NCBI RefSeq assembly: GCF_026210795.1
Contig: NC_089433.1
Coordinates: forward strand, 3,038,001-3,102,000
Source of the DNA: Rhizophagus irregularis
Taxonomy: Eukaryota
Length of the DNA: 64,000 bases
Reading direction: 5' to 3'
Shown: positions 1-64,000 of the stretch, in pieces
How positions within the stretch are numbered: the stretch's first letter is position 1
How the letters are laid out: every line of letters begins with the position of its first letter
The notes under the pieces: generated by a model
Seen by the model: only the letters and a program-made list of their open reading frames with translations
The model's database searches: none
Told to the model about the DNA's origin: nothing
Program-made: the position numbers and the translations under genes

Positions 1-59
1 TTAAAAAAATTTTTTGGTGCTACATATGTTGGTTGATAAACATCATGATTATCAACTTA

Positions 60-2726
60 GTGTTCCAAACGAATCAAATCAGATGAATCCGATTTTGACT
101 CGAATCCATTATTTAAAAAACATTACGTAACGTTTTTTATTTCAATTTAACGAATAAAAAACCGTTTCGCAACGGTTTTTTAATCATTTAATAAAAAATG
201 TTGCGAAACGTTTTTTATTCCAATTTAACGAAAAAAAAACCATTTCGCAACGGTTTTTTAATCATTTTAATAAAAAACGTTATGAAACATTTTTTATTTC
301 AATTTAATGAAAAAAAAACTGTTGCAAAACGGTTTTTTAATCATTTTAATAAAAAATGTTGCGAAACGTTTTTTATTCCAATTTAACGAATAAAAAAAAC
401 CATTTCGCAACAGTTTTTAATATTTTAATAAAAAAATGTTTGCGAAACGTTTTTTTATTCAATTTAATGAAAAAAAACCATTTCGCAACGGTTTTTTAAT
501 CATTTTAATAAAAAACGTTGCGAAATATTTTTTATTACAATTTAACGAATAAAAAAAACCGGTTTGCAATGGTTTTTAATATTTTAATAAAAAAGCGTTT
601 GTGAAAGCGTTTTTTTATTCAATTTAATGAAAAAAACCGTTTCGCTAAGCGGTTTTTAATTATTTTAATAAAAAAATGTTGCGAAACATTTTTTTATTTC
701 AATTTAATGAAAAAACTGTTTTGCAACGGGTTTTCAATTATTTTAATAAAAAAGCGTTGCGAAAGCGTTTTTTATTTTCAATTTTTTAACGAAAAAAAAA
801 CCATTTCACAAGCGGTTTTTTAATATTTTAATAAAAAAAGTTTGCGAAATGTTTTTTTATTTCAATTTAATGAAAAAAAACTGTTTACGCTTGGTTTTTA
901 ATATTTTGATAAAAAAAGCGTTGCAAAAGCATTTTTTATTACAATTTAATGAAAAAAACTGTTTCTGAACGGTTTTTTAATATTTTGATAAAAAAGCGTT
1001 GCGAAACATTTTTTTATTTCAATTTAATGAAAAAAACTGTTTCACAAGCGGTTTTTTAATATTTTAATAAAAAAGCGTTGCGAAGCGTTTTTTTATTTTC
1101 AATTTAATGAAAAAAAACCATTTCGCAACAGTTTTTTAATATTTTAATAAAAAAAATGGTGCGAAATGTTTTTTTATTTCCCCGAATTTAATGAAAAAAA
1201 ACGTTTCACAACGGGTTTTTAATATTTTAATAAAAAAACATTTGTGAAAGCGTTTTTATTCAATTTAATGAAAAAAAACCGTTTACGAACGGTTTTTTAA
1301 TCATTTTAATAAAAAGCGTTGCGAAATATTTTTTATTACAATTTAACGAATAAAAAAAACCGGTTTGCAATGGTTTTTAATATTTTAATAAAAAAACGTT
1401 TGTGAAACGTTTTTTTATTCAATTTAATGAAAAAAAACCGTTTCGCAACGGTTTTTAATTATTTTAATAAAAAAATGTTGCGAAACATTTTTTTATTTCA
1501 ATTTAATGAAAAAACTGTTTTGCAACGGGGTTTCAATTATTTTAATAAAAAACGTTGCGAAACATTTTTTATTTCAATTTTTAATGAAAAAAATAACCAT
1601 TTCACAACGGTTTTTTAATATTTTAATAAAAAAACGTTGCGAAACGTTTTTTATTTTAATTTAATGAAAAAAAACTGTTTCGCAACGGTTTTTTAATATT
1701 TTGATAAAAAACGTTGCAAAACATTTTTTATTACAATTTAATGAAAAAAACTGTTTCGCAACGGTTTTTTAATATTTTGATAAAAAAACGTTGCGAAACG
1801 TTTTTTATTTCAATTTAATGAAAAAAACTGTTTCGCAACGGTTTTTTAATATTTTAATAAAAAAACGTTGCGAAACATTTTTTTATTTCAATTTAATGAA
1901 AAAAACCGTTTCGCAACGGTTTTTTAATATTTTAATAAAAACGTTACGAAACGTTTTTTTATTTCAATTTAATGAAAAAAAAACCATTTCGCAACAGTTT
2001 TTTAATATTTTAATAAAAAACGTTGCGAAACGTTTTTTTATTTCAATTTAATGAAAAAAACCATTTCACAACAGTTTTTTAATATTTTAATAAAAAATGT
2101 TGCGAAATGTTTTTTTATTTCAATTTAATGAAAAAAAAACCGTTTCACAACGGTTTTTTAATATTTTAATAAAAGAACATTTGCGAAATGTTTTTTTATT
2201 TCAATTTAATGAAAAAAAACTGTTTCGCAACAGTTTTTAATCATTTTAATAAAAAAATGTTGCGAAACGTTTTTTTATTTCAATTTAATGAAAAAAACCG
2301 TTTCGCAACGGTTTTTAATCATTTTAATAAAAAACGTTGTGAAACGTTTTTTATTTCAATTTAATGTAAAAAAAACCATTTCGCAACGGTTCTCAATTAT
2401 TTTAATAAAAATATTGCGAAACGTTTTTTAACAATTAACTTAACAATTCGCAACGTTTTCAATTTAATAACAGGGCATTTTTTCATCTTATTTTTATGAA
2501 AAAAGGCTTTTTGGATCTGATCCGATCTGGATCCGATCTGGATCCGCTTGAATCTAATCCGATCTGATTTGATTTGTATGAATTGTTGATCCAATTCGAT
2601 TCGATCCAAATTGGATCAAATTTTTTGATTCGGATCAGATCACGGATCATAAAATCTATGATTCGATCTGATCTGTCTCGGATCAGATCCGCGGATACGG
2701 ATCAGATCGGATTTTTTTTGGAACAT
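60..2726. mobile_element. Putative non-autonomous TIR element enclosing a long tandem array
   Basis: Left end TA|GTGTTCCAAA (58-69) and right end TTTGGAACAT|TA (~2717-2728) are short inverted repeats. Both ends carry GATC/GAATC-rich subterminal motifs (70-110; 2510-2710). Confidence 0.5.
115..2470. repeat. Tandem array of ~77-bp units (about 30 copies), each with two imperfect hairpins
   Basis: Unit is approximately AAAAAACGTTGCGAAACGTTTTTTTATTTCAATTTAATGAAAAAAACCGTTTCGCAACGGTTTTTTAATATTTTAAT, repeated with homopolymer-length variation and no unique spacers. Confidence 0.95.
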
Positions 2727-4215
2727 TAAATACAATGCAATCAACACAGTAGATTCAAAACAATACTTTAATTAATAATACAATCGGTAATGTAAAAATA
2801 CTTGTTTTTAAGTATAGTACATAAATAAAATATATTACTTAAAGGAAAAATAAGTTGCGGAAATTACCCAGTTATTATGACAATTTTTTAATAAACGTAA
2901 TTATTAAGCAATATAATTGCATTGTTCATTATGTATATAAACTCAGTTATTTTCAGAAATGTAAAAATACATCAAATGAATCATAAATATAAAAAGATGG
3001 AAAAAAAGAAAATTTATGATTATAGATGCCATAGATGTTGGAAAATAAGTGAGCGTTTAATTCCATGGCATGATGATGACTTTAACAACGAATTAAAAGA
3101 ATGCTTTGCCAGATGTGGAATTAAAGTAAATCATAATCATAAGTTATGCAGCAAATGCATTGAAAAAATAAATTTAGAGAAAACCAAACTCAGTGAATTA
3201 ACTAGAATAATAAAAAAAATTTAAATTTATTATATGATAAATAACAAAGAAAATTTTGTTTAGCAGAAAAATTTATTGTATAGAATTTTTTTAATTATAA
3301 ATATTATATTTGGGGAAAAAATGGATTCGTTTATATTATAATTTATATAATTGTTAGAAAACTATCACTATAAAGAAACGATTATAATATTTTGATGCTT
3401 TGATACTACCGATCAAATACGAAGATATTTAGTTTATCGCTTAGAAATAGGCATAAATGTATCAAATTTGGTTGTAACTGCGTGTGATTTAAAACTAAAA
3501 AGTAAAGAAGTCATATTTCAACTGACTGCAGCATCAATCTTTGCTGCGCAATGAAATAAAATATAAATATACTAATCGTGATACATTATTTTTTTTCTTT
3601 TTAGTTTAAAAGAAGATGTCCTCACTTGGTGTTTGCAATATTAACAATAAATTTTGTAGTTGCCAAACTTATATGGAAGACGATAATAATCCAGGAAAAT
3701 GTTTTTATTGCAATCATTTTAACGCGTTTTATACCGGGTTTTCCATTTTGTTTTGAAATTCTTCAACGCCATTTTTGGGAGCTTGCCAAAAAAAGGGAGC
3801 TTCGTGTGGATGTCAAACATTTTTTGCTGTTCCTAATGACCGATTAAAATGCAAATATTGTGATAATTTTTCTGCATTTCATAAGATGACTTTCCAAATA
3901 GTGTTTCTAGCTTGCCTGAATCTATCAACAAAAAGTCTGTAGGCATTATTAGAAGGGAGGGAAATAAAATTTTAACTACAGGTCATCCCGAAAGCTAATC
4001 ACTTACTCTTAACAATATATTATTATTTTTTAAAGATAGTTGGAAAAATAAATCGGCTCCAAGAAAAAATACTTCAATTTGGAAAAAAATGAAGAAAAGA
4101 GGTTTAATTGTTGAACAAGTAACATTTAATAAGGATGATATTAAAAATTTTAATACTAAAATTGTTAGTTTATTTCAAATTGATATTGTTGCGAATAATA
4201 TCATTATATTAAAAG

Positions 4216-7200
4216 CACTAGTCGAAATAAGAAAAATCGGCAATCAACCATGCCAACCAAATTTCGGTAATGCAGGCCGAAGTTTCAGTAAAGTTCCGGC
4301 CTGCATTAAAAACTGGGTGAAAATTGACCAAAATTAGGTTTGCCGATTTATCACCTATTTCCGGTCTTAAGAACCGTTTAAAATTCACCAATCACCTAAT
4401 TGTTAAAAAAAAATTGCTGAACACTGGTTATTATTAAAAATCGGCCATTATATCGGAAAATTTTTTTAAGGGATAAATATCGACATCATACCAAATATAA
4501 AATTATGTATTACGCATATCAGCCGTATCATGCGTCAGTCGCATTACATATTCATGTATTTTAACTTTTTTAAACTTTTTTTTAATGAAACTTCCCTTTT
4601 TCTCTTTTGTTTTTCCCTTTTCCCATTTTTTCGTTCTTCCCCTTTCTCTCCCTCTCTTTCGTTTCTCTCTTTTCCTCTCTCTTTCGTTTCCTCCTCTTTT
4701 TAAATCTTCCCTTCACCTAAATTAAACGTTTTCTAGAAGTGAAAAAACTATAAATTTATCTTTTAAGTTACGTTTTCGTTTCAGTGGATCTCTTGTGGAA
4801 ATGTAATTCATTTCGGCCGTCAGACGCTTGGAAATTCAGGTTTCTTTTTAGATGGCCAAAAACAATGTTGAAATTCAGTTTTCTCTGAATATTTTTTTGA
4901 CGAAACGTATATTAACGTTTCATTTTCTATCTTTCTTTCAGACGATTTCTTCGAATATCTCGGAAGATTTATCCGCACACGCACTATCCTTTAACAAACC
5001 AATGATTACGCCCAAAACCTTCATCACACCCTTATCATAATAATAAAAGATTCTTTAATTTATTCAGTTAAGTTCTTTTAATAATAATTATTTCCAAGAA
5101 AGCTTTAAAAATGTAGATTAATTTTTATTATTTATTAATTGATTATAGATCATTTATCAGATCAAATAATTAGATCAGATCTTTTCATAAATAACGAATC
5201 ATAGGAGTAGCTACAAAGTATGATACTCCTCCATCCCTTTTCAAAGCATTATCGGTTAAATTGATTGTGTGGCCACTTACTGCATCTTGATATGACTCCG
5301 AGAGTGTACAGTAAGAAGTGCCAGTCTTGGCCAGCCATAGATTTAATTAAAAGTAACCTCACTTCTCTTTCTTCCTCTTGTTCGTCTTATGCACGCGCTT
5401 TCGAGCTGGTTGATATTCTGTGCGAAACCTAGAAAAGAAATCACGGGTATTAATTCAATGTACAACACTATCGCTATTATTTCAGCAAGAATATCTTTCT
5501 GCACATTTCAGGTGATTGATACACCATACAATATGTCACTTCACAGGTAAAAAATGGGCGAGGGTTTAACTTGGGATAGTGTTTATGATAGAATATTGCC
5601 ACAAAGCAGAATGTGGTTGAGATTTTTTAGCTTAAAAGCGTCATATGCAGACTTTTTTGAACTGCAGATGTCATCCGTGTGGTTATGCTGTAGCCAAGCT
5701 TGAGTGAGAGGCCAGTGGATCTGGTCGACCTTGAAATTATCGAATAGTGACCGTAAAGTATGATTATTTAAAAAATCACTGAAGGTACAACAATCAGTGA
5801 CGTCTTAGAGAATTGGCGTATGTCGTGATTAATAGGACCTAACGAGGACCATAAAGGTGACATCAGACTATTAGGTAAATACGTCGAATTGAGCTCTATT
5901 GGAGCGAGAAAGAATTTATTACCTAAATTTCGAAAAAGAAATGTGAACTTCATTTTTTTGTCTTTTTTAATAATGAATTACTTTGTTATGCGTTTTCACT
6001 TTAGGCGCGTGGAATTCTGATGATAATATTAGAAGGTTTGTTTTTTGTAATTTTATTTTTTATTAATTTAACGAACTTTACTAACAGTTCATTTTTTTTA
6101 TTTTGAGGCGAGTCAGTTCTTTGGATTTCGAAAGGTGAATATTGTTTTTTTAGAAGAAAAACATCTTTTTTAACGAAATGATCTTAACATTTCGTTAATT
6201 TTCTTTTTTTTCAGACGGTCAGCACTTCAGATCTTTGGAGATGGATTTCGGTAAGGATGGAGGAGTGTTGTTAATGAGCTATTGTTTCTATCAAAACGTT
6301 TTCTAATATTTCATTTTTTTATTCCTTTTTGTAGGTTTAGATTTTTGTGAATGAGCGATACTACTGGAAATAAAGACGGTAAGTTTCGCAACGCTTAATT
6401 CTTACTTTTTTTAAATAGAAACGTCTAACATTCTTTTGTTTCTTTTTTAGGTTTTGGCTTCAAATTTTGGCGTTAGATATGGTAAGTTTCGAATTTGCAA
6501 CTTCGAAACTTAATTTTTTTTAACGAAACGTAACTAACGTTTCGTGTTCTTTTTTTTGTAGGTTTTTCCAGTATCCGGTATTTTGGAAATTAAGTTTCAA
6601 AGTTGTAACTTCGAAACATTTTTTAATTTTTTTTCTTAGAAACGTTTTTTAACATTTCTTTTTTTGTAGATTTCGGTTTCGGAATATCGAACATGCCGAA
6701 ATGGTAAATTTCGCAATGAAACGTTGCGAAATATAATTTAATTTATTTTATTTTATTTGTTAATAGAAATGTTTTCTAACATTTCTTTTCTTTTCTTGTA
6801 GAGTTCTTGAGGATTTGCTGGATCGGGTACTATTGGAATGTGGAAATGGTAAGTTTCGTTACGAAACTTATCGTTTTTTTTATGATTTCAAAGGGGAACT
6901 AAGATATGTTACGAATCTTTAACGAATCTTAGATTTTTTTTAATATTATAGAACGGTTTACTAACCGTTTTAATTCTTTTTTTTTATAGGTTTCGGATAG
7001 TTTTTGAAGAACGGAAAGAACTAAGATTCGTAAGTATTATATTACGAATCTTAGATTTTTTTTTTTAATTTATGGAACGGTTTACTAACTGTTCTTGTTT
7101 TTTTTATAGTTTCGGGTGGGTTTCTGAAGAACAGGAAAGAACAAAAGGTTCATAAGTATTACAGATCTTAGTTTTTTGTTTTTTTTTAATCTTATGGGAT

Positions 7201-7775
7201 GGTATACTAACCGTTCTTATTATTTTTATAGGTTTCAGGTAGTTTTCGAAAAATATCTTTGTTTACAATTTCGAAATATTACTTTCTTTTATTTATTTTA
7301 AATATGTATATTTATATTTTTTAAATAAAATTAATAAGTCTAAATAAATTAAATAAATGATAAATTAATTAATTAAATATAAAATGCTAAATTAAATAAA
7401 TAGGAATCGATAAATAAAAAAATTGATAAATTTCGTCAAAAAATAAAAAATCGATTGTTTGCTGTTTTTTTTAGAAACTGTCAACGATTTTTTTGGTAAT
7501 GATCGGAATTTAGACCAACTTTCATATTACATTCGTCAATTTGAAATTTGGATGAAATGGAATATTCTGACTAATGAAAGTTTGACGAATAGTTCTATTT
7601 CCGATGTTTTAATGAATTTTTGCCAATTTGTGATTGCCAAGTGGCAGGCGAACTGTGCAAATCGCCTATTATCATTTTGACGATTTTTTTGGTAATGATC
7701 GGCCAAATTTAGACCAACTTTCGTCCAACATTCGTCAATTTGAAATTTGGATGAAATGGAATATTCTGACCAGTG
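4216..7775. mobile_element. Non-autonomous CACTA/CMC-like element
   Basis: Begins CACTAGTCGAAAT and ends ATATTCTGACCAGTG (reverse complement CACTGGTCAGAATAT). 3-bp TSD AAG at 4213-4215 and 7776-7778. Duplicated subterminal block at 7480-7575 and 7678-7775. Confidence 0.7.
5250..5900 (-). pseudogene. Degraded fragment of the C-terminal (post-RNase H) region of a LINE ORF2
   Basis: Minus-strand translation gives ...PLWSSLGPINHDIRQF... then ...QIHWPLTQAWLQHN...AFKLKNLNHILLCGNIL*...KHYPKL. This parallels the PIDVNIRHF / FDW / FRIKLLLDMLPT / KPYLY order in the intact LINE ORF2 of this window. Contains stops and frameshifts. Confidence 0.55.
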
Positions 7776-8440
7776 AAGGTACTAAAGGTGAATTTAAATC
7801 TTCAATTTGTCAGGTAAAAATTATTTAATATTGGGTTCTAAATTAACAGTTTATTTTTTATATTTTAATTCTTATTTTGTGTTGTGTTTTAGAATAAAAC
7901 ATTAAAGAATTTGAGATCAAATATGTCAAAAAGCAACAGAAATTGTATCTTGGTAATTACATTTTTAGTTAGCATTTCTTTTTAATAATGTATCGATATT
8001 TATTAATCATGTTGCTTTAACAACAATTTTAGCATTGGTAGATAATTCCAATGACGAGTCTTCTGTGATGAATATCAAAAACTTGATTAGTTGAGATTTT
8101 ATAGACTAAATTTACATAGTTATTCTAATGATTATCGGCGATTTTATTCACATAAAAGATTAACTAAAAACGGATAAATAAAATAAGAATCACGTAAATT
8201 ACAACAACATTAAAAAAATTATTTATTAGTAATTAATAGAAGTGGTATAAAGAGTACATAAGCTAAATAAAATAATATCACTCTTTTCATTTTTTGATTT
8301 TAGATGAATTTTTATTAATGTTATCTATATCAAATCAAAAGTATCGAACTTGATATTATAATGACCAGTCTTCTTGATAGACTTACAGTCAACTCTCTTT
8401 ATAGTCACACATTTGGAACAGTCCATATTTGGTGATTATT

Positions 8441-9354
8441 TTACAAGTGTATTGTACGTTTAGTGGCCACTACTTTCCGCACCCTTTATTGAAGGTTATG
8501 GAGGTAGGTCGTTCATTGCATCATCCTAAGGTTGCTTGTCTAAACCTCTTCAAAATCCTACGATTAGTTTCGTCAAAATTTTACTATAGATTTATTATAG
8601 TTTCGGCAGAGTTTCGGCAGTTTCGGCATTTATAATAAGTTTCAGCAGTTTCGCCTTTCTCCAAAGTTTCACCAGTTTTTTAATATAACTTTAATATAAT
8701 TTCGGCAGAATTTCGCTTTTTGGCGAAACGCCATCTTGCCTAAACCCTAGGTTTCGGCAAGCAACCTTACATCATCCTCACTAGATCATGATGTAACCAT
8801 CCCCGCCCTTTTAACAGGGACAATTTAACACCACAACCGAAATGCAAGGACATATCCCAGGGACCCGAAGGCCTTCGAATCTGCTGAACACCACCCTACT
8901 CATCCTTTAATCCGTTGCATGATACTGTAATGGCTACTATTATAAACCCCTTACCATTACTACTGTCACAGAGGACTTTCGTCAGATAACCTTCAAACAT
9001 CTAGACCCCTTCTATACCACCATATTAGGTACCAGGTCTCACTCAAATGCCACTACAGCCCGCGATTACCCACCACTGATAGTACAGTTGTAATCCCCAA
9101 GTGGTATACTTATGTAGTGACCACCTAGACAGTAAGCTTGTAGATGTTACCCAGGATCATCCCTTATGGTGGGTATCAACCACCAGGAATCACCAACCAG
9201 GGCCCATCAGAGAAGGGAATCGAACCCAATCACCAAGCTATTTGTCTGTGCACGAACACTATGGTTGGCCTAAGACCTAACAGAAGGTCTAACTACCACT
9301 AAGACATTGCGCCCTCAGCTTTACCATCTAGGACAACCATCTAGCCATTACTGA
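8441..9354 (-). mobile_element. SINE-like repeat, 5'-truncated copy A1
   Basis: Highly similar to 9372-10040. Flanked by the direct repeat CCATATTTGGTGATTAT (8423-8439; 9355-9371). Interrupted by a MITE. Confidence 0.65.
8527..8769. mobile_element. hAT-type MITE (family 1, copy 1)
   Basis: TIR TAAGGTTGCTTG...CAAGCAACCTTA; 8-bp TSD CATCATCC; the empty site is visible in the paralogous repeat at 9451-9458. Confidence 0.92.
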
Positions 9355-10191
9355 CCATATTTGGTGATTATTTTACAAGTGTATTGTACGTTTAGTGGCC
9401 ACTACTTTCTGCACCCTCTTCTGAAGGTTATGGAGGTAGGTCGTTCATTGCATCATCCTCACTAAGTTATGATGTAACCATCCCCGCCACCTTCAACAGG
9501 GACAATTCAACACCACAACCGAAACACAAGGACATATTCCAGGGACCCGAAGGCCTTTGAATCTGCTGAACACCACCCTACTCGTCCTTTAATCCGTTGC
9601 ATGATACTGTAATGGCTACTATTATAAACCCCTCACCACTACTACTGTCACAGAGGACTTTCGTCAGATAACCTTCAAACATCTAGACCCTTCCATACCA
9701 CCATTTTAGGTACCAGGTCTCACTCAAAGGCCACTACAGCCCGCGATTACCCACCACCGTTAGTACAGTTGTAATCCCCAAGTGGTATACTTATTGTAGT
9801 GACCATTTGGACAGTAAGCTTGTAGGTGTTACCCAGGATCATCCCTTATGGTGGGTATCAACCACCAGGAATCACCAACCAGGGCCCATCAGAGAAAGGA
9901 ATCGAACTCAATCACCAAGCTATCTGTTCTGTGCACAAACACTATGGTTGGCCTAAGACCTAACAGAAGGTCTAACTACTACAAAGACATTGCACCCTCA
10001 GCTTTACCATCTAGGACGACCATCTAGCTATTACTGACCCCAAGTGGTATCGTAGAGTGACCACCTGGACAGGAAGTCCCCCCCAAGGTATAGTAGTGAC
10101 CTTAAGGACAGGACTGCGCACATGCCAATGGCCTCATGGGGAACGTTAGAAGGATACCATGACCCTTAATTGAAATGTGCAGCCTAACCGT

Positions 10192-11281
10192 TGAGATCCC
10201 CCAATTCCCTCTGTCATCAATTTACAGAGTTGCCACATCGAACGGGCATTCCCATGGTCGAACGAACGAATGAACGAACGAACGAATAAACGAACGAACG
10301 AATAATCGACGGCATAATTAACAAATAATATAATCAACGCACAACAACAATATACAACAACATTCTTGGTTCACAACATAAATAGCGTTAGTAATATAAA
10401 ACATTAAACGATATAAAATAAAATTTACTTCTCTAAATTTTCCCCAAATTATATCCACTTTTACCTTTAATTTCAAACTTCGATAGCTCTCGCTACGAAT
10501 TATTACTTTTCAAAAGTGTACATTTAATTCATCTTAAAATTTCCATTTTTATTCAATTAAAATTAATTAAGCGAACATTAATTAAAGTTTAGGGCGAACC
10601 TATTACCTTTAATTAAAATTATACTTCATTAACAAATAATTAAATGAAACTTATATTTTTATTGAGTTCTGTGGATGAGAACTGTGGAATTACTTTGAAT
10701 TCCGCTCTCTATATATACAATTTTTATGCTACTTTCTATACTATCTTTTATGTTCTTTTTACATATTATCTTTGAACTATTTTTCTAATATACTATCTAT
10801 ATTTTAAATACGCTATCTTTTAATATGCTATCTTTTAATATGCTATCTTTTTATATATGTTCTTTTTAATATATTATCTTTTACGTTCCATCTTTATACT
10901 ATCTTTTTATATTATCTTTTACATTATTTTGTGTTCTTTAATCTTTCTGACATTATTCTATATGTTCTTTTAATTCGCTTTATGTGTTTTGCTTATAATC
11001 TATCTTTTGTGGCTTATAATTATTCTTTCTTATCGTTCTTATTGTTAAAGATTGCTAAGCCGCAATTGATCGACTCTATTTATCCTATTGGTTCCTTGTC
11101 AATCATTCAATAAATATTACATCATGTAGATCATTACTCTTCCTAAATGTTTATCCTTTTCGGCTAATTATTTATCCATCTACGCCAATCTATAATTAAT
11201 TTGTTCGTTCTTAATATTTAATAATTACATTTGGTGGTTGAATTTTATCATCTTTTCGTGCTTGATATTCGACCGTTTACA
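10192..11281 (-). repeat. 3' LTR
   Basis: Direct repeat of 20024-21113; I noticed only two substitutions. Preceded on the minus strand by the purine tract GAAGAGGGGGA (11285-11296). Confidence 0.97.
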
Positions 11282-11357
11282 TTATCCCCCTCTTCGCTAT
11301 TTGTGACCTCACAAATAACTTTAATAGAATCGAACTCGTGTCTTATCCATAATAATT

Positions 11358-12582
11358 TTAATCGAATCGAACTCGGGTCTTATCGAATACCTCTTTTCCT
11401 TTAATTACTATTTTTGGTGTAAATCTCCCCCGATCATAAAATTTCTTTAGCCATTCTCCATTTTGTGGTGTCCTTAGTATTCTTCCGTCCAATTCTTTGA
11501 GTTTGTACGCTCCATTTCCAAATTCTTCGTGAATTAAATATGGTCCTTTCCATTTGTTCTGTAATTTTCCAGACCATTGTTTCTCTCTCCATGCTTCATA
11601 TAATAATACTTTTTCTCCTATTTCAAATTTAGGTTTTCTAATTCCTTTTTTGTCATGTTGTTGTTTTTGTCTCTCTTGAGCTTCTTCCACATTATCTTTT
11701 ATTTTTCTTTTTATTACTGGTAGCTCCTCAATTAGTATTTTTACTCTATCAGCTAATGTTATCTTATTTTCATCTTTATCTAATGGTAATTTCGCTCTTC
11801 TTCCATATGTTGCATAAAAAGGTTTAATCTTCGTTGATGATTGCTTCTTTGTTCTATATGCAAATAGTACAGATGGTATATGTTTATCCCAATTTTCTTC
11901 TCCTAATTTGGCTAATCCTTCGCATAAAGTTTTATTGAATCTTTCGACCAAACCATTTGTTTGTGGCCTATATGGTGTACTTAATCTATGATTTATTCCA
12001 CACCTTTCTACCAATTCTTCCATCATTCTATTGTTAAAGTGAGTCCCTCTATCACTAATTATTTTCTTTGGACACCCATGTCTACAAATTATGTCCCTCC
12101 AAATAAATTCTACTACCTCTTTCGCTGTAGCTTCTTTTAGTGGTGCGGCTCGGCCATTTTGTAAAATAATCCATTGCTACTACAATGTACTTATTTCCCT
12201 TTTCTGTCTCTTTTAGTGGTCCAACTATATCTATCCCAATCATCTCGAATGGTCCATTTATCTTTATCGGCATTAATTCGTTCTTTCCTCTTGGTTTTCC
12301 TCTCATTTGACAATTCCAACATGTTTTTACATATTCTTCTACATCTTCTTTCATATTTTTCCACCAATAATTTTCTTTTATTCTATCTAATGTCGCTTCT
12401 ACTCCAAAATGTCCTGATAATTCGTTATCATGCATCATGTACATCAATCCTTCGTATTCATAATCCCTGATTACTCTAAATTTGTTTTGTCCTTTTACTC
12501 TATATAGAATTCCTTCTTTCAATTCATATTTATTCTCATTTTCAATATTGTCAATTATTCTCTTGTAATTATTTTCTTCCAT
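11358..12582 (-). CDS. Retroviral-type integrase (HHCC + DDE), split by a frameshift near 12150
   Basis: H-x6-H (HDNELSGHFG), CWNCQ, GIDIVGPL, DYFTKW, STPYRPQTNGLVERFNKTL and a GPY motif (WKGPY). ORFs 12082-12582 and 11358-12026. Confidence 0.93.
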
Positions 12583-12642
12583 AATACCTCTTTAATTGAT
12601 TTCGCTTCTAAATTTGTTATTTTCGTTATGTGTTCTGTATTT

Positions 12643-14724
12643 TTAGTTCTGTGCTCTTCTCCATTTCTCCACCTCTTTAAATACTTTTCTCCAACTACTA
12701 TTGTCATTTTTAACTTTTACTCGACTGTATCTTTTAGTATCTTTGTACACGCCCTGATTTTCTTCAAACATTCTAACCATGTCCAAATATTCATCCTTCT
12801 TTAATGTTGGATATGATGATTTTTCCGTTTTCTTTGTTTCTCTTCCAATGTAATTTTTCCAACATACGTCGCCATCTTTTTCTAAAAATATCACTATTGA
12901 TTTATCTATTGTTTCTTTCAATCTGAATATTTCTTTTTCCATCTCATGATTTCCATGTGGAGTAATTAATCCTCTGTCAAAACTTTTCATCTTTTGATAA
13001 TAATATTCACAATATGGTGATTTGTCCAAAATTATTATATCTGTATCTTCGTCATATTCTAACATTCTTCTGTTTATTTGTTCCACTACTTCTTTTCTAA
13101 ATTTCCATTCCGTCTCCATTTTTGATTCATAAAATTCATCTTTGTCTTTTCTTCTTCTTTTATAAGTATTGAATCTTACTTTTAATCCTTGTTTTTCCCA
13201 TTCTTTAATTAAATTTTGTACTATACTTGTTTTTCCTAATCCGTCTACTCCGTCGATTATTACTATTTCTGGTTGATCCTCTACTATCTTTAATAACCTA
13301 CTTAATGCGTCGGCGTTCATATTTTCTTTTCCCGACCTATGTATTACTTCAAAATTATATTGCTGTAATTCCATCACCCATCTTGCTCTTTTTCCTTTTG
13401 GTATCTTTGCATTCATTAATCCTTTTAATGCACTGTGATCTGTTATTACTTTAAATTTTCTATCGATTAAATATTTATGAAAATGTTGAATTCCCCAAAC
13501 TATTCCTAAACATTCCAATTCTGTTATCGGATAATTTTCTTCTGCTGGTAATAAACTTCTACTCGCATATGCTATTACTACTTCTTTTCCCTTTTCATCT
13601 TTTTGACTTAATACTGCACCTAATCCTTTTCCTGATGCATCTGTTATTAATAGAAATTCTTTCTTCCAATCTGGATGTCGTAATATCGGATATTGTATTA
13701 GCTTTTCTTTTAATTTTTCAAATGCTTCTTGTTGTTCTTTTCCCCAAATAAAAGGTACTCCCTTCTTTCTCAAATCACTTATTGGTCTAGCTATCTTTGA
13801 AAAGTTTTTCACAAATTTTCTGTAATATGAACAAAGTCCTAAAAATGATCTTACTTTTTTCACTGTTGTCGGTGCCTTCATTTCTTTTATCTTTTCTATC
13901 TTTTTATCGTCTGGCCTTAATCCATCATTTCCTACTATATGTCCTAAAAATTCTATGTTTCTTTTCAAAAATCTACATTTCTTTAATTTTATTATTAAAT
14001 TATTCTCCTGTAACTTCTTTAATACTTTTTCCACATGTTCCATATGGTCTTTTAAATTCTCTGAATATATCATAATATCGTCAATATATACTACTACAAA
14101 ATCATTTATGTATTCTTCTAATATTTCATCCATTAATCTTTGAAATGTTGCTGGTGCATTCGTTAAACCGAACGGCATTACATTATACTCAAATAATCCT
14201 TTTGAACATACAAATGCTGTTTTTTCTTTGTCTTCTTCTTTCATTTCTACTTGATTAAATCCTGCCGCTAAATCTATACTCGAAAACCATTTTGCTTTCC
14301 TGTATTTATCTAGTAATTCATCCATTCTTGGTAAAGGAAAACTATCCATTATAGTTATCTTGTTTAACTTTCTGTAATCAATACAGAATCTATATTTTCC
14401 CGTTTTCTTTCCTGCTAATGTAACCGGTGAACTCCATGGACTTTTTGATTTCCTTATCCTTCCTTGTTTTAACAATTTATCCACTTCTTCGCTTATAAAT
14501 TTTGCCTTTTCATCTGTTTCTTTGTATCTTCTTTGCTTTATTGGTTCTACCCCCTCTTTTATTTTTATCTCATGTTGCGCTGCTTTCGTTCTTCCTTCTA
14601 TCTCTTCGTCATATTCCAAAATATCTTGGTATTCTAATAGTAATTTTACCATATTTTCCCAAATTGGTTCTTCTACTTTCCCTATACTTAGTTTTTGCAT
14701 AAATTTTCCACTTGGTTCGAGCAT
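12643..14724 (-). CDS. pol: Pol: reverse transcriptase + RNase H + C-terminal P-loop NMP/thymidylate-kinase-like domain
   Basis: RT motifs RFCIDYRKLN, MPFGLTNAPATFQ and YIDD; RNase H motifs TDASGKGLGAVL, TDHSAL and NADALSR; then IVIIDGVDGLGKTS (Walker A) and IIILDKSPYCEYYYQ. Confidence 0.93.
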   Translation of the reverse strand: MLEPSGKFMQKLSIGKVEEPIWENMVKLLLEYQDILEYDEEIEGRTKAAQHEIKIKEGVEPIKQRRYKETDEKAKFISEEVDKLLKQGRIRKSKSPWSSPVTLAGKKTGKYRFCIDYRKLNKITIMDSFPLPRMDELLDKYRKAKWFSSIDLAAGFNQVEMKEEDKEKTAFVCSKGLFEYNVMPFGLTNAPATFQRLMDEILEEYINDFVVVYIDDIMIYSENLKDHMEHVEKVLKKLQENNLIIKLKKCRFLKRNIEFLGHIVGNDGLRPDDKKIEKIKEMKAPTTVKKVRSFLGLCSYYRKFVKNFSKIARPISDLRKKGVPFIWGKEQQEAFEKLKEKLIQYPILRHPDWKKEFLLITDASGKGLGAVLSQKDEKGKEVVIAYASRSLLPAEENYPITELECLGIVWGIQHFHKYLIDRKFKVITDHSALKGLMNAKIPKGKRARWVMELQQYNFEVIHRSGKENMNADALSRLLKIVEDQPEIVIIDGVDGLGKTSIVQNLIKEWEKQGLKVRFNTYKRRRKDKDEFYESKMETEWKFRKEVVEQINRRMLEYDEDTDIIILDKSPYCEYYYQKMKSFDRGLITPHGNHEMEKEIFRLKETIDKSIVIFLEKDGDVCWKNYIGRETKKTEKSSYPTLKKDEYLDMVRMFEENQGVYKDTKRYSRVKVKNDNSSWRKVFKEVEKWRRAQN

Positions 14725-14759
14725 CTTTTCCGTCTCTCTCTCTTCAGAGCCAAGACTTT

Positions 14760-15263
14760 CTATTTAAAATTCTGGTGCATTTTGAATACCTCTCCTTCAT
14801 CGTTGCTTTCATATTCTTCGTCATCCTCGCTCTCCTCACTTTCATATATTGCTTCTCTTTCATATCCTACTGGAATCGTTATTATTTCTCCTTGTTCTTC
14901 TATTCTTAAGGTATGATCTTCAAAATTTATTTTTGCATTATACAGCTTCCATATATCATTTCCCAAAATTAGATCCTCTTCTTCTAAATCGATTACTTCA
15001 ACTTCTTTTAGTATTTCTAATTCATCTTTGTATCTCAAAGTTATATTTGCCTTTCCTAACGCTGCTATCTTTTGCCCATTTGCTATTGTACATCTAAATT
15101 TACTTTTTCCAAATATAGGTATATTCAATCTCCTCCTTAATTTGTCTGTTATCACACTTACTGCTGCTCCAGTATCTATTATTACATTCACTAATTGATC
15201 TTCAACTTCTAATTCTGTTCTCATTGCTGTAGTTCTTTTCTCTTCATTTTTCATAGTTCCCAC
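14760..15263 (-). CDS. Retropepsin aspartic protease
   Basis: IIDTGAAVSVI and LILGND motifs; in frame with gag beyond a single TGA. Confidence 0.92.
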   Translation of the reverse strand: MGTMKNEEKRTTAMRTELEVEDQLVNVIIDTGAAVSVITDKLRRRLNIPIFGKSKFRCTIANGQKIAALGKANITLRYKDELEILKEVEVIDLEEEDLILGNDIWKLYNAKINFEDHTLRIEEQGEIITIPVGYEREAIYESEESEDDEEYESNDEGEVFKMHQNFK

Positions 15264-15272
15264 CGAGTGTAG

Positions 15273-18200
15273 TCAATTTTTCTCGTTTATGCTTCTTGGT
15301 CTATATGTTCCTTCTCTCAATTGTTTATGATACTTAGTATTCTCATTTATCATTTGTCCAATTGTTATATTCGCTCTACAATTTTTCACGTCTTCCACAA
15401 TATCGTAAGGTGGTATTCCATCAGTTAATCTCGGTCCATATTCTCTGGGCTTTCCTGTCCCTGATGGCTTTGTTCTAACCCAATTTCCAAATTCATCTTG
15501 CCGCATTCCAGGGTAAAATGCTTTGCCTTCTTTTGTGAACATTGGTTTATAAAATCTTCCATCTTTTGTCATGGGTCGCCGACCATAATTATAATCTTCT
15601 GGTCCTATTGGATTATCCCAATTTTGACTATCTTTGTATACATTATTTTGTTCTGTCCTTTCGGGCGTATATCTTGGTGTTGTTGTTCCACTTGGTATTT
15701 CTCTATCATCCATTCTATTTCCCGCTTCTCTTAATTCTTCTTGTAAATTTCCTTCTTCATTATTATTTTTATATCCCACTACTGGATTCGTCCTTCTTGT
15801 TTGTCTTCTTGTCTTTACTGCGTTATCTTTTGCGTATAATTCATTATGATAATTTAATTCCCTATCTTCATAATCATCGTAATAACCTTGTGTATAATAC
15901 ATTTCACCGTATTGTGGTTCCTCATCTTCATATCCATTATAATCATATTCTTCTTGATCATAATACTCGTCCATCATATTCACTCCTACATTCCTTCTTT
16001 TCTCTGGACACTCTCTTGAATAATGACCAGCTCTACCACATGTATAGCATGTCGGTACTCTTTTTTGTAATGACTGATTTCTTTGAATTGGTTGATTTCT
16101 TTGCATTGGTTGGTTTCTTTGCATTGGTTGGTTTCTTTGTGGCAATCGCCTATAGCTCTGACTCGCTAAATTTCTTAATCTTTCATTCTCATCTTCTAAC
16201 ATCTTAATTTGTAACTTCGCAAAACTGTCTGCTAATTCATCTACACTTACCCCTTTATTATTCCTTACATTCCCTTGAACAATAGGTTCTTGTCTTCTTT
16301 GTTCATCATTAATTCCTTTTGGTTGTACTTTATCTGTTAATGCTTCTAAACCTCTTTCTACGTTTTTTGCTATCTGAAATGTTGCATTTAGATCTGCTGG
16401 ATTTCCCATTACTACGTCTTTAGTAAAGTCCGGTTTTAATCCTCTAATAAAAATTCTCTTTTGCTGATTTGCTGCTACTGCTGCATTACCTCCCGCTCTC
16501 TTTAACATATATTTAAATCTCGTAAGGTATTGAGTTACATTCTCGTCTCCCTGTCTAATCTTTTCTAATTGTTCTAGCCATCTATCTTTAATTTCATCAC
16601 TTGCATACTTTCCAATTATTCTTACTCTTAATCTTAAATTATGATCTCCATTAACATTCCAATCGACAATATTTACTCCTTCAGTCTTTAACCAATCTGC
16701 TGCTCCTCCCATTAATTTCGCTTTTGCTAATCTAAATCTCTGTGCATCATCATTCCCTAAACCATTTGCTGTAAATGTCTCCTCAAATTTATCTGCCCAT
16801 TCTTCTGGATCTTCTCCACTGGTACCATAAAATACTGGTATTTCCACAATAGCTCCCCTATTTGCGTTTAAATTTCCTATTGCATTAGTATTCGCTTGAA
16901 CTTCTCCTTGTAATCCTGTCAATGTTACTGGTGGTAATGCTAAATTGTTCCAATCTGCCCCAATATCATGATTATACATAGTATTCATTAATGCTCTTAG
17001 ATTTGCCCTGAGTTCATCTCTTGATGCTGCCATTGTTATCTTTGGTTTTATTGGTGGTACTGGTGTTATTGGTATTATAGGTGTTTTCTTTAATTCTTTG
17101 TTTTCCTTTTTGCTTTTTGATTTTTTACTTGAGCCAATTTCAGGTCCTTTTATATCCTCTTCCACTTCATCTTCATCATCTATTGGATTTTCTTTTTCAA
17201 TATCTTTTTCACATTCTATGCAAGTTTCTTTTCCAATTTTGAATTCTTTCTTTAATCTTTCAATTTCACATCTTTCACATTCTTTTGTGTTTTCAACTCT
17301 CCATTGTAATATTTGTTCATCTAATTTTTCATCTTCAAGATTCCATATTGTTAAATATTTCTTCATAAATTCATATGTTGTTATTATCTTTGCGGTTACT
17401 CCAAATTTTCTTATTTTTTCGATTTCCGTTATTTCTACATCATATCCCATCCTTTTCAAATCCATTCTAATTATTTCTTCGAATATCTTTGTTGTTTCTG
17501 TTTCTTCAACATTATTGGATTCAATAGATTCATCAGATTCCTCATCTGACATTTCTTCATTTTTACTAATTGGTAAATTTCCTTCTTTCTCATCGTCTGT
17601 TTCCGTTATAGTATAGCTTCTTGGTGTATCATCACTATCTGTTTCATCTATATTTAATTGTTCAAACCCTCTAATCTTATCATAAACTTTTTCAACTATC
17701 TCTTTTTTAATTCCCCAACCATGTTCACGAACTCTTATGTGCATTGTGTGCAACATTAATCTAATTTTTTGTTTGAACGCTTCTATCTTTTCTGTTGACT
17801 CATCTTCTTTTAATTCAGCTTCTTCATATAATATATTTTTGTATCTTCTAATAGTGCTATCCTTACATTCTATAAAATTTGTTATAGCTTCTTTATACCA
17901 TTCATAAAATTCCCCAAATCTTATATTCACATCCCAATCTTCCAAAATATAACCATATCTTATTAATTCCTCATTCCCTATCAATCTGTCCATTGTTTCA
18001 TCTTCTTTATCATTTTCTATACAATCTCTCACGATCACTATTATTATTATCTTTAATCCTTTTTCTCTTAATACTGGTTGTTTCAAGTATCTTATCGATT
18101 CGACCATTACATCTAATGCATCTCTAGTCCTTCCTTTTGTATAATTATTTCTTTCTTCACTATCTATACTTAATAAATTTAATAACGCTCTTACAGTTTC

Positions 18201-18407
18201 TGCATTATAATCTCTTATCGTATATTCAAATTTTTGCAATATTTTCCAAAATTTCTTGAAAACTTCTGGTGTATCTCTTATTGGATAACATGTTTCACAT
18301 GTTATATTTTCTCCTCTTAATTCGTCTATATCTACATTTCCGATATTTTCGTCATGTCTTAATTTGTGGTTCTCGTAATCAACCCTCCAAGTTTCATACC
18401 ATTCCAT
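15273..18407 (-). CDS. gag: Gag with long N-terminal extension and CCHC zinc knuckle
   Basis: IPVFYGTSGEDPEEW...GAADWL, IRQGDENVTQYLTRF...FIRGL capsid-like motifs; CYTCGRAGHYSREC knuckle. Confidence 0.9.
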   Translation of the reverse strand: MEWYETWRVDYENHKLRHDENIGNVDIDELRGENITCETCYPIRDTPEVFKKFWKILQKFEYTIRDYNAETVRALLNLLSIDSEERNNYTKGRTRDALDVMVESIRYLKQPVLREKGLKIIIIVIVRDCIENDKEDETMDRLIGNEELIRYGYILEDWDVNIRFGEFYEWYKEAITNFIECKDSTIRRYKNILYEEAELKEDESTEKIEAFKQKIRLMLHTMHIRVREHGWGIKKEIVEKVYDKIRGFEQLNIDETDSDDTPRSYTITETDDEKEGNLPISKNEEMSDEESDESIESNNVEETETTKIFEEIIRMDLKRMGYDVEITEIEKIRKFGVTAKIITTYEFMKKYLTIWNLEDEKLDEQILQWRVENTKECERCEIERLKKEFKIGKETCIECEKDIEKENPIDDEDEVEEDIKGPEIGSSKKSKSKKENKELKKTPIIPITPVPPIKPKITMAASRDELRANLRALMNTMYNHDIGADWNNLALPPVTLTGLQGEVQANTNAIGNLNANRGAIVEIPVFYGTSGEDPEEWADKFEETFTANGLGNDDAQRFRLAKAKLMGGAADWLKTEGVNIVDWNVNGDHNLRLRVRIIGKYASDEIKDRWLEQLEKIRQGDENVTQYLTRFKYMLKRAGGNAAVAANQQKRIFIRGLKPDFTKDVVMGNPADLNATFQIAKNVERGLEALTDKVQPKGINDEQRRQEPIVQGNVRNNKGVSVDELADSFAKLQIKMLEDENERLRNLASQSYRRLPQRNQPMQRNQPMQRNQPIQRNQSLQKRVPTCYTCGRAGHYSRECPEKRRNVGVNMMDEYYDQEEYDYNGYEDEEPQYGEMYYTQGYYDDYEDRELNYHNELYAKDNAVKTRRQTRRTNPVVGYKNNNEEGNLQEELREAGNRMDDREIPSGTTTPRYTPERTEQNNVYKDSQNWDNPIGPEDYNYGRRPMTKDGRFYKPMFTKEGKAFYPGMRQDEFGNWVRTKPSGTGKPREYGPRLTDGIPPYDIVEDVKNCRANITIGQMINENTKYHKQLREGTYRPRSINEKN

Positions 18408-20009
18408 CGTTGTAGTCGTTCATCCAGAATCTTAACTAAAATCTCACCTCCTTTTATATATATATTTCACTCTCATCGTTTCTATTTTCAATCTTCTATG
18501 TTTCTATTTTCAATCTTCTAAACATTCTTTTATCTTTAAACAGATTGCTCCTTTCAATCTTTAAATTCCATCTTTCAGTTTTATATATTTACTACTCCAT
18601 ATTCTATTATTAATTTTTACTGCGCCTTAAAATTTCAAAAAAAAATTTTCCTAAGTTCACGATCTCCTCAGACTGCGGAGGTTTTTACCGCGCCATAAAA
18701 TTTATCTTTTATCACCGATATCCATAATTTCACATGTCACATTCTAAAATTTATCTCCTATCACCGTGATTCATAATTTCACTTATCACATCTTTTTGTC
18801 ACCAAGATCCATAATTTCACATATCACAAACTCCAAAATTTTCATAACTTTTAAAGTTCGCGAATTTCCAATCTTTCTTATCGTCCACATAAATCCTTCT
18901 TACTATATATTCTATATTATATAAATTGATCTATAATACACAAAATGTCGTTCTTTTCAGATAAATGTCCTTCTTTTCAAATAAATGTTCTTTTCAGATA
19001 AATATTCTTTTTCAAATAAATGTTCTTCTTTTAAATAAATATCCTTCTTTTCGGATTTTACTCTATTATTAAATACTGCACGTAATATTCATTATACGGC
19101 TCGTTAATGTGTAAATATCCTTCTATTTTATCTTCTTTTAACGGAACATCGTAATGAGAGCGTGAACTAGGACACTACACCAGGAACCTTCATCTGAAAT
19201 GTAGCCTAGAACCTGTAACAATACGACGTATCCGTCTTTTTCTTCTTTCGTTGGCCGACTCGTCTCTTAACGGGTGAATCTAACCTTCCAAAATCCGGTT
19301 TCAAAAGTCATCAGCTATCCATAAAACTCATCTAAACCAACTTATCTTTCCTCAAATTAGTGGACCTATACTGGGCTTATCTCTATCTTTTTCCCATTGG
19401 GTAAAAGCATGATAGTTTACAGGTTTGTCCCATTTTATCCATTCAATGTTTCTTGATAGTAGGTGTCTTTACAATTTTCATTCCCGTCCCCAAAGCAATT
19501 TGCGCATTATTGAGCTGGATATCCAGATTTGACGTAACCCATACGTTATAATCTTTAATGTCGAAGAATAAAAATTTTCCAATCTTGAGCATTTATCCAG
19601 AATTCAAACTCAGAGGTAACCCATACCACACAGATGAACCCCAGATAATACATTGGTGTTCTCCCATTATTAATCTTTATTCCAAAATTCATCTTTCACT
19701 TCCCCATCTCCTTATGAAATTTCTCAAGTACTTTATTCCCGAAAGAAATATTCTTGTGCTTTCTATCGATTAAGTGATTACTTGCACAACAACAAACTCC
19801 AATCTTTTACCTTTTCAAGTTTTTAACTCAATTAAATCCTTATTGATTTATTTGGTTCCTTTTGAACTCGTTAAAACCTGAAATCTAAAAATAAATTCTA
19901 AAATAAAACATTGATTAATAATACCTATCAGTGACTTACTAACGAAATTAAATTTTCATATTCATTATAATAATAATAATCATGTGATGATGATCATTTC
20001 CTTTCTTGC

Positions 20010-20021
20010 GAGCATGCACCA
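20010..20021 (-). promoter_or_regulatory. Primer-binding site of the Gypsy element
   Basis: TGGTGCATGCTC lies 2 nt downstream of the 5' LTR and is complementary to a tRNA ending ...TGCACCA (possibly tRNA-Gly; not verified). Confidence 0.7.
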
Positions 20022-20023
20022 TA

Positions 20024-21113
20024 TGAGATCCCCCAATTCCCTCTGTCATCAATTTACAGAGTTGCCACATCGAACGGGCATTCCCATGGTCGAACGAACG
20101 AATGAACGAACGAACGAATAAACGAACGAACGAATAATCGACGGCATAATTAACAAATAATATAATCAACGCACAACAACAATATACAACAACATTCTTG
20201 GTTCACAACATAAATAGCGTTAGTAATATAAAACATTAAACGATATAAAATAAAATTTACTTCTCTAAATTTTCCCCAAATTATATCCACTTTTACCTTT
20301 AATTTCAAACTTCGATAGCTCTCGCTACGAATTATTACTTTTCAAAAGTGTACATTTAATTCATCTTAAAATTTCCATTTTTATTCAATTAAAATTAATT
20401 AAGCGAACATTAATTAAAGTTTAGGGCGAACCTATTACCTTTAATTAAAATTATACTTCATTAACAAATAATTAAATGAAACTTATATTTTTATTGAGTT
20501 CTGTGGATGAGAACTGTGAAATTACTTTGAATTCCGCTCTCTATATATACAATTTTTATGCTACTTTCTATACTATCTTTTATGTTCTTTTTACATATTA
20601 TCTTTGAACTATTTTTCTAATATACTATCTATATTTTAAATACGCTATCTTTTAATATGCTATCTTTTAATATGCTATCTTTTTATATATGTTCTTTTTA
20701 ATATATTATCTTTTACGTTCCATCTTTATACTATCTTTTTATATTATCTTTTACATTATTTTGTGTTCTTTAATCTTTCTGACATTATTCTATATGTTCT
20801 TTTAACTCGCTTTATGTGTTTTGCTTATAATCTATCTTTTGTGGCTTATAATTATTCTTTCTTATCGTTCTTATTGTTAAAGATTGCTAAGCCGCAATTG
20901 ATCGACTCTATTTATCCTATTGGTTCCTTGTCAATCATTCAATAAATATTACATCATGTAGATCATTACTCTTCCTAAATGTTTATCCTTTTCGGCTAAT
21001 TATTTATCCATCTACGCCAATCTATAATTAATTTGTTCGTTCTTAATATTTAATAATTACATTTGGTGGTTGAATTTTATCATCTTTTCGTGCTTGATAT
21101 TCGACCGTTTACA
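20024..21113 (-). repeat. 5' LTR
   Basis: Direct repeat of 10192-11281. Confidence 0.97.
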
Positions 21114-21119
21114 CCGTAC

Positions 21120-22076
21120 TAAAGATGTTAGCCGTAACTGTAATATTAAGACACAGTATCGTATGTAATAGGTTGCAACCTATCTATATTAAAAAGCAAA
21201 AGTTGTAATGCTGTAATTAGGTTGTAATGCCATAATTAGGTCGTAATACTGTAATTAGGTCTTAATGCCGTAACTAATCCGTAATGCCGTAATTCCAAAA
21301 TTACGTATGTAATTTCGGCCAGAATTATGCACTTAATTTTAGCAGAAATTAACAAATATCCTAAAAAGGAAAGTGTTGTTACACAAAATTCCAGTATCGT
21401 TCCCACTAAAATCAATTTTTGTGGAATGGCTATCGCCAAAAAGGAAAGATCTGCATTTCCGTTTTGGCTGAATTATGATTTTGGCTGAAATTACATGTTT
21501 AAGTGAAATTACGTTAATTTCGGCTGGAATTATATTTTGGATTTTGGATTTTAGGAAATATGTGACCGTGTAATTTCAATTTTAAGGGGTAAATAATATC
21601 AATAATAATAATAATAATAATTTTTTTTTTGTAAAAAAGTTTATATGTAAATTATGCATAAAATCATCTAATTATTAAAGATATTATGCTAATTTAATAT
21701 AAATTTTTTGAAAAAAACTTAATATTTCCCACCTTTCACCCCCAACCACCCACCCCATAATTTTTTTCTTTACACGAACGCATATACAAAATACAAAAAA
21801 AAATGCGACGCGTCTTATGTACCCCTAAAAATTAAAATTACACGACATATAAACTATTGTAATTTACTTTTATAATTCATTACTTTTATTTTAAATTTTT
21901 ATGCCATTAAAAATTACGACATTACAGCCTAATTATAGCATTGCGACCTAATTATAGCATTACGACCCAATTACAGCATTACGGCCTAATTACAGTATTA
22001 CGAAAAGTGTCATAACTGTAATGCTGTATGCTGTAATATTACAGCATCGGCCAATCAATTACGGCTAACATCTTTA
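21120..22076. mobile_element. hAT-type MITE (family 2)
   Basis: TIR TAAAGATGTTAGCCGTAA...TTACGGCTAACATCTTTA. The 8-bp TSD is AACCGTAC (split by the Gypsy insertion) / AACCATAC. Empty site AACTGTAC at 23327-23334. Confidence 0.88.
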
Positions 22077-22208
22077 AACCATACACACTAATTCACTATG
22101 ATGCAGTTCAACTACGCTAATCTTTGTACCTTCACGCTATTGGTTGTAGCGTCCACAGTAAAATTCTTTTTATTTCCGTGGTCATGAGAATCGAACCTGC
22201 GACCTCAC

Positions 22209-22452
22209 TAAGGTTGCTTGCCGAAACCTAGGGGTTTAGGCAAGATGGCGTTTCGCCGAAAAGCGAAATTCTGCCGAAACTATATTAAAGTTATATTAAA
22301 AAACTGGTAAAACTTTGGAGAAAGGCGAAACTGCCAAAACTTATTATAAATGCCGAAACTGCCAAAACTCTGCCGAAACTATAATAAATTTATAGTAAAA
22401 TTTTGACGAAACTAATCGTAGGATTTTGAAGAGGTTTAGACAAGCAACCTTA
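22209..22452. mobile_element. hAT-type MITE (family 1, copy 2, inverted)
   Basis: Same TIRs as 8527-8769; 8-bp TSD GACCTCAC; empty site at 23451-23458. Confidence 0.92.
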
Positions 22453-22537
22453 GACCTCACCATACTCAGGCTTAATGGGGTCTCAGTGACTAACCACCGA
22501 GATAGGGTGACCAACCCTTTATAAATCGTCTTTTTAC

Positions 22538-23514
22538 TTTGCTATGTTTACGGCCAGACCACCCATTGCCTCTTATGAGACTAATCTCGGGTCTGTGTCC
22601 TATTATCTTCAATGGACAACCATTATACCGAGTACTTAATTTCTTCAGGTAACAACACCACTATAGAAGACATCCCCCATCAAGCCATTTTAGGCTGATC
22701 TGAAGCTAGGTACACGCCGTTTACTCATCCTTAATCCATTGCATGATACTGGTACTCAATTTATTTTACGACCTTTAGAGAGCACCTACTTTCATGGAGG
22801 ACTTTCGACAGGTAACATCAACCATCTAGTACCCTTCCATACCACCATTTTAGGTATGAGGTCTCATTCAAGGGCTACTACAGCCCGCGATTACCTAGCA
22901 CCGATAGTACAGTTGTTTACTCCAAGTGGTATACTTTGTAGTGACCACTCAGACAGGAAGTAGCAGGCATCTGTCCAGGATCACCCCTTATGGTGGGTAT
23001 CAACCACCAGGGATCACCAACCAGGACCCAAAGAGTAGGGAATCGAACCCCATAATCATGCTACCTGTTCTGTGCACGAACACCTTGGTTGGTCTAAGAC
23101 CTAACAGAAGGTCTAACTACCACTAAGACATTGCACCCTTAGCTTTACCATCTAGGACAACCATCTAGCCATTACTGACCCCAAGCGGTATCGTGGAGTG
23201 ACCACCCGGACAGGAAGTCCCCTCCAAGGTATAGTAGTGACCTCAAGGACAGGACTGCGCACATGCCAATGGCCTCATAGGGAACGTTAGAAGAACACCA
23301 TGACCCTTAGTTGAAATGTGCGGCCTAACTGTACACACTAATTCACCATGATGCAGTCCAACTACGCTAATCCCTGTACCTTCACGCTATTGGTTGTAGC
23401 ATCCGCAGTAAAATTCGTTTAATTTCCGTGATCAGCGGAATTGAACCTGCGACCTCACCATACTCAGGCTTAACGAGGGTCTCAGTGACTAACCACTGAG
23501 ATAGGGTGATCAAC
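22538..23514 (-). mobile_element. Uninterrupted ~1-kb tRNA-headed SINE-like element, copy B
   Basis: Minus-strand head TGATCACCC-TATCTCAGTGGTTAG (A-box-like)...GCAGGTTCAATTCC (B-box-like)-GCTGATCA; no ORF; flanked by the direct repeat TTATAAATCGTCYTTTTAC. Confidence 0.7.
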
Positions 23515-23798
23515 CCTTATAAATCGTCCTTTTACAATTACTAGGTACTGAAAAATCTAGCAAAATGTTAAATGGCGCAGTAAACGTAAATCAAGAAATA
23601 TTATAATGCTGATGTTTAACATTTTGTTGAATAACTTGTCAGCCAGTGATTGGAAAAGGATAAAACTAAAAACTAAAAACTCTCTCCCGTTCTGCTCACT
23701 TGACAATATTTACGAAAAAAATAAAAAATTTTTTCAAAGTTTTTTATTACTTTTTCTTTATATTTTCTTTATTTTAGATAACTACGACACTTTACAAA

Positions 23799-25819
23799 AT
23801 GACTACAGACAAGAAAAAGAAAAACAACAAGTCTAACAACGATACTACTTCTAAACGTCCTGCCTCTAGCTCTCCAACTGGCAACGTTTCTGGTCAAGGT
23901 TCCTCTATGTCTGGCCCTTCGAACACTCCACCTTCGACCACCTCTACTAATAAACGTACCAGAGTCAGTGCTGAAGACTCTGTCATGGATGTTGATAAAC
24001 CTCTCACGCCTCCTGGCCCTGTTGAGACAACTTCCGCTGAGAAACCTTCTCAACCCGATGCCTTTTCTCTCGATGCTTCGCAACACGCCCCTGCTAACAA
24101 CAACGATAAAGGCAAAAGCCCTGAAATTACTTCCGCAGTCTCTTTCCCTGAACGTGCTGCCTCTCCAGACGCGTCCCAAGCTGCAGTGCAATCTCAACCT
24201 ACACTTTTCTACGCCTCGGCCGCTCCTAATGACGTCGATGGCTTTTGGACTCACTTCGCTTCGAACCGCGACGCGTGCGACGCGGTTGATCGACAACTTT
24301 CCTTGTTCTCCTCTTATGGTAGTCGTGCCACGTGTAGTGGATCCAACGATTTGAAGAGGATCATCGTCCACTTCCGAAAAAGGATGATCTTGACACAGCC
24401 ACAGCTTCCCCTATGGAATCTTTGTTTGGCTTGCATTTCCATGCATATGATCCCCAGGCTATTAAGGCTGATGAACACGCGCGTACCCTGGTGGTTACCG
24501 ATATCCCCCTTTTTCTATCTGACGCTCTCTTGCGTGGTACCTTTTCTCGTTATGGCAATATTACTCGTTGCCATACCCGTTTATCTAAACTTTATCGTAC
24601 TGCATACATTACTTTTGAATCTACTGGTGCTTTGCAGAACCTCGACTCTACCTGGGGCGTCCTTTGTGGAGGACATTGTTTGCGAATTTGCCCCGCTACT
24701 TTCTCTCCTGACCAACGTGCTGAAAGACGCGCTTATGTTGCTTTACTTGCCGGTCTTCCGCGTGGTACTATAGCGGCCGATCTTGCTGAAATTGCCGATG
24801 AAATTTCCGCTAAATCTATCAATGTTCCCTTCTCTATGAATTCCTACAATCCCAAACCTTACGCCTATTGCCACTTTGCCTCTGAAACGGCTATGGAAAA
24901 TGCTAAATCTATTTCACGTGCCCTCAAGAAAGTTGGCCTTACCTGGCATTCTCCGGATGAAGTCACTTCTCTTTGTCATCGATGTGGTCGCCCTAATTGT
25001 AACCCTGATCGATGTGGTTCTTCATCTAGACCTAATCGCCCTTCTCGCCCTTGGCAATCTAATGACAAACTACGTGCTTTATATAACAAGCATCTGCCTC
25101 CTTCTCATCCTGCTAAACGACATAATCGTTTTGCCCGCCCTGATAACAATAATGATGGACAAAGCCGTACCAATGCTTCTCGCCATCGTTCTAAATCCAG
25201 ACCTAATAACCGACAACAATCTCGTTCTCGTTCTCAACGCCGACCATGGAATCGCGATAATCTCAATAATAATAATAATGATCAACGTCGTCGCATTCCT
25301 GATGAAAAGGAACTTGATTATTATATTGATGGCATGGATGTTACGTACCCTGCTCCTCCTACTGTACTTACTGATTGGAAATCTATTGGTGCTGCTCTTG
25401 AAAAAGTAGTTGAAGAATTAGCCCTTCTTACCACACAATTTGCTACCATGAACAGCCGCATCACTAATTTGGAATCTGCTATGGCTGCTCGTACTCCTAT
25501 TCCTGGACCTTTTGTCACTAAACCTCCTTCCTACATCCCTTCCTCTATGCAAGGATGGGATGATACAGTGAATCGAACTGATAATAATATCCTCGTTGAT
25601 GTTAATTCTCCCCCTTTGCAATCAACAAGTGGTTTTTCCCCGATTCCTCATTTTGCTCCCATTCCACCTTCCAACGTCGCTCCTTCCTCCCCTATTGATA
25701 TGGAACAGCGTCTCTCCTCTCTTTCCGATACTGTTGCCTCTTTGGCTGGCTCGATTAAAGAAGGAATCCAACAAAACAACCTCATCTTAGCTCGGCAACA
25801 AGGCCAAGCTAATCAATAA
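23799..25819 (+). CDS. LINE ORF1 (RRM-like + Cys/His knuckle-like + coiled coil), one frameshift in an A-run near 24380
   Basis: ORFs 23799- and 24413-25819 join by adding one A at CGAAAAAGG. RRM-like motifs TLVVTDIP...FSRYGNI...AYITF; CHRCGRPNC. Confidence 0.8.
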
Positions 25820-25868
25820 TTGTTCTCTTTTTCCCCCTTCTTTATTACCGATTTATCAGTGTGTAATA

Positions 25869-28800
25869 ATGATGGACAACAATAAACATAATTTTTCCCC
25901 TCACCCCTCTCCCCTTATTAAATTTGGTCAATTAAATGTTAATGGTTTATGTTCCCCAGTTCGACAACAACATTTGCTTAATTTTTTTCTCCACTCTTCT
26001 TTTGGTGCTTTATCTATTAATGATACGCGTCTTTCCCCTTCAAATGCTAAATTTATTTTTAAAAATGAACACTCCCAACATCACTTTAAGTCCTATTGGG
26101 CTTGTTCATCTTCTTCTTCTCGCCCTCATGATGGTGTTGGTATTTTGTTACGTAATCCTCTTCATAAACATGTTCAAACGATTGATCCTTGGAACGGTCG
26201 ACTTCTTAAATTAGACTTGTTCTTTCATCAAACTAAAATTTCTATTATTTCCATATATTATCCCCCTCTGGTTCTGTTCATCAATCTATTTGCAATGATC
26301 TTATTGCCAAACTTCTTTCTTGGCTCGATTATGCTCGAGCTAATAATTATTTTGTAGTTATTCTTGGCGACTTCAATGTTGATGCAATCGCTCATTCTAA
26401 TTATTCATCTAATCATTTTAAGCTTCTTCGCTTGCTTTCTTCTCGGTTTTTTACTGATCATCAAGCTCACTCCTCTACAAATGGTCCTGATCCCACCTTC
26501 TTTCATGATAATGGATCTTCGAGACTGGATTATATCTGGTCTTCACCTGGTTTTCCTGCTCCTGGTCTTTTTTCGCAAGTGATTACTTGCCCCAATCTCC
26601 TTGATCGTCCTTTTACAGATCACAAAGTTCTCACAACTGTTTTTGACTTCAGTTCTTGCCTGGCTATCTTGGCTAAATCTCGTCTTAAACAAAAAAAGGA
26701 AATGCGTACTATTTTCTCTTACGCTTCTACTTCAGTTGAACAATGGAATAATTTTACCACTGAAGTAGATGATTCTCTTGGAGTATATTTAGATAGACAA
26801 TATCATCCCAATTTTGATTTCTCCTCTCTTTCTCTTGATCGTATGTGGCATGCTTTGAAAGCTGCCATAATTAGTGCTGCAATTGAAACCTTACCCTTTC
26901 AAAAAGTCTCCAATACACACCGACATTCGTACTCTCCTGAATTAACTAAACTTATTGCTATTAACAAGTTTTTAGATCGATTTTTATATCGCCTTACTAC
27001 TCGTCGTTCTAATCGGCCTACTCAAATTGCGCAAATGACTGCCGCTTTGCCCTCCCATCTTGAAAATCTTGCATCCTTACTTCCTGATTACTCAGTTCCT
27101 ATCTATTCTACAACCCCTGCATCTGTATTTAAATCGTTTTTACGATTACAGAAGAATTTAGTTTCTGCCTTTTTATCTACTAAATTCGCCCAACACCTTA
27201 CGGACTCAGTGGAATATTATACTGCACTACGTGATGAACACTTTTCGAACTCGCTCAGCACCTTTATCGATTCTGCCTTATCAGTAGAAAAACGTTCAAT
27301 TGTTCTTGACCGTGTTTTAGTCGTTTTGGACTCAACTCCTACTTTATTAACGGATCCTTCGGATATTAAACATGCGGCTGTCTCTCATTTTCAATCAATT
27401 GTTTCTCCTCCGTTGGTCCACTATTCTTCCATCACTTCATTTCCCGCCCGATGGCAACAAGCTTACACTCCTCTTGCAAATGTGTCTGCTTCATTATATG
27501 ATCCTGTTTTGGCGCCTATTTCCCTACAAGAATGGTCTGCTGTGATTTCCTCCATGCCAAATAACAAAGCTTCCGGCCCTTCAAAAATTTCTTATGAGAT
27601 GATTAAACACTTGTCCGGTGAAGCCTTGGATTTTTCACTTTTACTTGCCAATACTTGCCTTTCTCGTGGTGATATTCCTGCTGACTGGCGTGAAGCTGTG
27701 GTTTATCCTATTCCTAAACCTCATGAATTTGATGCTCAACTTAAGAACACTCGACCTATTACTCTTCTGGAAACAGTTCGAAAATGTGTAGTTAAGGTCG
27801 TCACGAATCGTCTCTCCAACATTCTTGCTGATAATAAAATTCTCCAAGGTGGTAACTTTGCTGGCTTACCTGGTGGTTCTACTGATGTCCCTATCAAAAT
27901 GCTGGATGCGATTATCCATCAACATAAACATGACTCTACTGATGATCAGGAACTATGGATCGTTTCTCAAGATATCTCTAAAGCTTTTGATTCTATGGAT
28001 TTAAATATGCTTAAATTAGCTTTAGATAGGTTACATATTCCTGCACTTTTAGTGCGATTTATTTTAAATCTTTTTACACGACGCAATAATAGGATAATTA
28101 CTTGTCATGGCGATACAGCTGCTTATAGAGTACGTGTTGGTATCGATCAAGGAGAAATCATTTCCCCTCTTCTTTGGGTTATTTATTTGGATCCCTTACT
28201 CACTGTTTTGAATCAAGAAGCACGAGATCCTTTTATTTTAAAATCTTCAGCTCTTTTAAATTACTCCCCACTTGAATTTGAACAACATTCTTTACCAATT
28301 TCACATTTAACGTTTATGGATGATTCTACACTTATTGCTTCCTCAAAATCTGGAATAGAAGACCGTCTTTCTATTACTGCTGAATTTTATACTTTAAATA
28401 ATGTTCAAGCCAATTCAGCAAAATATGTTCTTCTTTCATCCTCTTCGCCTTCTTCGGAGATTACTTTTGAACTTTCACCTTCCCTTTTAATTTCCGATAT
28501 ATCTCTTTCCCTTTCTTCTTTACCTCTTAAAACTTCATTTCGTTTTTTAGGAGTTTGGTTTTCTTTGTCCGCCTCTTCTGATTTTGTTCTGAAACAAGCG
28601 CGCTCCATGGTTAAAGATATGGCTGCTCTCTTGGGACCGAAGAAATTATTAGCACAACATGTGGCCTATCTCTATAATGCTGTCCTTCTTCCGCGATTGG
28701 AATTTCGTCTTCAAACTACCCTTTTCTCTGAAAGTACTATTCAATCAATAGTGAAGCCTATGTTTTCAGTACTTCGAAGAAAAGCTGGTCTTGCTGCGAC

Positions 28801-31255
28801 TACCCCGTTGGCCTTATTATTTCTCAAACTTCCATTTTCGCTTCAGAATGCTTTTTACCGATTCCTTTCTTCCCATATCGCATCTTGGCAAAAAATTTTC
28901 ACTCATCCTGATTTTAAAGATTTTGCCCTTTATGCTATTTCCTATCTTCAAGGATATTTGGGTGCCGAAAGTTGCCCGACTACTATTAACCTAGAACCAT
29001 GGTCGCAAATTGTTTCTTTACGAACGCATACCTTGTTTAATTCGCTTTTGTTTTCTTCGCGTTTGAACATCACGTGGTCTTTCTCCTTCCGGCCTCTGAG
29101 GCGTGATCTACAGCCTGCTTTACCACTCCGTTCTATTCTACCACATTCCATTTTTCAGACAAGTTGGAAACTTTGGAAAAATCTGAATATATTTGTGCTT
29201 GCTCAATTGGTTTCGCCTTGTGGACGTTATCTTATGAATTGGCCTGACCTTCGGTACCTTGGCATCGTTGGCCGTAAAGGACGGATTCCTAATTGGTTTA
29301 CATTTATCAAAAATAATTTTCTTTCTTCTTTTTCTTCTTCTTCTTTACTTTTATCTTCATATTTTATTAATTCTTCTTTTACTTTAGCTTCTATTTGTTT
29401 ATTAGATCATACTGTTAAAGATTATCAATTTTATCCTCAATGGGCTATTAATTTTGACTCTGCTACTCAAACTTTATCTGTTGGTCGTGTGTGTATCACT
29501 TATAAGAAACAAAACTCGGCTATTATGTCTCATTGGCTTCCTGTTTCTACTGTGGCTGATGAACGATCTTATAACCCTTGTCCTGGTTGTGCTGTTAACA
29601 TTCCTGCCTTATCCAAGAAATCTGCCATTAAACAGCGCTGCAACAGCGAAAAGTGTTTTTTCAATGTTACCCTATCAGAAACTGTGGGCTACCCTACCAG
29701 AAATGCCAAAGTTTTCGCGGCTTATCTTCCCATTACTCTATCTACTTCATGGAGTTATGCGACTTCCTTGGCTCTTGTTCATTTTTCAAACGCTTCTCCC
29801 GCTCTTTCTCCTCTCTTTATGGATAGAATCGATAGAATTGAAGACACTATTTTACCACTTTCGGTGCAATCTTTGTACACAGATGGTTCGTTCCATCCTG
29901 CCAATGATTCTTCGCCTTCTTCCATGACTTCTGCTTGGATTGCTCTTGATGATGATGGACTTGTTCTGGAATCTTCTTCCATGCATCTCCCTTCTTACTT
30001 TCCTTCAGCTTTGCGTTCCGAAATTTCTGCTGTACTTTTAGGATTGAACGCCCTTTCCCGTGATTCATCAATCTCTATTCATACTGATTGTAGTCAGTTA
30101 ATTTCACTGTGGATACGGTTTGTTAATGCTCCTTTCTCACCGAAGTTGCTCCGAGAACCTAATCATCTTCTTTGGCTTTCTATTCGACAACTTATCATGG
30201 ATCGTAATCTTAATGTCGAATTGATTAAAGTCCCTGCTCATGGCGATGATATCTACAATATACAAGCGGATTCTTTGGCAAAAGATGCTCATTCGTCTTT
30301 ACAACCCACTACTCTACTTTCAACATTTTGTTATGCTCCATGCTTGTTGACTTTTAACTCCTTGCCTATTGATGTGAATATTCGACATTTTCTCCGCTCT
30401 ATTGCAGATGCTCGTGCTCTTTTATCTTTCTGTTCACTAGCACGTTTTACTGCTCTTGGTGCTCCTTCACTTTTTGATTGGGCTGGTATATATTTTTGCC
30501 TTTCACAAATTAAAGGTTTTGCTTCACATAGGAATGGTCGTCCTGAATTTTGGATCTTCCGCATTAAACTTCTTTTGGATATGTTGCCTACCTTAACTAC
30601 TCTTCAACAACGTAAACCTTACTTATATTCTCCTGACTGGCTTTGTCCGCAGTGTAATTCTGCTCCTGAAGATTTGAATCATCTTTGGACTTGCCCTTAT
30701 ATTTTACCGGAATTGAATCCTTGTTTAACGCACCGGTCTGAAGTCATTAAATTTAGAGATTCTTGTTTATCTTCTTTCCTATCCTTGAAATCTTTGGATA
30801 ATTCTTTTCGTACCAATTTCTTTGCTTTGGATTGCTGGAACTATGAAGCTCCCTCTTCATCTTGTCTTTGGCTTACTCGAGGATTATTGCCTGCGCATTT
30901 AACGGCATTTTTGAACCAATACTTTCCTCTCTCTGTTATATACAAGATTATTTCTCCCCTTCTTAATGACTTCCAAGTCGAATTATATGGTGAAATTTGG
31001 CTGTGTCGGAATGTTCTTTTCCATGCTTGGGAGGAGTCGCAGGGTATCTCGGCTGCTTCCAAATTACGTGGCCCATCTACAAATTCTTTCCCTAATACTA
31101 CTCCACAACATCACAACTCTTCTTTGGCGTCAGTTTCTCAGGATACCTGGATTTCTTGGATATCCTCTTCTATAATTCGGGGTGGATCATGGATCTCGCA
31201 CTTGGATTTTCTGCGCCGCTTAACAGTTCAACCTCTTAGGGTCTCTTTCTGGTAA
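25869..31255 (+). CDS. LINE ORF2: AP endonuclease, reverse transcriptase, RNase H, C-terminal zinc motif; one frameshift near 26268
   Basis: APE motifs NVNGL, GVGIL, LGDFN, SRLDYIW and TDH; RT motifs RPITLLE, DISKAFD, GIDQGEIISPLLW and FMDD; RNase H motifs YTDGS, HTDC and KVPAH; CPQC...NHLWTC. Confidence 0.95.
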
Positions 31256-31524
31256 CGGATTGGATCTTTGGACGTTGGATAGTTGACTCACACTGGCCTT
31301 CGGGTAAAGTTGGGGTATGCGATTCTGTAATAGTTCAGTTTTTCTTTGCTTTAATTTTATTTTAGTTTAGATTTCTTTACTTGTATGAGTCGTGAAGCTA
31401 CTCTTTTTATTTTTTATTAGTTTATTTTCTTATTTTTGTAATATTGTTCGATTATTTTTCGAAATTTAAAGTATAAATAAAAGATAAAGTCATAAGACTG
31501 TTTGCACAGGAAAAGGATAAAACT

Positions 31525-31820
31525 GGTACTAGATGGTTGATGTTACCTGTCGAAAGTCCTCCATGAAAGTAGATGCTCTCTAAAGGTCGTAAAATAAATT
31601 GAGTATCAGTATCATGCAATGGATATAGGATGAGTAGGCGGCGTGTACCTAGCTTCAGATCAGCCTAAAATGGCCCGATGGGGGATGTCTTCTATAATGG
31701 TGCTATTACCTGAGGAATTAAGTACTCGGTTTAATGGTTGCCCATTGAAGATGATAGGACACAGACCCGAGATTAGTCTCATAAGAGGCAATGAGTGGTC
31801 TGGCAGTAAACACTTGCAAA
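31525..31820 (+). mobile_element. 3' fragment of the SINE-like element (B-type tail), copy C
   Basis: Reverse complement of 22540-22833; flanked by GGAAAAGGATAAAACT at 31509-31524 and 31821-31836. Confidence 0.8.
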
Positions 31821-33968
31821 GGAAAAGGATAAAACTACCACCATTCAATTCGTCTCAGTGAGACGATTCTAACAAGCTATGATACATCTTTGTACGATTA
31901 TTAGATGTCAAGTTATTTAATATATTATTTATATAACTGTGATTATAAATGGTTCTTTTTAATATAAGATTTTTGAGGATAGGTGTGATAGTGACTATAG
32001 ATAGATTGTGACTATATAGGATAGATTTTAATAATAAAGTGTTTTGAACATTCAACTGGTGTGACTATATAGTAGAATGTGACTATAACGGGAGTGACTA
32101 TAGAGGAAGTTGACTGTATATGTTTGTACCTATACCTCTGCCTAAGAGGTTACACTCTAAAATTCATTTTTTAAAATTTTTTTATTCTCGCAAACCTTTT
32201 AGTAGTTTTCTCAGTAAGAAATTATGAGATTTTTTAATTTCAGAAATTTTTTTATTAGCGAGAAAATCGATGCTCTCAAATTGATCTGACATGTTGCACT
32301 CTTCAACAAATACAAAAATTAGTTGATGAATCAACAAAACTTATGAGCCTCTCAAAGAACATCAATACAAAAAATATAAGACCTTCTGTTGATTAAGAAT
32401 AATTTTCCGTTTTTTTATGACTGAATAATTATACAAAATATTAAGAAGAAATCCATACAACTTTTTTTTGGTTAAAGCACATTGTAATAAATATAATTAT
32501 TATAGTAAATATGTATTAACTTTATGTAGTACTACAATTTAATTATGTCATAATTGCATTGCATTATTGAATTATGATTTTTAGACTCTAAGTATTATGT
32601 ATTATTGCATTATGAAATTAATTTATATATAACAACTATTTTTCCTTGAAAAGTATCAAAGATGTTGCGAAACATATGCGATCAATGTTAATTATCTTCA
32701 ATAACAATTAAATGGCCAAGCAATTCAATCATTTACCAAGCTTGTTTAGTAAAAAATTGTGATTATAATTGGTATTATGACCATAAATTATGTGAAAAAT
32801 GCAAAATTTTTTTAGATTGATTAAAAAAAATACAACGACTCTGTTATTAAAAAAAAATAGATCGCGTTATAGTTGGTATCATAAGTTAATTACTACTAAT
32901 TGTAAACTAATAAAACAAAATGATTATAAAAAATATAATCTTATTTCTACAAAATATTGGTCTCGATTAATAAGAGTTTAAATTCAAGCCAACATTTGTG
33001 TAGTAGCAGCGTTATAAAAAAAAACATTTTTCAAATTAAGGATAGAATCAACATTAACTTGATGTATTAGTTCATCTTCAAACATTACGGTATTTATCAT
33101 AAAAATTAAACTTAAACGATAATACAAAAAATAGTAATAAAAGAAAATAGAAATTTGAGTTTCTTTAATATTGTGTTCAAACTGCTAAATAAATAAAAAA
33201 AATTTTTTTTTTAATTTTACCTTATGTTAAAACAAAAAAAACTTAATATAAAACCCGTTTAACCTATTTAACATAGTCAACAACACATCTAACTTGTGGT
33301 AGGTCATTTTATAAGTTGTATGAATAGTTATAGTAAAAAGTTTTACTTATTTTTAAGCTTGTTTTTCTATTCTATTTCTTTCTTTTTTGTTATTTTTTTC
33401 TGAACAAAATCTTGTTCTAATTTCTTTTTTTTCTTCTGTAGTTTCTTATTTACAAAGATGTTTTTGAAGATAAACATTAAAAGAAACTAAAATTGGCTTC
33501 TTTAATTACTTATCGTTATCTATAGTAGAGGATTGTTTAAATAATTTTTAATTAGAATGGCAAAGCCTTAGCACGTGATATTACGGATGAAACAAAATCT
33601 GCCGATATGATAGAGCTTTATAGTTAATAGTTAATAGTAAAGCAATGGCATTTTAAAAAATTTACTTGCAAGTTGCAAATGCAATAGTATCTATACAAAT
33701 TTTGATGACAGTAAACTATAAAGTATACTAATTGCAATTATAGATTTAGTGGAAGTTTAGTATTTGTCGAATTTGTTAAATGCAACTTTACAAATGAGAA
33801 CGAGAATGAATTGTTGGCATTGTTTTTTAATATAGTATACAAAATTATTTTAGATAATTATTCATTGCGATAAGAACCATTTCAGAAATATAGATGTCTA
33901 TTTTATTAATAAATAATTTGATTACATTACGATTCAAAAAAAATAAATAGATATTTAAACATTATAAA

Positions 33969-34212
33969 TAAGGTTGCTTGTCTAAACCTCTTCAAAATCC
34001 TACGATTAGTTTCGTCAAAATTTTACTATAGATTTATTATAGTTTCGGCAGAGTTTTGGCAGTTTTGGCATTTATAATAAGTTTCGGCAGTTTCGCCTTT
34101 CTCCAAAGTTTCGCCAGTTTTTTAATATAACTTTAATATAGTTTTGGCAGAATTTCGCTTTTTGGTGAAATGCCATCTTGCCTAAACCCCTAGGTTTCGG
34201 CAAGCAACCTTA
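33969..34212. mobile_element. hAT-type MITE (family 1, copy 3)
   Basis: Same TIRs and body as 8527-8769; 8-bp TSD ATTATAAA. Confidence 0.92.
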
Positions 34213-34615
34213 ATTATAAACAATTATTTTTAAACATCTGAGATGAAGCGATCAATATAATTTGAATATAATAAATCCGGATGAACCGGATATAATTGAA
34301 TTTACATCTGAATCGGGAGAATTCAGATTTAAATCCAAGAAGGTCAGATTTAAACCCTAGTAAAAATATGTTTTTTAGATTCGTTAAGTGACATGATTAA
34401 AAGGATAAAAACTGATCGGTATTTATTTATATAAATAAAGTATGTGGTTACAATTTAAAATTATATGCCCGCTAATAGCAATTAACTTTATGACTACAAT
34501 AATTGCAAAAATAAGAAAAGTCATTAAATTATATTTTATATATTATCATATTTATTATATTAAATATGTTTATTACAATGCTTTTAATAAATATCAATTA
34601 ATTTTATCGTTATAA

Positions 34616-37600
34616 GGCCGATCCAATTTGATCATATGTTTAACATAACCCCCCTATCTAATAGCCGAATTTGAGAAGAAAATCAACAGTATATAAAATT
34701 CTATTTTTAGGTATATTTGTACTATTAATTTTCCATTTTTAGAATTTAAACATTCGGAATTTTAACATTTACACGTATTAAAATTAAAAATCGCGCGTAC
34801 TGCACAGTGATGTTGAGTAAACTTTTTCTTATATTTTAAAACATGCGTTTAATTGTCACAGTCAAAGAAGGTGTTGAAGATATTGTTAAACCAAATCTTA
34901 TAAAAGTTGATGATTATTATTTTGAGAGCCTTTTTCATAAAATTACACTAGATGCATATAGACAAAAAAATTTTGAAATATATTGCCGGGTGGATGAAAA
35001 ATCTTCATGGGTTTATATTGAAAACTCAGATGATCTTATAACAGAAATGATTCAAGGATTTAAATTTACGGAATTAAGGTTTAAAATTTGTTTATTAGCA
35101 GATCATTCAGTTGCACCTAGAAGAAATGCGTTAGACCTTATAATGCAAAATGCATTACAACTAAAATTACCAAATCAAAAGCAACCCCAAGTTACACGAA
35201 ATGATCTTCTATATAATGAAATAATCATTCTTTTTGAAAATAAAAAAGTTGGTTGGACTGGTGGATTACATTTATCAGTAGGTGTAAAATGTATTGAAAG
35301 ACTAGCAAAAATTTTGTGGTATATTGATCCACATCTTAAGAAATTTGCCAAACGTGCGTGCTATTTGCCAAATTTATTTACAGAATTGTTAACGTATGAA
35401 CAAAATCAAAGTTATAATCAATATTATTCTGTTACACATCATAAACATGAAGAAGTTTCACATGAAAAATTGGATAAGCTAATAAAGTCTTTTGAACTTA
35501 GCCTTACACAACCTTGGACACAAGATACTCTTTGGGCTTTATTAATAGAAGATTTGTATAAGCTAATAGAAATGGTTAAAAAATATATGGTTTATCTTGA
35601 ACAAGTCAATAATTCAATGAATAAATTACATAAATCATTAGAACCAGCACGGAATGGGATAGAAAATATTATGGTTAAAATTATTGAAGCTTGTAACCAA
35701 TCAGATTCTATCTATGATGACTTAAATTTTGCGATTTCAAATTTGGAGGATTATAAATATATTAATATTGAAAGATATCTTCCAGAACCAGGAATGAAAA
35801 GGCATCGGTTTATAAAGAATTTAGAATTGATATTCCCAATAGGTTTTTATCAATATCATGCTGGTAATTATCTTGGAACTACAACTTTTATATGGAAAAT
35901 ACCAATTGAAGTTAATGATCGTACAGAAACACAAAATGCACAAACATTATTATCTATACAAGACCTTATACCTCATTATTTTACACGTCAAATGCGAAAA
36001 AATATGCTTGAAAGGGTAAGTTTAGCCAACAACTCAATCAATATGTCCATCATTTTCATCATTTTTTAATGTAAACATTTTATTTTTAGTATTCGTTAGT
36101 TGCTAAAGTTACTCCAGTTTTATTGCGTAATCTATATCATGATTTAACTGGAGATGCAACAATAGCACCAAATAATATCACAAAAGAATTAGATGAAAGA
36201 CTCCGATGGATGTTAACACTACAGGATCCTAATATTACAGTGGACTTAAGAATTAATAATGGATTCAAAGGAACATCATTTGATATTTTTTGGGAAGAAG
36301 TTGATTCTTACTTTAATGAGGTAATTCAGATTAAATTACAACTTTATTACACACACACTAATGGCATATTTCTATTAATGTTTAATTTATGTAGAATACA
36401 CCTGCTGTAGATGATAGGCGTCATGGTTCTACTCTTTATATGCCAATAGTTCTGTCAATTAGAGATTTGCGAGAATCAATAATATCCCGATTGTAAACCA
36501 GGCTTGGAAATCCTCTTCCTTCAGAAATCAACATTCCTAGTGATGAATGGATTCGTGTTCAATTCACTCCAAAAAATACTCTAGCACATTCAGCAATTAA
36601 TTATACTGGAAGATTTAATATCAGATATAAAGTTCAAGCACGTCTGTTAAGAAAAGATCATCCAGACAGTCATTATTGTGCTGGATATTTTCGTTATTTA
36701 CGTGAATTTGCTATTAAGTATCGAAAGTTCACAGTGTTTATTTGTGCTGATGACAAGCACAAAGTAGCAATTGGTGAAGAAGTTGCTACCTCAACTGGAG
36801 TTCGTAATAGGAAATCATTGATACCTGATAACACAATTTTGGCAGCAAGTGATCATGACTTTACAAAATTATCCTTGACACCTTCAGTAATACTTTTATG
36901 TAAGATACCTGCCTCCATTTCAGAATCATTTTACCATGGAAAAGTCTATACTTCATACAAAAACACAGTTTTTGAACCTAGTTCTGGAATTCGCCATTCC
37001 ACAGAATTCTTTTCTACACTTTCTGATCACTATCTTAATTCTACTGAAATTCCACCTATTATATGTCTTTATACTGATGGAGGGCCTGACCATCGAACAA
37101 CCTATGGATCTGTTCAAGTGTCTCTTCTGTGTTTGTTTATTCGTGGTAATTTTGATATGTTAATAGCAATGAGAACAGCCCCAGCACAAAGTTGGACAAA
37201 TCCAGCTGAAAGAATAATGTCAATTTTAAATCTTGGTTTACAAGGCGTGGCTCTCCTTAGAGATCAGATGAGTAGCGAAATGGAAGATTTGTTTTCTAGA
37301 AAAAATACACTAGAAGAAATTCGTTTAGTTGCTAAAAACAATTCACAATTAGAAAGTGAACTTAGAAATTCAATTAAATCTATTCAGCAGCTTCTAAATA
37401 GGCGAACAGAAAGATTGGTATTAGATAACGAAAATTTTATATGTAAAAGTCCTGCGGATGATGAAGAAATTGCACGATTTTTTGAGGTAATTTCAGAATT
37501 AAATAATTTTTTTGTTAAACTCAAATAGCTTATTATAATCTTTTATTGTAGTCAATTATTTCAATTGATTCAACTTTGCGTTGTGATGAGACTACACAAT

Positions 37601-38787
37601 CAATACTTCGGCAACATTCTGATTTACAAAACTTTATTCAAACACATTGCCAAATTCGGACTTATTCATTCCAAGTATGTATTTATAGGTTTATGAATTC
37701 AAAACTTACAATAATTTGATTTTAGTTTTAATTAACATCAATTCATTAAAATTCATTAACTTGAGTAGCATAAAATACATTGTTTTGGTAGATAAAAAAA
37801 TGTGGCAACATTGAATGTGAAATTTGTACTATGCCACGAACACCACAAGAAGTTTTTGAATCTCTTAATTTTCTTCCAGACCCAACGCCAGCAGGTACGA
37901 TTCAATTTGATTTCAATATTACCAAATCAGAATATTAAACTAATAATATATAGCTCATGATTCTGATCATTATGCCAATTTTTCTATGGTGTATAATAAA
38001 CCTACGACTGATGAGCATCAACCATCTAAAAAAATTGCTGCTACTGGTACGGAAAGAGGACTATCAGGATTGTATATTAATACCAAGGTTCGTGAATTCA
38101 TAACTTGTAATGAATGTTCAAAGGTACGTTGCTTATTTAGTGGGAGGCAGCTTACTGAACAAGATGGTCTTGAGATTCAACATGCTATAGAGAACTGGCC
38201 TTATACATGTGGATCTACCGTTTTTCCACAGGATCACAACTTGTTTGATAAAGTGTTTGTTCGGGAGAAAATTTGTTGTAAAACACCAATGGAATTTACT
38301 TACTATTCTTGTCGAAAAGTCCATTCTGATCGGTGCTACCATTGTGGATCAACAGATGATTTACAGGACAAGCCGGATTCACTAATGGAAAAATATAAAT
38401 CAATACTCTCTTTATGTGCAGGTTGCCAAGATAAAGGGCTGGATTTTTTTTGTCGAATGCCAATACAAACTAAAAAACGTAAGCATAACCAATAAATATT
38501 TTATTGTAGTATTAATGTAAACCATAAATCAAACTGAATAATATAATTTTACGAATCTGCAATGCAAATAAATTTACCAATTTCCTTTTAAGTATTTATT
38601 CAATTACAAATATAAATAATACAAATATTTACATTTTTATAAATTTAAATTATTTTTTTTTATACTTATATAGCCATCAAAATTTTTTATATGGTGTTCA
38701 AAATTTGGTGTTGATTATTTACCTCTCCCCCCCTTCTAAATTTTGGCCAAGATGTTACGTTAAACACATTATCCAATTGGTCCAGCC
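34616..38787 (+). mobile_element. Zator-like DNA transposon
   Basis: ~34-bp imperfect TIRs (GGCCGATCCAATTTGATCATATGTTTAACATAAC / reverse complement GGCTGGACCAATTGGATAATGTGTTTAACGTAAC), GG...CC termini, 3-bp TAA TSD. Confidence 0.8.
34843..38495 (+). pseudogene. Multi-exon Zator/TP36-like transposase with Cys-rich C-terminus; premature stop near 36494
   Basis: ADDKHKVAIG, SDHDF, TDGGPDHR and APAQSWTNPAERIMS resemble Zator motifs (DDKA, DHD, DGGPD, APxxSxxNxVERxM). GT-AG introns at ~36016, 36321, 37487, 37675 and 37895. In-frame TAA in exon 3. Confidence 0.75.
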
Positions 38788-39052
38788 TAACTAAAATAAT
38801 TGCAATGACAAAAAAGTCATTAAATTATGCATTATGTATAATCATAATTATATTTAATATAATTATTACAATGCCAGATGTAACTTTAATAAATATCATT
38901 TATTTTTGTGACTACAATAATTGCAAAGACAAGAAAAGTAGGACCCGAACAATACATAAAAAGGTAACAATACGTAGTTTGCGTAAAATGAGCCCAAAAT
39001 TGTGTAGATCATTGCTTTTTTAGATACTTCTGACCAGCATTACATAGTGCTG

Positions 39053-39243
39053 AGTAGTATAGAAATGCCAGTTCTGGCTCACTTTTCTTGGAGTCCAATC
39101 CTGGTTACCTTTTTCTTGCTATCCCCTTGTTGCTCTCCCACCGGCTGTGGGTCCGATCCTGGTCACCTTTTTATATTTTTCACCTACTTGTATCACCTTT
39201 TTTATATTTTTACCTACTTATATCCTACTTATCTCATAATCTA
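39053..39243. repeat. Polinton left TIR, outer part
   Basis: Reverse complement of ~61438-61684; continues at 48575 after the nested insertion. Confidence 0.92.
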
Positions 39244-40394
39244 CATCAGGAAATTATATAGTGCGAAAAGTTGCGCAAGTTTACACATCATAATATTTCG
39301 TAAGCTTCCAGACCCGCCGCAAGTTTGCGTAAGCGTAATATTTCGTAACTTTTTAAAATATTTCAAAATATTACGATATGCAAAGCTTCGTAATTTTACG
39401 ATTTGTAATATTCCGTAATTTTGCGGTTCGCAATATTTCGTAATTTTACATAATATTTCGTAAGTTTTCAGACCCGCCGCAAGTTTGCGTAAGCGTAATA
39501 TTTTGTAACTTTTTAAAATATTTCGAAATATTACTGTATGCAAGGCTTCGTAATTTTACGATTCGTAATATTCCGTAATTTTACTGCGTAATACTTCGCA
39601 ACTTTTTAAAATATTTCGAAATTCTATGATGCGTAATGTTCCATAATTTGACGATTCGTAATATTCTGTGATTTTACACAACTTAATATTTCGTAATATT
39701 TCAAAATATTTCGATAAATAATACTTCATTTTCTGTACTATAAGTTTATATAATGTATGTTTTATTAGATATAATCATAAAAAATTACAAGTATTTATTA
39801 ATATATACAGAATACATAAAAGTAAAAAAGAGAAAGAGTAGAGTAACAATATTATTAGACGTAAAAAGAAGAGAAACAGCTATAGTAACGTTAGTATTAG
39901 ATATAAAGATAAAAGAAATATTGTTATTATTGTTAGTATTAAGGTAAAAAGAGTTAAAGAAACAGTAAAAGGAGTAAAAGAAACATGGATATTATCGTTA
40001 GTATTAAAGTACAAGTAAAAAGGAATAAAGGAAACGTAGATAGTATTGTTAGTATTACGACATAAAGTAACAAAGAGGTAAAAAAAAATGAAAATAATTA
40101 GTATTAATAAACAAATATTTCTATACCTGCAAAGCAATAAATTATGAAATATATGTAAATATATTGTATATAATTAAAGAAATAATAGAAAGAAGAGACA
40201 AAAAAATTAAAAATATTGAACAAAAGAATAAAGAAATAAGAAACAAAAATAAATAAGACAAAAACGCGTGCATGATTAAATGATTAAATGATTAAATCAC
40301 ATGCAAGGATCAGCCTAATTTGATTGGCCAGAAAATACGATATCGTAAAATTACGGAAATCCGCATTTTAAAAAATCACAGAAATTGTATATGC

Positions 40395-40600
40395 ACAATT
40401 ACTAAATATTATCCCCTCGTGATAAATTAAAAATTATCAACACAAATTCAACACAAATTTAACAAATTTAACGAAATTTGGCCAAAATTAACAAATTTTT
40501 ACCAGAATTATCAACACAAATTGAACACAAATTGAACACAAATTTCAGCCACGATTTATTTATGTCACACCCGTGTTGTTAAGAATTAATAACCATTTTA
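40395..40600. repeat. Internal inverted repeat, left arm
   Basis: Reverse complement of ~46285-46490 (CAACACAAATT-rich). Confidence 0.9.
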
Positions 40601-40668
40601 TTTATTAAAACTATATTAATTATGGTAAAAAAAATGCTATTACGTGTGATATATATAAAAAATAATAT

Positions 40669-42089
40669 TTATTTTTTATGCAACCCATAATTCTCTAATA
40701 AACTATTTACATACCGACCTTCCTCCTCCGTGTTATAAGAGTCAATAGAAAGTATATCATCGTCAGCTATGCCATCATTGGCCGCACCATCGTTGGCCGT
40801 ACCATTGTTGGCCGCATCATCGTTAGCCGCACCATCGTTAGGCCTACCATCGTTAGTCACATCATCATCAGCCGCACCTGCTCTATCGTCAGCTGCTCTA
40901 TCACCACCATCGTCTACATCATTACCATCATGAGAATCATCGTCCGAATGTGTAAATTTATCCCTATTTTCCAACTTTTGCTAAAAATCAATAAATAAAT
41001 AAATAAACTGTAATTCAAATAATTCACATTTTGCAAATTGTAAATTAAAAACTTACTAAGTTGTTGATTATCTTCGACTTCATTATACTTTCGCTCATTT
41101 GAATGTTTTGATTATTAGGATTTAAGTACGTTTCACATATGCTAATCGCATACGCTATTTGTGTTTTTGAGAGATTTTTATTTTCTTTTCGCAACTTATC
41201 AATTATCAGCGACATATATGTCGTAGGTTGCCCATCTTTAACCTTTTTAAATAGGTTGTTGTAACATCTTTTCACCTCCGCCTTACTCTTCCATTCCTGA
41301 ATCTTTGACGGACTAGCCTGAGTGTTAATAGACGGTAATTTATGCCCAGTCGCTTCGAAAACAGAATACATAACGTCTTTAACTCTAGACGTAAACGTCC
41401 CTCGTATGCTTCTATGTTGTTGTACTAACTATTAAAAAAAAATGTTAGTATGAAATTTAATAAAATTCATAATTGCTTTAACTTACAGTCGGGGCAATTT
41501 TTTTTTTCGAAAAAAATAATCCATTGATTTTTTTTGAACTGGCGCATAAATTCCGGATTTTCGTCTTTTAAATATTTTTCGGTAGCGAGTTTGTACTCGT
41601 CTTGCGAAGGATAAACAAAATTTTCAAATAAAATTTTCGATACCTTCTTAACGAGCTCCTAATCAAACGAGGTTAGCATTTCAGGTTTACATTAAATAAT
41701 ATTCATCTTTATTACCTTTACATACTCCGGATCTATTGTATTATTATTATTTTTGTTATTATCGTTGAGCTTTTTTTCTATGCTCGAGAGACGGGTTTCG
41801 AGATTTTTTTGTCCGGTGATAAGAACTTCAAGCTTAGAAATTATCTGCGAATTGGTTCTTAATAGTTTTTCTATTGTTTTTTTATTAACTTTAACAATAA
41901 AATATAATTTAACTATATATTATATAATTTCTTTTATAAAGAATATGATACATATTATGTCATATATACCATCAACACTATCATCGGATATTCTCACTCG
42001 CTTCTCAGCTTCGCTACCCTCAGTACTACGTTTTGAAAATCTTTCATTATCATCAATTCTTCATTTCTCGCCACGCTTTGTAGCCATTA
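40669..42089 (-). pseudogene. Multi-exon accessory gene of the Plavaka element, acidic C-terminus, early premature stop
   Basis: MATKRGEK*RIDDNERFSKR... at 42089, further exons at ~41715-41890, 41045-41430 and 40669-40980 bounded by GT-AG; divergent from the transposase. Confidence 0.55.
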
Positions 42090-43208
42090 TGATAATAAAT
42101 TTGAAACGAAAATATGAGAAAAAGGAGGAAATATATGAGAAAAAAGAGGAAATATATGAGAAAAAAGAGGAAATATATGAGAAAAAGGTGAACTAGAAAA
42201 TTCGAAAAGGATGAGGAAAAAGGGGGAAATACATGAATCAGAAATTCAGAAAAAGGAGGCAAGCTGTCATAAGGTAATTTCCGCCATTCTATACTAAAAA
42301 AGAAAAAAAACTTGCGAAATATTGCGAAAAATGGATGAACTAATGTGAAATATTACAAAAAATGAATGTACTAATGCAAAAATTTTGCATCGTGATATTA
42401 CGAAAAAATATTGTAACACTTTCATAAGAGAACTTTAAAAAAAAACTCTCGTAAAAGCACATAGTACAATCGAAATATTAATCAAATCCAATTTATAAAA
42501 AAATAACATGTTACACATGTTGGGGCTTTTATGCATGGAAAAAAAAGTTGCAGCCAGTGAACTCATTTGGCTGATCAGATTGATAGTGATCTTGAGCGCT
42601 TATAACCTGATTATCGCATAAATTTGTGGCTGATCATCCGTCCATTATTGTAAAAGTGATTTGCCGTGTTAAGCCAATAAATTTGCGGCTGATTATCAGA
42701 TGATTAGCCGATTGAATAAGCCATCCGAATTCTTACAGCCCGTTACAGCAAATTCAAAATATGCGAAACACTCAGCACTTTTGCTGTCAGATTCACTTGG
42801 CAGGTTGCCGGCAAATTGAAATAGTAAATAAAATAATAAACAATATTTATATGGTACATCATAGACTTGTTACATTTATTTTTAAATTTGCCAACCCACG
42901 AACTTGGCAAGTTCCCGACAGCAAAATTGCTGAGTGTTTCGCATATTTTAAATTTTGCTATAATGCGTAAAATTGCGAATGATTCCGCGATATTAGCCAC
43001 CAGATTCTTACAGCCAGTTCCATTCATTAATGCGTAAATTTGCGTAGTCGTGTCTATTCAAATAACTCAATCAATTGTAATCCATTCAATTAATTCATTA
43101 AATTTTTACAATGAATTTGCAATATAATTTTATTAGCACACATAATCTCATATAAATTAAATAGTGAATTGATACTTTTCATCAAATTTGACGCGTTAAT
43201 TTAGTAAC

Positions 43209-46188
43209 ATGAGTTTCAAATGCCCCCTTTGTATGCGAATATTCAGTCAACGCTTTGCATATACTCAACACGCCCAAAAATGCTTAAAAAATGTAGAAGT
43301 AGAAGTAGAAGATGATGATGATAATAATGATAGTGAAAAATATAGCAGTGAAATGGATACAAGAAGTAATCTAAGTAGTGAATATGAAAATGATAAAGTT
43401 GAGGTAATTATGTTATTCCAGATTATTCTTTTTAAAGAAAAAGCTCAAATTATACTAACTCATTTTGGTTTATAATTTTAGGTGAATGATGATAATAATG
43501 TACAAAATATGTCATTTGACAGTATTGGAAGTGCAATATCAGAGATGAGCCTTGAAGATAGTAACTTTGAAAATATATTAGATTCATCTGAAGAGCCTGA
43601 AATTTTTGAAGAACCCAAAAATCTCAATACCAAAACTTGCACAGAATTTCCTAATGATGCTTATAAAGATCTAATGTTATTAGTAACGAAATATAAAATA
43701 AACAATAAAGGTGGTAATGAAATAATACGTTTTTTTAATAAACATTCAAATCTTACAGAATCACCATTACCAAAAAATATCGAACAGGGACGAGCATTTA
43801 TGAATAATATGAAGTTTTCTAATTTAGAATTTAGTAAAGTTCTTATAACAAAACATAAAGATAAAGATTATTTTCTTTATTATCAAAACTTAATACAGTG
43901 CATCAAAAATATCTTAACTGTTCCTGACATAACACAAAATTTTGCGCTATCTTACGAAAACTATGAGGTAAATAGTAAATATTAGTTAATTCAATAATTT
44001 AAATAATATTTATTTTAATTTATTTATATTATTTTATAGTATAATAGAGAAAGAATTTACAGTGAACAAAACACTGGAAAATGGTGGAAAACTACGCAAG
44101 AATCCTTACCTACTGGTTCCAAATTATTATCAATTATTTTATATTCAGATGCAACAACTACAGATACATTAGGAAAAAGTCAATTGCATCCAATATATAT
44201 TACATTAGGTAATATCCCAATATGGCGTCGTAATAAACAGGATGCAAAGCAACTTTTGGGATATTTACCAATTTTAGAAGCTGCAAATAAAGATCTGGTT
44301 CGTGATACCTTTCATAAATCTTTACATCATTTACTAGAACCTATTATTTTATTAAAAGATGGTATAGACCTTTTTATAAATAATGAAAATACCTGGTTTT
44401 ATCCTAGAGTTTCAACTATTATTGCAGATTGGCCAGAGGCCGCAAGTTTTTGTTTAGTTTATAAATCCTCCAATTCAAACCTTCCATGTCACTCCTGTTT
44501 AGTTAAAAGGGAAAATCTTGCAAATATAGACTTATCGGTTAACGATGTAATACTAAGAACTCATGATGAAATGCGTAAACATTTTGAAAATGATACACAA
44601 AGATCTGTTTGCATAGAATCTGTACATAATTTTTTTTGGGATTTACCGTAAGTATGCAAAAGTAGAAATAATTATAATAACATATATAATTAATTATAAA
44701 TATTTATATTATCAAGGAATATAAATATCTACTTGGCTACTGTTTCTGACAGAATGCATCATTTAGATTTAGGTTTATTTCATTATCAAATTATCTTCAC
44801 GTGCGATATCTTAAAATTGCAACATGTTAATGGTAATAAATTAGTTGAAGAAGTAGATCGCCGTCTAGCAGCAATCCCACGTTTTCCCGCCATTAAAATT
44901 TTTTCCAATGGACTGCAGTCAATTGCAAGATTAACTGCTAATGAATATCGAAGTTTGATGAAAGTCATGATATTTGTTATTGATAATTTATATGATGAAA
45001 ATAACAATGAAGTAGATAATTTTGTAAATAATGATGATCTTACGAAATTGTACGAATATTGGAATGAAATGTATATTTTAAGTAGATATGAAGAATTTAG
45101 TGAAAGTGACTTGGAGAAATTTAATGTATGTATTAAAATTTTAGTAAAATTGAAAATTTAAATTAAATAAATTAAATTAACATTTAAGTTTTAGAATGCA
45201 ATACATAGATGGGCCCGGATGTTTGTCAAGGCTTTTAAATTTGTTTCTCCTTCCAATTTGAAGTTACCTAAATTGCATTCATGGGTTTATCATATTATTG
45301 ACTCAATACGATCTTATGGCGCAATAAATGGCTATACTACAGAAACTTACGAAAGTCTTCACAAATATTTCGTTAAAATACCCTACCGAATTAGCAATAA
45401 AAAAGATGTCAAACCTCAGATTTTACGAACTGTAAGTATTTGAAAATTTTATTTATTGTATATATTTATTATATAACTTAAGATGGAAATTAAATTAATA
45501 GATAAAACGTCAAGCAATATCTATTAGAATGTCTCAACATTCAGTGAATCCGGCAAAAACACCTCGCACTTGTAAATTTTCTGCAAGACTCTTTGAATTC
45601 TCTTTACAAGATGCAAATACATTTTTTAATGAAAAAAAAGATTCCGTAGACAATAAAATGCAGACTGGTTTTGCTAGATTTATAAGTTGTCTGGATTCAT
45701 ATCTAGATTTACTTGATGGTTTCACAATTATTGGTGAAACCCGAATAAATATATACGGATCGGTAACACTGGAAAATGGTGCCATAATGCGTGCCACAAA
45801 CAGGTATCATAATAAAGTATGGTTTAGCGACATAGCTATTTCAATGGATTCTGAAGAATCAAATGATTATATATCAGACAAAGGACTTTGTTATGGACAG
45901 GTATTTTTCCAATTTATGTAATAATTTATTATAAAAGTATTAATAAATATTTATTATTTATAGGCCTTATTGTTAGCAGAAGTATTAACAGACCCACCGC
46001 TAAATCTCGCATTAATTCAATGGTACGATTTTAAATCTAAAAGGAACCCATATTTATATGGATGTCCTCACTTAAAATTGATAGAATTATATAACTTTGT
46101 AGCTATAGAGTCTATACATGGTGTCGTTCACATAGTACCCCGATTTGATAAACAAAATGAATATTTCGTAAATAAATATATTTTTTAG
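43209..46188 (+). CDS. Plavaka (CMC/CACTA-related) transposase with N-terminal zinc finger, about 7 exons
   Basis: CPLC...HAQKC; YSDATTTDTLGKSQLHPIYITLGNIP; ADWPEA; PCHSC; DRMHHLDLGLF; LPKLHSW...TTETYESLHK; GT-AG introns between the listed ORFs. Confidence 0.88.
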
Positions 46189-46284
46189 TCACTTGATATA
46201 GGAGTTTTGATTTATTTTAATAAAATTATATCCTTAAAAGAATTTATGGTCACGTTTTCCATATCATAAATAAAATGCAGATTT

Positions 46285-46490
46285 ATTTATTTAATTATTA
46301 ACAACATGGGCGTGACATAAATAAATCGTGACTGAAATTTGTGTTCAATTTGTGTTGATAATTCTGGTAAAAAATTTGTTAATTTTGGCCAAATTTCGTT
46401 AAATTTGTTAAATTTGTGTTGAGTTTGTGTTGAATTTGTGTTGCGTAATTTTTATTTATCACAAGGGGATGATATTTAGTAATTGCATGT
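46285..46490. repeat. Internal inverted repeat, right arm
   Basis: Reverse complement of ~40395-40600. Confidence 0.9.
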
Positions 46491-46996
46491 ACGACGTACA
46501 AGATTTTTTTTATGATTTTTTTAAGAAATGTACGCAAAATATTTAATCAGAATATAATTGTTTTATTTTTAAATATGATATATTGATGATTTTTTTTTAA
46601 AATTCAATAGAATGTGCTAATAATAAATTGTTTTATTTTTAAATATAATATATTGATATTTATATTTAAATAACCAAAACATGTACATGATTTTTAATTA
46701 TTTTTAATTGAAATCAAACTAAGATTTTTTTTTAAAAAAAAATTAAAATAAATTAAGTGATTTATATCTATATTTAGAATCATGATATTTATATTTAGAT
46801 AATCCATATCCGCATGAGATTTAATTAATATGTTTAATGATGAAAAGTCTAATAAATTAAATTTTAATTGAAACGAGAAATAAAATCAAACCAAAGAGGT
46901 ATTGTTCAAATTTTATTTAAAGTGACATTTTACGACTTTCTTTCAAATTTTTACTCATCCCAAAATCAAATTATAAAAATAAAATCAAATCTAATA

Positions 46997-47637
46997 ATGC
47001 CTCGCCAAACACGTCGTCGTTCTTATAACGTCCATTGGAACTGGGCTATGATGGACGAACTTGTCGACATATGCCGCGACAGAAACCACGCCTACCATAA
47101 TATTAATGGTAGAAGCCGCCATGATTTTTGGGACTCTGTTGCCAATAGGTTCATATGACTAATATCTATAATTTTCTTTAAGAAAGAATTTAAATTCAAA
47201 TTAACCAATCCATTTAATTGAATCAGAATAAATAGAATATTTCGAACGAGGGTTTCTGGGCAACAGTGCAGCCAAAAGTGGAGGAACCTCGTCAGGGATT
47301 ACCATGTAAGTAAATAAATAAAATTACATTCATTTAAATTAAATGTATTTACCGAATATTCAAACTGATTTTGATATTTAGAACTATGTCCTTTATCGTA
47401 ATGGTATCCCTGATCGGCCTGGGCGGCGGCTGTGGACGCGTACCGGCCAAAGATATTATCGCGAATTTAGAACGAGATTTTGGGAGAGGCCGGGTAATTA
47501 TACTATAATAAAATTTTATAATTAATATTACATTCTATTTTACGTTCACATTTTAAATTTGATAAATTTGATCAATTTTAGATATGCGTGACGATCGTAG
47601 GAGAAGGAGAAACTTACCTACGTATCGTAGAAGATAA
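46997..47637 (+). CDS. Small Myb/SANT-like (trihelix) DNA-binding protein, 4 exons
   Basis: Exons 46997-47148, 47227-47305, 47382-47493 and 47582-47637 give ...HWNWAMMDELV...FWDSVANRINRIFRTRVSGQQCSQKWRNLVRDY...; the W-W-W spacing is that of trihelix domains. Confidence 0.8.
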
Positions 47638-47718
47638 TTATTTTTATTTTTTTATTTATTAAGTGAGTAGCTAGGCCCAGTCCGTACCAAATATCGGCTG
47701 GAGACTCACGTTTTTTTT

Positions 47719-47792
47719 GGGCTGTGACTGATACTGACGTCCACGCCGTACAGCCTGAATACTATTTTATAAAATAGTAGCGAACAAGTATC
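47719..47792 (+). ncRNA. HDV-like self-cleaving ribozyme (predicted)
   Basis: P1 GGGCTGT/ACAGCCT (G1-U wobble), P2 GATACT/AGTATC, P3 ACG/CGT, L3 TCCACGC, P4 TACTATTTT/AAAATAGTA, J4/2 GCGAA. Confidence 0.75.
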
Positions 47793-48034
47793 AAATGTAT
47801 ATTTTTTTATTAAGTTATAATAAAAATTAGAATTTACTTTAATTTTTAACATAAAAATTGTAAATAATAAAAAATTCGTAAATAAAAATAAATTTGCTTT
47901 CCCAAACTTAAAAAAAAAGGTGTTTATATAAAAGAAAAGGTGTTTATATTATTTTTGATTATTCAATAGTATCACATGCCCCTTGTATATGTTCTACTGC
48001 ATACGCAGTTTACAATCTCGTAAATTTTCAAAAC

Positions 48035-48400
48035 GGAATATTACGCAGGTTTACAGTCTCGTAAATTTTCGAAATATTTCAACCGTAATATTACGCAGGT
48101 TTACAGTTTCGTAAATTTTCGAAATATTTTAACCGTAATATTACGCAGGTTTACAGTCTCGTAAATTTTCGAAATATTTCAACCGTAATATTACACAGGT
48201 TTACAGTCTCGTAAATTTTTGAAATATTTCAACCGTAATATTACGCAGGTTTACAGTTTCGTAAATTTTTGAAATATTTCAACCGTAATATTACGCAGGT
48301 TTACAGTTTCGTAAATTTTCGAAATATTTCAACCGTAATATTACGCAGGTTTACAGTTTCGTAAATTTGCAGAATATTTTGACCATAATATTGCGTAAAT
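48035..48400. repeat. Subterminal 50-bp tandem repeat (about 7 copies)
   Basis: AATATTACGCAGGTTTACAGTYTCGTAAATTTTCGAAATATTTCAACCGT repeated head to tail. Confidence 0.93.
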
Positions 48401-48574
48401 CTTACGATATTGTAAACTTACGTAATATTTTAACCGTAATATCACATAAATCTTACGAAATTGTAAACTTACGTAATATTTTGAAATTTTTTGAAATATT
48501 ATGCCATAAACTTTCATAAACTTACAAAATCGTAAACTTACGCAATTTTTCGCGCTATAAAATTTCCTGATGTA

Positions 48575-48792
48575 ATTCACTTATATCCTACTTATTTCAT
48601 AATCTAAATCGTTTATTAATATTTTCACCTACTTACCCCCCAACCGAACAAGAAATAGGATTTCAAAGCCAACAGAGCCAAAAAAGGTAAGGAAATATTA
48701 ACCCATCCAGGAAACCAGCCATGGAGTCAATAGAGTGGAATAGCAAGGCAAGCAATTACCCTTATACCGAGAAAAAATGTAATTGAATAAAA
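48575..48792. repeat. Polinton left TIR, inner part
   Basis: Reverse complement of ~61220-61437. Confidence 0.92.
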
Positions 48793-48832
48793 GGTAGGTA
48801 CCAAATAACTATACAGATAAACAGTACATAAC

Positions 48833-49279
48833 ATGGCATATACCGCGGAAAAGTTGGCATCAATCTTCGGCTGCACAGTCTCCAATCTTATGGCTATCAA
48901 TAGGGAGATCCTAAAAAGCCACCAAACCCCGTATGCAGTATCAGTAATCCCCGAACTTGTAGGCCATATCCTGGAATACATTCCAAGTAGAAATTTCGGG
49001 ACACATCTTCTAGAAGTCAGCCCAATCTGGAGAGTTGAAGCTGAACGAGTACTCTGGAAGCGGCATAAAGAAGCCGAGGAGGCATACGACAGGGCAGTAG
49101 AAAAGAAGGAAAAAGCAAATGATGCTCTTGGTCGATCAGAGGAGGAGGGTAATAGAAATCGTGACCTCCGTGAACTTGAATGGGAGGCATATCAAAAGGC
49201 TTGTAAAGAGAGAACAAATGCCGCAGTAGAGCATATTATGGTAAAAGAAGCTATTCGCCATTGTAACTTACAACTATAA
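48833..49279 (+). CDS. Polinton ORF, possible F-box-like + coiled-coil protein
   Basis: IPELVGHILEYI...LLEVSPIWR resembles the F-box pattern (LPxEllxxIfxyL...vcrxW); charged helical tail. Confidence 0.5.
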   Translation: MAYTAEKLASIFGCTVSNLMAINREILKSHQTPYAVSVIPELVGHILEYIPSRNFGTHLLEVSPIWRVEAERVLWKRHKEAEEAYDRAVEKKEKANDALGRSEEEGNRNRDLRELEWEAYQKACKERTNAAVEHIMVKEAIRHCNLQL

Positions 49280-49481
49280 GTTACTTAAGGATAGAGAATA
49301 CATCGGGACGAGGATGTGTTCGGTGACTCGGATGACGATGACTCAGATGGTGAGGAATAGTTTAGGAAGACAGTACTAATCTGTCTCCCTCTTTTTTTAC
49401 CCTCATAGGGTAGGCAGACAATTAATTTTATTTTCAGAAAAAATCTAATTGAATAAAAGAGGAGTATAAAAAGTTTACAAG

Positions 49482-52400
49482 ATGTCAACACATCAAGCAA
49501 GAAGTGCCCAACACAGACAAGTCATCCGATCAGTTTTAGCTGAACTCAAGCAGGTATTTGTCAAGTCCATCTCATATCCCCGCTCAAATGCAAAATTGCA
49601 GGAATATGAGGATGAGATCCGCCAAATCCGTGAAGCACAAGCGGTAGTAACCAATGAAGAGATAACCCGCATGATGCAAATTGACCCAAACCCACATTAT
49701 GAGGTAGTCTTTGAACGTCGTGATCAGGTACATATAGGAAAGGAGTTAACAGACTCAAACTTTACGGCTGATATTGCTATAAGAACACCTGGAGAGCATG
49801 ACTATGCTTCATTTCTTACAGCACACAGTTAAACAATCCAGAATATTCTTCGGGATGAAAGAAATCGATTGGGATCAATAAAAGTAAGAATTGGAATATT
49901 TGCCACAATAAGACGTTTAGATTCTTACCTTGAGGGATTATTCAGAGATGGTAACTTTAGTGAAGATGATGGAGTAGAGTATATCTACAGATATAACATA
50001 CCATTTAAAACTCGCAATATGCCAATCCTACCATCAACAGATATTAATGGTGCATTTAACTTTGCATTAGCAAGAATCATGCAGAAAGTAGAAGACTATG
50101 TAAATTACAGATCAGGTTGGGAATTCTATCGTGTAGAAAAAATATTTATAGAAATCTCACAATTCCAACCACCCACAGGAGCAGGACACATACCACTCCC
50201 AAAAGATCTTGCCACGAAAAAGGGAGTAGTAAATCCAGCTAATGATGATGACAAATGCTTCCAGTGGGCAATCCTAGCAGCATTACATCCAGTAGAAAAG
50301 AATGCAGAAAGAATTTCCAAGTATAAGGAGTATGTAAATGAGTTAAACTTTGAAGGTATCGAATTTCCAGTACAAGCTGATGAGGTAATTCTAAGAAGAT
50401 TTGAGCGACAGAACCCAACTATTGCCCTCTGCATTTGTGAATGGCGTGACCACCGCCTATGTCCAATATATGTTACCGATAGGGATGATGCAGAGGGCCG
50501 TAAAATAATAGATTTAGTACTTATCAGTAACGGGGAAAAGCAGCACTATTGCTGGATTAAGAATATGAGCCATTTAGTAAATAAACGTACAAAAAATGGA
50601 CATGCAATATTTGTCTGCCGATGGTGTATCTCCCACTTCACACATCAACAAGAAATTCATGACAAACATGTAGCAATATGTCGAGGATTAAAGAAAACCC
50701 CACAAGCAGACCGCATGCCATCAGTAAAGAAAGGAAATGATATATATGAATTCAAGAACTGGAAACGCCGCATGCAAGTCCCATATTACTTTGTTGCAGA
50801 CTTTGAAGCCCTAGTAATGGACATACCACCCACAGATGAAGACAAAGATAAAAAAACCAAGAAAGTGCAAGAGCAAATCCCCTGCTCATACTCGTATATT
50901 AAGGTAAGATATGATGGTGTAAGTGAATCACAGAAGATATTTACAGGAGAAAATGTAGCACAAAAATTTGTAATCGAAATGCTAAATGAGGCTGAAGCAA
51001 TCCGTAATGAATTCAGAAACCCAATGGAAATGATGCCGTTAACAACCCAAGAGCAAGTAAGTTATGATAATGCAATAAACTGCTGGATATGTCGTAACCC
51101 CTTAGATGGAAATAAAGTAAGAGACCACTGCCATATTACAGGAAGGTATCGAGGTGCAGCACATAAAGGATGCAATCTTGACTTATCCATAAAACCTCGT
51201 GAAATGCATATCCCAGTAATCTTTCACAATTTATCAGGATATGATGGACACATAATTATGCAAGGAATTGGTGCAATGGAATGTGAGGATGATATTGATC
51301 CTATCCTTTATAACATGGAAAAGTATATGGCATTCAAGTTAGGTTCCCTCCGATTTATAGACAGCTTACAATTCATGAAATCAAGTCTCGACAAATTAGC
51401 ATCCAACCTAGGCGCAGAAAAATGTAGAGCACAAAAATGTAGTAATCCACAACACTTATGGCGAATTGATGCAGGTAGATGCTTTGCACATCCCGAAAAC
51501 TTTAAGATAACACGAAGTTAAATACCACCTGAATTACTCGAGATTTATCTTAAGAAAGGTGTCTACCCGTATGAATACATGGATGACTGGAAAAAGTTCG
51601 AGAAAACTAGTTTACCACCTAAAGAAGCATTCTATAGCAAACTTAATGAAACCCACATTAGTGATAAAGAATATGAATATGCACTGTATGTATGGGAAAA
51701 AGCAGGATGTAAAACAATGCAAGATTATCATGACATTTATCTCAAAACTGACGTCCTCCTACTAGCCGATATATTTCAGAATTTCCGAGAAATGGCCTTG
51801 AAAAAATATGGGTTAGATCCTCTCTGGTATTACTCAATACCAGGCTTTGCATGGGATGCACTATTCTTCATGACAGGGCAAAGATTGGATCTTATAACTG
51901 ACCAGGATATGTACATGATGGTAGAACAAGGATTACGTGGTGGAATCTCTATGGTAAGTAAACGATATGCTCGTGCAAATAACCCAGATATGGGAGAAGG
52001 TAAATGGACCGCAGAAAAGCCCAAGTCATCTATCCTATACTTAGATGCAAATAACTTATATGAATGGGCCATGTTGCAATACTTACCTACAGGTAACTTC
52101 CACTGGGTAAAGGAGGAAAACGAGTTATCTAACATTCAAAGGCAAATAGAAAGTAATGAAATACCAGATGATTCTTCTGAGGGATATATCCTTAAAGTCA
52201 AACTGGAGTACCCTCAAGCCCTCCATTCACAACACACAGATTACCCTCTTGCACCAGAACGAATGAAGGTTAAGAAGGAATGGCTTAGTAAAAAGCAGCA
52301 GAAAATAATAGCACGCTCAGGACAACGATATACACCCACAGATAAGCTCATCCCTAACCTATTTGATAAGGATGAATATGTAGTTCATTATAGAAATCTC

Positions 52401-53377
52401 CAGTATTATGTTAGCCAGGGCTTAGTAATCAAGAAGGTCTATGAAGCTATAAAATTCGAGCAGGCTCCATGGATGAAACCATATATAGAATTTAACACCG
52501 CCGAACGTGCTAAGGCTAAGAATGATTTTGAGAAGGACTTCTATAAACTCATGAATAATAGTGTATTTAGTAAAACTATGGAAAATCTCAGGAAACGTGT
52601 ACGTGTCTCAGTAGTACAACCCAAAACCCATCCCAAGAAATATAAAAAGCTTACCTCAGATCCTGCATTCAAGGGTCATAAAATATTCTCAGAAAATCTT
52701 GTTGCAATCCACTGACGAAAAGTGGAGGTAATGCTTAACCGTCCAATATATGTGGGTATAAGTGTGCTTGACCTCTCGAAGCTCTGTATATATCAATTCT
52801 ACTATGATACTCTTAAAGTACGATATGGTGAAAAAATCCAGTTATGTTATACAAACACAGACTCACTTCTTGTACAAATCCAAACTGAGGATATTAATGC
52901 AGACCTTATAGATATGGCAGACCAATTTGACTTCAGTGATTATCCTAAAGATCATCCTGTACGAAAAGCATTAGGTGATAAGACTGACATAAATATGAAA
53001 ATCCCAGGGAAATTTAAGGATGAATGTAATGGAGCAGTTATAGCAGAATTTATTGGCCTCCGTCCCAAAATGTACTCCATTCTCAAGGTAGGGGATGAGA
53101 CCACCAATCCAAAACATGGTATCCGTAAAGCTAAAGGTGTCCCCTCAAAGGTAGTTAAAAAAGAGTTCCACTATGAGCGGTATAATAAAGCACTCTTTGA
53201 TCCTAAACATAATGATACAGTCACCTTTAGAGCAATCCGATCTGATAGACATGCCATAAATGTTATAGAAATGTCGAAGGTGGGGTTATCCCCTATGGAT
53301 GATAAAAATGGATTGCACAAGATAATATCACAATGTATGCACATGGAGACTATAGGATACCACAACTTGAAAATTAA
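49482..53377 (+). pseudogene. Protein-primed family B DNA polymerase (pPolB), inactivated
   Basis: VADFEA, FHNLSGYDGH, FIDSLQFM, KGVYPYEY, YLDANNLY, KLMNNSVF, YTNTDS, KAKGV; EndoVII-like insert CWIC...DHCH...GCN. Stops at ~49830, 51519 and 52713; frameshift at ~53308. Confidence 0.95.
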
Positions 53378-54444
53378 TATAATATATGAGTAGGAGGCAG
53401 CATAGTATCAGATGGCACAACTAATAATTCTTCTCGAGTAAATATTTTTTTAGGTCCATCAGATAACCTATATATAACCGGCTGCCCATCAACAACTGTG
53501 GAAGATTCAATTGTATAAACTTTAATAGACCATATTGGATCAGTTGCACGTCTCCTACCTTGGTAATCTGAGTTATCAAGTAAGTATCTCACAAGAGAAC
53601 CAGCTGGTAAACGTATTTCTTCTGCACCTACAGGTCTATCCTTCCGAATTTTTGAAGGTAGTGCATACACTTGATCTTTCTGGATTGCCTCAACTGGAGA
53701 CATACCTAGCAGACGAGTATTAGAATTATTTAGCTCATTCACAATATCAGAAAGGTTCTTAACCCAGGCAGTATTCACACCTTCTGTAAGGAGTTCCTTT
53801 GCATCCTGTATTTTAAAAAGTCTTTCTGCTAAAGTTCGATTATACCGTTCAACAATAGCCTGACTCTTATGAGTAGTATCCACCCGAATACGCACACCTT
53901 TTTCATCCATTAATCGGATAACTTCATCCTTAAATTCTGATTCTCCATCTACTTGTAAAACTCTTGGCCAAATAAGCGGGCAGTCTGCTTTACTATAAAT
54001 CTTTTTAAATGCCTTAGCAACACGTGCAGAGCTGCGATCTTCTAGAGATACTGAAGCTTTATATCGGCTAGCAACATCTACAATATTCAGACAGTATTTA
54101 TACAGCTTTCTATCTACAGTATCATAGGGCATATATAAGATATCTGCTTGATGATACATATTTGGTCGAGTAATTTTATTAAAAGAAACCTGTGAAACAT
54201 ACTTGGGTATAGATGAGTGTATTTGCCATATAGCCTGTTTATGCAACCACTCTGTAATATCAGATATGTTAAAATCATGACCCTCAGCTTGCACTTTAGC
54301 CCAAAGTTTTTCAGGAGTACGATAATATCCACATGGATGGTAATAGATTTGTTGAAGGATATAATTTTGTTTGATTTGTTTATTAAATGTAGGGTCTATA
54401 AAAATCTGTGGAACTGGCAATGGAAGATACATCGTTAAAGACAC
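53374..54444 (-). CDS. Polinton retroviral-like (rve) integrase
   Basis: IYYHPCGY, HQADILYM, IVDVASRY, QVDGESEF, VERYNRTL and WSIKVYTI; convergent with pPolB with overlapping stop codons. Confidence 0.92.
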   Translation of the reverse strand: MSLTMYLPLPVPQIFIDPTFNKQIKQNYILQQIYYHPCGYYRTPEKLWAKVQAEGHDFNISDITEWLHKQAIWQIHSSIPKYVSQVSFNKITRPNMYHQADILYMPYDTVDRKLYKYCLNIVDVASRYKASVSLEDRSSARVAKAFKKIYSKADCPLIWPRVLQVDGESEFKDEVIRLMDEKGVRIRVDTTHKSQAIVERYNRTLAERLFKIQDAKELLTEGVNTAWVKNLSDIVNELNNSNTRLLGMSPVEAIQKDQVYALPSKIRKDRPVGAEEIRLPAGSLVRYLLDNSDYQGRRRATDPIWSIKVYTIESSTVVDGQPVIYRLSDGPKKIFTREELLVVPSDTMLPPTHILY

Positions 54445-57400
54445 AGATTACAAAGCTTGCACATACATTGCAATCACAAGAGCAATATATAAAATACCTG
54501 TATGGTGTAATCGAGGGTCATGAATCTGAGATAGAAGAACTTAGGCAAAAAAATGCTAAGTTGCGTGCAAAGCTTAAGAAAGCATTAGAAACGGCATCAC
54601 TAAAGGAGGAAGGGCTTCAAGCATTAGAACGTCAGCTGATTGAAGTTGATACTCTAAATATTCAACTTAAAGATCGAATAAAAGAACTTGCTAATAGACA
54701 ACGGAAAAACATGGCAGCAATTTCTCCTGACCCTATTACAGAAATCTTAAATAATCGGACAACTATAGCAAATAGTGTAGCTGGTATTCGTATTCACCTT
54801 GATCGTACAACTATTGCAGCACACCCTCATATAAATCATTTATTTAACACTGCAAATGATAGTTTTGATGCCATTATCCAATATGCTAATGAGTTGCGAA
54901 ATATTATAGAAGATCAAGATAATATGGAGGATAGACTTGAAGGTTTGTTAGATGATGCACATAACCGTGAAGAATATCTTAGACAAGAACTTAATAATAC
55001 ACGTGCTACTATACTGAGAACAAGACGTACTTATGAGGATGCATATGCAAATGAAGTGCGTCATCGCCAATATTGGGAAGCCCTTACACAAAATACTCAG
55101 ATCCAATTGGCTAACATCCAGGCTCAATTTGCTAACAGTCAAATCCAACTAGCTAATGTCCAGAGAGAACGTGATGAGAGTAGAAGAAATGCTCATAGAT
55201 TATTACAGCGCTATAATACTGAAACAGAGTGAAGTAGAAGGCGGGCTAATGGTATCATTCAGCAAGCTCGAGCATAGAGAGGGCAATTTTTAAACTGTCG
55301 CAATCATGGTCAAAATTTGCAAAATCAGGTCAATAATTTGAATCAACAGATTCTAGCATTACAAAATAACCCTCCGATAATACAACAACCGATAATGGCA
55401 AGATATGCACCTAAAAAATTTAGAGGAGCATCTGGTGAAGATCCAGAACTTTGGCTTCAAGAATTCAGGCAATGGTGTGAGTCTGCTGGACTTGATCCTG
55501 CTGCTAATGCTAGAACTCGTATTAGGATTCATGGGGTCTTTGAAACTTTACTTGAAGATGATGCTAGAGATTGGTATGAAACACATATCAAAGGAAAAAA
55601 TTGGGAATGTGTAAATCTTCTGGATAATACTGGTGTGGCCAATCTTGCTGCTTTTAATGCTTTGAATAATGGTGCTATACAGGCTGTAGCGGCGAATCAA
55701 TTTCGTGGAGGGGCTGGTGTATTACATGGACAAGCAGCTGCAGTTAATACTATTACTGGTGCTAATTTTATACCTAATCATACTGTATGGGATGAAGATT
55801 GGTCAATAGCTGAGGGTCGTCCTACTGATATAGCTGTTAATAATCCTAATGCTAATAATGGAGGTACAATTGTGGCTCCTGGAATACGTATTGGACAATT
55901 AATATATCGTTTTAAGCATTACTTTCCTACTATAACATCTGAAAAGTCTAAGCTTGCATTTAATGCTATCGTTCAGGGTAGTGATACTGTAAGCCGATTC
56001 TATTCTAAATTACGAAGAATGGTTAGACTTGCATATCCAACTCTTCCAGAGGTAAATCAGAATGAATTAGTACGGCAACAGTTCTTAAATGGTCTTTCCA
56101 GTGAAAATAAGTTGGATGCGCGACGTATTAGTTTAGAAAATTCAGTTGCATCTATTCTGAATAAATTGGAAGAAGTTGAGAAATACAGGACAGATATGCC
56201 ACCTACTCCTATAGTTACATATCAGGGTCCAACTTTAGCAGATATTGAGAATCTTATAAATTCTAAAATTCCTATGACTACGGCTAGATCATCTGCAGTA
56301 CCAGTACCATCTTCTAGTCCATTTTCAAGTCCTCAAAATGATACATCATTTCAGAGATTACTTGCTTTAGCATATAAATTAGGTCTTCCAAGAGATATCG
56401 ATATAAGTAAAGTAACCCTTAGTGATCTTGAAATATTTATTGATACAGAACTTAATAAAAATTTACCATCTGACCATATTTACCGTGGTAATCAGGTATT
56501 TGGTATAAGTTCAGGTACACGCAAACCAAAGAAATCAAAGAAATGCTCAAGTTGTGGAAAATCTGGTCATACTAAGAGTTCCTGTCCAAAATCTAAGAAG
56601 GGGAAGAGGAAAACAAATTATGCACAAGACTCCTCTAATTCCTCTAACTCTTCTGATGCCTCTGACTCCTCTGACTCCTCTGATAGTGATTCAAACTCTG
56701 GACATGCCTGCTATAGATTAAAAAAAAAGCCTACAGAAAGGAAACGTGTAGATAAAAAGCCTACTGATAAGAAAAAATCACAACTTGAAAGGCAGCGTAT
56801 TATCTTTGAGGTTTTTATACAACTCTTAAAGCTTCTGGTTCAATCCTTCGTTAATGCTGTACTAAAAGAGACTGTTATATCTGCTTACAATGCTCTGAAT
56901 GCTGAATTCATTAATTATAAAGAACCAGTACTCAGTCAGCTTAAAGGAGAACTCTCGATAAAAACACGTGAAAAAGTTTGGGATAATGTTAAGGACCTTT
57001 TCACATCTATCCTTCATCCTATGATTTCGGTTGTAACTAATAGTATGGCTGCAAATTTAATCCGTAAAAATGATGATGTTATATGTAATAATGACTTATG
57101 GTCTTCTATAGCAGGTATTGGAATTGTTAACCGCAAGTCTGCTAGTGATGTAGTCACTATTAAGACTAAAGTAGTCGCACCTGAGAGTGAAAAATCTTTA
57201 GTTATTCCTACGACAATTTTCGATACTGGTTCTGATAGTTCTCTAATATCTAACAATATCGTGAAGCGCCTAAATCTTGATGTTGATAGAAGTAATGCTC
57301 CTGACCTTAGTGGTGTTGCGACAAAATCTGATACTATTGGGACAGTATATGGTCTTGGTATCCTTGTATATGATGGAGAGAACTCTAAAAAAATTGAAGA

Positions 57401-58834
57401 TGACTTCATGGTTGTTAAGAGTGATAAGGACTTTTTATTACTGGGTGTACCTTGGATTGATCGTGCTTAAAGCTCGAACGGTTCAGGCTAAACCGGGGAA
57501 CCGATCCGAAACTGGCTCAAAATTCGGTTCGGTTCGGTTCGGGTATTAGAACCGAAAAACTGGCGGTTCAGTTCAGTTTAATCCGATTTTTTATAAAAAT
57601 GCGAAAAATCGAATAGCCGGCCATCTAGTGATCGTATAAAGTCGAGCCATATATTATTGGATTCCTCTCGATGAGACGCGTCGAATGGTGGTAAGATCAT
57701 GTCTCTAGCATCGATAGATCACACGTCAACCCACGCTAAATGATTTATAAATAATTGGAATTAGAAAGCTATCTATCTGTGCTAGAGACATGATCTTAGC
57801 ACCATTCGACGCGTCTCAGTGAGACAAATCCAATGAATATAAATTCGTTCGTGTACGACCACTGGATGGCGAATAATATCAAGTTTCGCATTTTTTTAAA
57901 ATTTTCGAGCGTTAAAAATTAAATTTCCGATACATGAATTTATTCGTTGTCCAATGGTCGTATAAATATGAATTAGTACTCATTAGATTCGTCTCGATGA
58001 GACGAGTCGAATGGTGGTAAGATCACGTCTCTAGCATCGATAGATAGCTTGCTAATGCCAATTTTTTATAAATTATTTAGCGTGAATTAACTTACGATCT
58101 ATTAATGCTAGAGACATGATCTCACCACCATTCGACTCGTCCCATCGAGACGAATCCAATGAGTCCTAATTCATATTTGTAGGACCATTGGACGACGAAT
58201 AAATTCATGTATCGGAATTTTTAATTTTTAACGCTCGAAAATTTTAAAAAAATGAGAAACTTGATATTATTCGCCATCCAGTGGTCGTACATGAACGAAT
58301 TTATATTCATTGGATTCGTCTCACTGAGACGCGTCGAATGGTGCTAAGATCATGTCTCTAGCACCGATAGATAGCTTGCTAATTCCAATTATTGATAAAT
58401 CATTTAGCGTGCGTTAACGTGTGTTCTATTGATGCTAGAGACATGATCTTACCACCATTCGACGCGTCACGTCGAGACGAATCCAATGATATATGGTTCG
58501 ACTTTATACGATCACTAGATGGCCGGCTATTCGATTTTTCGCATTTTTATAAAAATCAGATTAAACCGAACCGAACCGCCGGTTTTTCAGTTTGGTTTTT
58601 ACGGATTTCGGCTCTAATCCGAACCGTCTATAATCCGGACCAAACCGACCCGTTCGGAGCTTTAATCATGCTAATGTCATTCTAGATTTCCAAAATCGGC
58701 AATTGACCATCCCTCTATCATCACATAAAAAAATTACCATTCCAATTTCTCTACATAAACAGAAAACTAACGTGACTTCTTTGCAGATGGATACTATCGA
58801 CTTAAAAAAAATTCACACTCTCGAGGAAGATTAA
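54420..58834 (+). pseudogene. Coiled coil + Gag-like capsid + CCHC knuckle + aspartic protease polyprotein (two premature stops, MITE insertion)
   Basis: One frame from 54420 through stops at ~55230 and ~55275. Motifs PKKFRGASGEDPELW, LEDDARDWY, QGSDTVSRFYSKL...FLNGL, CSSCGKSGHTKSSC, FDTGSDSSLIS and LLLGVPWI. The frame resumes after the MITE (DRANVILDFQNRQLTIP...EED*). Confidence 0.85.
57468..58664. mobile_element. hAT-type foldback MITE (family 3) interrupting the protease domain
   Basis: TIR TAAAGCTCGAACGG...CCGTTCGGAGCTTTA; 8-bp TSD ATCGTGCT/ATCATGCT; the body is a near-complete ~1.1-kb palindrome centred near 58085. Confidence 0.9.
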
Positions 58835-58934
58835 CCTGTTATCCATGTGGAGCAAGTTTTGACTTTCCCTCTAAGTTAAAGCGTCATCTTGCTAGGAAAA
58901 ATCCATGTGTTTCCCAAACTTCTGCAGCAATGAT

Positions 58935-59065
58935 GGGCAGTGACGGGCAGTGACAGGGCAGTGCCCAAATTTTTTCGGCAGTGACGGGCAGTAACAGGGC
59001 AGTACCCAAATTTTTTTGGAAGTGACGGGCAGTAACAGGGCAGTGCCCAAATTTTTTGGCAGTGA
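58935..59065. repeat. GGGCAGTGAC-type tandem repeat (~43-bp higher-order unit x3)
   Basis: GGGCAGTRACAGGGCAGTRCCCAAATTTTTT repeated three times. Confidence 0.85.
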
Positions 59066-59081
59066 TTAGCCTTTACAAATA

Positions 59082-59594
59082 TTACATTTGCCATGTTACT
59101 CTGATTTCTAGGTCTTTACGGGTTTCTATGAGTTTTTCAATGGCATTTCTATTTTTAAAATATCGACTATATCTGATATCTATCATTCGAAGGTTTGGTA
59201 ATATATGCAGAATTTCACTTAGCAAATCTCTAACGTCACCTTTTCCACCATAGTATTGATAATCTATTATGCTAAGTTCCTGGATATTGGGGCAAGCTTG
59301 TAGCATTTTTACAATACAGATAGGCCATAATAATACTCCATCCATATTAAGCTTTCTGATATATTTTCCACATACTGTCCCTGGTTTTGTGAGATGTTTG
59401 TACATTTGGAACTCCTTAATATTATAGCGGTTATAAAGGTCTGTTTCACCCCATAGGAGAGAGTTTGCTACTACAGCCCATTTTCGACACACTAATGCAT
59501 AATTGCAAAGATAATGCCAACGGTAGTAAGTGCCTTCATATGTAGTTTTGAATATCTTTTCTAAAAGTTCGAAAGGTAAGCTATTGTTTGTCAT
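59082..59594 (-). CDS. F-box + leucine-rich-repeat-like protein
   Basis: SLPFELLEKIF...ALVCRKW F-box; CPNIQELSI and LPNLRMIDI LRR-like motifs. Confidence 0.8.
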   Translation of the reverse strand: MTNNSLPFELLEKIFKTTYEGTYYRWHYLCNYALVCRKWAVVANSLLWGETDLYNRYNIKEFQMYKHLTKPGTVCGKYIRKLNMDGVLLWPICIVKMLQACPNIQELSIIDYQYYGGKGDVRDLLSEILHILPNLRMIDIRYSRYFKNRNAIEKLIETRKDLEIRVTWQM

Positions 59595-59699
59595 GGTATC
59601 TCATATGAGATATTGATGAAGAAGTTTTATTTAATTAGATTTTTTTCTTAAGATAAAATAATTTGAACATTTCTTTTCTATCAATAGAAAAAACCAGAC

Positions 59700-60491
59700 A
59701 TGCTTACTTTTAGTGAACTTACTCCATCTCTTACTGTTACTGAATTTAAGATCAATGTTGAAGGGCTTGATTACACCGTGCTTGGTCATAAGCTTGAACC
59801 TACTAAGGATGTTATTGCCATTAATAGCAACTTTATTCATAAAGTTTTTGAGGGTTATGAACAGTACTTGTCTAAACCAAAAGGTGAGAGACGATGCAGA
59901 AGAAGTACACCTGACAATCCATTAAATAGGCGGCGACGTACTGGGAATGGTAGCACTTTTAATGCTTGCATTGAGTTTGTTATCATTTTAGCTGATACTG
60001 TACATACCATTCGTTATTTTCCTAGATCTGGTAGTATACAAGTTTTCAGGTCTTTTGATCCTGTTGCTATCTTCTTACGTTACCTTTCTGAATGTTCCCT
60101 ACCTGAGTTTTCTTCTGTAGAACTTGTGGGTGGAAATAAGGCTCTCCTGTGTAATTACAAATTTGTGATTAATATCGGGAGTAATAAGTTTATTCATCTT
60201 TCTACCTTAGCATATGCTTTAGAATCTGTAGATGGTATTCGTGAGATTCTCCCCTTTTCGATAAAGTATATTAAGAATGATGCAGGTGATATTCATTCTA
60301 AAATTGCTATAATCTTCACATCAAAGATTCGGGTACATATCTGGCCTAAATCTGGTAAGGTTAATATATTTGGCACTAAGACTGAATTGGCTGCTGATAT
60401 GATTTATAAGTTCTTACAGAAGTTGTTTTCTAATCCGAATGATTTTGGGGATTTTATTTGTGATGTACCTATTCCAGATTGTGAGAGGTAA
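59700..60491 (+). CDS. Putative divergent TATA-binding-protein-like protein
   Basis: Two related repeats, IRYFPRSGSIQVF and VHIWPKSGKVNIFG, match the twice-occurring TBP strand motif (xxIFxSGKxxxxG); 263 aa. Confidence 0.55.
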   Translation: MLTFSELTPSLTVTEFKINVEGLDYTVLGHKLEPTKDVIAINSNFIHKVFEGYEQYLSKPKGERRCRRSTPDNPLNRRRRTGNGSTFNACIEFVIILADTVHTIRYFPRSGSIQVFRSFDPVAIFLRYLSECSLPEFSSVELVGGNKALLCNYKFVINIGSNKFIHLSTLAYALESVDGIREILPFSIKYIKNDAGDIHSKIAIIFTSKIRVHIWPKSGKVNIFGTKTELAADMIYKFLQKLFSNPNDFGDFICDVPIPDCER

Positions 60492-60510
60492 AAAATGGTT
60501 TCACTGGGAA

Positions 60511-61194
60511 CTAGAAATCCTCTATTTGTAAAATCCAGCAATCACATTCCTGGCTTCTTATTGGTATAAGACATTCGTCACATAGAGTTATAGCCAACTC
60601 ATTTTTTAGTCTATCTAGCTGACTCTCGGTGGTCGGTGCAAGATTCTGATAGTATTCATTGAATTCATTCTGCTTTACTTCATCTATGTCTTCATCTGTG
60701 TCTTCATCTGTGTCTTCGTCCATATCTTCATCTCCTTTAATATGGTAGATGCTGAATTTATTTCTATATTCATCATTAGAATTTGTGAATATTCTTTGTA
60801 TATTGTAATCTATAATGTTGAATGTTATAGGTTTCTTTTTTGATAATATTTCTACTAAGTCTAATAATGCATATGCTAATTCTTTATCCTCTGAGAAGTT
60901 CTTAATGATATCTGAAAATCTTTCATATATTGCCATCTCATCTGGTAGAATAGAATATCTTATTCGTGATAAAAGTGATGGATGTATCCATATATCATCA
61001 CCTTCTAACATCTCATCAAATATTTCTACTAGCTCTTCTAATCCAGATACTAACATACTTTCTTTGCTAAATTCGGAATCTAAAGCTTTTAAATATGCTA
61101 TATCTAAATACCACATTATTTCCTTTACCCATTCTTCTATGTTGAGTTCAAACTGACCTAGTATACGTCTTAGTGATGGTCTGTATTGTGACAT
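60511..61194 (-). CDS. Acidic hypothetical protein with C-terminal Cys cluster
   Basis: 227-aa ORF with DEDT repeats and CDEC...CDC; preceded by the same upstream motif as pPolB. Confidence 0.6.
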   Translation of the reverse strand: MSQYRPSLRRILGQFELNIEEWVKEIMWYLDIAYLKALDSEFSKESMLVSGLEELVEIFDEMLEGDDIWIHPSLLSRIRYSILPDEMAIYERFSDIIKNFSEDKELAYALLDLVEILSKKKPITFNIIDYNIQRIFTNSNDEYRNKFSIYHIKGDEDMDEDTDEDTDEDIDEVKQNEFNEYYQNLAPTTESQLDRLKNELAITLCDECLIPIRSQECDCWILQIEDF

Positions 61195-61219
61195 CTTGTA
61201 AACCTTTTATATATAAATC

Positions 61220-61684
61220 TTTTATTCAATTACATTTTTTCTCGGTATAAGAGTAATTGCTTGCCTTGCTATTCCGCTCTATTGACTCCATGGCTGGTTT
61301 CCTGGATGGGTTAATATTTTCTTACCTTTTTTGGCTCCGTTGGCTTTGAAATCCTATTTCTTGTTCGGTTGGGGGGTAAGTAGGTGAAAATATTAATAAA
61401 CAATTTAGATTATGAAATAAGTAGGATATAAGTGAATTAGATTATGAGATAAGTAGAATATAAATAGGTAAAAATATAAAAAAGGTGATATAAGTAGGTG
61501 AAAAATATAAAAAGGTGACCAGGATTGGACCCACAGCCGGTGGGAGAGCAACGGGGATAGCAAAAAAAGGGTTGTCAGGATTGGACCCACAGCCGGTGGG
61601 AGAGCAACAAGGGGATAGCAAGAAAAAGGTAACCAGGATTGGACTCTGAGGAAAGTGAGCCAGAACTGGCATTTCTATACTACT
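61220..61684. repeat. Polinton right TIR (~460 bp, with an internal ~60-bp duplication)
   Basis: Reverse complement of 39053-39243 + 48575-48792; CAGGATTGGACCCACAGCCGGTGGGAGAGCAAC occurs twice. Confidence 0.93.
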
Positions 61685-62177
61685 GTGCTGGCCCTGAAGA
61701 GATGCGTACAGCTATTAGTAAATTTGTTATTACCTATATATATTGCTCGGGGTCCTAGAAAAGTAATGAAATTATGTATAATCATTATCGTAATTAAATT
61801 ATTACAATGCAATTGTAACTTCAATAAATAGCAATTAACTTTATCGTTATGACTACAATAATTGCAAAGACAAGTAAGGTTGTTAATTATGTAATCATTA
61901 ATATATACTATGTGTTTATTGTTAAATAATTTTATCACGCATCACTAGTTTATTAACAAATCAATGCTTACTATTTCAGATTAAATATTATATTTTTTAT
62001 TTGAGTTGGATCACTTTTGAATTGCAAGAAGTTTATAATGTGGCTACAATTTCTTTACTGATTAAAATCGCTTGTATTCATCAGAATACATACACAATTT
62101 ATTTTTATTACACATTAGTATCGTGCAAAACAAATATTTATTAAAATTAAACAAATACCGTGTGCTTGCAATAACTA

Positions 62178-62540
62178 CTTTACTAAAAATAGCCAATTTT
62201 TTGAAATATTTTTATAGACCTAGATACAATGGCTTTCAAAACAATTGTGCAATTATTTTGTAAAATTTTTAAAATATATCAAGATATATTTGAAGTATTT
62301 TTGAGATTAAAATATTAAAATAATATCAAAGTTAATTATATTATAATAATAAAATAATAATAAAAACATTAAAAAATTATTGTGATATTATTATGAGTTA
62401 TTTTTATAGACCTAGATACAATATAATTACAAAATAATAACAAAAATATAATAAAACCATTTTGATGTATTAAATGTATTTTTGTAGTATTTTAAAATTA
62501 TTACAAAATCATTTCAAAAAATTGGCCATTTTTAGTAAAG
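62178..62540. mobile_element. TA-flanked MITE, copy 1
   Basis: TA|CTTTACTAAAAATAGCCAATTTTTTGAAAT...ATTTCAAAAAATTGGCCATTTTTAGTAAAG|TA. Confidence 0.8.
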
Positions 62541-62668
62541 TAATTATCGCATTATAAAACTCAAATTTGTATTAAGTTATTAAAAATTGCAAAAGTGTTT
62601 GTATTAAAGACTTAAAGTACCACATTGGCGCATTAAATTTTGTTGATGCTTAATTTAAATAATAAATA

Positions 62669-63031
62669 CTTTACTAAAAATGGCCAATTTTTTGAAATAT
62701 TTTTATAGACCTAAATACAATGGCTTTCAAAACAATTATGCAATTATTTTGTAAAATTTTTAAAATATATCAAGATATATTTGAGGTATTTTTGAGATTA
62801 AAATATTAAAATAATATCAAAATTAATTATATTATAATAATAAAATAATAACAAAAATATTAAAAAATTATTGTGATATTATTTTGAGTTATTTTTATAG
62901 ACCTAGATACAATATAATTACAAAATAATAACAAAAATATAATAAAAACATTTTGATGTATTAAATGTATTTTTGTGGTATTTTAAAATTATTACAAAAT
63001 CATTTCAAAAAATTGGCCATTTTTAGTAAAG
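62669..63031. mobile_element. TA-flanked MITE, copy 2
   Basis: Near-identical to 62178-62540 with different left flank. Confidence 0.8.
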
Positions 63032-64000
63032 TAATTAATTTTTTGAAATAAAAGTATGTACTTAACTTTTGATTCACTCATTCCATTTGAAATTTAACTT
63101 TGTCTTTTGCGATCCAAATTATATAAAATATTTTTGTAATCAATTTCAATCATAACAAGGAATTTGCATTCTAAGTAATGAATGTAGTCTGATAATAATA
63201 CTCAAAAAATGTCTAAAAAAAATTTTATAATTTGACAATTATGCTAAAAAATTAAAGATATAGTGAAAAAGAATATAATAATACTATTTTCGAATTTAAA
63301 TTTTAATTTAGTTTATTAGTTTTTGTTAATTCATTAATATAAATAATAATCAATCAGACATTTGGAAAGTGTATTATATAAATAAATAAAAAACAATAAG
63401 CAGCAAAAATAACAATTACTTATTATTTGTTACTCATTCTTTTCAATTACTTTTGTTCATTATGTATTTAAACTTATTTAATTTCAAAAATGCAGATATA
63501 CATTAAATAAACAATAACAATAAAAAAAAAATAAAAATGCCATAAATGTTGAAAAGTAATCAATAATTTAATTTAATGCTTAATAAAGTAAAGTGTTAAG
63601 TATCCGAGACAAGCGGTTGCACTGTCTACAAAGAGAAGGAAAAAAAGCTAGCAAAATTTATTTACAAATAACAAAAATAGCTGTTTCATGATCATAATAA
63701 AGATATTAAATTTTTATATTAATTCAACTCTTTTTTTTTTAATTTGAAAAAGTTGCATACGAGATTTTTTTAGCAATTAAATTTATGAGTTGTACAAAAG
63801 ACGTGTCAATTCGCACTATTGCCAATTGACGCTTAAAATCAACTTTAAAATCTTAGTTGCATTTATTTTAAAGTTTTGAATTTGTATACTTTCTTTAATT
63901 AATTGTTGCCAATCTGTTGGCCAAAATATTTATTTATTTAAATAAAGTAAATCATAAACCTCTAAAATTTTATTTTAGTAATTACAGTCGCCATTGGTTA

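Follow-up and report, generated by a model that had tools for sequence, protein, structure and literature searches.

A conserved thymidylate kinase/deoxynucleoside kinase-fold domain in the pol region of a Glomeromycota Ty3/Gypsy clade, predicted to act on deoxynucleotides

Layout of the element and its pol cistrons

The window, the whole 64-kb stretch of DNA analysed here, holds a young, structurally complete copy of a Ty3/Gypsy element that spans positions 10192–21113 and is coded on the minus strand. Its features, in the order in which they are read, are:

20024..21113, minus strand: 5′ LTR, 1090 bp, TG..CA ends, located by repeat comparison with the other LTR
20008..20021, minus strand: primer-binding-site candidate, TGGTGCATGCTCGC, 2 nt off the LTR, read directly from the sequence
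15273..18407, minus strand: gag ORF, first ATG 18407–18405, with Retrotrans_gag, Ty3_capsid and a CCHC knuckle
14760..15272, minus strand: aspartic protease (PR) ORF, in frame with gag past the TGA; gag-asp_proteas, E 7.6e-9
13291..14763, minus strand: RT and RNase H (RT–RH) part, in the −1 frame relative to PR, first ATG 14724–14722
12643..13290, minus strand: kinase-like domain, 215 codons plus TAA (12645–12643), the C-terminal part of the RT–RH frame
13228..13251, minus strand: P-loop GVDGLGKT, a Walker A motif with Asp as in thymidylate kinases
12994..13029, minus strand: LDKSPYCEYYYQ, counterpart of the thymidylate kinase DR-motif segment LDRFVLSTIAYQ, with Lys90 replacing Arg
12880..12897, minus strand: strand IVIFLE, preceding the GRE segment
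12838..12846, minus strand: GRE with the invariant Arg150, after IVIFLE; predicted lid arginine
12082..12582, minus strand: first part of the integrase (IN) cistron, start MEENNYKRII, ATG 12582–12580; Integrase_H2C2, E 5.4e-22
11358..12176, minus strand: IN core and C-terminal part, in a different frame from the first part; rve, E 1.9e-7
11282..11297, minus strand: polypurine-tract candidate, ..GCGAAGAGGGGGATAA, adjoining the 3′ LTR, read directly from the sequence
10192..11281, minus strand: 3′ LTR, 1090 bp, TG..CA ends

The two LTRs differ at 2 of 1090 positions (10687 and 10974, in the 10192–11281 copy), in line with the first-pass annotation, which had described a young element with near-identical LTRs. 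A target-site duplication, CCGT, flanks the pair at 10188–10191 and 21114–21117. These paired LTRs with TG..CA ends, the duplication, and the primer-binding-site and polypurine-tract candidates adjoining the LTRs are those of a Ty3/Gypsy LTR element, as is the domain order gag (CCHC)–PR–RT–RNase H–IN, into which the kinase is inserted between RNase H and IN. A primer-binding site starting with TGG is the typical complement of a tRNA 3′ end; no tRNA was matched to the candidate, and Rfam and tRNA scans of the 64-kb window gave no matches.

Gag terminates at an in-frame TGA (15275–15273) followed by CTA, and the context TGA CTA CAC TCG GTG recurs in a metagenome locus, L004. At the PR/RT junction we considered a canonical −1 slippery heptamer and rejected it; relative to the PR frame, the candidate, TTTTAAATAG, falls outside the usual X XXY YYZ phasing. 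Database gene models (P0002/4/5/7/11) assume an intron at this junction, where a 45-nt stretch is conserved. Among the raw polyA reads of three runs, with depth mostly 0–3 over pol, there was no spliced read at PR/RT and no read joint at any ORF junction; in run X21, four reads (two starts) crossed 14708–14758 unspliced, too few to decide splicing. No reads of run X22 aligned. A few polyA RNA-seq reads covered the kinase region, some of them derived from a sibling lineage with ..LGRENKPQVI in its upstream part; this coverage is too thin to establish expression of the window copy.

Downstream of PR, a single stop-to-stop minus-strand frame (14763..12643, 706 codons) encodes RT (RVT_1, E 1.2e-44), RNase H (RT_RNaseH, E 3.2e-37; Pfam domain search) and then 215 further codons. 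The frame runs on past ...NADALSRLL with an intact P-loop, and the earlier description of one ORF continuing some 215 residues beyond RNase H (NADALSR) was accurate. That description had also set the kinase between RNase H and IN. The gene order stands; the domain is not internal to an RH–kinase–IN polyprotein, as a stop closes the kinase in every case and IN forms a cistron of its own behind it, opening with a conserved initiator Met.

In the window, two in-frame stops (12645–12643 and 12594–12592) precede the IN ATG, which lies 63 nt past the kinase stop, counted from its first base. A frameshift near 12148–12151, private to the window copy, puts the IN core in another frame; a sibling contig in run X1 carries two additional letters, at 12148 and 12151. 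Owing to the frameshift, the window copy is not fully autonomous. The first IN ATG is conserved in all 12 junctions compared, with the pattern M-[END]-[ED]-x-x-Y, and in eight of them its distance from the kinase stop is within −8..+6 nt. Overlapping or touching forms include TAATG in L004 and ATGA in L011 and L013. Stop–restart junctions of the form UAAUG or AUGA occur in caliciviruses, influenza B and fungal victoriviruses, and the overlapping or touching stop and start in 8/12 junctions here resemble them, as judged from sequence alone. Unlike these tight junctions, the window ATG and those of three further loci (138–184 nt downstream of the kinase stop) stand at a distance. From this arrangement IN is likely to be made by termination–reinitiation; splicing or a separate mRNA may provide an alternative route.

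Fold and family of the kinase-like domain

The AlphaFold (AF2) model of the domain had a pLDDT of 85.6 and a pTM of 0.82, and a Foldseek search with it returned 153 PDB matches at E ≤ 0.001. The best was Giardia deoxyadenosine kinase (E 5.3e-7, TM 0.64), followed by archaeal adenylate kinases and thymidylate kinases; dAK, dGK and dCK are among the leading matches. Matches to deoxynucleoside kinases (dNKs) and thymidylate kinases (TMPKs) cover residues 6–214, including the lid region, and the model shows the three-layer P-loop NMP-kinase arrangement with a lid as well as the features of the dNK fold. The modelled structure supports a P-loop thymidylate kinase/deoxynucleoside kinase fold, whose matches do not separate nucleoside, dNMP and other small-molecule kinases, so that the substrate class is not told by the fold.

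Profile searches placed the domain in the same neighbourhood. The best-scoring profile was the phage family phrog_761, 'thymidylate kinase' (E 1.7e-14, residues 9–210 against profile positions 21–214 of 362), which matched 14 of the 14 family members tested. This profile comes without a curated cut-off, its function is an annotation rather than a tested activity, and its label does not discriminate, because a host dNK-like protein matches it too (E 5.7e-17). Curated models scored below threshold: Pfam Thymidylate_kin gave 20.4 bits against a cut-off of 27, and NCBIfam dTMP-kinase models about 19–20 bits against cut-offs of 83–193 (TIGR00041, 19.2 against 83.25). The HMM and structure search that the first-pass annotation had proposed as a check thus came out in favour of the fold and of phrog_761, and under the curated Pfam and NCBIfam thresholds. 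Across the family, Thymidylate_kin was the most frequent Pfam match (9/14 members at E ≤ 0.01, best 1.2e-6); dNK (PF01712) was matched by 4/14 at the same level (best 3e-4), the window domain itself giving no match to it at E ≤ 0.1 and not reaching its curated cut-off.

Other searches gave little. A single-sequence search of the PDB with the domain found no match below E 0.1, and tblastn against 50,697 phage records none at E ≤ 1e-3. A scan of IMG/VR yielded two weak loci only (26% identity over residues 6–102), whose ORF is a TMPK-like phage protein that aligns to the family by hhalign with E 2.5e-8 over 80 columns. Neighbours in the ESM Atlas were small phage, archaeal and bacterial kinases, which we treat as leads only.

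Aligned as HMMs, the family profile and Aquifex TMPK keep the P-loop, a Phe, the D-K/R pair and YQ in register, GVDGLGKT pairing with GIDGSGKT. Within the P-loop, D16 and K20 are invariant across the 14 relatives and G17 and G19 nearly so. The domain therefore shares with thymidylate kinases (PF02223; Aquifex aeolicus 2pbr/5xbh, S. aureus 4f4i) the P-loop Asp of G-x-D-G-x-G-K-T, a Phe that pairs with LF in the TMPK helix, the LD[R/K]......YQ segment and an Arg after strand 4 at the lid position. Unlike thymidylate kinases, it scores under the curated cut-offs, has FNTxKRRR in place of the TREPGGT-type loop, and is coded in a retrotransposon pol, not by a housekeeping gene of a cell or virus. 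It also carries an invariant Lys at the DR-motif Arg: LDKSPY aligns to LDRFVL, with Lys90 in 14/14 members instead of the arginine of DR(Y/H/F). In TMPK and dNK enzymes, the arginine of DR(Y/H) or ER(S) is essential. The dTMP kinase motifs noticed at first reading are thus in register with the Aquifex enzyme, save for this one arginine.

In all, 15 residues are invariant among the 14 members, including the P-loop Lys; the conserved set comprises the P-loop, the strand-3 Asp with the adjacent invariant Lys, and the lid Arg. Around Lys90, Y93 and Y98 are invariant as well. From its invariance and the predicted secondary structure, we infer that Arg150 is the lid arginine. Further invariant basic residues are R47 (in KRRR) and R65.

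The substitution at the motif arginine, together with an Asn where the related dNK-like segment has Glu, would also fit a same-fold P-loop kinase or NTPase that acts on something other than free deoxynucleotides, such as a polynucleotide 5′-kinase, a KTI12/PSTK-type kinase whose target is genomic RNA or the primer tRNA, or a particle-assembly factor driven by ATP. R47, R65 and K90 could interact with nucleic acid, RT–RH and the domain are covalently joined in the window lineage, KTI12 gave weak sub-threshold matches in 8/14 members (best 8.3e-7; other P-loop families were weak too), and phrog_505, polynucleotide kinase, was matched by one member of 14. However, the KTI12 and other P-loop matches span only the first ~85 residues, whereas the dNK/TMPK structural matches extend over 6–214; the P-loop Asp and the F..DK....YQ register agree with TMPK; and in distant homologues the fusion partner is a Nudix hydrolase, a member of an enzyme class acting on free nucleotides. 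We regard a substrate other than free deoxynucleotides as unlikely, though worth keeping in mind.

Conservation, spread and origin

The domain is conserved in 38 database proteins (49–99% identity) and 19 metagenome loci, its named relatives coming only from Rhizophagus and Glomus. It is stop-free in 19 of the 19 metagenome loci examined, and the order RT–RH, kinase, IN was found in every locus that showed a flank (15/15, among L003–L018). Kinase dN/dS was 0.069 between the window and L003 and 0.061 between the window and L004, at dS 0.8–1.4; the same two pairs gave 0.059 and 0.093 for RT–RH, and IN gave 0.095–0.159. Over the 71 pairs with finite dS, the median for the kinase was 0.16. These sequence comparisons indicate that the domain is under strong purifying selection, with dN/dS about as low as that of RT–RH. 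As all 19 loci are open, gene order is constant and dN/dS is 0.06–0.07, the domain is not decaying, and its description as open at first reading extends to the family. Of the outcomes named in advance as refuting a kinase, namely lack of a P-loop NMP kinase fold and absence or decay in sibling copies, neither was seen.

That the domain might be an inert passenger, a captured host fragment in a successful family with no part in transposition, could be argued from catalytic motifs that deviate from canonical enzymes and from the private IN frameshift of the window copy. Selection data already contradict it: the ratios are comparable to those of RT–RH and lower than those of IN, and a reading frame open in every locus has been kept down to 49–60% identity with 15 residues unchanged. 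We consider a passenger extremely improbable.

In four related lineages the kinase is a separate ORF between RT–RH and IN, and in the window lineage it is fused to RT–RH. A survey of relatives for the RT–RH–kinase fusion, as suggested at first, found the domain retained in lineages only 49–60% identical, as its own ORF in some and as a fused domain in others. A tree of the kinase domains was mostly unresolved (5/27 inner branches starred, bootstrap not settled); it paired L011 (fused) with L015 (separate ORF) as sisters and placed a very long branch between the element kinases and the host dNK-like group.

Among 1.84 billion representatives, 49 matched at E ≤ 1e-3, and in the 27 of these that we examined the sole protein with named cellular relatives was a Glomeromycota dNK-like protein. 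This family (P0144/P0145/P0151) is the closest cellular relative found (search E 1.3e-4), and hhalign joined it to the kinase family with 97.7% probability and E 1.8e-12 over 175 columns. These columns include part of an N-terminal extension (W.YFN..E.L), which seems partly common to those element lineages that have one. In that alignment, HETIEEW of the dNK-like family pairs with FNTYKRR, setting Asn41 at the Glu, and MDRTPLSS pairs with LDKSPYCE, setting Lys90 at the Arg. Glu after strand 2, in the HETIEEW segment, is the general base of dNKs; of the residue pair that marks these enzymes, this Glu and the Arg of the E/D-R-S motif, the element domain has neither. It differs from deoxynucleoside kinases (PF01712, with human dGK 2ocp and dCK, and the Glomeromycota dNK-like proteins) in other respects too, with ~20–26% identity, Lys for the Arg of DR(T/S), and a lid with one conserved Arg instead of an RGRNEE cluster. 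As the best lead, the sequence comparisons suggest that a dNK-like host gene of Glomeromycota is the likely donor of the kinase, rather than a virus or bacterium.

Such an origin raises the alternative that the domain is a deoxynucleoside kinase, salvaging nucleosides to dNMPs as inherited from the host dNK-like gene, with the same benefit to the element. Besides this nearest relative, the place of dAK, dGK and dCK among the top structural matches and the dNK matches of 4/14 members speak for it. They are set against Asn41 where the host protein has the Glu of HETIEEW, a P-loop Asp typical of TMPK, an Arg-rich loop that suggests a phosphorylated substrate, and Thymidylate_kin matches in 9/14 members. 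On these grounds we think nucleoside salvage quite improbable.

The homologues fused to NUDIX (E 6e-9) lie inside a retroelement-like contig, in a unit unrelated to the Gypsy clade. The RT of locus L020 has metagenome relatives and distant Mytilus matches only.

Proposed role in retrotransposition

We hold with high confidence that this Gypsy clade carries a conserved, selected domain of TMPK/dNK fold. The fuller reading that we favour, by a modest degree of belief, is that in this Glomeromycota clade the domain phosphorylates deoxynucleotides and thereby raises dNTP for RT. The substrate would be a dNMP, and three features suggest one resembling thymidylate: the P-loop Asp, the Phe in register with the base-stacking Phe of TMPK, and the Arg/Lys-rich KRRR loop. 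By analogy, the benefit would be faster or more complete cDNA synthesis where the fungal cytoplasm limits dNTPs. Two points count against this reading: one kinase step alone is insufficient to make dNTPs, and PMC3002893, on dNTPs and a fungal LTR element, links dNTP levels to recombination-mediated Ty1 mobility and not to cDNA amounts.

Accessory enzymes are rare in retroelements. The classic case is dUTPase, which some retroviruses and LTR elements encode in pol, and genes for TK, TMPK or dNMP kinases are found in herpes-, pox- and T4-like viruses. The logic proposed here would be alike, a replicating element coding its own nucleotide-pool enzyme, although the enzyme family and the reaction differ. 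The literature searched yielded no account of such a kinase in an LTR retrotransposon or of this Gypsy architecture, in accord with the initial remark that no standard Gypsy architecture is known with an NMP kinase between RNase H and IN.

We speculate further that pol is expressed as a chain of coupled cistrons in place of a single polyprotein: gag, readthrough, PR, a frame change, RT–RH–kinase, stop–restart, and IN. A wider scenario, in which an LTR clade of arbuscular mycorrhizal fungi domesticated a host nucleoside or nucleotide kinase as a fifth pol function, a second retroelement lineage carries a fusion of the same kinase to a Nudix hydrolase, and pol is expressed from coupled cistrons, is one we put forward tentatively, as conceivable but somewhat doubtful when taken as a whole.

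Accessory enzymes of retroelements show which host resource limits replication, and a conserved kinase module would single out dNTP supply as limiting for retrotransposition in Glomeromycota, which are coenocytic and obligate symbionts. A passage of PMC11075540 puts the genomes of these fungi at about half repeats. If the reading is true, retroelements resemble large DNA viruses in being able to bring along dNTP-pool enzymes of their own; the domain would be a new branch of the TMPK/dNK superfamily, open to assay and with Lys for the motif Arg, and the junction with IN a natural system for stop–restart translation in a fungal retrotransposon. The domain would also serve as a diagnostic marker in the annotation of a large Gypsy clade, pieces of which now bear the database labels 'thymidylate kinase', 'hypothetical protein' and even 'phosphodiesterase-like'.

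Structure of the element

The Ty3/Gypsy LTR retrotransposon at 10192-21113 (minus strand) is structurally complete. Its LTRs end in TG..CA, are bounded on both sides by a CCGT duplication and differ at 2 of 1090 positions, bearing out the youth that the first-pass annotation had ascribed to it. Minus-strand frames were read from stop to stop, with domains assigned by Pfam.

Features of the Gypsy element
20024-21113 and 10192-11281 (-): LTR pair, 1090 bp each
20008-20021: candidate primer-binding site, TGG-type, adjoining the 5′ LTR
18419..15273 (-): gag frame; Retrotrans_gag, Ty3_capsid, CCHC
15272..14760 (-): protease (PR) frame; gag-asp_proteas, 7.6e-9
14763..12643 (-): 706-codon reverse transcriptase-RNase H (RT-RH) frame; RVT_1, 1.2e-44; RT_RNaseH, 3.2e-37
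13290..12646, stop 12645-12643 (-): kinase domain, final 215 codons of the 706-codon frame
12591..12082 (-): integrase (IN), first piece; Integrase_H2C2, 5.4e-22
12176..11358 (-): integrase, second piece; rve, 1.9e-7
Adjoining the 3′ LTR: purine tract

The kinase domain begins directly after ...NADALSRLL of RNase H and contains GVDGLGKT, LDKSPYCEYYYQ and IVIFLE, so the reading of some 215 residues continuing in one ORF after NADALSR is confirmed. A 1.6-kb leader separates the primer-binding site from the gag ATG. The gag frame (15276-18419, minus strand) has 1048 codons, and its residues 1 to ~470 are acidic, contain Cys and have no Pfam match. Despite the nearly identical LTRs, the integrase core changes frame within ..DYFTKWP|.. 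at 12148-12151. A sibling contig from RNA-seq run X1 has one additional letter behind each of positions 12148 and 12151, which makes the frameshift either private to the window copy or an assembly error.

A conserved, atypical kinase domain

Curated libraries give weak sequence support to a thymidylate kinase (TMPK) identity. Pfam Thymidylate_kin matches at E 4.4e-4 (20.4 bits, cut-off 27), covering positions 1-140 of the 185 in the profile; the dTMP-kinase models of NCBIfam reach about 19-20 bits, with cut-offs at 83-193, and a PDB sequence search with the domain returned no match below E 0.1. Three other lines of evidence for a kinase are strong. PHROGs family 761, annotated as thymidylate kinase, matches residues 9-210 at E 1.7e-14, and matches 14 of 14 diverse family members. 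An AlphaFold2 model from 18 sequences (pLDDT 85.6, pTM 0.82) has the strand-helix order of P-loop NMP kinases, the fold on which the first-pass annotation had staked its proposal beforehand. Lastly, the family profile aligns in register with Aquifex thymidylate kinase at the P-loop (liIidGvDgvGKtt / LIAFEGIDGSGKTT), a Phe (lFRkevv / LFEASRS) and the strand-3 segment (iildKspYseyfYq / VILDRFVLSTIAYQ); the proposed dTMP-kinase motif parallels are therefore real.

Among 14 aligned members, P7, I11, D16, K20, R65, K90, Y93, Y98, I134, Y147, R150 and four more residues are invariant, and G17, G19, R47, F64, N73, D89 and P92 nearly so. Thymidylate kinases carry an Arg in their DR(Y/H) motif and deoxynucleoside kinases (dNKs) one in D/E-R-S, whereas the element family has Lys90 throughout; the Glu of HETIEEW in fungal dNK-like proteins aligns with Asn41. 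Judged by these motifs, the family is non-canonical for both enzymes. The phrog_761 label does not discriminate, as the fungal dNK-like protein P0144 matches it too (E 5.7e-17). Given this and the Lys90 and Asn41 replacements, we place the domain on a branch of its own within the TMPK/dNK superfamily. What stands of the TMPK-like enzyme first suggested is thus the TMPK/dNK fold; the enzyme itself is atypical, with Lys90 for the motif Arg and scores below the Pfam and NCBIfam cut-offs. As to substrate, we lean towards a dNMP, a prediction favoured by the Asp in the P-loop, the register shared with TMPK and a basic KRRR loop.

A region-restricted protein search found 38 homologues of 49-99% identity (E≤1e-3, among 1104 candidates), all assigned to R. 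irregularis, R. clarus or metagenomes, with RT-RH-kinase, RH-kinase-IN or kinase-IN architectures. Those 94-99% identical to the window domain are named Rhizophagus irregularis DAOM 197198, and profile search added a Glomus cerebriforme homologue. Scanning JGI metagenomes with the domain gave 27 loci. It is stop-free in 19 of the 19 that match substantially (L003-L019, L021, L022), and likewise open in L020, which was read separately; L023-L029, matching the P-loop region only or at 29% over 90 residues, were left out of this count. Searching by tblastn with the window's own domains places RT-RH ahead of the kinase in 8 loci and IN behind it in 11, and none of the 15 loci among L003-L018 that show a flank deviates in gene order.

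Nei-Gojobori dN/dS, window copy against its closest metagenome loci
L003, kinase: 0.069 (dS 0.83)
L003, RT-RH: 0.059
L004, kinase: 0.061 (dS 1.44)
L004, RT-RH: 0.093
L004, IN: 0.095-0.159
L004, PR: 0.204

The kinase domain is constrained at least as much as the core pol enzymes. Its median dN/dS is 0.16 over 71 pairs with finite dS, many of them near saturation, so that the closest pairs alone are quotable. With dN/dS as low as in those enzymes, we reject the hypothesis of an inert passenger; the domain is neither absent nor decaying in siblings, the outcome that would have told against the original proposal. It is a conserved TMPK/dNK-fold kinase of a Glomeromycota Gypsy clade, atypical in its Lys for Arg.

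Cistron layout and expression

The first-pass annotation placed the kinase between RNase H and integrase. This gene order holds; a single polyprotein does not. At all 12 visible junctions (the window and 11 loci) a stop ends the kinase frame and IN follows as its own ORF, whose first ATG opens a conserved peptide, for instance MEENNYKRII (window), MEEIEYDKIV (L004) or MNESEYREIY (L011). Relative to the first base of the kinase stop, this ATG lies at -8, -5, -1, -1, +2, +3, +4 or +6 nt in eight junctions, with overlaps such as TAATG and ATGA, and farther off in four (+63 in the window, +138, +144, +184); all three relative frames occur. Such an arrangement argues against one conserved frameshift or readthrough signal. 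It resembles, in sequence alone, the termination-reinitiation junctions known from some RNA viruses. Splicing or a separate mRNA could instead supply IN; joints at ORF boundaries were not seen in the sampled polyA reads of three runs labelled as the same organism, about a quarter of each, whose counts are too low to decide on either expression or splicing.

RNase H and the kinase are fused in the window, L003, L004, L005 and L011; in L013, L015, L016 and L018 the kinase has an ORF and an ATG to itself, with an ATGA overlap in L018. Since L011 (fused) and L015 (separate) are sisters in the tree (support 95/96), the switch between the two states has occurred more than once. An N-terminal extension, W.D.KYF.DKEA.LL.L....LLKKL, is present in lineages whose kinase is separate or joined by a long linker, and absent from the window's lineage.

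Upstream, gag and protease share a frame split by one TGA (15273-15275, minus strand) followed by CTA CAC TCG GTG, a context retained in L004 (about 370-375) at a coding dS of about 1.2-1.5. UGA-CUA favours readthrough, and the boundary looks like the readthrough type. PR and RT-RH lie in -1 frames with a 4-nt overlap (14722-14790, minus strand; L004 870-930), and the stretch TTTTAAATAG(A/G)AAGTCTTGGCTCTGAAGAGAGAGAGACG(G/A)AAAAGATG is almost identical between window and L004. Five database gene models (P0002/4/5/7/11) place a 65-nt GT..AG intron here (14789-14725), ending at the RT ATG; four unspliced reads (2 starts) and 0 spliced reads cross it. Frameshift, reinitiation and an Ogre-like intron are the candidate mechanisms.

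Among indexed RNA runs, none contains the element. At 95% likeness, 84-131 raw reads fall on 9.4 kb of it, mostly in one gag hotspot (16966-17279, within the acidic first part), the sole pile-up, with depth 5-17 in the three runs and adapter-like loose ends on some reads. At 88% likeness, 38-40 reads fall on 11900-15400, and in one run the depth reaches 7 across 13070-13186. Reads diverging upstream of 13260 run into sequence encoding ..LGRENKPQVI, the linker seen in the N-terminally extended lineage. From few reads, this suggests low-level transcription of siblings that bear the kinase.

Relatives, origin and genomic surroundings

Exhaustive phmmer against 1.84 billion representatives returned 49 proteins at E≤1e-3. 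The 27 that were read, on which the grouping rests, comprise Gypsy-borne kinases, Nudix-kinase fusions (P0059, P0066 and others), two stand-alone metagenome proteins (P0058 and P0074) and P0081, a metagenome twin of the dNK-like proteins P0144, P0145 and P0151 from R. clarus, R. irregularis and G. cerebriforme. Among those 27, this Rhizophagus and Glomus protein is apparently the cellular protein most closely related to the element kinase. It belongs to the dNK family (PF01712), measures ~340 residues and has an N-terminal extension of ~125 residues; contig counts indicate few copies per genome. To our knowledge, most fungi lack dNKs. Profile-profile comparison of the element and host families gave 97.7% probability (E 1.8e-12, 175 columns), the alignment starting within the N-terminal extension; a phage TMPK-like ORF reached E 2.5e-8 over 80 columns, a single-sequence value not strictly comparable. 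The host gene is the best candidate donor, short of proof because a branch as long as 6.4 changes per site leads to its group in the tree.

The Nudix-kinase fusions belong to a second retroelement-like unit on a 13.9-kb metagenome contig (L020:1-13947; GC 26-34%), with ORFs on a single strand throughout.

ORFs of the L020 unit
RS-rich gag tail
RT-RH, Gypsy/caulimo-type; RVT_1, 1.1e-26
CCHC ORF
NUDIX-kinase fusion; NUDIX, 6e-9
Mrr_cat endonuclease-like ORF; 2.3e-10
Second gag-like CCHC ORF

Its kinase is 33% identical to the window's domain, and the cluster of its RT numbers 128 sequences, all metagenomic; neither an rve integrase nor long repeats were seen on the contig. Two unrelated retroelement lineages with the same rare kinase, one beside a nucleotide pyrophosphatase domain, provide the main argument for a free nucleotide as the predicted substrate. 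The window's element would then be an LTR retrotransposon that brings along an accessory enzyme of nucleotide metabolism. PMC3002893 reports that recombination-mediated mobility of yeast Ty1 is limited by dNTP levels, which is only loosely supportive of the dNTP-supply role first proposed.

Automatic annotation has already named some of the fragments: 'thymidylate kinase' at JGI, 'Thymidylate kinase-like domain-containing protein' in UniRef. The literature searched contained no description of thymidylate kinase in LTR or gypsy retrotransposons, titles and abstract openings on deoxynucleoside kinases and LTR retrotransposons offered nothing on the subject, and the main texts of PMC11075540 and PMC8647823, on R. 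irregularis transposons, contain neither 'thymidylate' nor 'P-loop'. As far as these searches reach, the domain is known to annotation pipelines, yet undescribed as a retrotransposon part.

The window is AT-rich and, besides the Gypsy element, contains a LINE and a Polinton-like unit; taken with the 94-99% identity of R. irregularis proteins to the domain, these features point to R. irregularis or a very close relative as its source.

Other repeats in the window
24338-31255 (+): non-LTR retrotransposon
24338-25819 (+): its ORF with RRM
26237-31255 (+): its 1672-codon ORF; endonuclease/exonuclease/phosphatase, RVT_1, RNase_H
49833-57470: Polinton/Maverick-like stretch
49833-51521: its ORF with weak DNA_pol_B_2 and Endonuclease_7 matches
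53374-54447 (-): its rve integrase

Several large ORFs of the Polinton/Maverick-like stretch have no Pfam match. Copies of another repeat (84-96% identical) lie on both flanks of the Gypsy element (8400-10190 and 22830-23460), which may therefore have inserted into, or beside, an older repeated element; 8527-8747 is also paired with 33969-34189. Tandem arrays occupy the left end (136-2452; at least 18 copies of ~77-79-nt units, 60-86% identical) and 47972-48442 (a 50-nt unit in 7 overlapping register copies, 74-94% identical).

Follow-up and report, generated by a model that had tools for sequence, protein, structure and literature searches.

A decayed Rhizophagus Polinton with a Gag-protease gene as candidate replacement for the jelly-roll virion module

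Closest described systems

The systems closest to the locus described here include: (i) canonical Polintons/Mavericks (Polintoviricetes), which likewise have a protein-primed family B DNA polymerase (pPolB), an rve integrase, long TIRs, AG-rich termini and a 6-bp target-site duplication (TSD), but from which the locus differs in that no double-jelly-roll MCP, penton, A32/FtsK ATPase or cysteine protease is found and a Gag-protease gene is present, (ii) the Gag-protease of Ty3/Gypsy elements (Metaviridae) and the domesticated Gags (Arc, PEG10, PNMA), which have a two-domain capsid (CA) fold, CCHC knuckle and retropepsin in common with the locus, and (iii) transpovirons (PMC11788076), which are capsid-less linear DNAs with TIRs and giant-virus-type promoter signatures, but have a helicase, lack pPolB, integrase and Gag, and are carried in the helper virion. 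Unlike Ty3/Gypsy, the locus is without RT, RNase H, LTRs and an in-line integrase, and its Gag has a ~320-aa coiled coil ahead, a ~100-aa CA insertion and a helical spacer before the protease.

Recent expansions in Rhizophagus irregularis include Mavericks (PMC8647823), for which a Glomerales-specific expansion is also on record (PMC11952901). Polinton-1_GI (P_Gi1.1) of Glomus (Rhizophagus) intraradices is listed as capsid-less at 11,954 bp (Krupovic et al. 2014, PMC4028283, Table S1). The present element very likely belongs to the same family, judged by size (12,105 bp net), host genus and the shared lack of MCP, penton, ATPase and, apparently, protease; the table entry gives absences only, with Gag unmentioned. 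The legend to Fig. 5 of Starrett et al. 2021 (PMC8502044) places Gag/retropepsin and TBP labels on a related element, probably of the same family; the text leaves the host of that element unnamed and neither discusses a swap nor tests conservation, selection or fold. Given the capsid-less entry of 2014 and the legend label of 2021, novelty is below that first assumed. No text analysing a capsid-to-Gag swap was found in the literature; Kapitonov and Jurka 2006, Pritham 2007 and Krupovic and Koonin 2015 may mention a Gag-like ORF.

Boundaries and nested insertions

The window analysed is a 64,000-nt stretch of R. irregularis (contig NC_089433.1, positions 3,038,001 to 3,102,000, forward strand), in which an initial annotation had described a complete Polinton spanning 39053-61684 (Table 1). 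The ends stand: AGTAGT at 39053 and ACTACT at 61684 terminate long TIRs flanked on either side by GTGCTG, as expected of a Polinton with its AG-rich termini and 6-bp TSD, and run X5 holds an empty-site-like loose end in which the left-flank letters pass directly to 61685. The full span, and with it an element length of 22.6 kb, is rejected, as 10.5 kb of it consists of two nested transposons. The larger insertion cuts the left TIR into two parts; its outer element has inverted ends and a TA duplication, and an inner element (~40396-46485), bounded by inverted repeats, holds a broken Plavaka transposase (PF18759, E 7e-26). The smaller is a MITE, taken to be hAT-like from the length of its TSD, which interrupts the end of the protease; the empty site is bridged by contigs in runs X4, X16, X17 and X20. 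No TIR-to-TIR contig was found for any distant member.

Table 1. Features of the element in window coordinates
Feature	Coordinates	Strand	Remarks
TSD, left copy	39047..39052	.	GTGCTG, 6 bp
Left TIR, outer part	39053..39243	.	starts AGTAGT; 185/191 identical to right TIR (97%)
Nested DNA transposon(s)	39244..48573	.	foreign to Polinton; 9,330 bp
Left TIR, inner part	48574..48793	.	215/220 identical to right TIR (98%)
Further AAAAAWSTAATTRAATAAAA-motif site	48773-48792	+	
ORF1	48833..49279	+	F-box-like by eye only; no Pfam or PHROG match
Upstream motif AAAAAWSTAATTRAATAAAA	49439..49458	+	candidate early promoter; shared with three other sites
pPolB	49482..53393	+	embedded endonuclease-VII-like stretch
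rve (DDE) integrase	53374..54432	-	352 aa, open frame; PF00665, E 5.5e-8, above cut-off
Gag N-terminal coiled-coil region	54420..55397	+	2 stops in window copy; intact in P0312, P0313, P0319
Gag two-domain CA	55398..56240	+	~100-aa insertion in N-terminal domain; model pLDDT 89
Gag linker, one CCHC zinc knuckle, Ser/Asp tract	56241..56729	+	A-run at Gag/protease junction
Gag helical spacer domain and retropepsin-type aspartic protease	56730..57467	+	DTG
Nested MITE	57468..58664	.	1,197 bp; 8-bp TSD; absent from sister copies
Protease C-terminal tail	58665..58817	+	
F-box-like gene	59082..59594	-	PF12937, E 3.6e-6
Further AAAAAWSTAATTRAATAAAA-motif site	59625-59644	-	
TBP-like gene	59700..60491	+	nearest Nucleocytoviricota clusters; Atlas scores 0.92-0.95
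Acidic ORF	60511..61194	-	227 aa; no Pfam or PHROG match, no Atlas lead >0.78
Right TIR	61219..61684	.	466 bp, terminal ACTACT
Further AAAAAWSTAATTRAATAAAA-motif site	61220-61239	-	
TSD, right copy	61685..61690	.	GTGCTG

Replication and integration genes

The pPolB and integrase genes named in the initial annotation are both identified. The window copy is decayed: in addition to the stops in Gag, its pPolB has three stops, an altered motif C and a frameshift near 53303, and the frames are open in related loci (1,317 aa in L003 and 1,309 aa in L011). The integrase retains the D-D-E motifs. The divergent integrase and Gag starts overlap as described, by 13 bp, with the integrase ATG placed at 54432 rather than 54444. 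A FastTree tree of pPolB, which took in 29 of 35 locus matches, groups the window with L001, L003, L005, L009 and L011 in one clade (support 100) beside MCP-bearing Polintons. Relatedness to MCP-bearing loci is seen for the window-type integrase as well, in a quick tree with long branches joining at the root (88 loci, 26 of them fungal-type; three of <220 aa excluded).

The Gag-protease gene

A coiled-coil-Gag-CCHC-aspartic-protease frame opens at 54420, head-to-head with the integrase. Its reported size of ~1070 codons agrees with the 1,069 aa of intact relatives. As judged from predicted structures, the capsid region has the retroviral/retrotransposon CA fold and the protease the retropepsin fold. 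The best 33 VIA rows for the CA model form a uniform list of Gag capsids or domesticated Gags, at a Z of ~10, which is within the range common among helical proteins; Foldseek E-values for CA are >0.001. The protease, modelled on the L003 homologue, matches retropepsins (Ddi1 RVP, E 1.4e-6). At the sequence level, hhalign aligns CA to the LTR Gag of the same window (probability 96.6), Retrotrans_gag is matched in 22 of the 49 aligned Gag members (E<=0.01), and a PDB sequence search gives weak matches only, to zinc knuckles and dArc1 (E 0.17-0.6). Both CA domains, the zinc knuckle and the catalytic DTG are all retained. The Gag tree includes a 21-row clade of Gags, most of which are without a coiled coil; the alignment offers no stretch conserved enough for use as a scanning query.

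The gene was described as having no LTR or RT of its own, and the searches agree: the window's own RT finds no match in the Polinton, the 88 loci or the stored proteins, and no direct repeat of at least 14 bp flanks the gene. Gag-Pol fusions are absent among proteins of 1,919-5,000 aa, the only size range covered, which is weak evidence.

Virion genes and remaining ORFs

The reported absence of an MCP, penton and ATPase is borne out by sequence searches with 20 proteins taken from related loci that bear an MCP, and with a five-sequence MCP profile, none of which matched an MCP or penton in the element, and by a six-sequence A32/FtsK profile, likewise without a match; the sole Walker-A-like string is off-frame within ORF1. 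An adenain-type cysteine protease has no Pfam match in any element ORF, and little room is left, with only 575 bp unassigned in six gaps, the longest of 264. Of the two F-box-like genes proposed, that at 59594-59082 has a Pfam match and its homologue adjoins the protease end in L003, whereas ORF1 has no match and no similarity to it; the reading of ORF1 may reach 49360 in intact copies. The TBP-like gene is upheld by its Atlas matches, 26 of 30 of which lie in PF00352 sets, with no Pfam match of its own. The acidic ORF is, as first described, without a recognisable family.

Conservation and selection

The initial annotation called for sister copies with the Gag-protease gene at the same position and dN/dS below 1, and both are found. 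The head-to-head Gag start is shared by 15 of 18 informative related loci (at least 200 bp of sequence upstream of the integrase; L003 and L004, 99.6% alike, counted as one), the integrases of which are 43-85% identical. Nine of the 15 extend to CA, NC or protease (two marginally) and seven carry pPolB on the same contig. The overlap of the two ATGs is 13 bp in L008, L009 and L011 and 19 bp in L007, L010 and L042. The same integrase group also occurs without Gag, as the integrase-flanking site holds an A32 ATPase in L015 and L017 and another ORF in L005; P_Gi1.2 (11,019 bp, ATPase only; PMC4028283) parallels L015 and L017. Loss of the MCP may have preceded the gain of Gag in the lineage. Gag is matched in none of 54 more distant metagenome loci, 10 of which match MCP-like queries, and in none of the eight distant integrase loci of viral origin (IMG/VR); a search of IMG/VR finds no close pPolB.

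Intact 1,069-aa Gags lie on three R. irregularis contigs of one strain, in keeping with the multiple dispersed copies of Polintons, and GBC27048.2/GBC27049.2 are a Gag/integrase pair with consecutive accessions. By sequence comparison, the gene is under purifying selection. Between the window and L003, dN/dS is 0.27 for CA, 0.31 for the NC region, 0.14 for the protease and 0.10 each for integrase and pPolB; against L001, it is 0.19 for the Gag N-terminus and 0.16 for the integrase (pPolB row excluded as out of frame), with some dS values near saturation (1.0-2.5). One CA pair gives 0.58 over a poorly aligned stretch. Gag N-terminal identity follows integrase identity (Mantel rho 0.46, p 0.0002; 13 related, non-independent loci). 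P0140 and P0147 suggest an exchange of the CA and protease regions between subfamilies. In two rhizosphere RNA runs, pPolB, integrase and Gag are covered by short contigs (depth 2-6), for which DNA carry-over is a possible source.

Upstream motif

The AAAAAWSTAATTRAATAAAA motif sits 23-40 nt upstream of four ATGs. It has four matches in 64 kb versus 0.02 expected, from a pattern drawn post hoc and with two copies within the TIRs. Its core, AATT(T)GAA, precedes polB in L003, L010 and L011. For the overlapping Gag/integrase starts, a TATA within coding sequence was considered and dropped, as L003 and L008, among other loci, do not conserve it.

Proposed function and alternatives

On balance, the element is best read as a decayed fungal Polinton in which Gag-protease replaces the jelly-roll capsid, ATPase and cysteine protease, with a predicted Gag shell that probably holds element DNA. 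Polintons excise, replicate by protein priming of pPolB from the TIR ends and reinsert through their DDE integrase, which leaves a duplication of 6 bp. In the proposed variant of this cycle, Gag would assemble into a shell holding the element DNA plus integrase and polymerase, and retropepsin would release coiled coil, CA and NC from the polyprotein. A replication form, either single-stranded or nascent, may be bound by the CCHC knuckle together with the basic tail; as the shell would form around nucleic acid, a packaging motor would be unnecessary. The particle could shield the element from silencing and carry it from nucleus to nucleus within the coenocytic hypha. RNA is the typical ligand of CCHC knuckles, which counts against DNA packaging. 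Since Krupovic et al. 2014 (PMC4028283) note that MCP, ATPase and protease were lost in concert, Gag-protease would fill the entire missing module.

More tentatively, and short of even confidence, a whole lineage of fungal DNA 'viruses' with protein-primed replication, as in Polintons or adenoviruses, would package its DNA in a retropepsin-matured Gag capsid, as a working chimera of a varidnaviral replication module and an Ortervirales virion module; an Asfarviridae-like giant virus may be what activates it. The deepest groupings of viruses are drawn mainly by capsid type. If the reading is true, the jelly-roll virion module is replaceable wholesale by that of a retroelement, CA is able to enclose a DNA genome that arises without reverse transcription, and the standing of the Glomus Polinton as capsid-less since 2014, while Mavericks expanded, is explained. 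The Gag shell can be tested for directly, with no need of repair, because intact natural copies exist, an example of an intact Gag-protease being GBC25860.1.

Among the alternatives, a one-off capture or remnant of a nested LTR retrotransposon is highly improbable and, short of misassembly of every contig, already contradicted. The decayed copy does host two other nested elements, its Gag is homologous to that of an LTR element, and the A-run of variable frame at the Gag/protease junction is as in frameshifting retroelements; the same position and overlap across divergent integrases, purifying selection, several intact copies and the lack of RT and LTR instead favour the earlier view of Gag as integral, not nested. 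Retention of Gag as a dominant-negative capsid against LTR retrotransposons, to the benefit of host or element, is very unlikely. Endogenised CA restriction factors exist, and the VIA list includes one at row 31 (Drt2, a CA-CTD factor of Ty1), but what is retained is the whole polyprotein, NC and protease included, rather than a CA fragment, and in the Gag tree CA is distant from the one LTR Gag tested (branch 2.2). A stronger contender, while still unlikely, is that Gag forms shells or oligomers without a DNA genome, which package element mRNA or assist the replication-integration complex as chaperone or scaffold. In known retroelements RNA is bound by the NC domain of Gag, and mRNA is packaged by Gags of the Arc/PEG10 type; such folds are among the CA model matches, and neither a long coiled coil nor a helical spacer is a usual part of CA-NC. 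By contrast, the maturation protease is retained at low dN/dS and, as no RT is found, packaged RNA cannot propagate the element, such that the benefit behind the low dN/dS would be indirect.

The giant-virus-like motif and TBP hint at helper-virus dependence. A parasitic life on an Asfarviridae-like giant virus, whose polymerase would transcribe the element and with which it would spread, in a Gag shell or inside the helper virion, is improbable. A AATTGAATAAAA-type motif, which lies ahead of four genes here and of polB in three relatives, is similar to AAAATTGA, the early promoter reported for pacmanvirus, ASFV and mimivirus; Nucleocytoviricota clusters are the closest to the TBP-like gene, and R. 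irregularis has Asfarviridae-like endogenous DNA. However, the exact octamer AAAATTGA is missing from all four sites, the pattern was picked after the sites were seen, and no such motif lies upstream of Gag or integrase in the window. The motif also includes AATAAA, found in the window's LTRs too, and one site is a possible poly(A) signal. Parasitism of a giant virus is compatible with a Gag shell around element DNA.

Structure and boundaries of the element

The initial annotation of a Polinton in which a Gag-protease replaces the jelly-roll module stands overall, while the anatomy needed correction. The 22.6 kb first assigned includes two later insertions (Table); without them the element measures 12,105 bp, and six gaps totalling 575 bp fall outside assigned features. 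The right TIR measures 466 bp, and the two pieces of the left TIR match it at 97% and 98% identity; the empty site of the MITE is spanned by contigs of four runs. In run X5, one loose end connects left-flank letters straight to 61685, resembling an empty site of the whole element. The Gag start and the integrase ATG overlap by 13 bp. The closest named proteins to those of the element are from Rhizophagus irregularis (95-98%), which points to this species or one close to it as the probable host. The nearest clusters of the TBP-like gene are of Nucleocytoviricota.

Table. Features of the element and of the remainder of the window
Feature	Position	Strand or length	Remarks
Satellite array	1-2450		~78-bp AT-rich units
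LTR retrotransposon	~10192-20900		Identical LTR stretches; Gag with long N-terminal extension
Extra terminal domain of its Pol	12643-13260	minus; ~200 aa	After RNase H; P-loop-like 'DGVDGLGKT' string
Non-LTR (LINE-like) element	23778-31255		ORF1 and 1,672-aa endonuclease-RT-RNase H-like frame; labels by motif only
Transposase-like gene	34840-38495		In pieces; immediately left of Polinton
25-bp stretch	about 38910 and 61852	25 bp	On both Polinton flanks
Polinton termini	39053 and 61684		AGTAGT and ACTACT; GTGCTG on either side
Nested insertion 1	39244-48573	9,330 bp	TA duplication; interrupts left TIR
Inner inverted-repeat-bounded element	~40396-46485		Within insertion 1; broken Plavaka transposase
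ORF1	48833		No family match
pPolB	49482-53393		Three stops, altered motif C; convergent with integrase
Integrase	54432-53374	minus	Frame open
Gag gene	starts 54420	opposite to integrase	Two stops in window copy
Modelled CA	55398-56240
Nested insertion 2 (MITE)	57468-58664	1,197 bp	Within protease end
41-bp tandem repeat	58936-59065	3.2 copies	Between convergent Gag and F-box ends
F-box-like gene, TBP-like gene, unknown acidic ORF			Downstream of Gag, in this order

Nature of the Gag polyprotein

The capsid (CA) model, built from a 49-sequence alignment (pLDDT 89), retrieves only retroviral or retrotransposon CA and domesticated Gags in the top 33 rows of the VIA structure comparison (Z 10.8-6.2). 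One of them is RSV CA (Z 9.9, rmsd 5.9, 179 residues aligned over 1-264); another is the C-terminal domain of RSV alone, at Z 10.2 with an rmsd of 2.2 over 75 aligned residues. The first Foldseek ranks are HIV-1, PEG10 and MLV CA, with E above 0.001. The CA N-terminal domain also aligns with the Gag of the true LTR element of the window (hhalign probability 96.6), from which it is distant despite the alignment. CA is followed by a CCHC knuckle, after which come a spacer of helical structure and a protease with a DTG motif; for the protease, a model of the homologue from metagenome locus L003 finds Ddi1 and the proteases of retroviruses as matches (E 1.4e-6). The junction of Gag and protease holds an A-run that preserves the reading frame in the window and L004 and shifts it in L003, L019 and L044; either a frameshift signal may have been retained here or the difference may be homopolymer noise. 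Searches for RT in the element, in the 88 loci and among the collected proteins gave no match, and the Gag gene lacks flanking LTR-like repeats, in keeping with the original view that this region is not an independent LTR element.

Among related proteins, the CA regions of P0140 and P0147 are only 32-37% identical to that of P0121, whereas identity in the protease region is 75% or almost complete, which makes an exchange of capsid domains between subfamilies likely. P0052, a 564-aa metagenome protein, has an aspartic protease fused in line to an element-type integrase, unlike the head-to-head arrangement.

Gag in related loci

A quick tree of the best 80 of 481 confirmed integrase matches in metagenomes places 26 loci on the side of the window and the other 54 in a separate clade (support 95). 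The 26 loci are presumably fungal, based on low GC and named homologues. Eighteen are informative, with 200 bp or more of sequence ahead of the integrase, and 15 of these 18 (again from the best 80 of 481 matches) share the divergent coiled-coil start. CA, NC or protease is reached in 9/15 (L010 and L013 marginally), and pPolB lies on the same contig in 7/15. In L003, the gene order is that of the window: F-box, protease, Gag, integrase and pPolB, the last with an open frame of 1,317 aa. In strain DAOM 197198, three contigs carry intact 1,069-aa Gag-proteases, among the 15 listed members of a 66-member cluster. Gag matches are absent from the distant loci (0/54), 10 of which match MCP-like queries.

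The three exceptions are L015 and L017, with an A32 ATPase rather than Gag directly upstream of fungal-type Polinton integrases (L015:1-200 and L017:703-1554), and L005, with another ORF. In L017, a coiled-coil ORF with weak similarity to the N-terminus of Gag (E 7e-5) lies ahead of the ATPase, which suggests that a coiled coil native to Polintons may have been fused to a captured Gag.

In a second subfamily (L012, L013, L015, L021, L024, L027, L029, L044, L045 and L064), the integrase faces a convergent unknown ORF of ~125 aa in place of pPolB; a AATTGAATTTGTGTAC motif overlaps the start region of this ORF in four loci. The pPolB of L010, 28% identical, lies after the integrase on the same strand.

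Proposed role of the Gag

Compared to L003, CA has a dN/dS of 0.27, the protease region 0.14, and integrase and pPolB 0.10, at dS near saturation (1.0-2.5); the CA and protease values are below 1, the threshold set in the initial annotation. For the N-terminal part of Gag, pairs further from saturation yield 0.19-0.42, and identity in this part correlates with integrase identity (rho 0.46, 13 loci related to one another). The shared Gag start, intact copies, dN/dS and this correlation leave the initial annotation unrefuted by its own tests, and chance capture of the Gag is highly improbable. The jelly-roll and ATPase genes reported missing were not recovered: the element has no match to 20 proteins of related MCP-bearing loci or to MCP/ATPase profiles derived from them. 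A cysteine protease is probably absent, as judged by Pfam and by lack of room in the element.

Polintons are excised, copied by protein priming from the TIR ends and reinserted by the integrase. The Gag-protease would substitute for the entire morphogenesis set, with CA in the role of MCP and penton, the retropepsin in that of the cysteine maturation protease, and a shell that would assemble around nucleic acid and make the ATPase dispensable. That this shell encloses the DNA of the element itself is somewhat favored. A Gag with an RNA-only or scaffold role is a less probable reading, parasitism of a helper virus as the main point is unlikely, and a restriction role is more doubtful still.

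Classification and earlier descriptions

Its machinery for replication and integration makes the element a Polinton; judged by virion genes it is not a polintovirus, and it is not an LTR retrotransposon either. In Table S1 of Krupovic et al. 2014, Polinton-1_GI (11,954 bp) is entered as lacking MCP, penton, ATPase and protease; of these four, P_Gi1.2 has just the ATPase. Polinton-1_GI agrees with the present element in size, host and content, as compared by description rather than sequence. The Fig. 5 legend of Starrett et al. 2021 defines 'Matrix/Capsid/NC/Pro' and 'TBP'; judged from this legend, the element depicted is likely of the same Gag-bearing family. The element has probably been catalogued and once labelled already. 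Fungal Mavericks, ATPases or related elements are mentioned, and a Polinton Gag is not, in the accessible portions of PMC11952901, PMC8647823, PMC5751038, PMC11296320, PMC5294986, PMC3671162 and 10.64898/2026.06.19.733378. Full-text searches returned no analysis of a Gag-for-capsid swap, and within the searched literature the Gag has no earlier demonstration as a conserved, selected lineage trait.

Upstream motif

A 20-bp motif containing AATAAA occurs four times in 64 kb (0.02 expected, for a pattern drawn post hoc and with two of the four copies within TIRs), always 23-40 nt upstream of element ATGs. Its core precedes pPolB in 3/3 relatives whose pPolB start is covered. The motif, for which the AATAAA makes a promoter reading tentative, is similar, and not an exact match, to AAAATTGA, which an excerpt of PMC11788076 gives as the early promoter of pacmanvirus and ASFV; Asfarviridae-like endogenous DNA is present in R. 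irregularis according to an excerpt of PMC10640383.

Follow-up and report, generated by a model that had tools for sequence, protein, structure and literature searches.

Nucleotides 47719–47793 (+) of a 64-kb window of Rhizophagus irregularis DNA (the window being the whole stretch that was analysed) form a candidate HDV-like ribozyme of 75 nt, with G1 at 47719. Judged by its sequence, it is probably a self-cleaving ribozyme of the classical type. It lies close to the right end of a DNA transposon of the Plavaka type, within the 3' UTR of an accessory gene that is Myb-like. The candidate is likely to be a known ribozyme class in an unusual setting, and its role in that setting is one that we infer. 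A literature search found no precedent for an HDV-like ribozyme in such a context, which lowers the prior for this assignment.

Fold of the candidate and matches expected by chance

The features are listed in Table 1. A base-by-base pair table recovered, at 47719–47793, all pairings that had been claimed in a sequence-only reading of this DNA. The strand order P1-P2-P3-P1'-P4-P2' is that of a nested double pseudoknot, in the pair table as well as in two descriptor scans, and the HDV-like fold proposed in that reading is present with its published invariants (pair table and descriptor scan).

Table 1. Positions of the candidate ribozyme, its parts and its surroundings in the 64-kb window
Feature	Position	Strand	Description
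Plavaka-type DNA transposon	39242–48574	+	9.3 kb; terminal inverted repeats (TIRs), subterminal tandem repeats, transposase ORF, Myb-like gene
Terminal inverted repeats	39242–39284 / 48532–48574		43 nt, 91% complementary
Myb/SANT-like gene	46997–47637	+	4 exons, 132 aa, stop 47635–47637; GT..AG intron model
3' module	47653–47980	+	hairpin, U8, candidate ribozyme, AT-rich tail (includes AATAAA signals), ~80 nt more; ~330 nt
Upstream hairpin	GUGAGU 47653–47658 / ACUCAC 47704–47709	+	inner CCAG.CCG/CGGCUGG stem
T8 (U8) run	47711–47718	+	ends at predicted scissile bond 47718/47719
G1	47719	+	predicted first nucleotide of 3' cleavage product; G47719-U47756 closes base of P1
P1	GGGCUGU 47719–47725 / ACAGCCU 47750–47756	+	7/7: G1-U38 wobble and 6 Watson-Crick pairs
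P2	GAUACU 47730–47735 / AGUAUC 47787–47792	+	6/6; U47729-A47793 makes 7/7
P2, 5' strand	UGAUACU 47729–47735, then G47736	+	from the pair table
P2, 3' strand	AGUAUCA 47787–47793	+	from the pair table
P3	ACG 47737–47739 / CGU 47747–47749	+	3/3; encloses L3
L3	UCCACGC 47740–47746	+	contributes C47741 and C47742 to P1.1
J1/4	47757–47759	+	GAA here; GGG in nearly all other copies
P4 hairpin	47760–47767 / 47772–47779	+	8/8 bp; loop UAUA
J4/2	47780–47786	+	G47780, CGAA 47781–47784, C47785, A47786; C47781 is the predicted catalytic C
RNA contig stop zone	47870–47902	+	contig ends at 47902, 47897, 47870 and 47878 (X15–X18); adjoins AATAAA signals

The HDV descriptor, as given in passages of PMC6326823, fixes G1-Y, P1.1 as CC/GG, L3 as U..CG and J4/2 as CRRA, and typical HDV-like helices are described in parts of PMC4908430 as a P1 of 6–7 bp, a P3 of 3 bp, a P2 of ~7 bp and a P1.1 of one or two pairs. 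In the candidate, G1 pairs with a pyrimidine (the G47719-U47756 wobble), as the descriptor demands; its L3 satisfies UCCNCGN and C47781-G-A-A47784 in J4/2 satisfies CRRA. An eighth P2 pair, G47736-C47785, is possible provided that A47786 is bulged, and only if this pair forms and A47786 bulges would the two departures from the minimal HDV consensus fit (P2 and P3 are separated by one additional nucleotide, CGAA and P2' by two). Both P2 and P4 are AU-rich. The GC-rich island that had been noted at the site is there, with 43% G + C in the 75 nt compared with 32% in the surrounding kilobase (47001–48000). Nested-only folding of the 75 nt gave an ordinary energy (z -0.9 to -1.0), in line with expectation for a fold that cannot score P2 and P1.1.

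A strict descriptor, with values drawn from passages of the text of PMC6326823 (G1-Y, L3 UCCNCGN, J4/2 CRRA, P1 of 7 bp, P3 of 3 bp, P2 of at least 5 bp and P4 of at least 3 bp), matched the real window once on both strands, at the candidate site. Without any demand on P1.1, one of 2483 shuffled windows matched; when a G was also demanded at the first J1/4 position (one P1.1 pair), no match was found in the 2483 shuffled windows. When very many windows are scanned, the full descriptor can be expected to match by chance a few times. A loose descriptor that considered only the topology matched 99 of 600 block-shuffled windows, which is not significant, and it was dropped as evidence.

The core motif was also scanned for in metagenome and viral contigs. 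Of 55 loci retrieved with the P3-L3-P3' core together with GCGAA (235,871 bases), only two members of the family, carried on metagenome contigs, passed the full descriptor; the other 53 of 53 matches were without the remaining helices. In the metagenome pattern scan the 43 loci consisted of these two family members and 41 GC-rich chance matches without P1, P2 and P4, and in the viral-contig scan none of the 12 loci had a 7-bp P1.

The candidate was also compared with Rfam, in the window form, which reads GAA at J1/4, and in the form with GGG at these positions. With 85 nt of the GGG form and E values up to 10, three matches were obtained, all of the HDV class. The best was to RF00094 (29.8 bits, E 0.0034, gathering score 50), full-length and with G1 in register; this model scores largely the same features as the sequence-only reading and its match is not independent evidence. 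Scaled to 64 kb, the match has an E value of ~2.6 by our own arithmetic. The other two were to RF01787 (15.9 bits, gathering score 37) and RF01788 (7.4 bits, gathering score 38). A narrow Rfam search with the window form gave RF01787 only (14.5 bits); RF00094 was lost because of the two changes in J1/4, as expected. None of the HDV-class models reached its gathering score with either form, these models being narrow and unable to score P2 or P1.1. At gathering thresholds the whole 64-kb window had no Rfam match, and at E values up to 10 the region 47500–48000 had four matches, none of the HDV class. The P2 helix is a line of evidence independent of the Rfam model, which does not score it; over both strands of the window (128000 positions), the 6-mer of its 3' strand is found 43 times and the 7-mer 21 times.

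These results bear on an explanation that we consider unlikely, though of appreciable weight: that the site is a chance look-alike, with HDV-like pairings of no catalytic role, in a module conserved as a cis-acting subterminal region read by the transposase, as a polyadenylation or 3'-UTR cassette, or as a segment spread by recombination. The commonness of the loose topology in AT-rich DNA and the Rfam scores below gathering are in its favour. Against it stand the full published descriptor, seen in at most one of the 2483 shuffled windows, the restriction of the Rfam matches of the GGG form to HDV-class families, and the lack of the remaining helices at every one of the chance core-motif matches.

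Copies of the element and the conserved 3' module

The carrier is built as Plavaka (KDZ/CACTA-related) elements are: terminal inverted repeats flank a transposase domain, and subterminal repeats are present. The Plavaka domain PF18759 was found in an ORF at 44040–44651 (E 7.3e-26), and the nearest Atlas clusters are Plavaka clusters from Mucoromycota. The Myb gene had been called transposon-borne, and it does lie inside this 9.3-kb element. One of its introns, 47149–47226, has its GT..AG joint in one RNA contig. Exon 2 gave a weak match to Myb_DNA-bind_4 (E 0.005), which is below the cut-off. Between the stop codon of the gene model and G47719 there are 81 nt, a correction of the 82 nt reported earlier. 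The element itself interrupts a large repeat that may be Maverick/Polinton-like, with an integrase, a sub-threshold polymerase B and weak gag/protease-like matches.

Two metagenome contigs, L041 and L027, carry other copies. The first is colinear with 45344–48132 of the window, the order of the parts recurs in both, and the Myb protein of L027 is a diverged homologue with an open reading frame. Both contigs read GGG at J1/4. In the window copy only one of the two P1.1 pairs is formed (C47742-G47757), since C47741 faces A47758; with GGG at 47757–47759 both pairs are formed. The same two changes, A>G at 47758 and at 47759, were present in all four RNA runs, and G at 47758 made up 24.9/24.9, 109.3/109.3, 6273/6366 and 88583/89285 depth units (98.5–100%) in the four DNA runs. 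Apart from these changes in J1/4 the ribozyme has no majority differences, and with the change at 47758 the missing P1.1 pair is regained. Judged by these copies, GAA is a rare derived state that arose by two G-to-A changes in the window copy. The weakened P1.1 that had been described therefore holds for the window copy, with its one pair of two, and does not hold for the family. Parts of PMC4908430 speak of natural HDV-like ribozymes whose P1.1 consists of one or two pairs. For the GAA copy of the window, in which A47758 faces C47741, the prediction is weak cutting or none. That the family's GGG form restores the sole missing invariant is a further point against a chance look-alike.

The candidate is part of a larger 3' module. 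Over this module 319 of 328 aligned columns are identical between the window and L027 (97%); elsewhere these two copies are 33–71% identical in the Myb exons and 60–78% in the introns, and the edges of the module are sharp. This contrast counts in favour of the ribozyme. The hairpin and the T8 run that had been noted upstream of the candidate are present, at 47653–47709 and 47711–47718. Over 47653–47718 the window has no mismatch to L041, and two mismatches and one gap to L027. The hairpin was folded from L041, which does not differ from the window there, with an MFE of -15.0 kcal/mol (z -1.74; 11 of 200 shuffles were as stable), and the T8 run has minor length variants among the copies in the DNA runs. 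Depth in DNA runs X6 and X14 suggested a separate repeat at 47690–47977; this was rejected because the signal was too noisy and the trend in X9 was the opposite.

The AT-rich tail (47794–47980) is as invariant between the window and L027 as the ribozyme part. Conservation is not a property of the ribozyme part alone; what keeps the module constant could be a function at the level of DNA or of polyadenylation, or the module could have been exchanged recently by recombination. The three-way alignment of the window, L027 and L041 differs at two ribozyme columns, and covariation is uninformative because the copies hardly differ. Minor variants in the DNA runs within 47719–47792 are C>T or G>A changes at 47721, 47728, 47741, 47744, 47746, 47747 and 47748; no compensatory changes were seen among them, and those at 47721 and 47748 would break a pair. 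The equal invariance of the entire module, tail included, the lack of compensatory change among copies and the position of the module beside the subterminal repeats, ~600 nt from the right transposon end, all speak for a look-alike in a region conserved for other reasons. An inverted copy of the module, which a transposase-binding region might have at the left end of the element, is absent there, and this speaks against it.

Transcripts across the site and predicted cleavage

All eight runs (four RNA, four DNA) consist of assembled contigs, which cannot show RNA ends. RNA-library contigs from four runs of two studies cover the site in the sense direction, and the same contigs carry Myb gene sequence. 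They cross 47718/47719 (X15 record 3, X16 record 7, X17 record 12 and X18 record 13), also in poly(A)-selected libraries. Uncut RNA that reaches the downstream end exists and cutting, if any, is incomplete, with the reservation that the libraries may carry over DNA. A DNA contig (X1) continues past the zone in which the RNA contigs stop, to 48035; this zone (47870–47902) is likely the poly(A) site region, the contig stops being a weak hint. The parts not covered by RNA (e.g. 47547–47587) carry no meaning. Some RNA contigs have non-canonical joints (47174>47353 and 47285>47351), and X16 record 7 has 55 unplaced letters between 47505 and 47670; these joints and letters probably stem from other copies.

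Our preferred reading of the candidate, as a ribozyme that cuts, predicts the following. RNA of the GGG form would fold co-transcriptionally, with C47781 as general acid, and cleavage would fall between U47718 and G47719. Upstream of the cut, the capped body of the Myb mRNA would be left, ending in the hairpin, U8 and a 2',3'-cyclic phosphate. The downstream product, of ~150–185 nt (from G47719 to 47870–47902), would have a 5'-hydroxyl and hold the poly(A) signal. Because the cut would fall ahead of the poly(A) signal, each cut would strip the Myb message of its poly(A) tail. The sequence-only reading had proposed, as the consequence of cleavage, a 3' end that is not polyadenylated or an mRNA that is destabilised. 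The transposon would in this way carry an inbuilt attenuator of its Myb protein, and normal polyadenylated mRNA would come from uncut molecules alone. The hairpin upstream would shield the ribozyme fold from flanking sequence.

RNA contigs that cross the site uncut also fit a chance look-alike, and they fit a fold that is real and selected, yet does not cleave in vivo and serves, as in R2, as a structured RNA platform for protein binding or 3' UTR stability. We consider such a platform quite improbable. It has parallels in passages of PMC6765202, where the R2 protein binds the pseudoknot of its own ribozyme and an IRES-like function is proposed for HDV-like ribozymes. A mere scaffold would, however, have no need of the catalytic-core invariants (L3 U..CG, the J4/2 C and the G-U at the scissile site), all of which are kept, and an IRES would have no downstream ORF to serve, as only ~110–190 AT-rich nt precede the contig stops.

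Tentatively, and with distinctly low expectation, the reading of the candidate as a cutting ribozyme can be extended to the module as a whole. The hairpin, U8, ribozyme and poly(A) signal would then be a portable 330-nt 3'-end cassette, which either gives the Myb mRNA a poly(A)-independent 3' end (hairpin, U8 and cyclic phosphate) or throttles the mRNA, and which is kept near letter-perfect or passed among elements whose coding regions have drifted.

Comparison with known ribozymes and significance

The closest known system is that of the HDV genomic and antigenomic ribozymes (RF00094), the best Rfam match, with the same strand order and helix lengths. In the alignment to this model, L3 reads UCCACGC against UCCuCGc, the family's CUGGG after P1 stands against CuGGG and GCGAA against GCuAA, and both have U at -1/-2. 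The candidate differs in having G47736 inserted between P2 and P3, two extra nucleotides before P2' and a short, AU-rich P4. It is also chromosomal, in a eukaryotic DNA transposon, whereas HDV is a circular RNA replicon.

With those HDV-like ribozymes found at retrotransposon 5' ends (R2/L1Tc/RTE type) the candidate shares its class, a place within a mobile element, and the weak RF01787 and RF01788 matches. According to parts of PMC3774820, the core sequence of R2 ribozymes is flexible, and in passages of PMC6765202 such ribozymes define the 5' end of the element RNA, with variable DNA upstream. In contrast, the candidate lies behind a gene, is conserved upstream and belongs to a cut-and-paste transposon without an RNA intermediate. 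It does not mark a 5' boundary of this kind: all three copies compared share the Myb gene and the 66 nt ahead of the site, and no reverse transcriptase was found downstream of it within the element.

The same comparison applies to an explanation that we regard as highly improbable. In it, a short non-autonomous retroposon, reaching from 47719 to the A9 run at ~47918, has inserted behind the Myb gene, and the ribozyme serves as its 5' processing element, the usual setting of HDV-like ribozymes in eukaryotes. Such ribozymes typically stand at the front of non-LTR elements and of SINE-like derivatives, according to passages of PMC6765202 and PMC3774820, and there is an A9 run at 47908–47916. The match of one RNA contig (X15 record 4) begins exactly at 47719, after three unmatched letters, which is a weak hint at most. 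However, in L041 and L027 the 66 nt upstream, with hairpin and T8 run, show the same degree of conservation as the ribozyme, homology continues further upstream, and both contigs have the Myb gene there. No loose end at 47719 was among those listed for the four DNA runs, and the conserved block does not stop at the A-run but extends at least as far as 47980.

Variant HDV ribozymes of fungi have been described by Li and Breaker (2017, PMC5640933), with 230 representatives from 26 species; as characterised in parts of that paper, they typically have a C-G cleavage-site pair and a loop-E motif that replaces part of P4. The candidate resembles them in its fungal setting, in the extra nucleotide between P2 and P3 and in the variable gene associations that the same parts describe. 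It is unlike them in its classical G-U cleavage-site pair and its plain 8-bp P4 stem, and it is not a variant of this type. By these sequence features the candidate belongs with the consensus-type fungal examples, of which, according to that part of PMC5640933, no more than 11 were known.

Two ribozymes in animal transcription units are comparable in position. The mammalian CPEB3 ribozyme is HDV-like and, as the candidate, lies within the transcription unit of a protein-coding gene; cleavage there, if slow or partial, would be in competition with normal mRNA maturation, according to passages of PMC6765202. It is intronic and belongs to a host gene, whereas the gene with the candidate in its 3' UTR is that of a transposon. 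In the CPEB3 ribozyme, too, P1.1 is weakened, and L3 reads UUCACGU. Its Rfam family gave no match at E values up to 10 in the 85-nt searches with the GGG and window forms. The discontinuous hammerhead in the 3' UTRs of rodent C-type lectin (Clec2) genes is likewise a self-cleaving ribozyme between stop codon and poly(A) site, and it lowers expression. It is of another ribozyme class, lies in host genes and has no relation to the candidate in sequence or fold; passages of PMC6765202 place it in mRNA biogenesis.

The roles of HDV-like ribozymes beyond deltaviruses and the 5' ends of retrotransposons are largely unknown, according to parts of PMC6765202. If the candidate does not cut, it would be a warning that matches to the full HDV descriptor arise in conserved AT-rich repeats. 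If it cuts, a mycorrhizal soil fungus would offer an example of the class at work on the 3' end of a message that encodes a DNA-transposon protein, and a natural comparison would be built in, between the GGG form and the GAA form with its broken P1.1. If the cassette reading is true, it would be the first case in which an HDV-like ribozyme takes part in forming the 3' end, or in controlling the dosage, of a gene from a DNA transposon; engineered constructs whose 3' ends are defined by a ribozyme would then have a counterpart in nature. A cutting ribozyme would also offer a concrete case in which to ask how a transposon tunes the dose of an accessory DNA-binding protein, and why a non-coding 3' module outlasts its gene in conservation.

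Structure of the candidate ribozyme

The candidate, located 3' of a Myb-like gene in a Plavaka-type DNA transposon, is on balance probably a genuine member of the HDV-like class in a new setting. Inspection of 47400-48000 and a base-by-base pair table with G47719 as G1 confirmed all the pairings listed in the sequence-only reading, and P2 proved one pair longer than listed there. The T8 run and the upstream hairpin claimed in that reading were likewise present; the hairpin folds only modestly better than shuffled sequence (z -1.74), since 11 of 200 shuffles did equally well. Given a G47736-C47785 pair and a bulged A47786, P2 directly adjoins both P3 and CGAA, which is the canonical arrangement; G47736 is an insertion in the Rfam alignment too. 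The candidate has the classical HDV fold type, in contrast to fungal variant ribozymes, for which the available text of PMC5640933 gives a C-G cleavage-site pair and loop E.

Features of the candidate ribozyme, its carrier element and other repeats
Feature	Position	Description
Candidate ribozyme	47719-47793 (+)	HDV-like
P1	47719-47725 / 47750-47756	GGGCUGU / ACAGCCU, 7/7 pairs, G1-U wobble at base
J1/2		GAC
P2	47729-47735 / 47787-47793	UGAUACU / AGUAUCA, 7/7 Watson-Crick
P3		ACG / CGU, 3/3 pairs
L3		UCCACGC
J1/4	47757-47759	GA at the first two positions, GAA in full, in window copy
P4		8-bp hairpin, 8/8 pairs
J4/2		G, then CGAA, then CA
T8 run	47711-47718	present
Upstream hairpin	47653-47709	GUGAGU...ACUCAC, present
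Myb-like gene (gene model)	ATG 46997, stop 47635-47637	three GT..AG introns, 132 aa
Outer inverted repeats	39242-39284 / 48532-48574	43 nt, 91% complementary
Flanking direct repeat	39217-39241 / 48580-48604	25 nt, one mismatch
Internal inverted repeats	40396-40589 / 46291-46485	rich in TTTGTGTTGA-like units
Subterminal tandem array	47972-48442	50-nt repeats
Left terminal inverted repeat of ~22-kb repeat	39053-39248 + 48562-48793	compared with 61219-61684
Polymerase-B-like ORFs	49833-53393	in-frame stops
rve integrase ORF	53374-54447	minus strand
gag/aspartyl-protease-like ORF	55278-57470	weak
F-box-like ORF	59082-59600	minus strand
Satellite-like array	100-2450	units of ~77-80 nt
Direct repeats	10192-10491 / 20024-20323	300 nt, 100% identical
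Inverted repeats	57588-57923 / 58220-58555	336 nt, 96% complementary

The carrier element and its conserved 3' module

The element is 9.3 kb long, with subterminal tandem repeats, and encloses a Plavaka transposase ORF (E 7.3e-26) whose nearest Atlas clusters consist of Plavaka proteins, with Mucoromycota as the commonest source. The stretch also occurs in soil and rhizosphere metagenomes, among others. For an arbuscular mycorrhizal fungus, the available text of PMC11075540 reports that Plavaka elements are prevalent and that they are expressed. Three observations support the Myb-like gene: one GT..AG spliced RNA contig covers its intron 1, exon 2 resembles Myb_DNA-bind_4 weakly (E 0.005, a sub-cut-off match), and a family contig, L027, has a homologue (see below). 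The ribozyme does lie 3' of the Myb stop, at a spacing to G47719 of 81 nt and not the 82 nt first counted.

Two metagenome contigs, L041 and L027, hold other copies of the family. Over 45344-48132, L041 runs colinear with the window at 91-95% identity. Divergence has gone much further in L027 (Myb exons 33-71% identical, introns 60-78%), which carries a diverged but open homologue of the Myb-like protein, whereas between 47653 and 47980 it is identical to the window in 319 of 328 aligned columns. This sharp jump therefore marks the hairpin, U8 run, ribozyme, AT-rich tail and poly(A) signals as one unit. Two readings fit these alignments: strong constraint on the module, or its recent exchange between subfamilies. 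Such conservation argues that the region matters, but it is not specific to the ribozyme; the main rival explanation, which we regard as unlikely, is that the module is conserved for other reasons and that the HDV-like resemblance within it arose by chance.

In eukaryotes, as far as the available texts describe (PMC6765202, PMC3774820), HDV-like ribozymes usually form the 5' terminus of non-LTR elements, and the DNA in front of them varies. A retrotransposon 5' end was rejected here: the upstream hairpin and the Myb-like gene are common to all three copies compared, the matches listed from the DNA runs include no loose end at 47719, and the conserved block extends beyond the A9 tract. To judge by titles and abstract openings, no paper on ribozymes that also names Rhizophagus concerns a nuclear self-cleaving ribozyme, and none of the papers listed on fungi, untranslated regions, DNA transposons and HDV-like ribozymes describes an HDV-like ribozyme in the 3' UTR of a DNA transposon; such a case may already have been published.

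Several further repeats were observed. The internal inverted repeats bracket the transposase region; the Myb-like gene and ribozyme lie outside them and inside the outer ones, with the same junction in L041 and L027. The near-identical 25-nt direct repeat flanks the transposon insertion, with 5 nt between it and the right inverted repeat; either the target duplication is unusually long or the host element has this repeat internally. In the DNA runs the summed contig depth of the 50-nt array exceeded that of the Myb/ribozyme stretch next to it by a factor of several to ~20, and the repeat unit is therefore much more abundant than the element. The transposon is inserted within the left terminal inverted repeat of the ~22-kb, possibly Maverick/Polinton-like repeat, whose polymerase-B-like ORFs gave only sub-threshold DNA_pol_B_2 and Endonuclease_7 matches. 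Each unit of the satellite-like array contains the palindrome AACGTTGCGAAACGTT. The 300-nt direct repeats lie 9.8 kb apart and are possibly the LTRs of a young element or the product of segmental duplication; composition between them is strongly skewed (AT skew ~-0.3, GC skew as low as -0.5). Nested repeats of ~326 nt lie between the 336-nt inverted repeats.

Chance matches and variation among copies

A topology-only descriptor of our own matched the window solely at the candidate site, yet it also matched 99 of 600 dinucleotide-preserving block shuffles, so bare topology means little in such AT-rich DNA. The published HDV invariants are, in the available text of a design study (PMC6326823), G1-Y, the P1.1 C-G pairs, L3 U..CG and J4/2 CRRA. 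A descriptor built from these had its sole window match at 47719; without the P1.1 demand it matched 1 of 2483 shuffled windows, and with G at the first J1/4 position none of the 2483. A control on real sequence used 55 loci (235,871 bases) with the P3-L3-P3' core and GCGAA, and the remaining helices occurred only in two family members. The P2 3'-strand 6-mer occurs 43 times in 128000 positions of real window; P2 is beyond scoring by Rfam's nested models.

J1/4 of the window copy is GA and not GG, as had been noted. RNA-library contigs of all four runs (two studies) carry G for A at both 47758 and 47759. In the DNA contigs of four runs, G at 47758 made up 24.9/24.9, 109.3/109.3, 6273/6366 and 88583/89285 depth units, and both metagenome contigs read GGG at J1/4. 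The family form therefore has a complete two-pair P1.1, and it shares the string CUGGG with the HDV consensus. Judged from sequence, the weak P1.1 is copy-specific and the window copy (GAA) a rare derived form; this form is predicted to be impaired, probably crippled by two G-to-A changes.

With Rfam, the whole window at gathering thresholds gave no match, and a 501-base part searched at E up to 10 gave none of the HDV class. The 85 bases of the GGG form gave three matches, all HDV-class and all below gathering: RF00094 (29.8 bits, E 0.0034 in this 85-base search, full-length with G1 in register), RF01787 (15.9 bits) and RF01788 (7.4 bits). For the GAA form only RF01787 was retained, at 14.5 bits, also below gathering. 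On the scale of the entire window, the RF00094 match would not stand alone. This model rewards largely the features used in the sequence-only reading, and the Rfam result is a calibrated restatement, not independent proof.

Minor variants inside the ribozyme in the DNA runs were C>T or G>A only (47721, 47728, 47741, 47744, 47746, 47747 and 47748); in a covariation check of these nearly identical copies, none of the seven was compensatory and two were pair-breaking. Over 47450-48150, minor variants among copies in two DNA runs, X14 and X9, were overwhelmingly C>T and G>A (in X14, for example, 13 and 11 of 35 changed places), an excess that looks like deamination-type mutational bias on repeats.

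Transcription and proposed cleavage

RNA-library contigs of four runs span the Myb-like gene and the candidate. In all four runs they end at 47870-47902 beside AATAAA signals, and a DNA contig runs further, which weakly hints at a transcript 3' end there. RNA contigs, which cannot show ends, cross 47718/47719, and uncut RNA therefore exists; two of the libraries were poly(A)-selected, which would enrich uncut molecules anyway. The match of one RNA contig starts exactly at 47719, with the same limit on what contigs can show. We propose that the Myb message may be partially self-cleaved at the candidate ribozyme; cleavage would remove the poly(A) tail, and loss of the tail would attenuate the Myb message.
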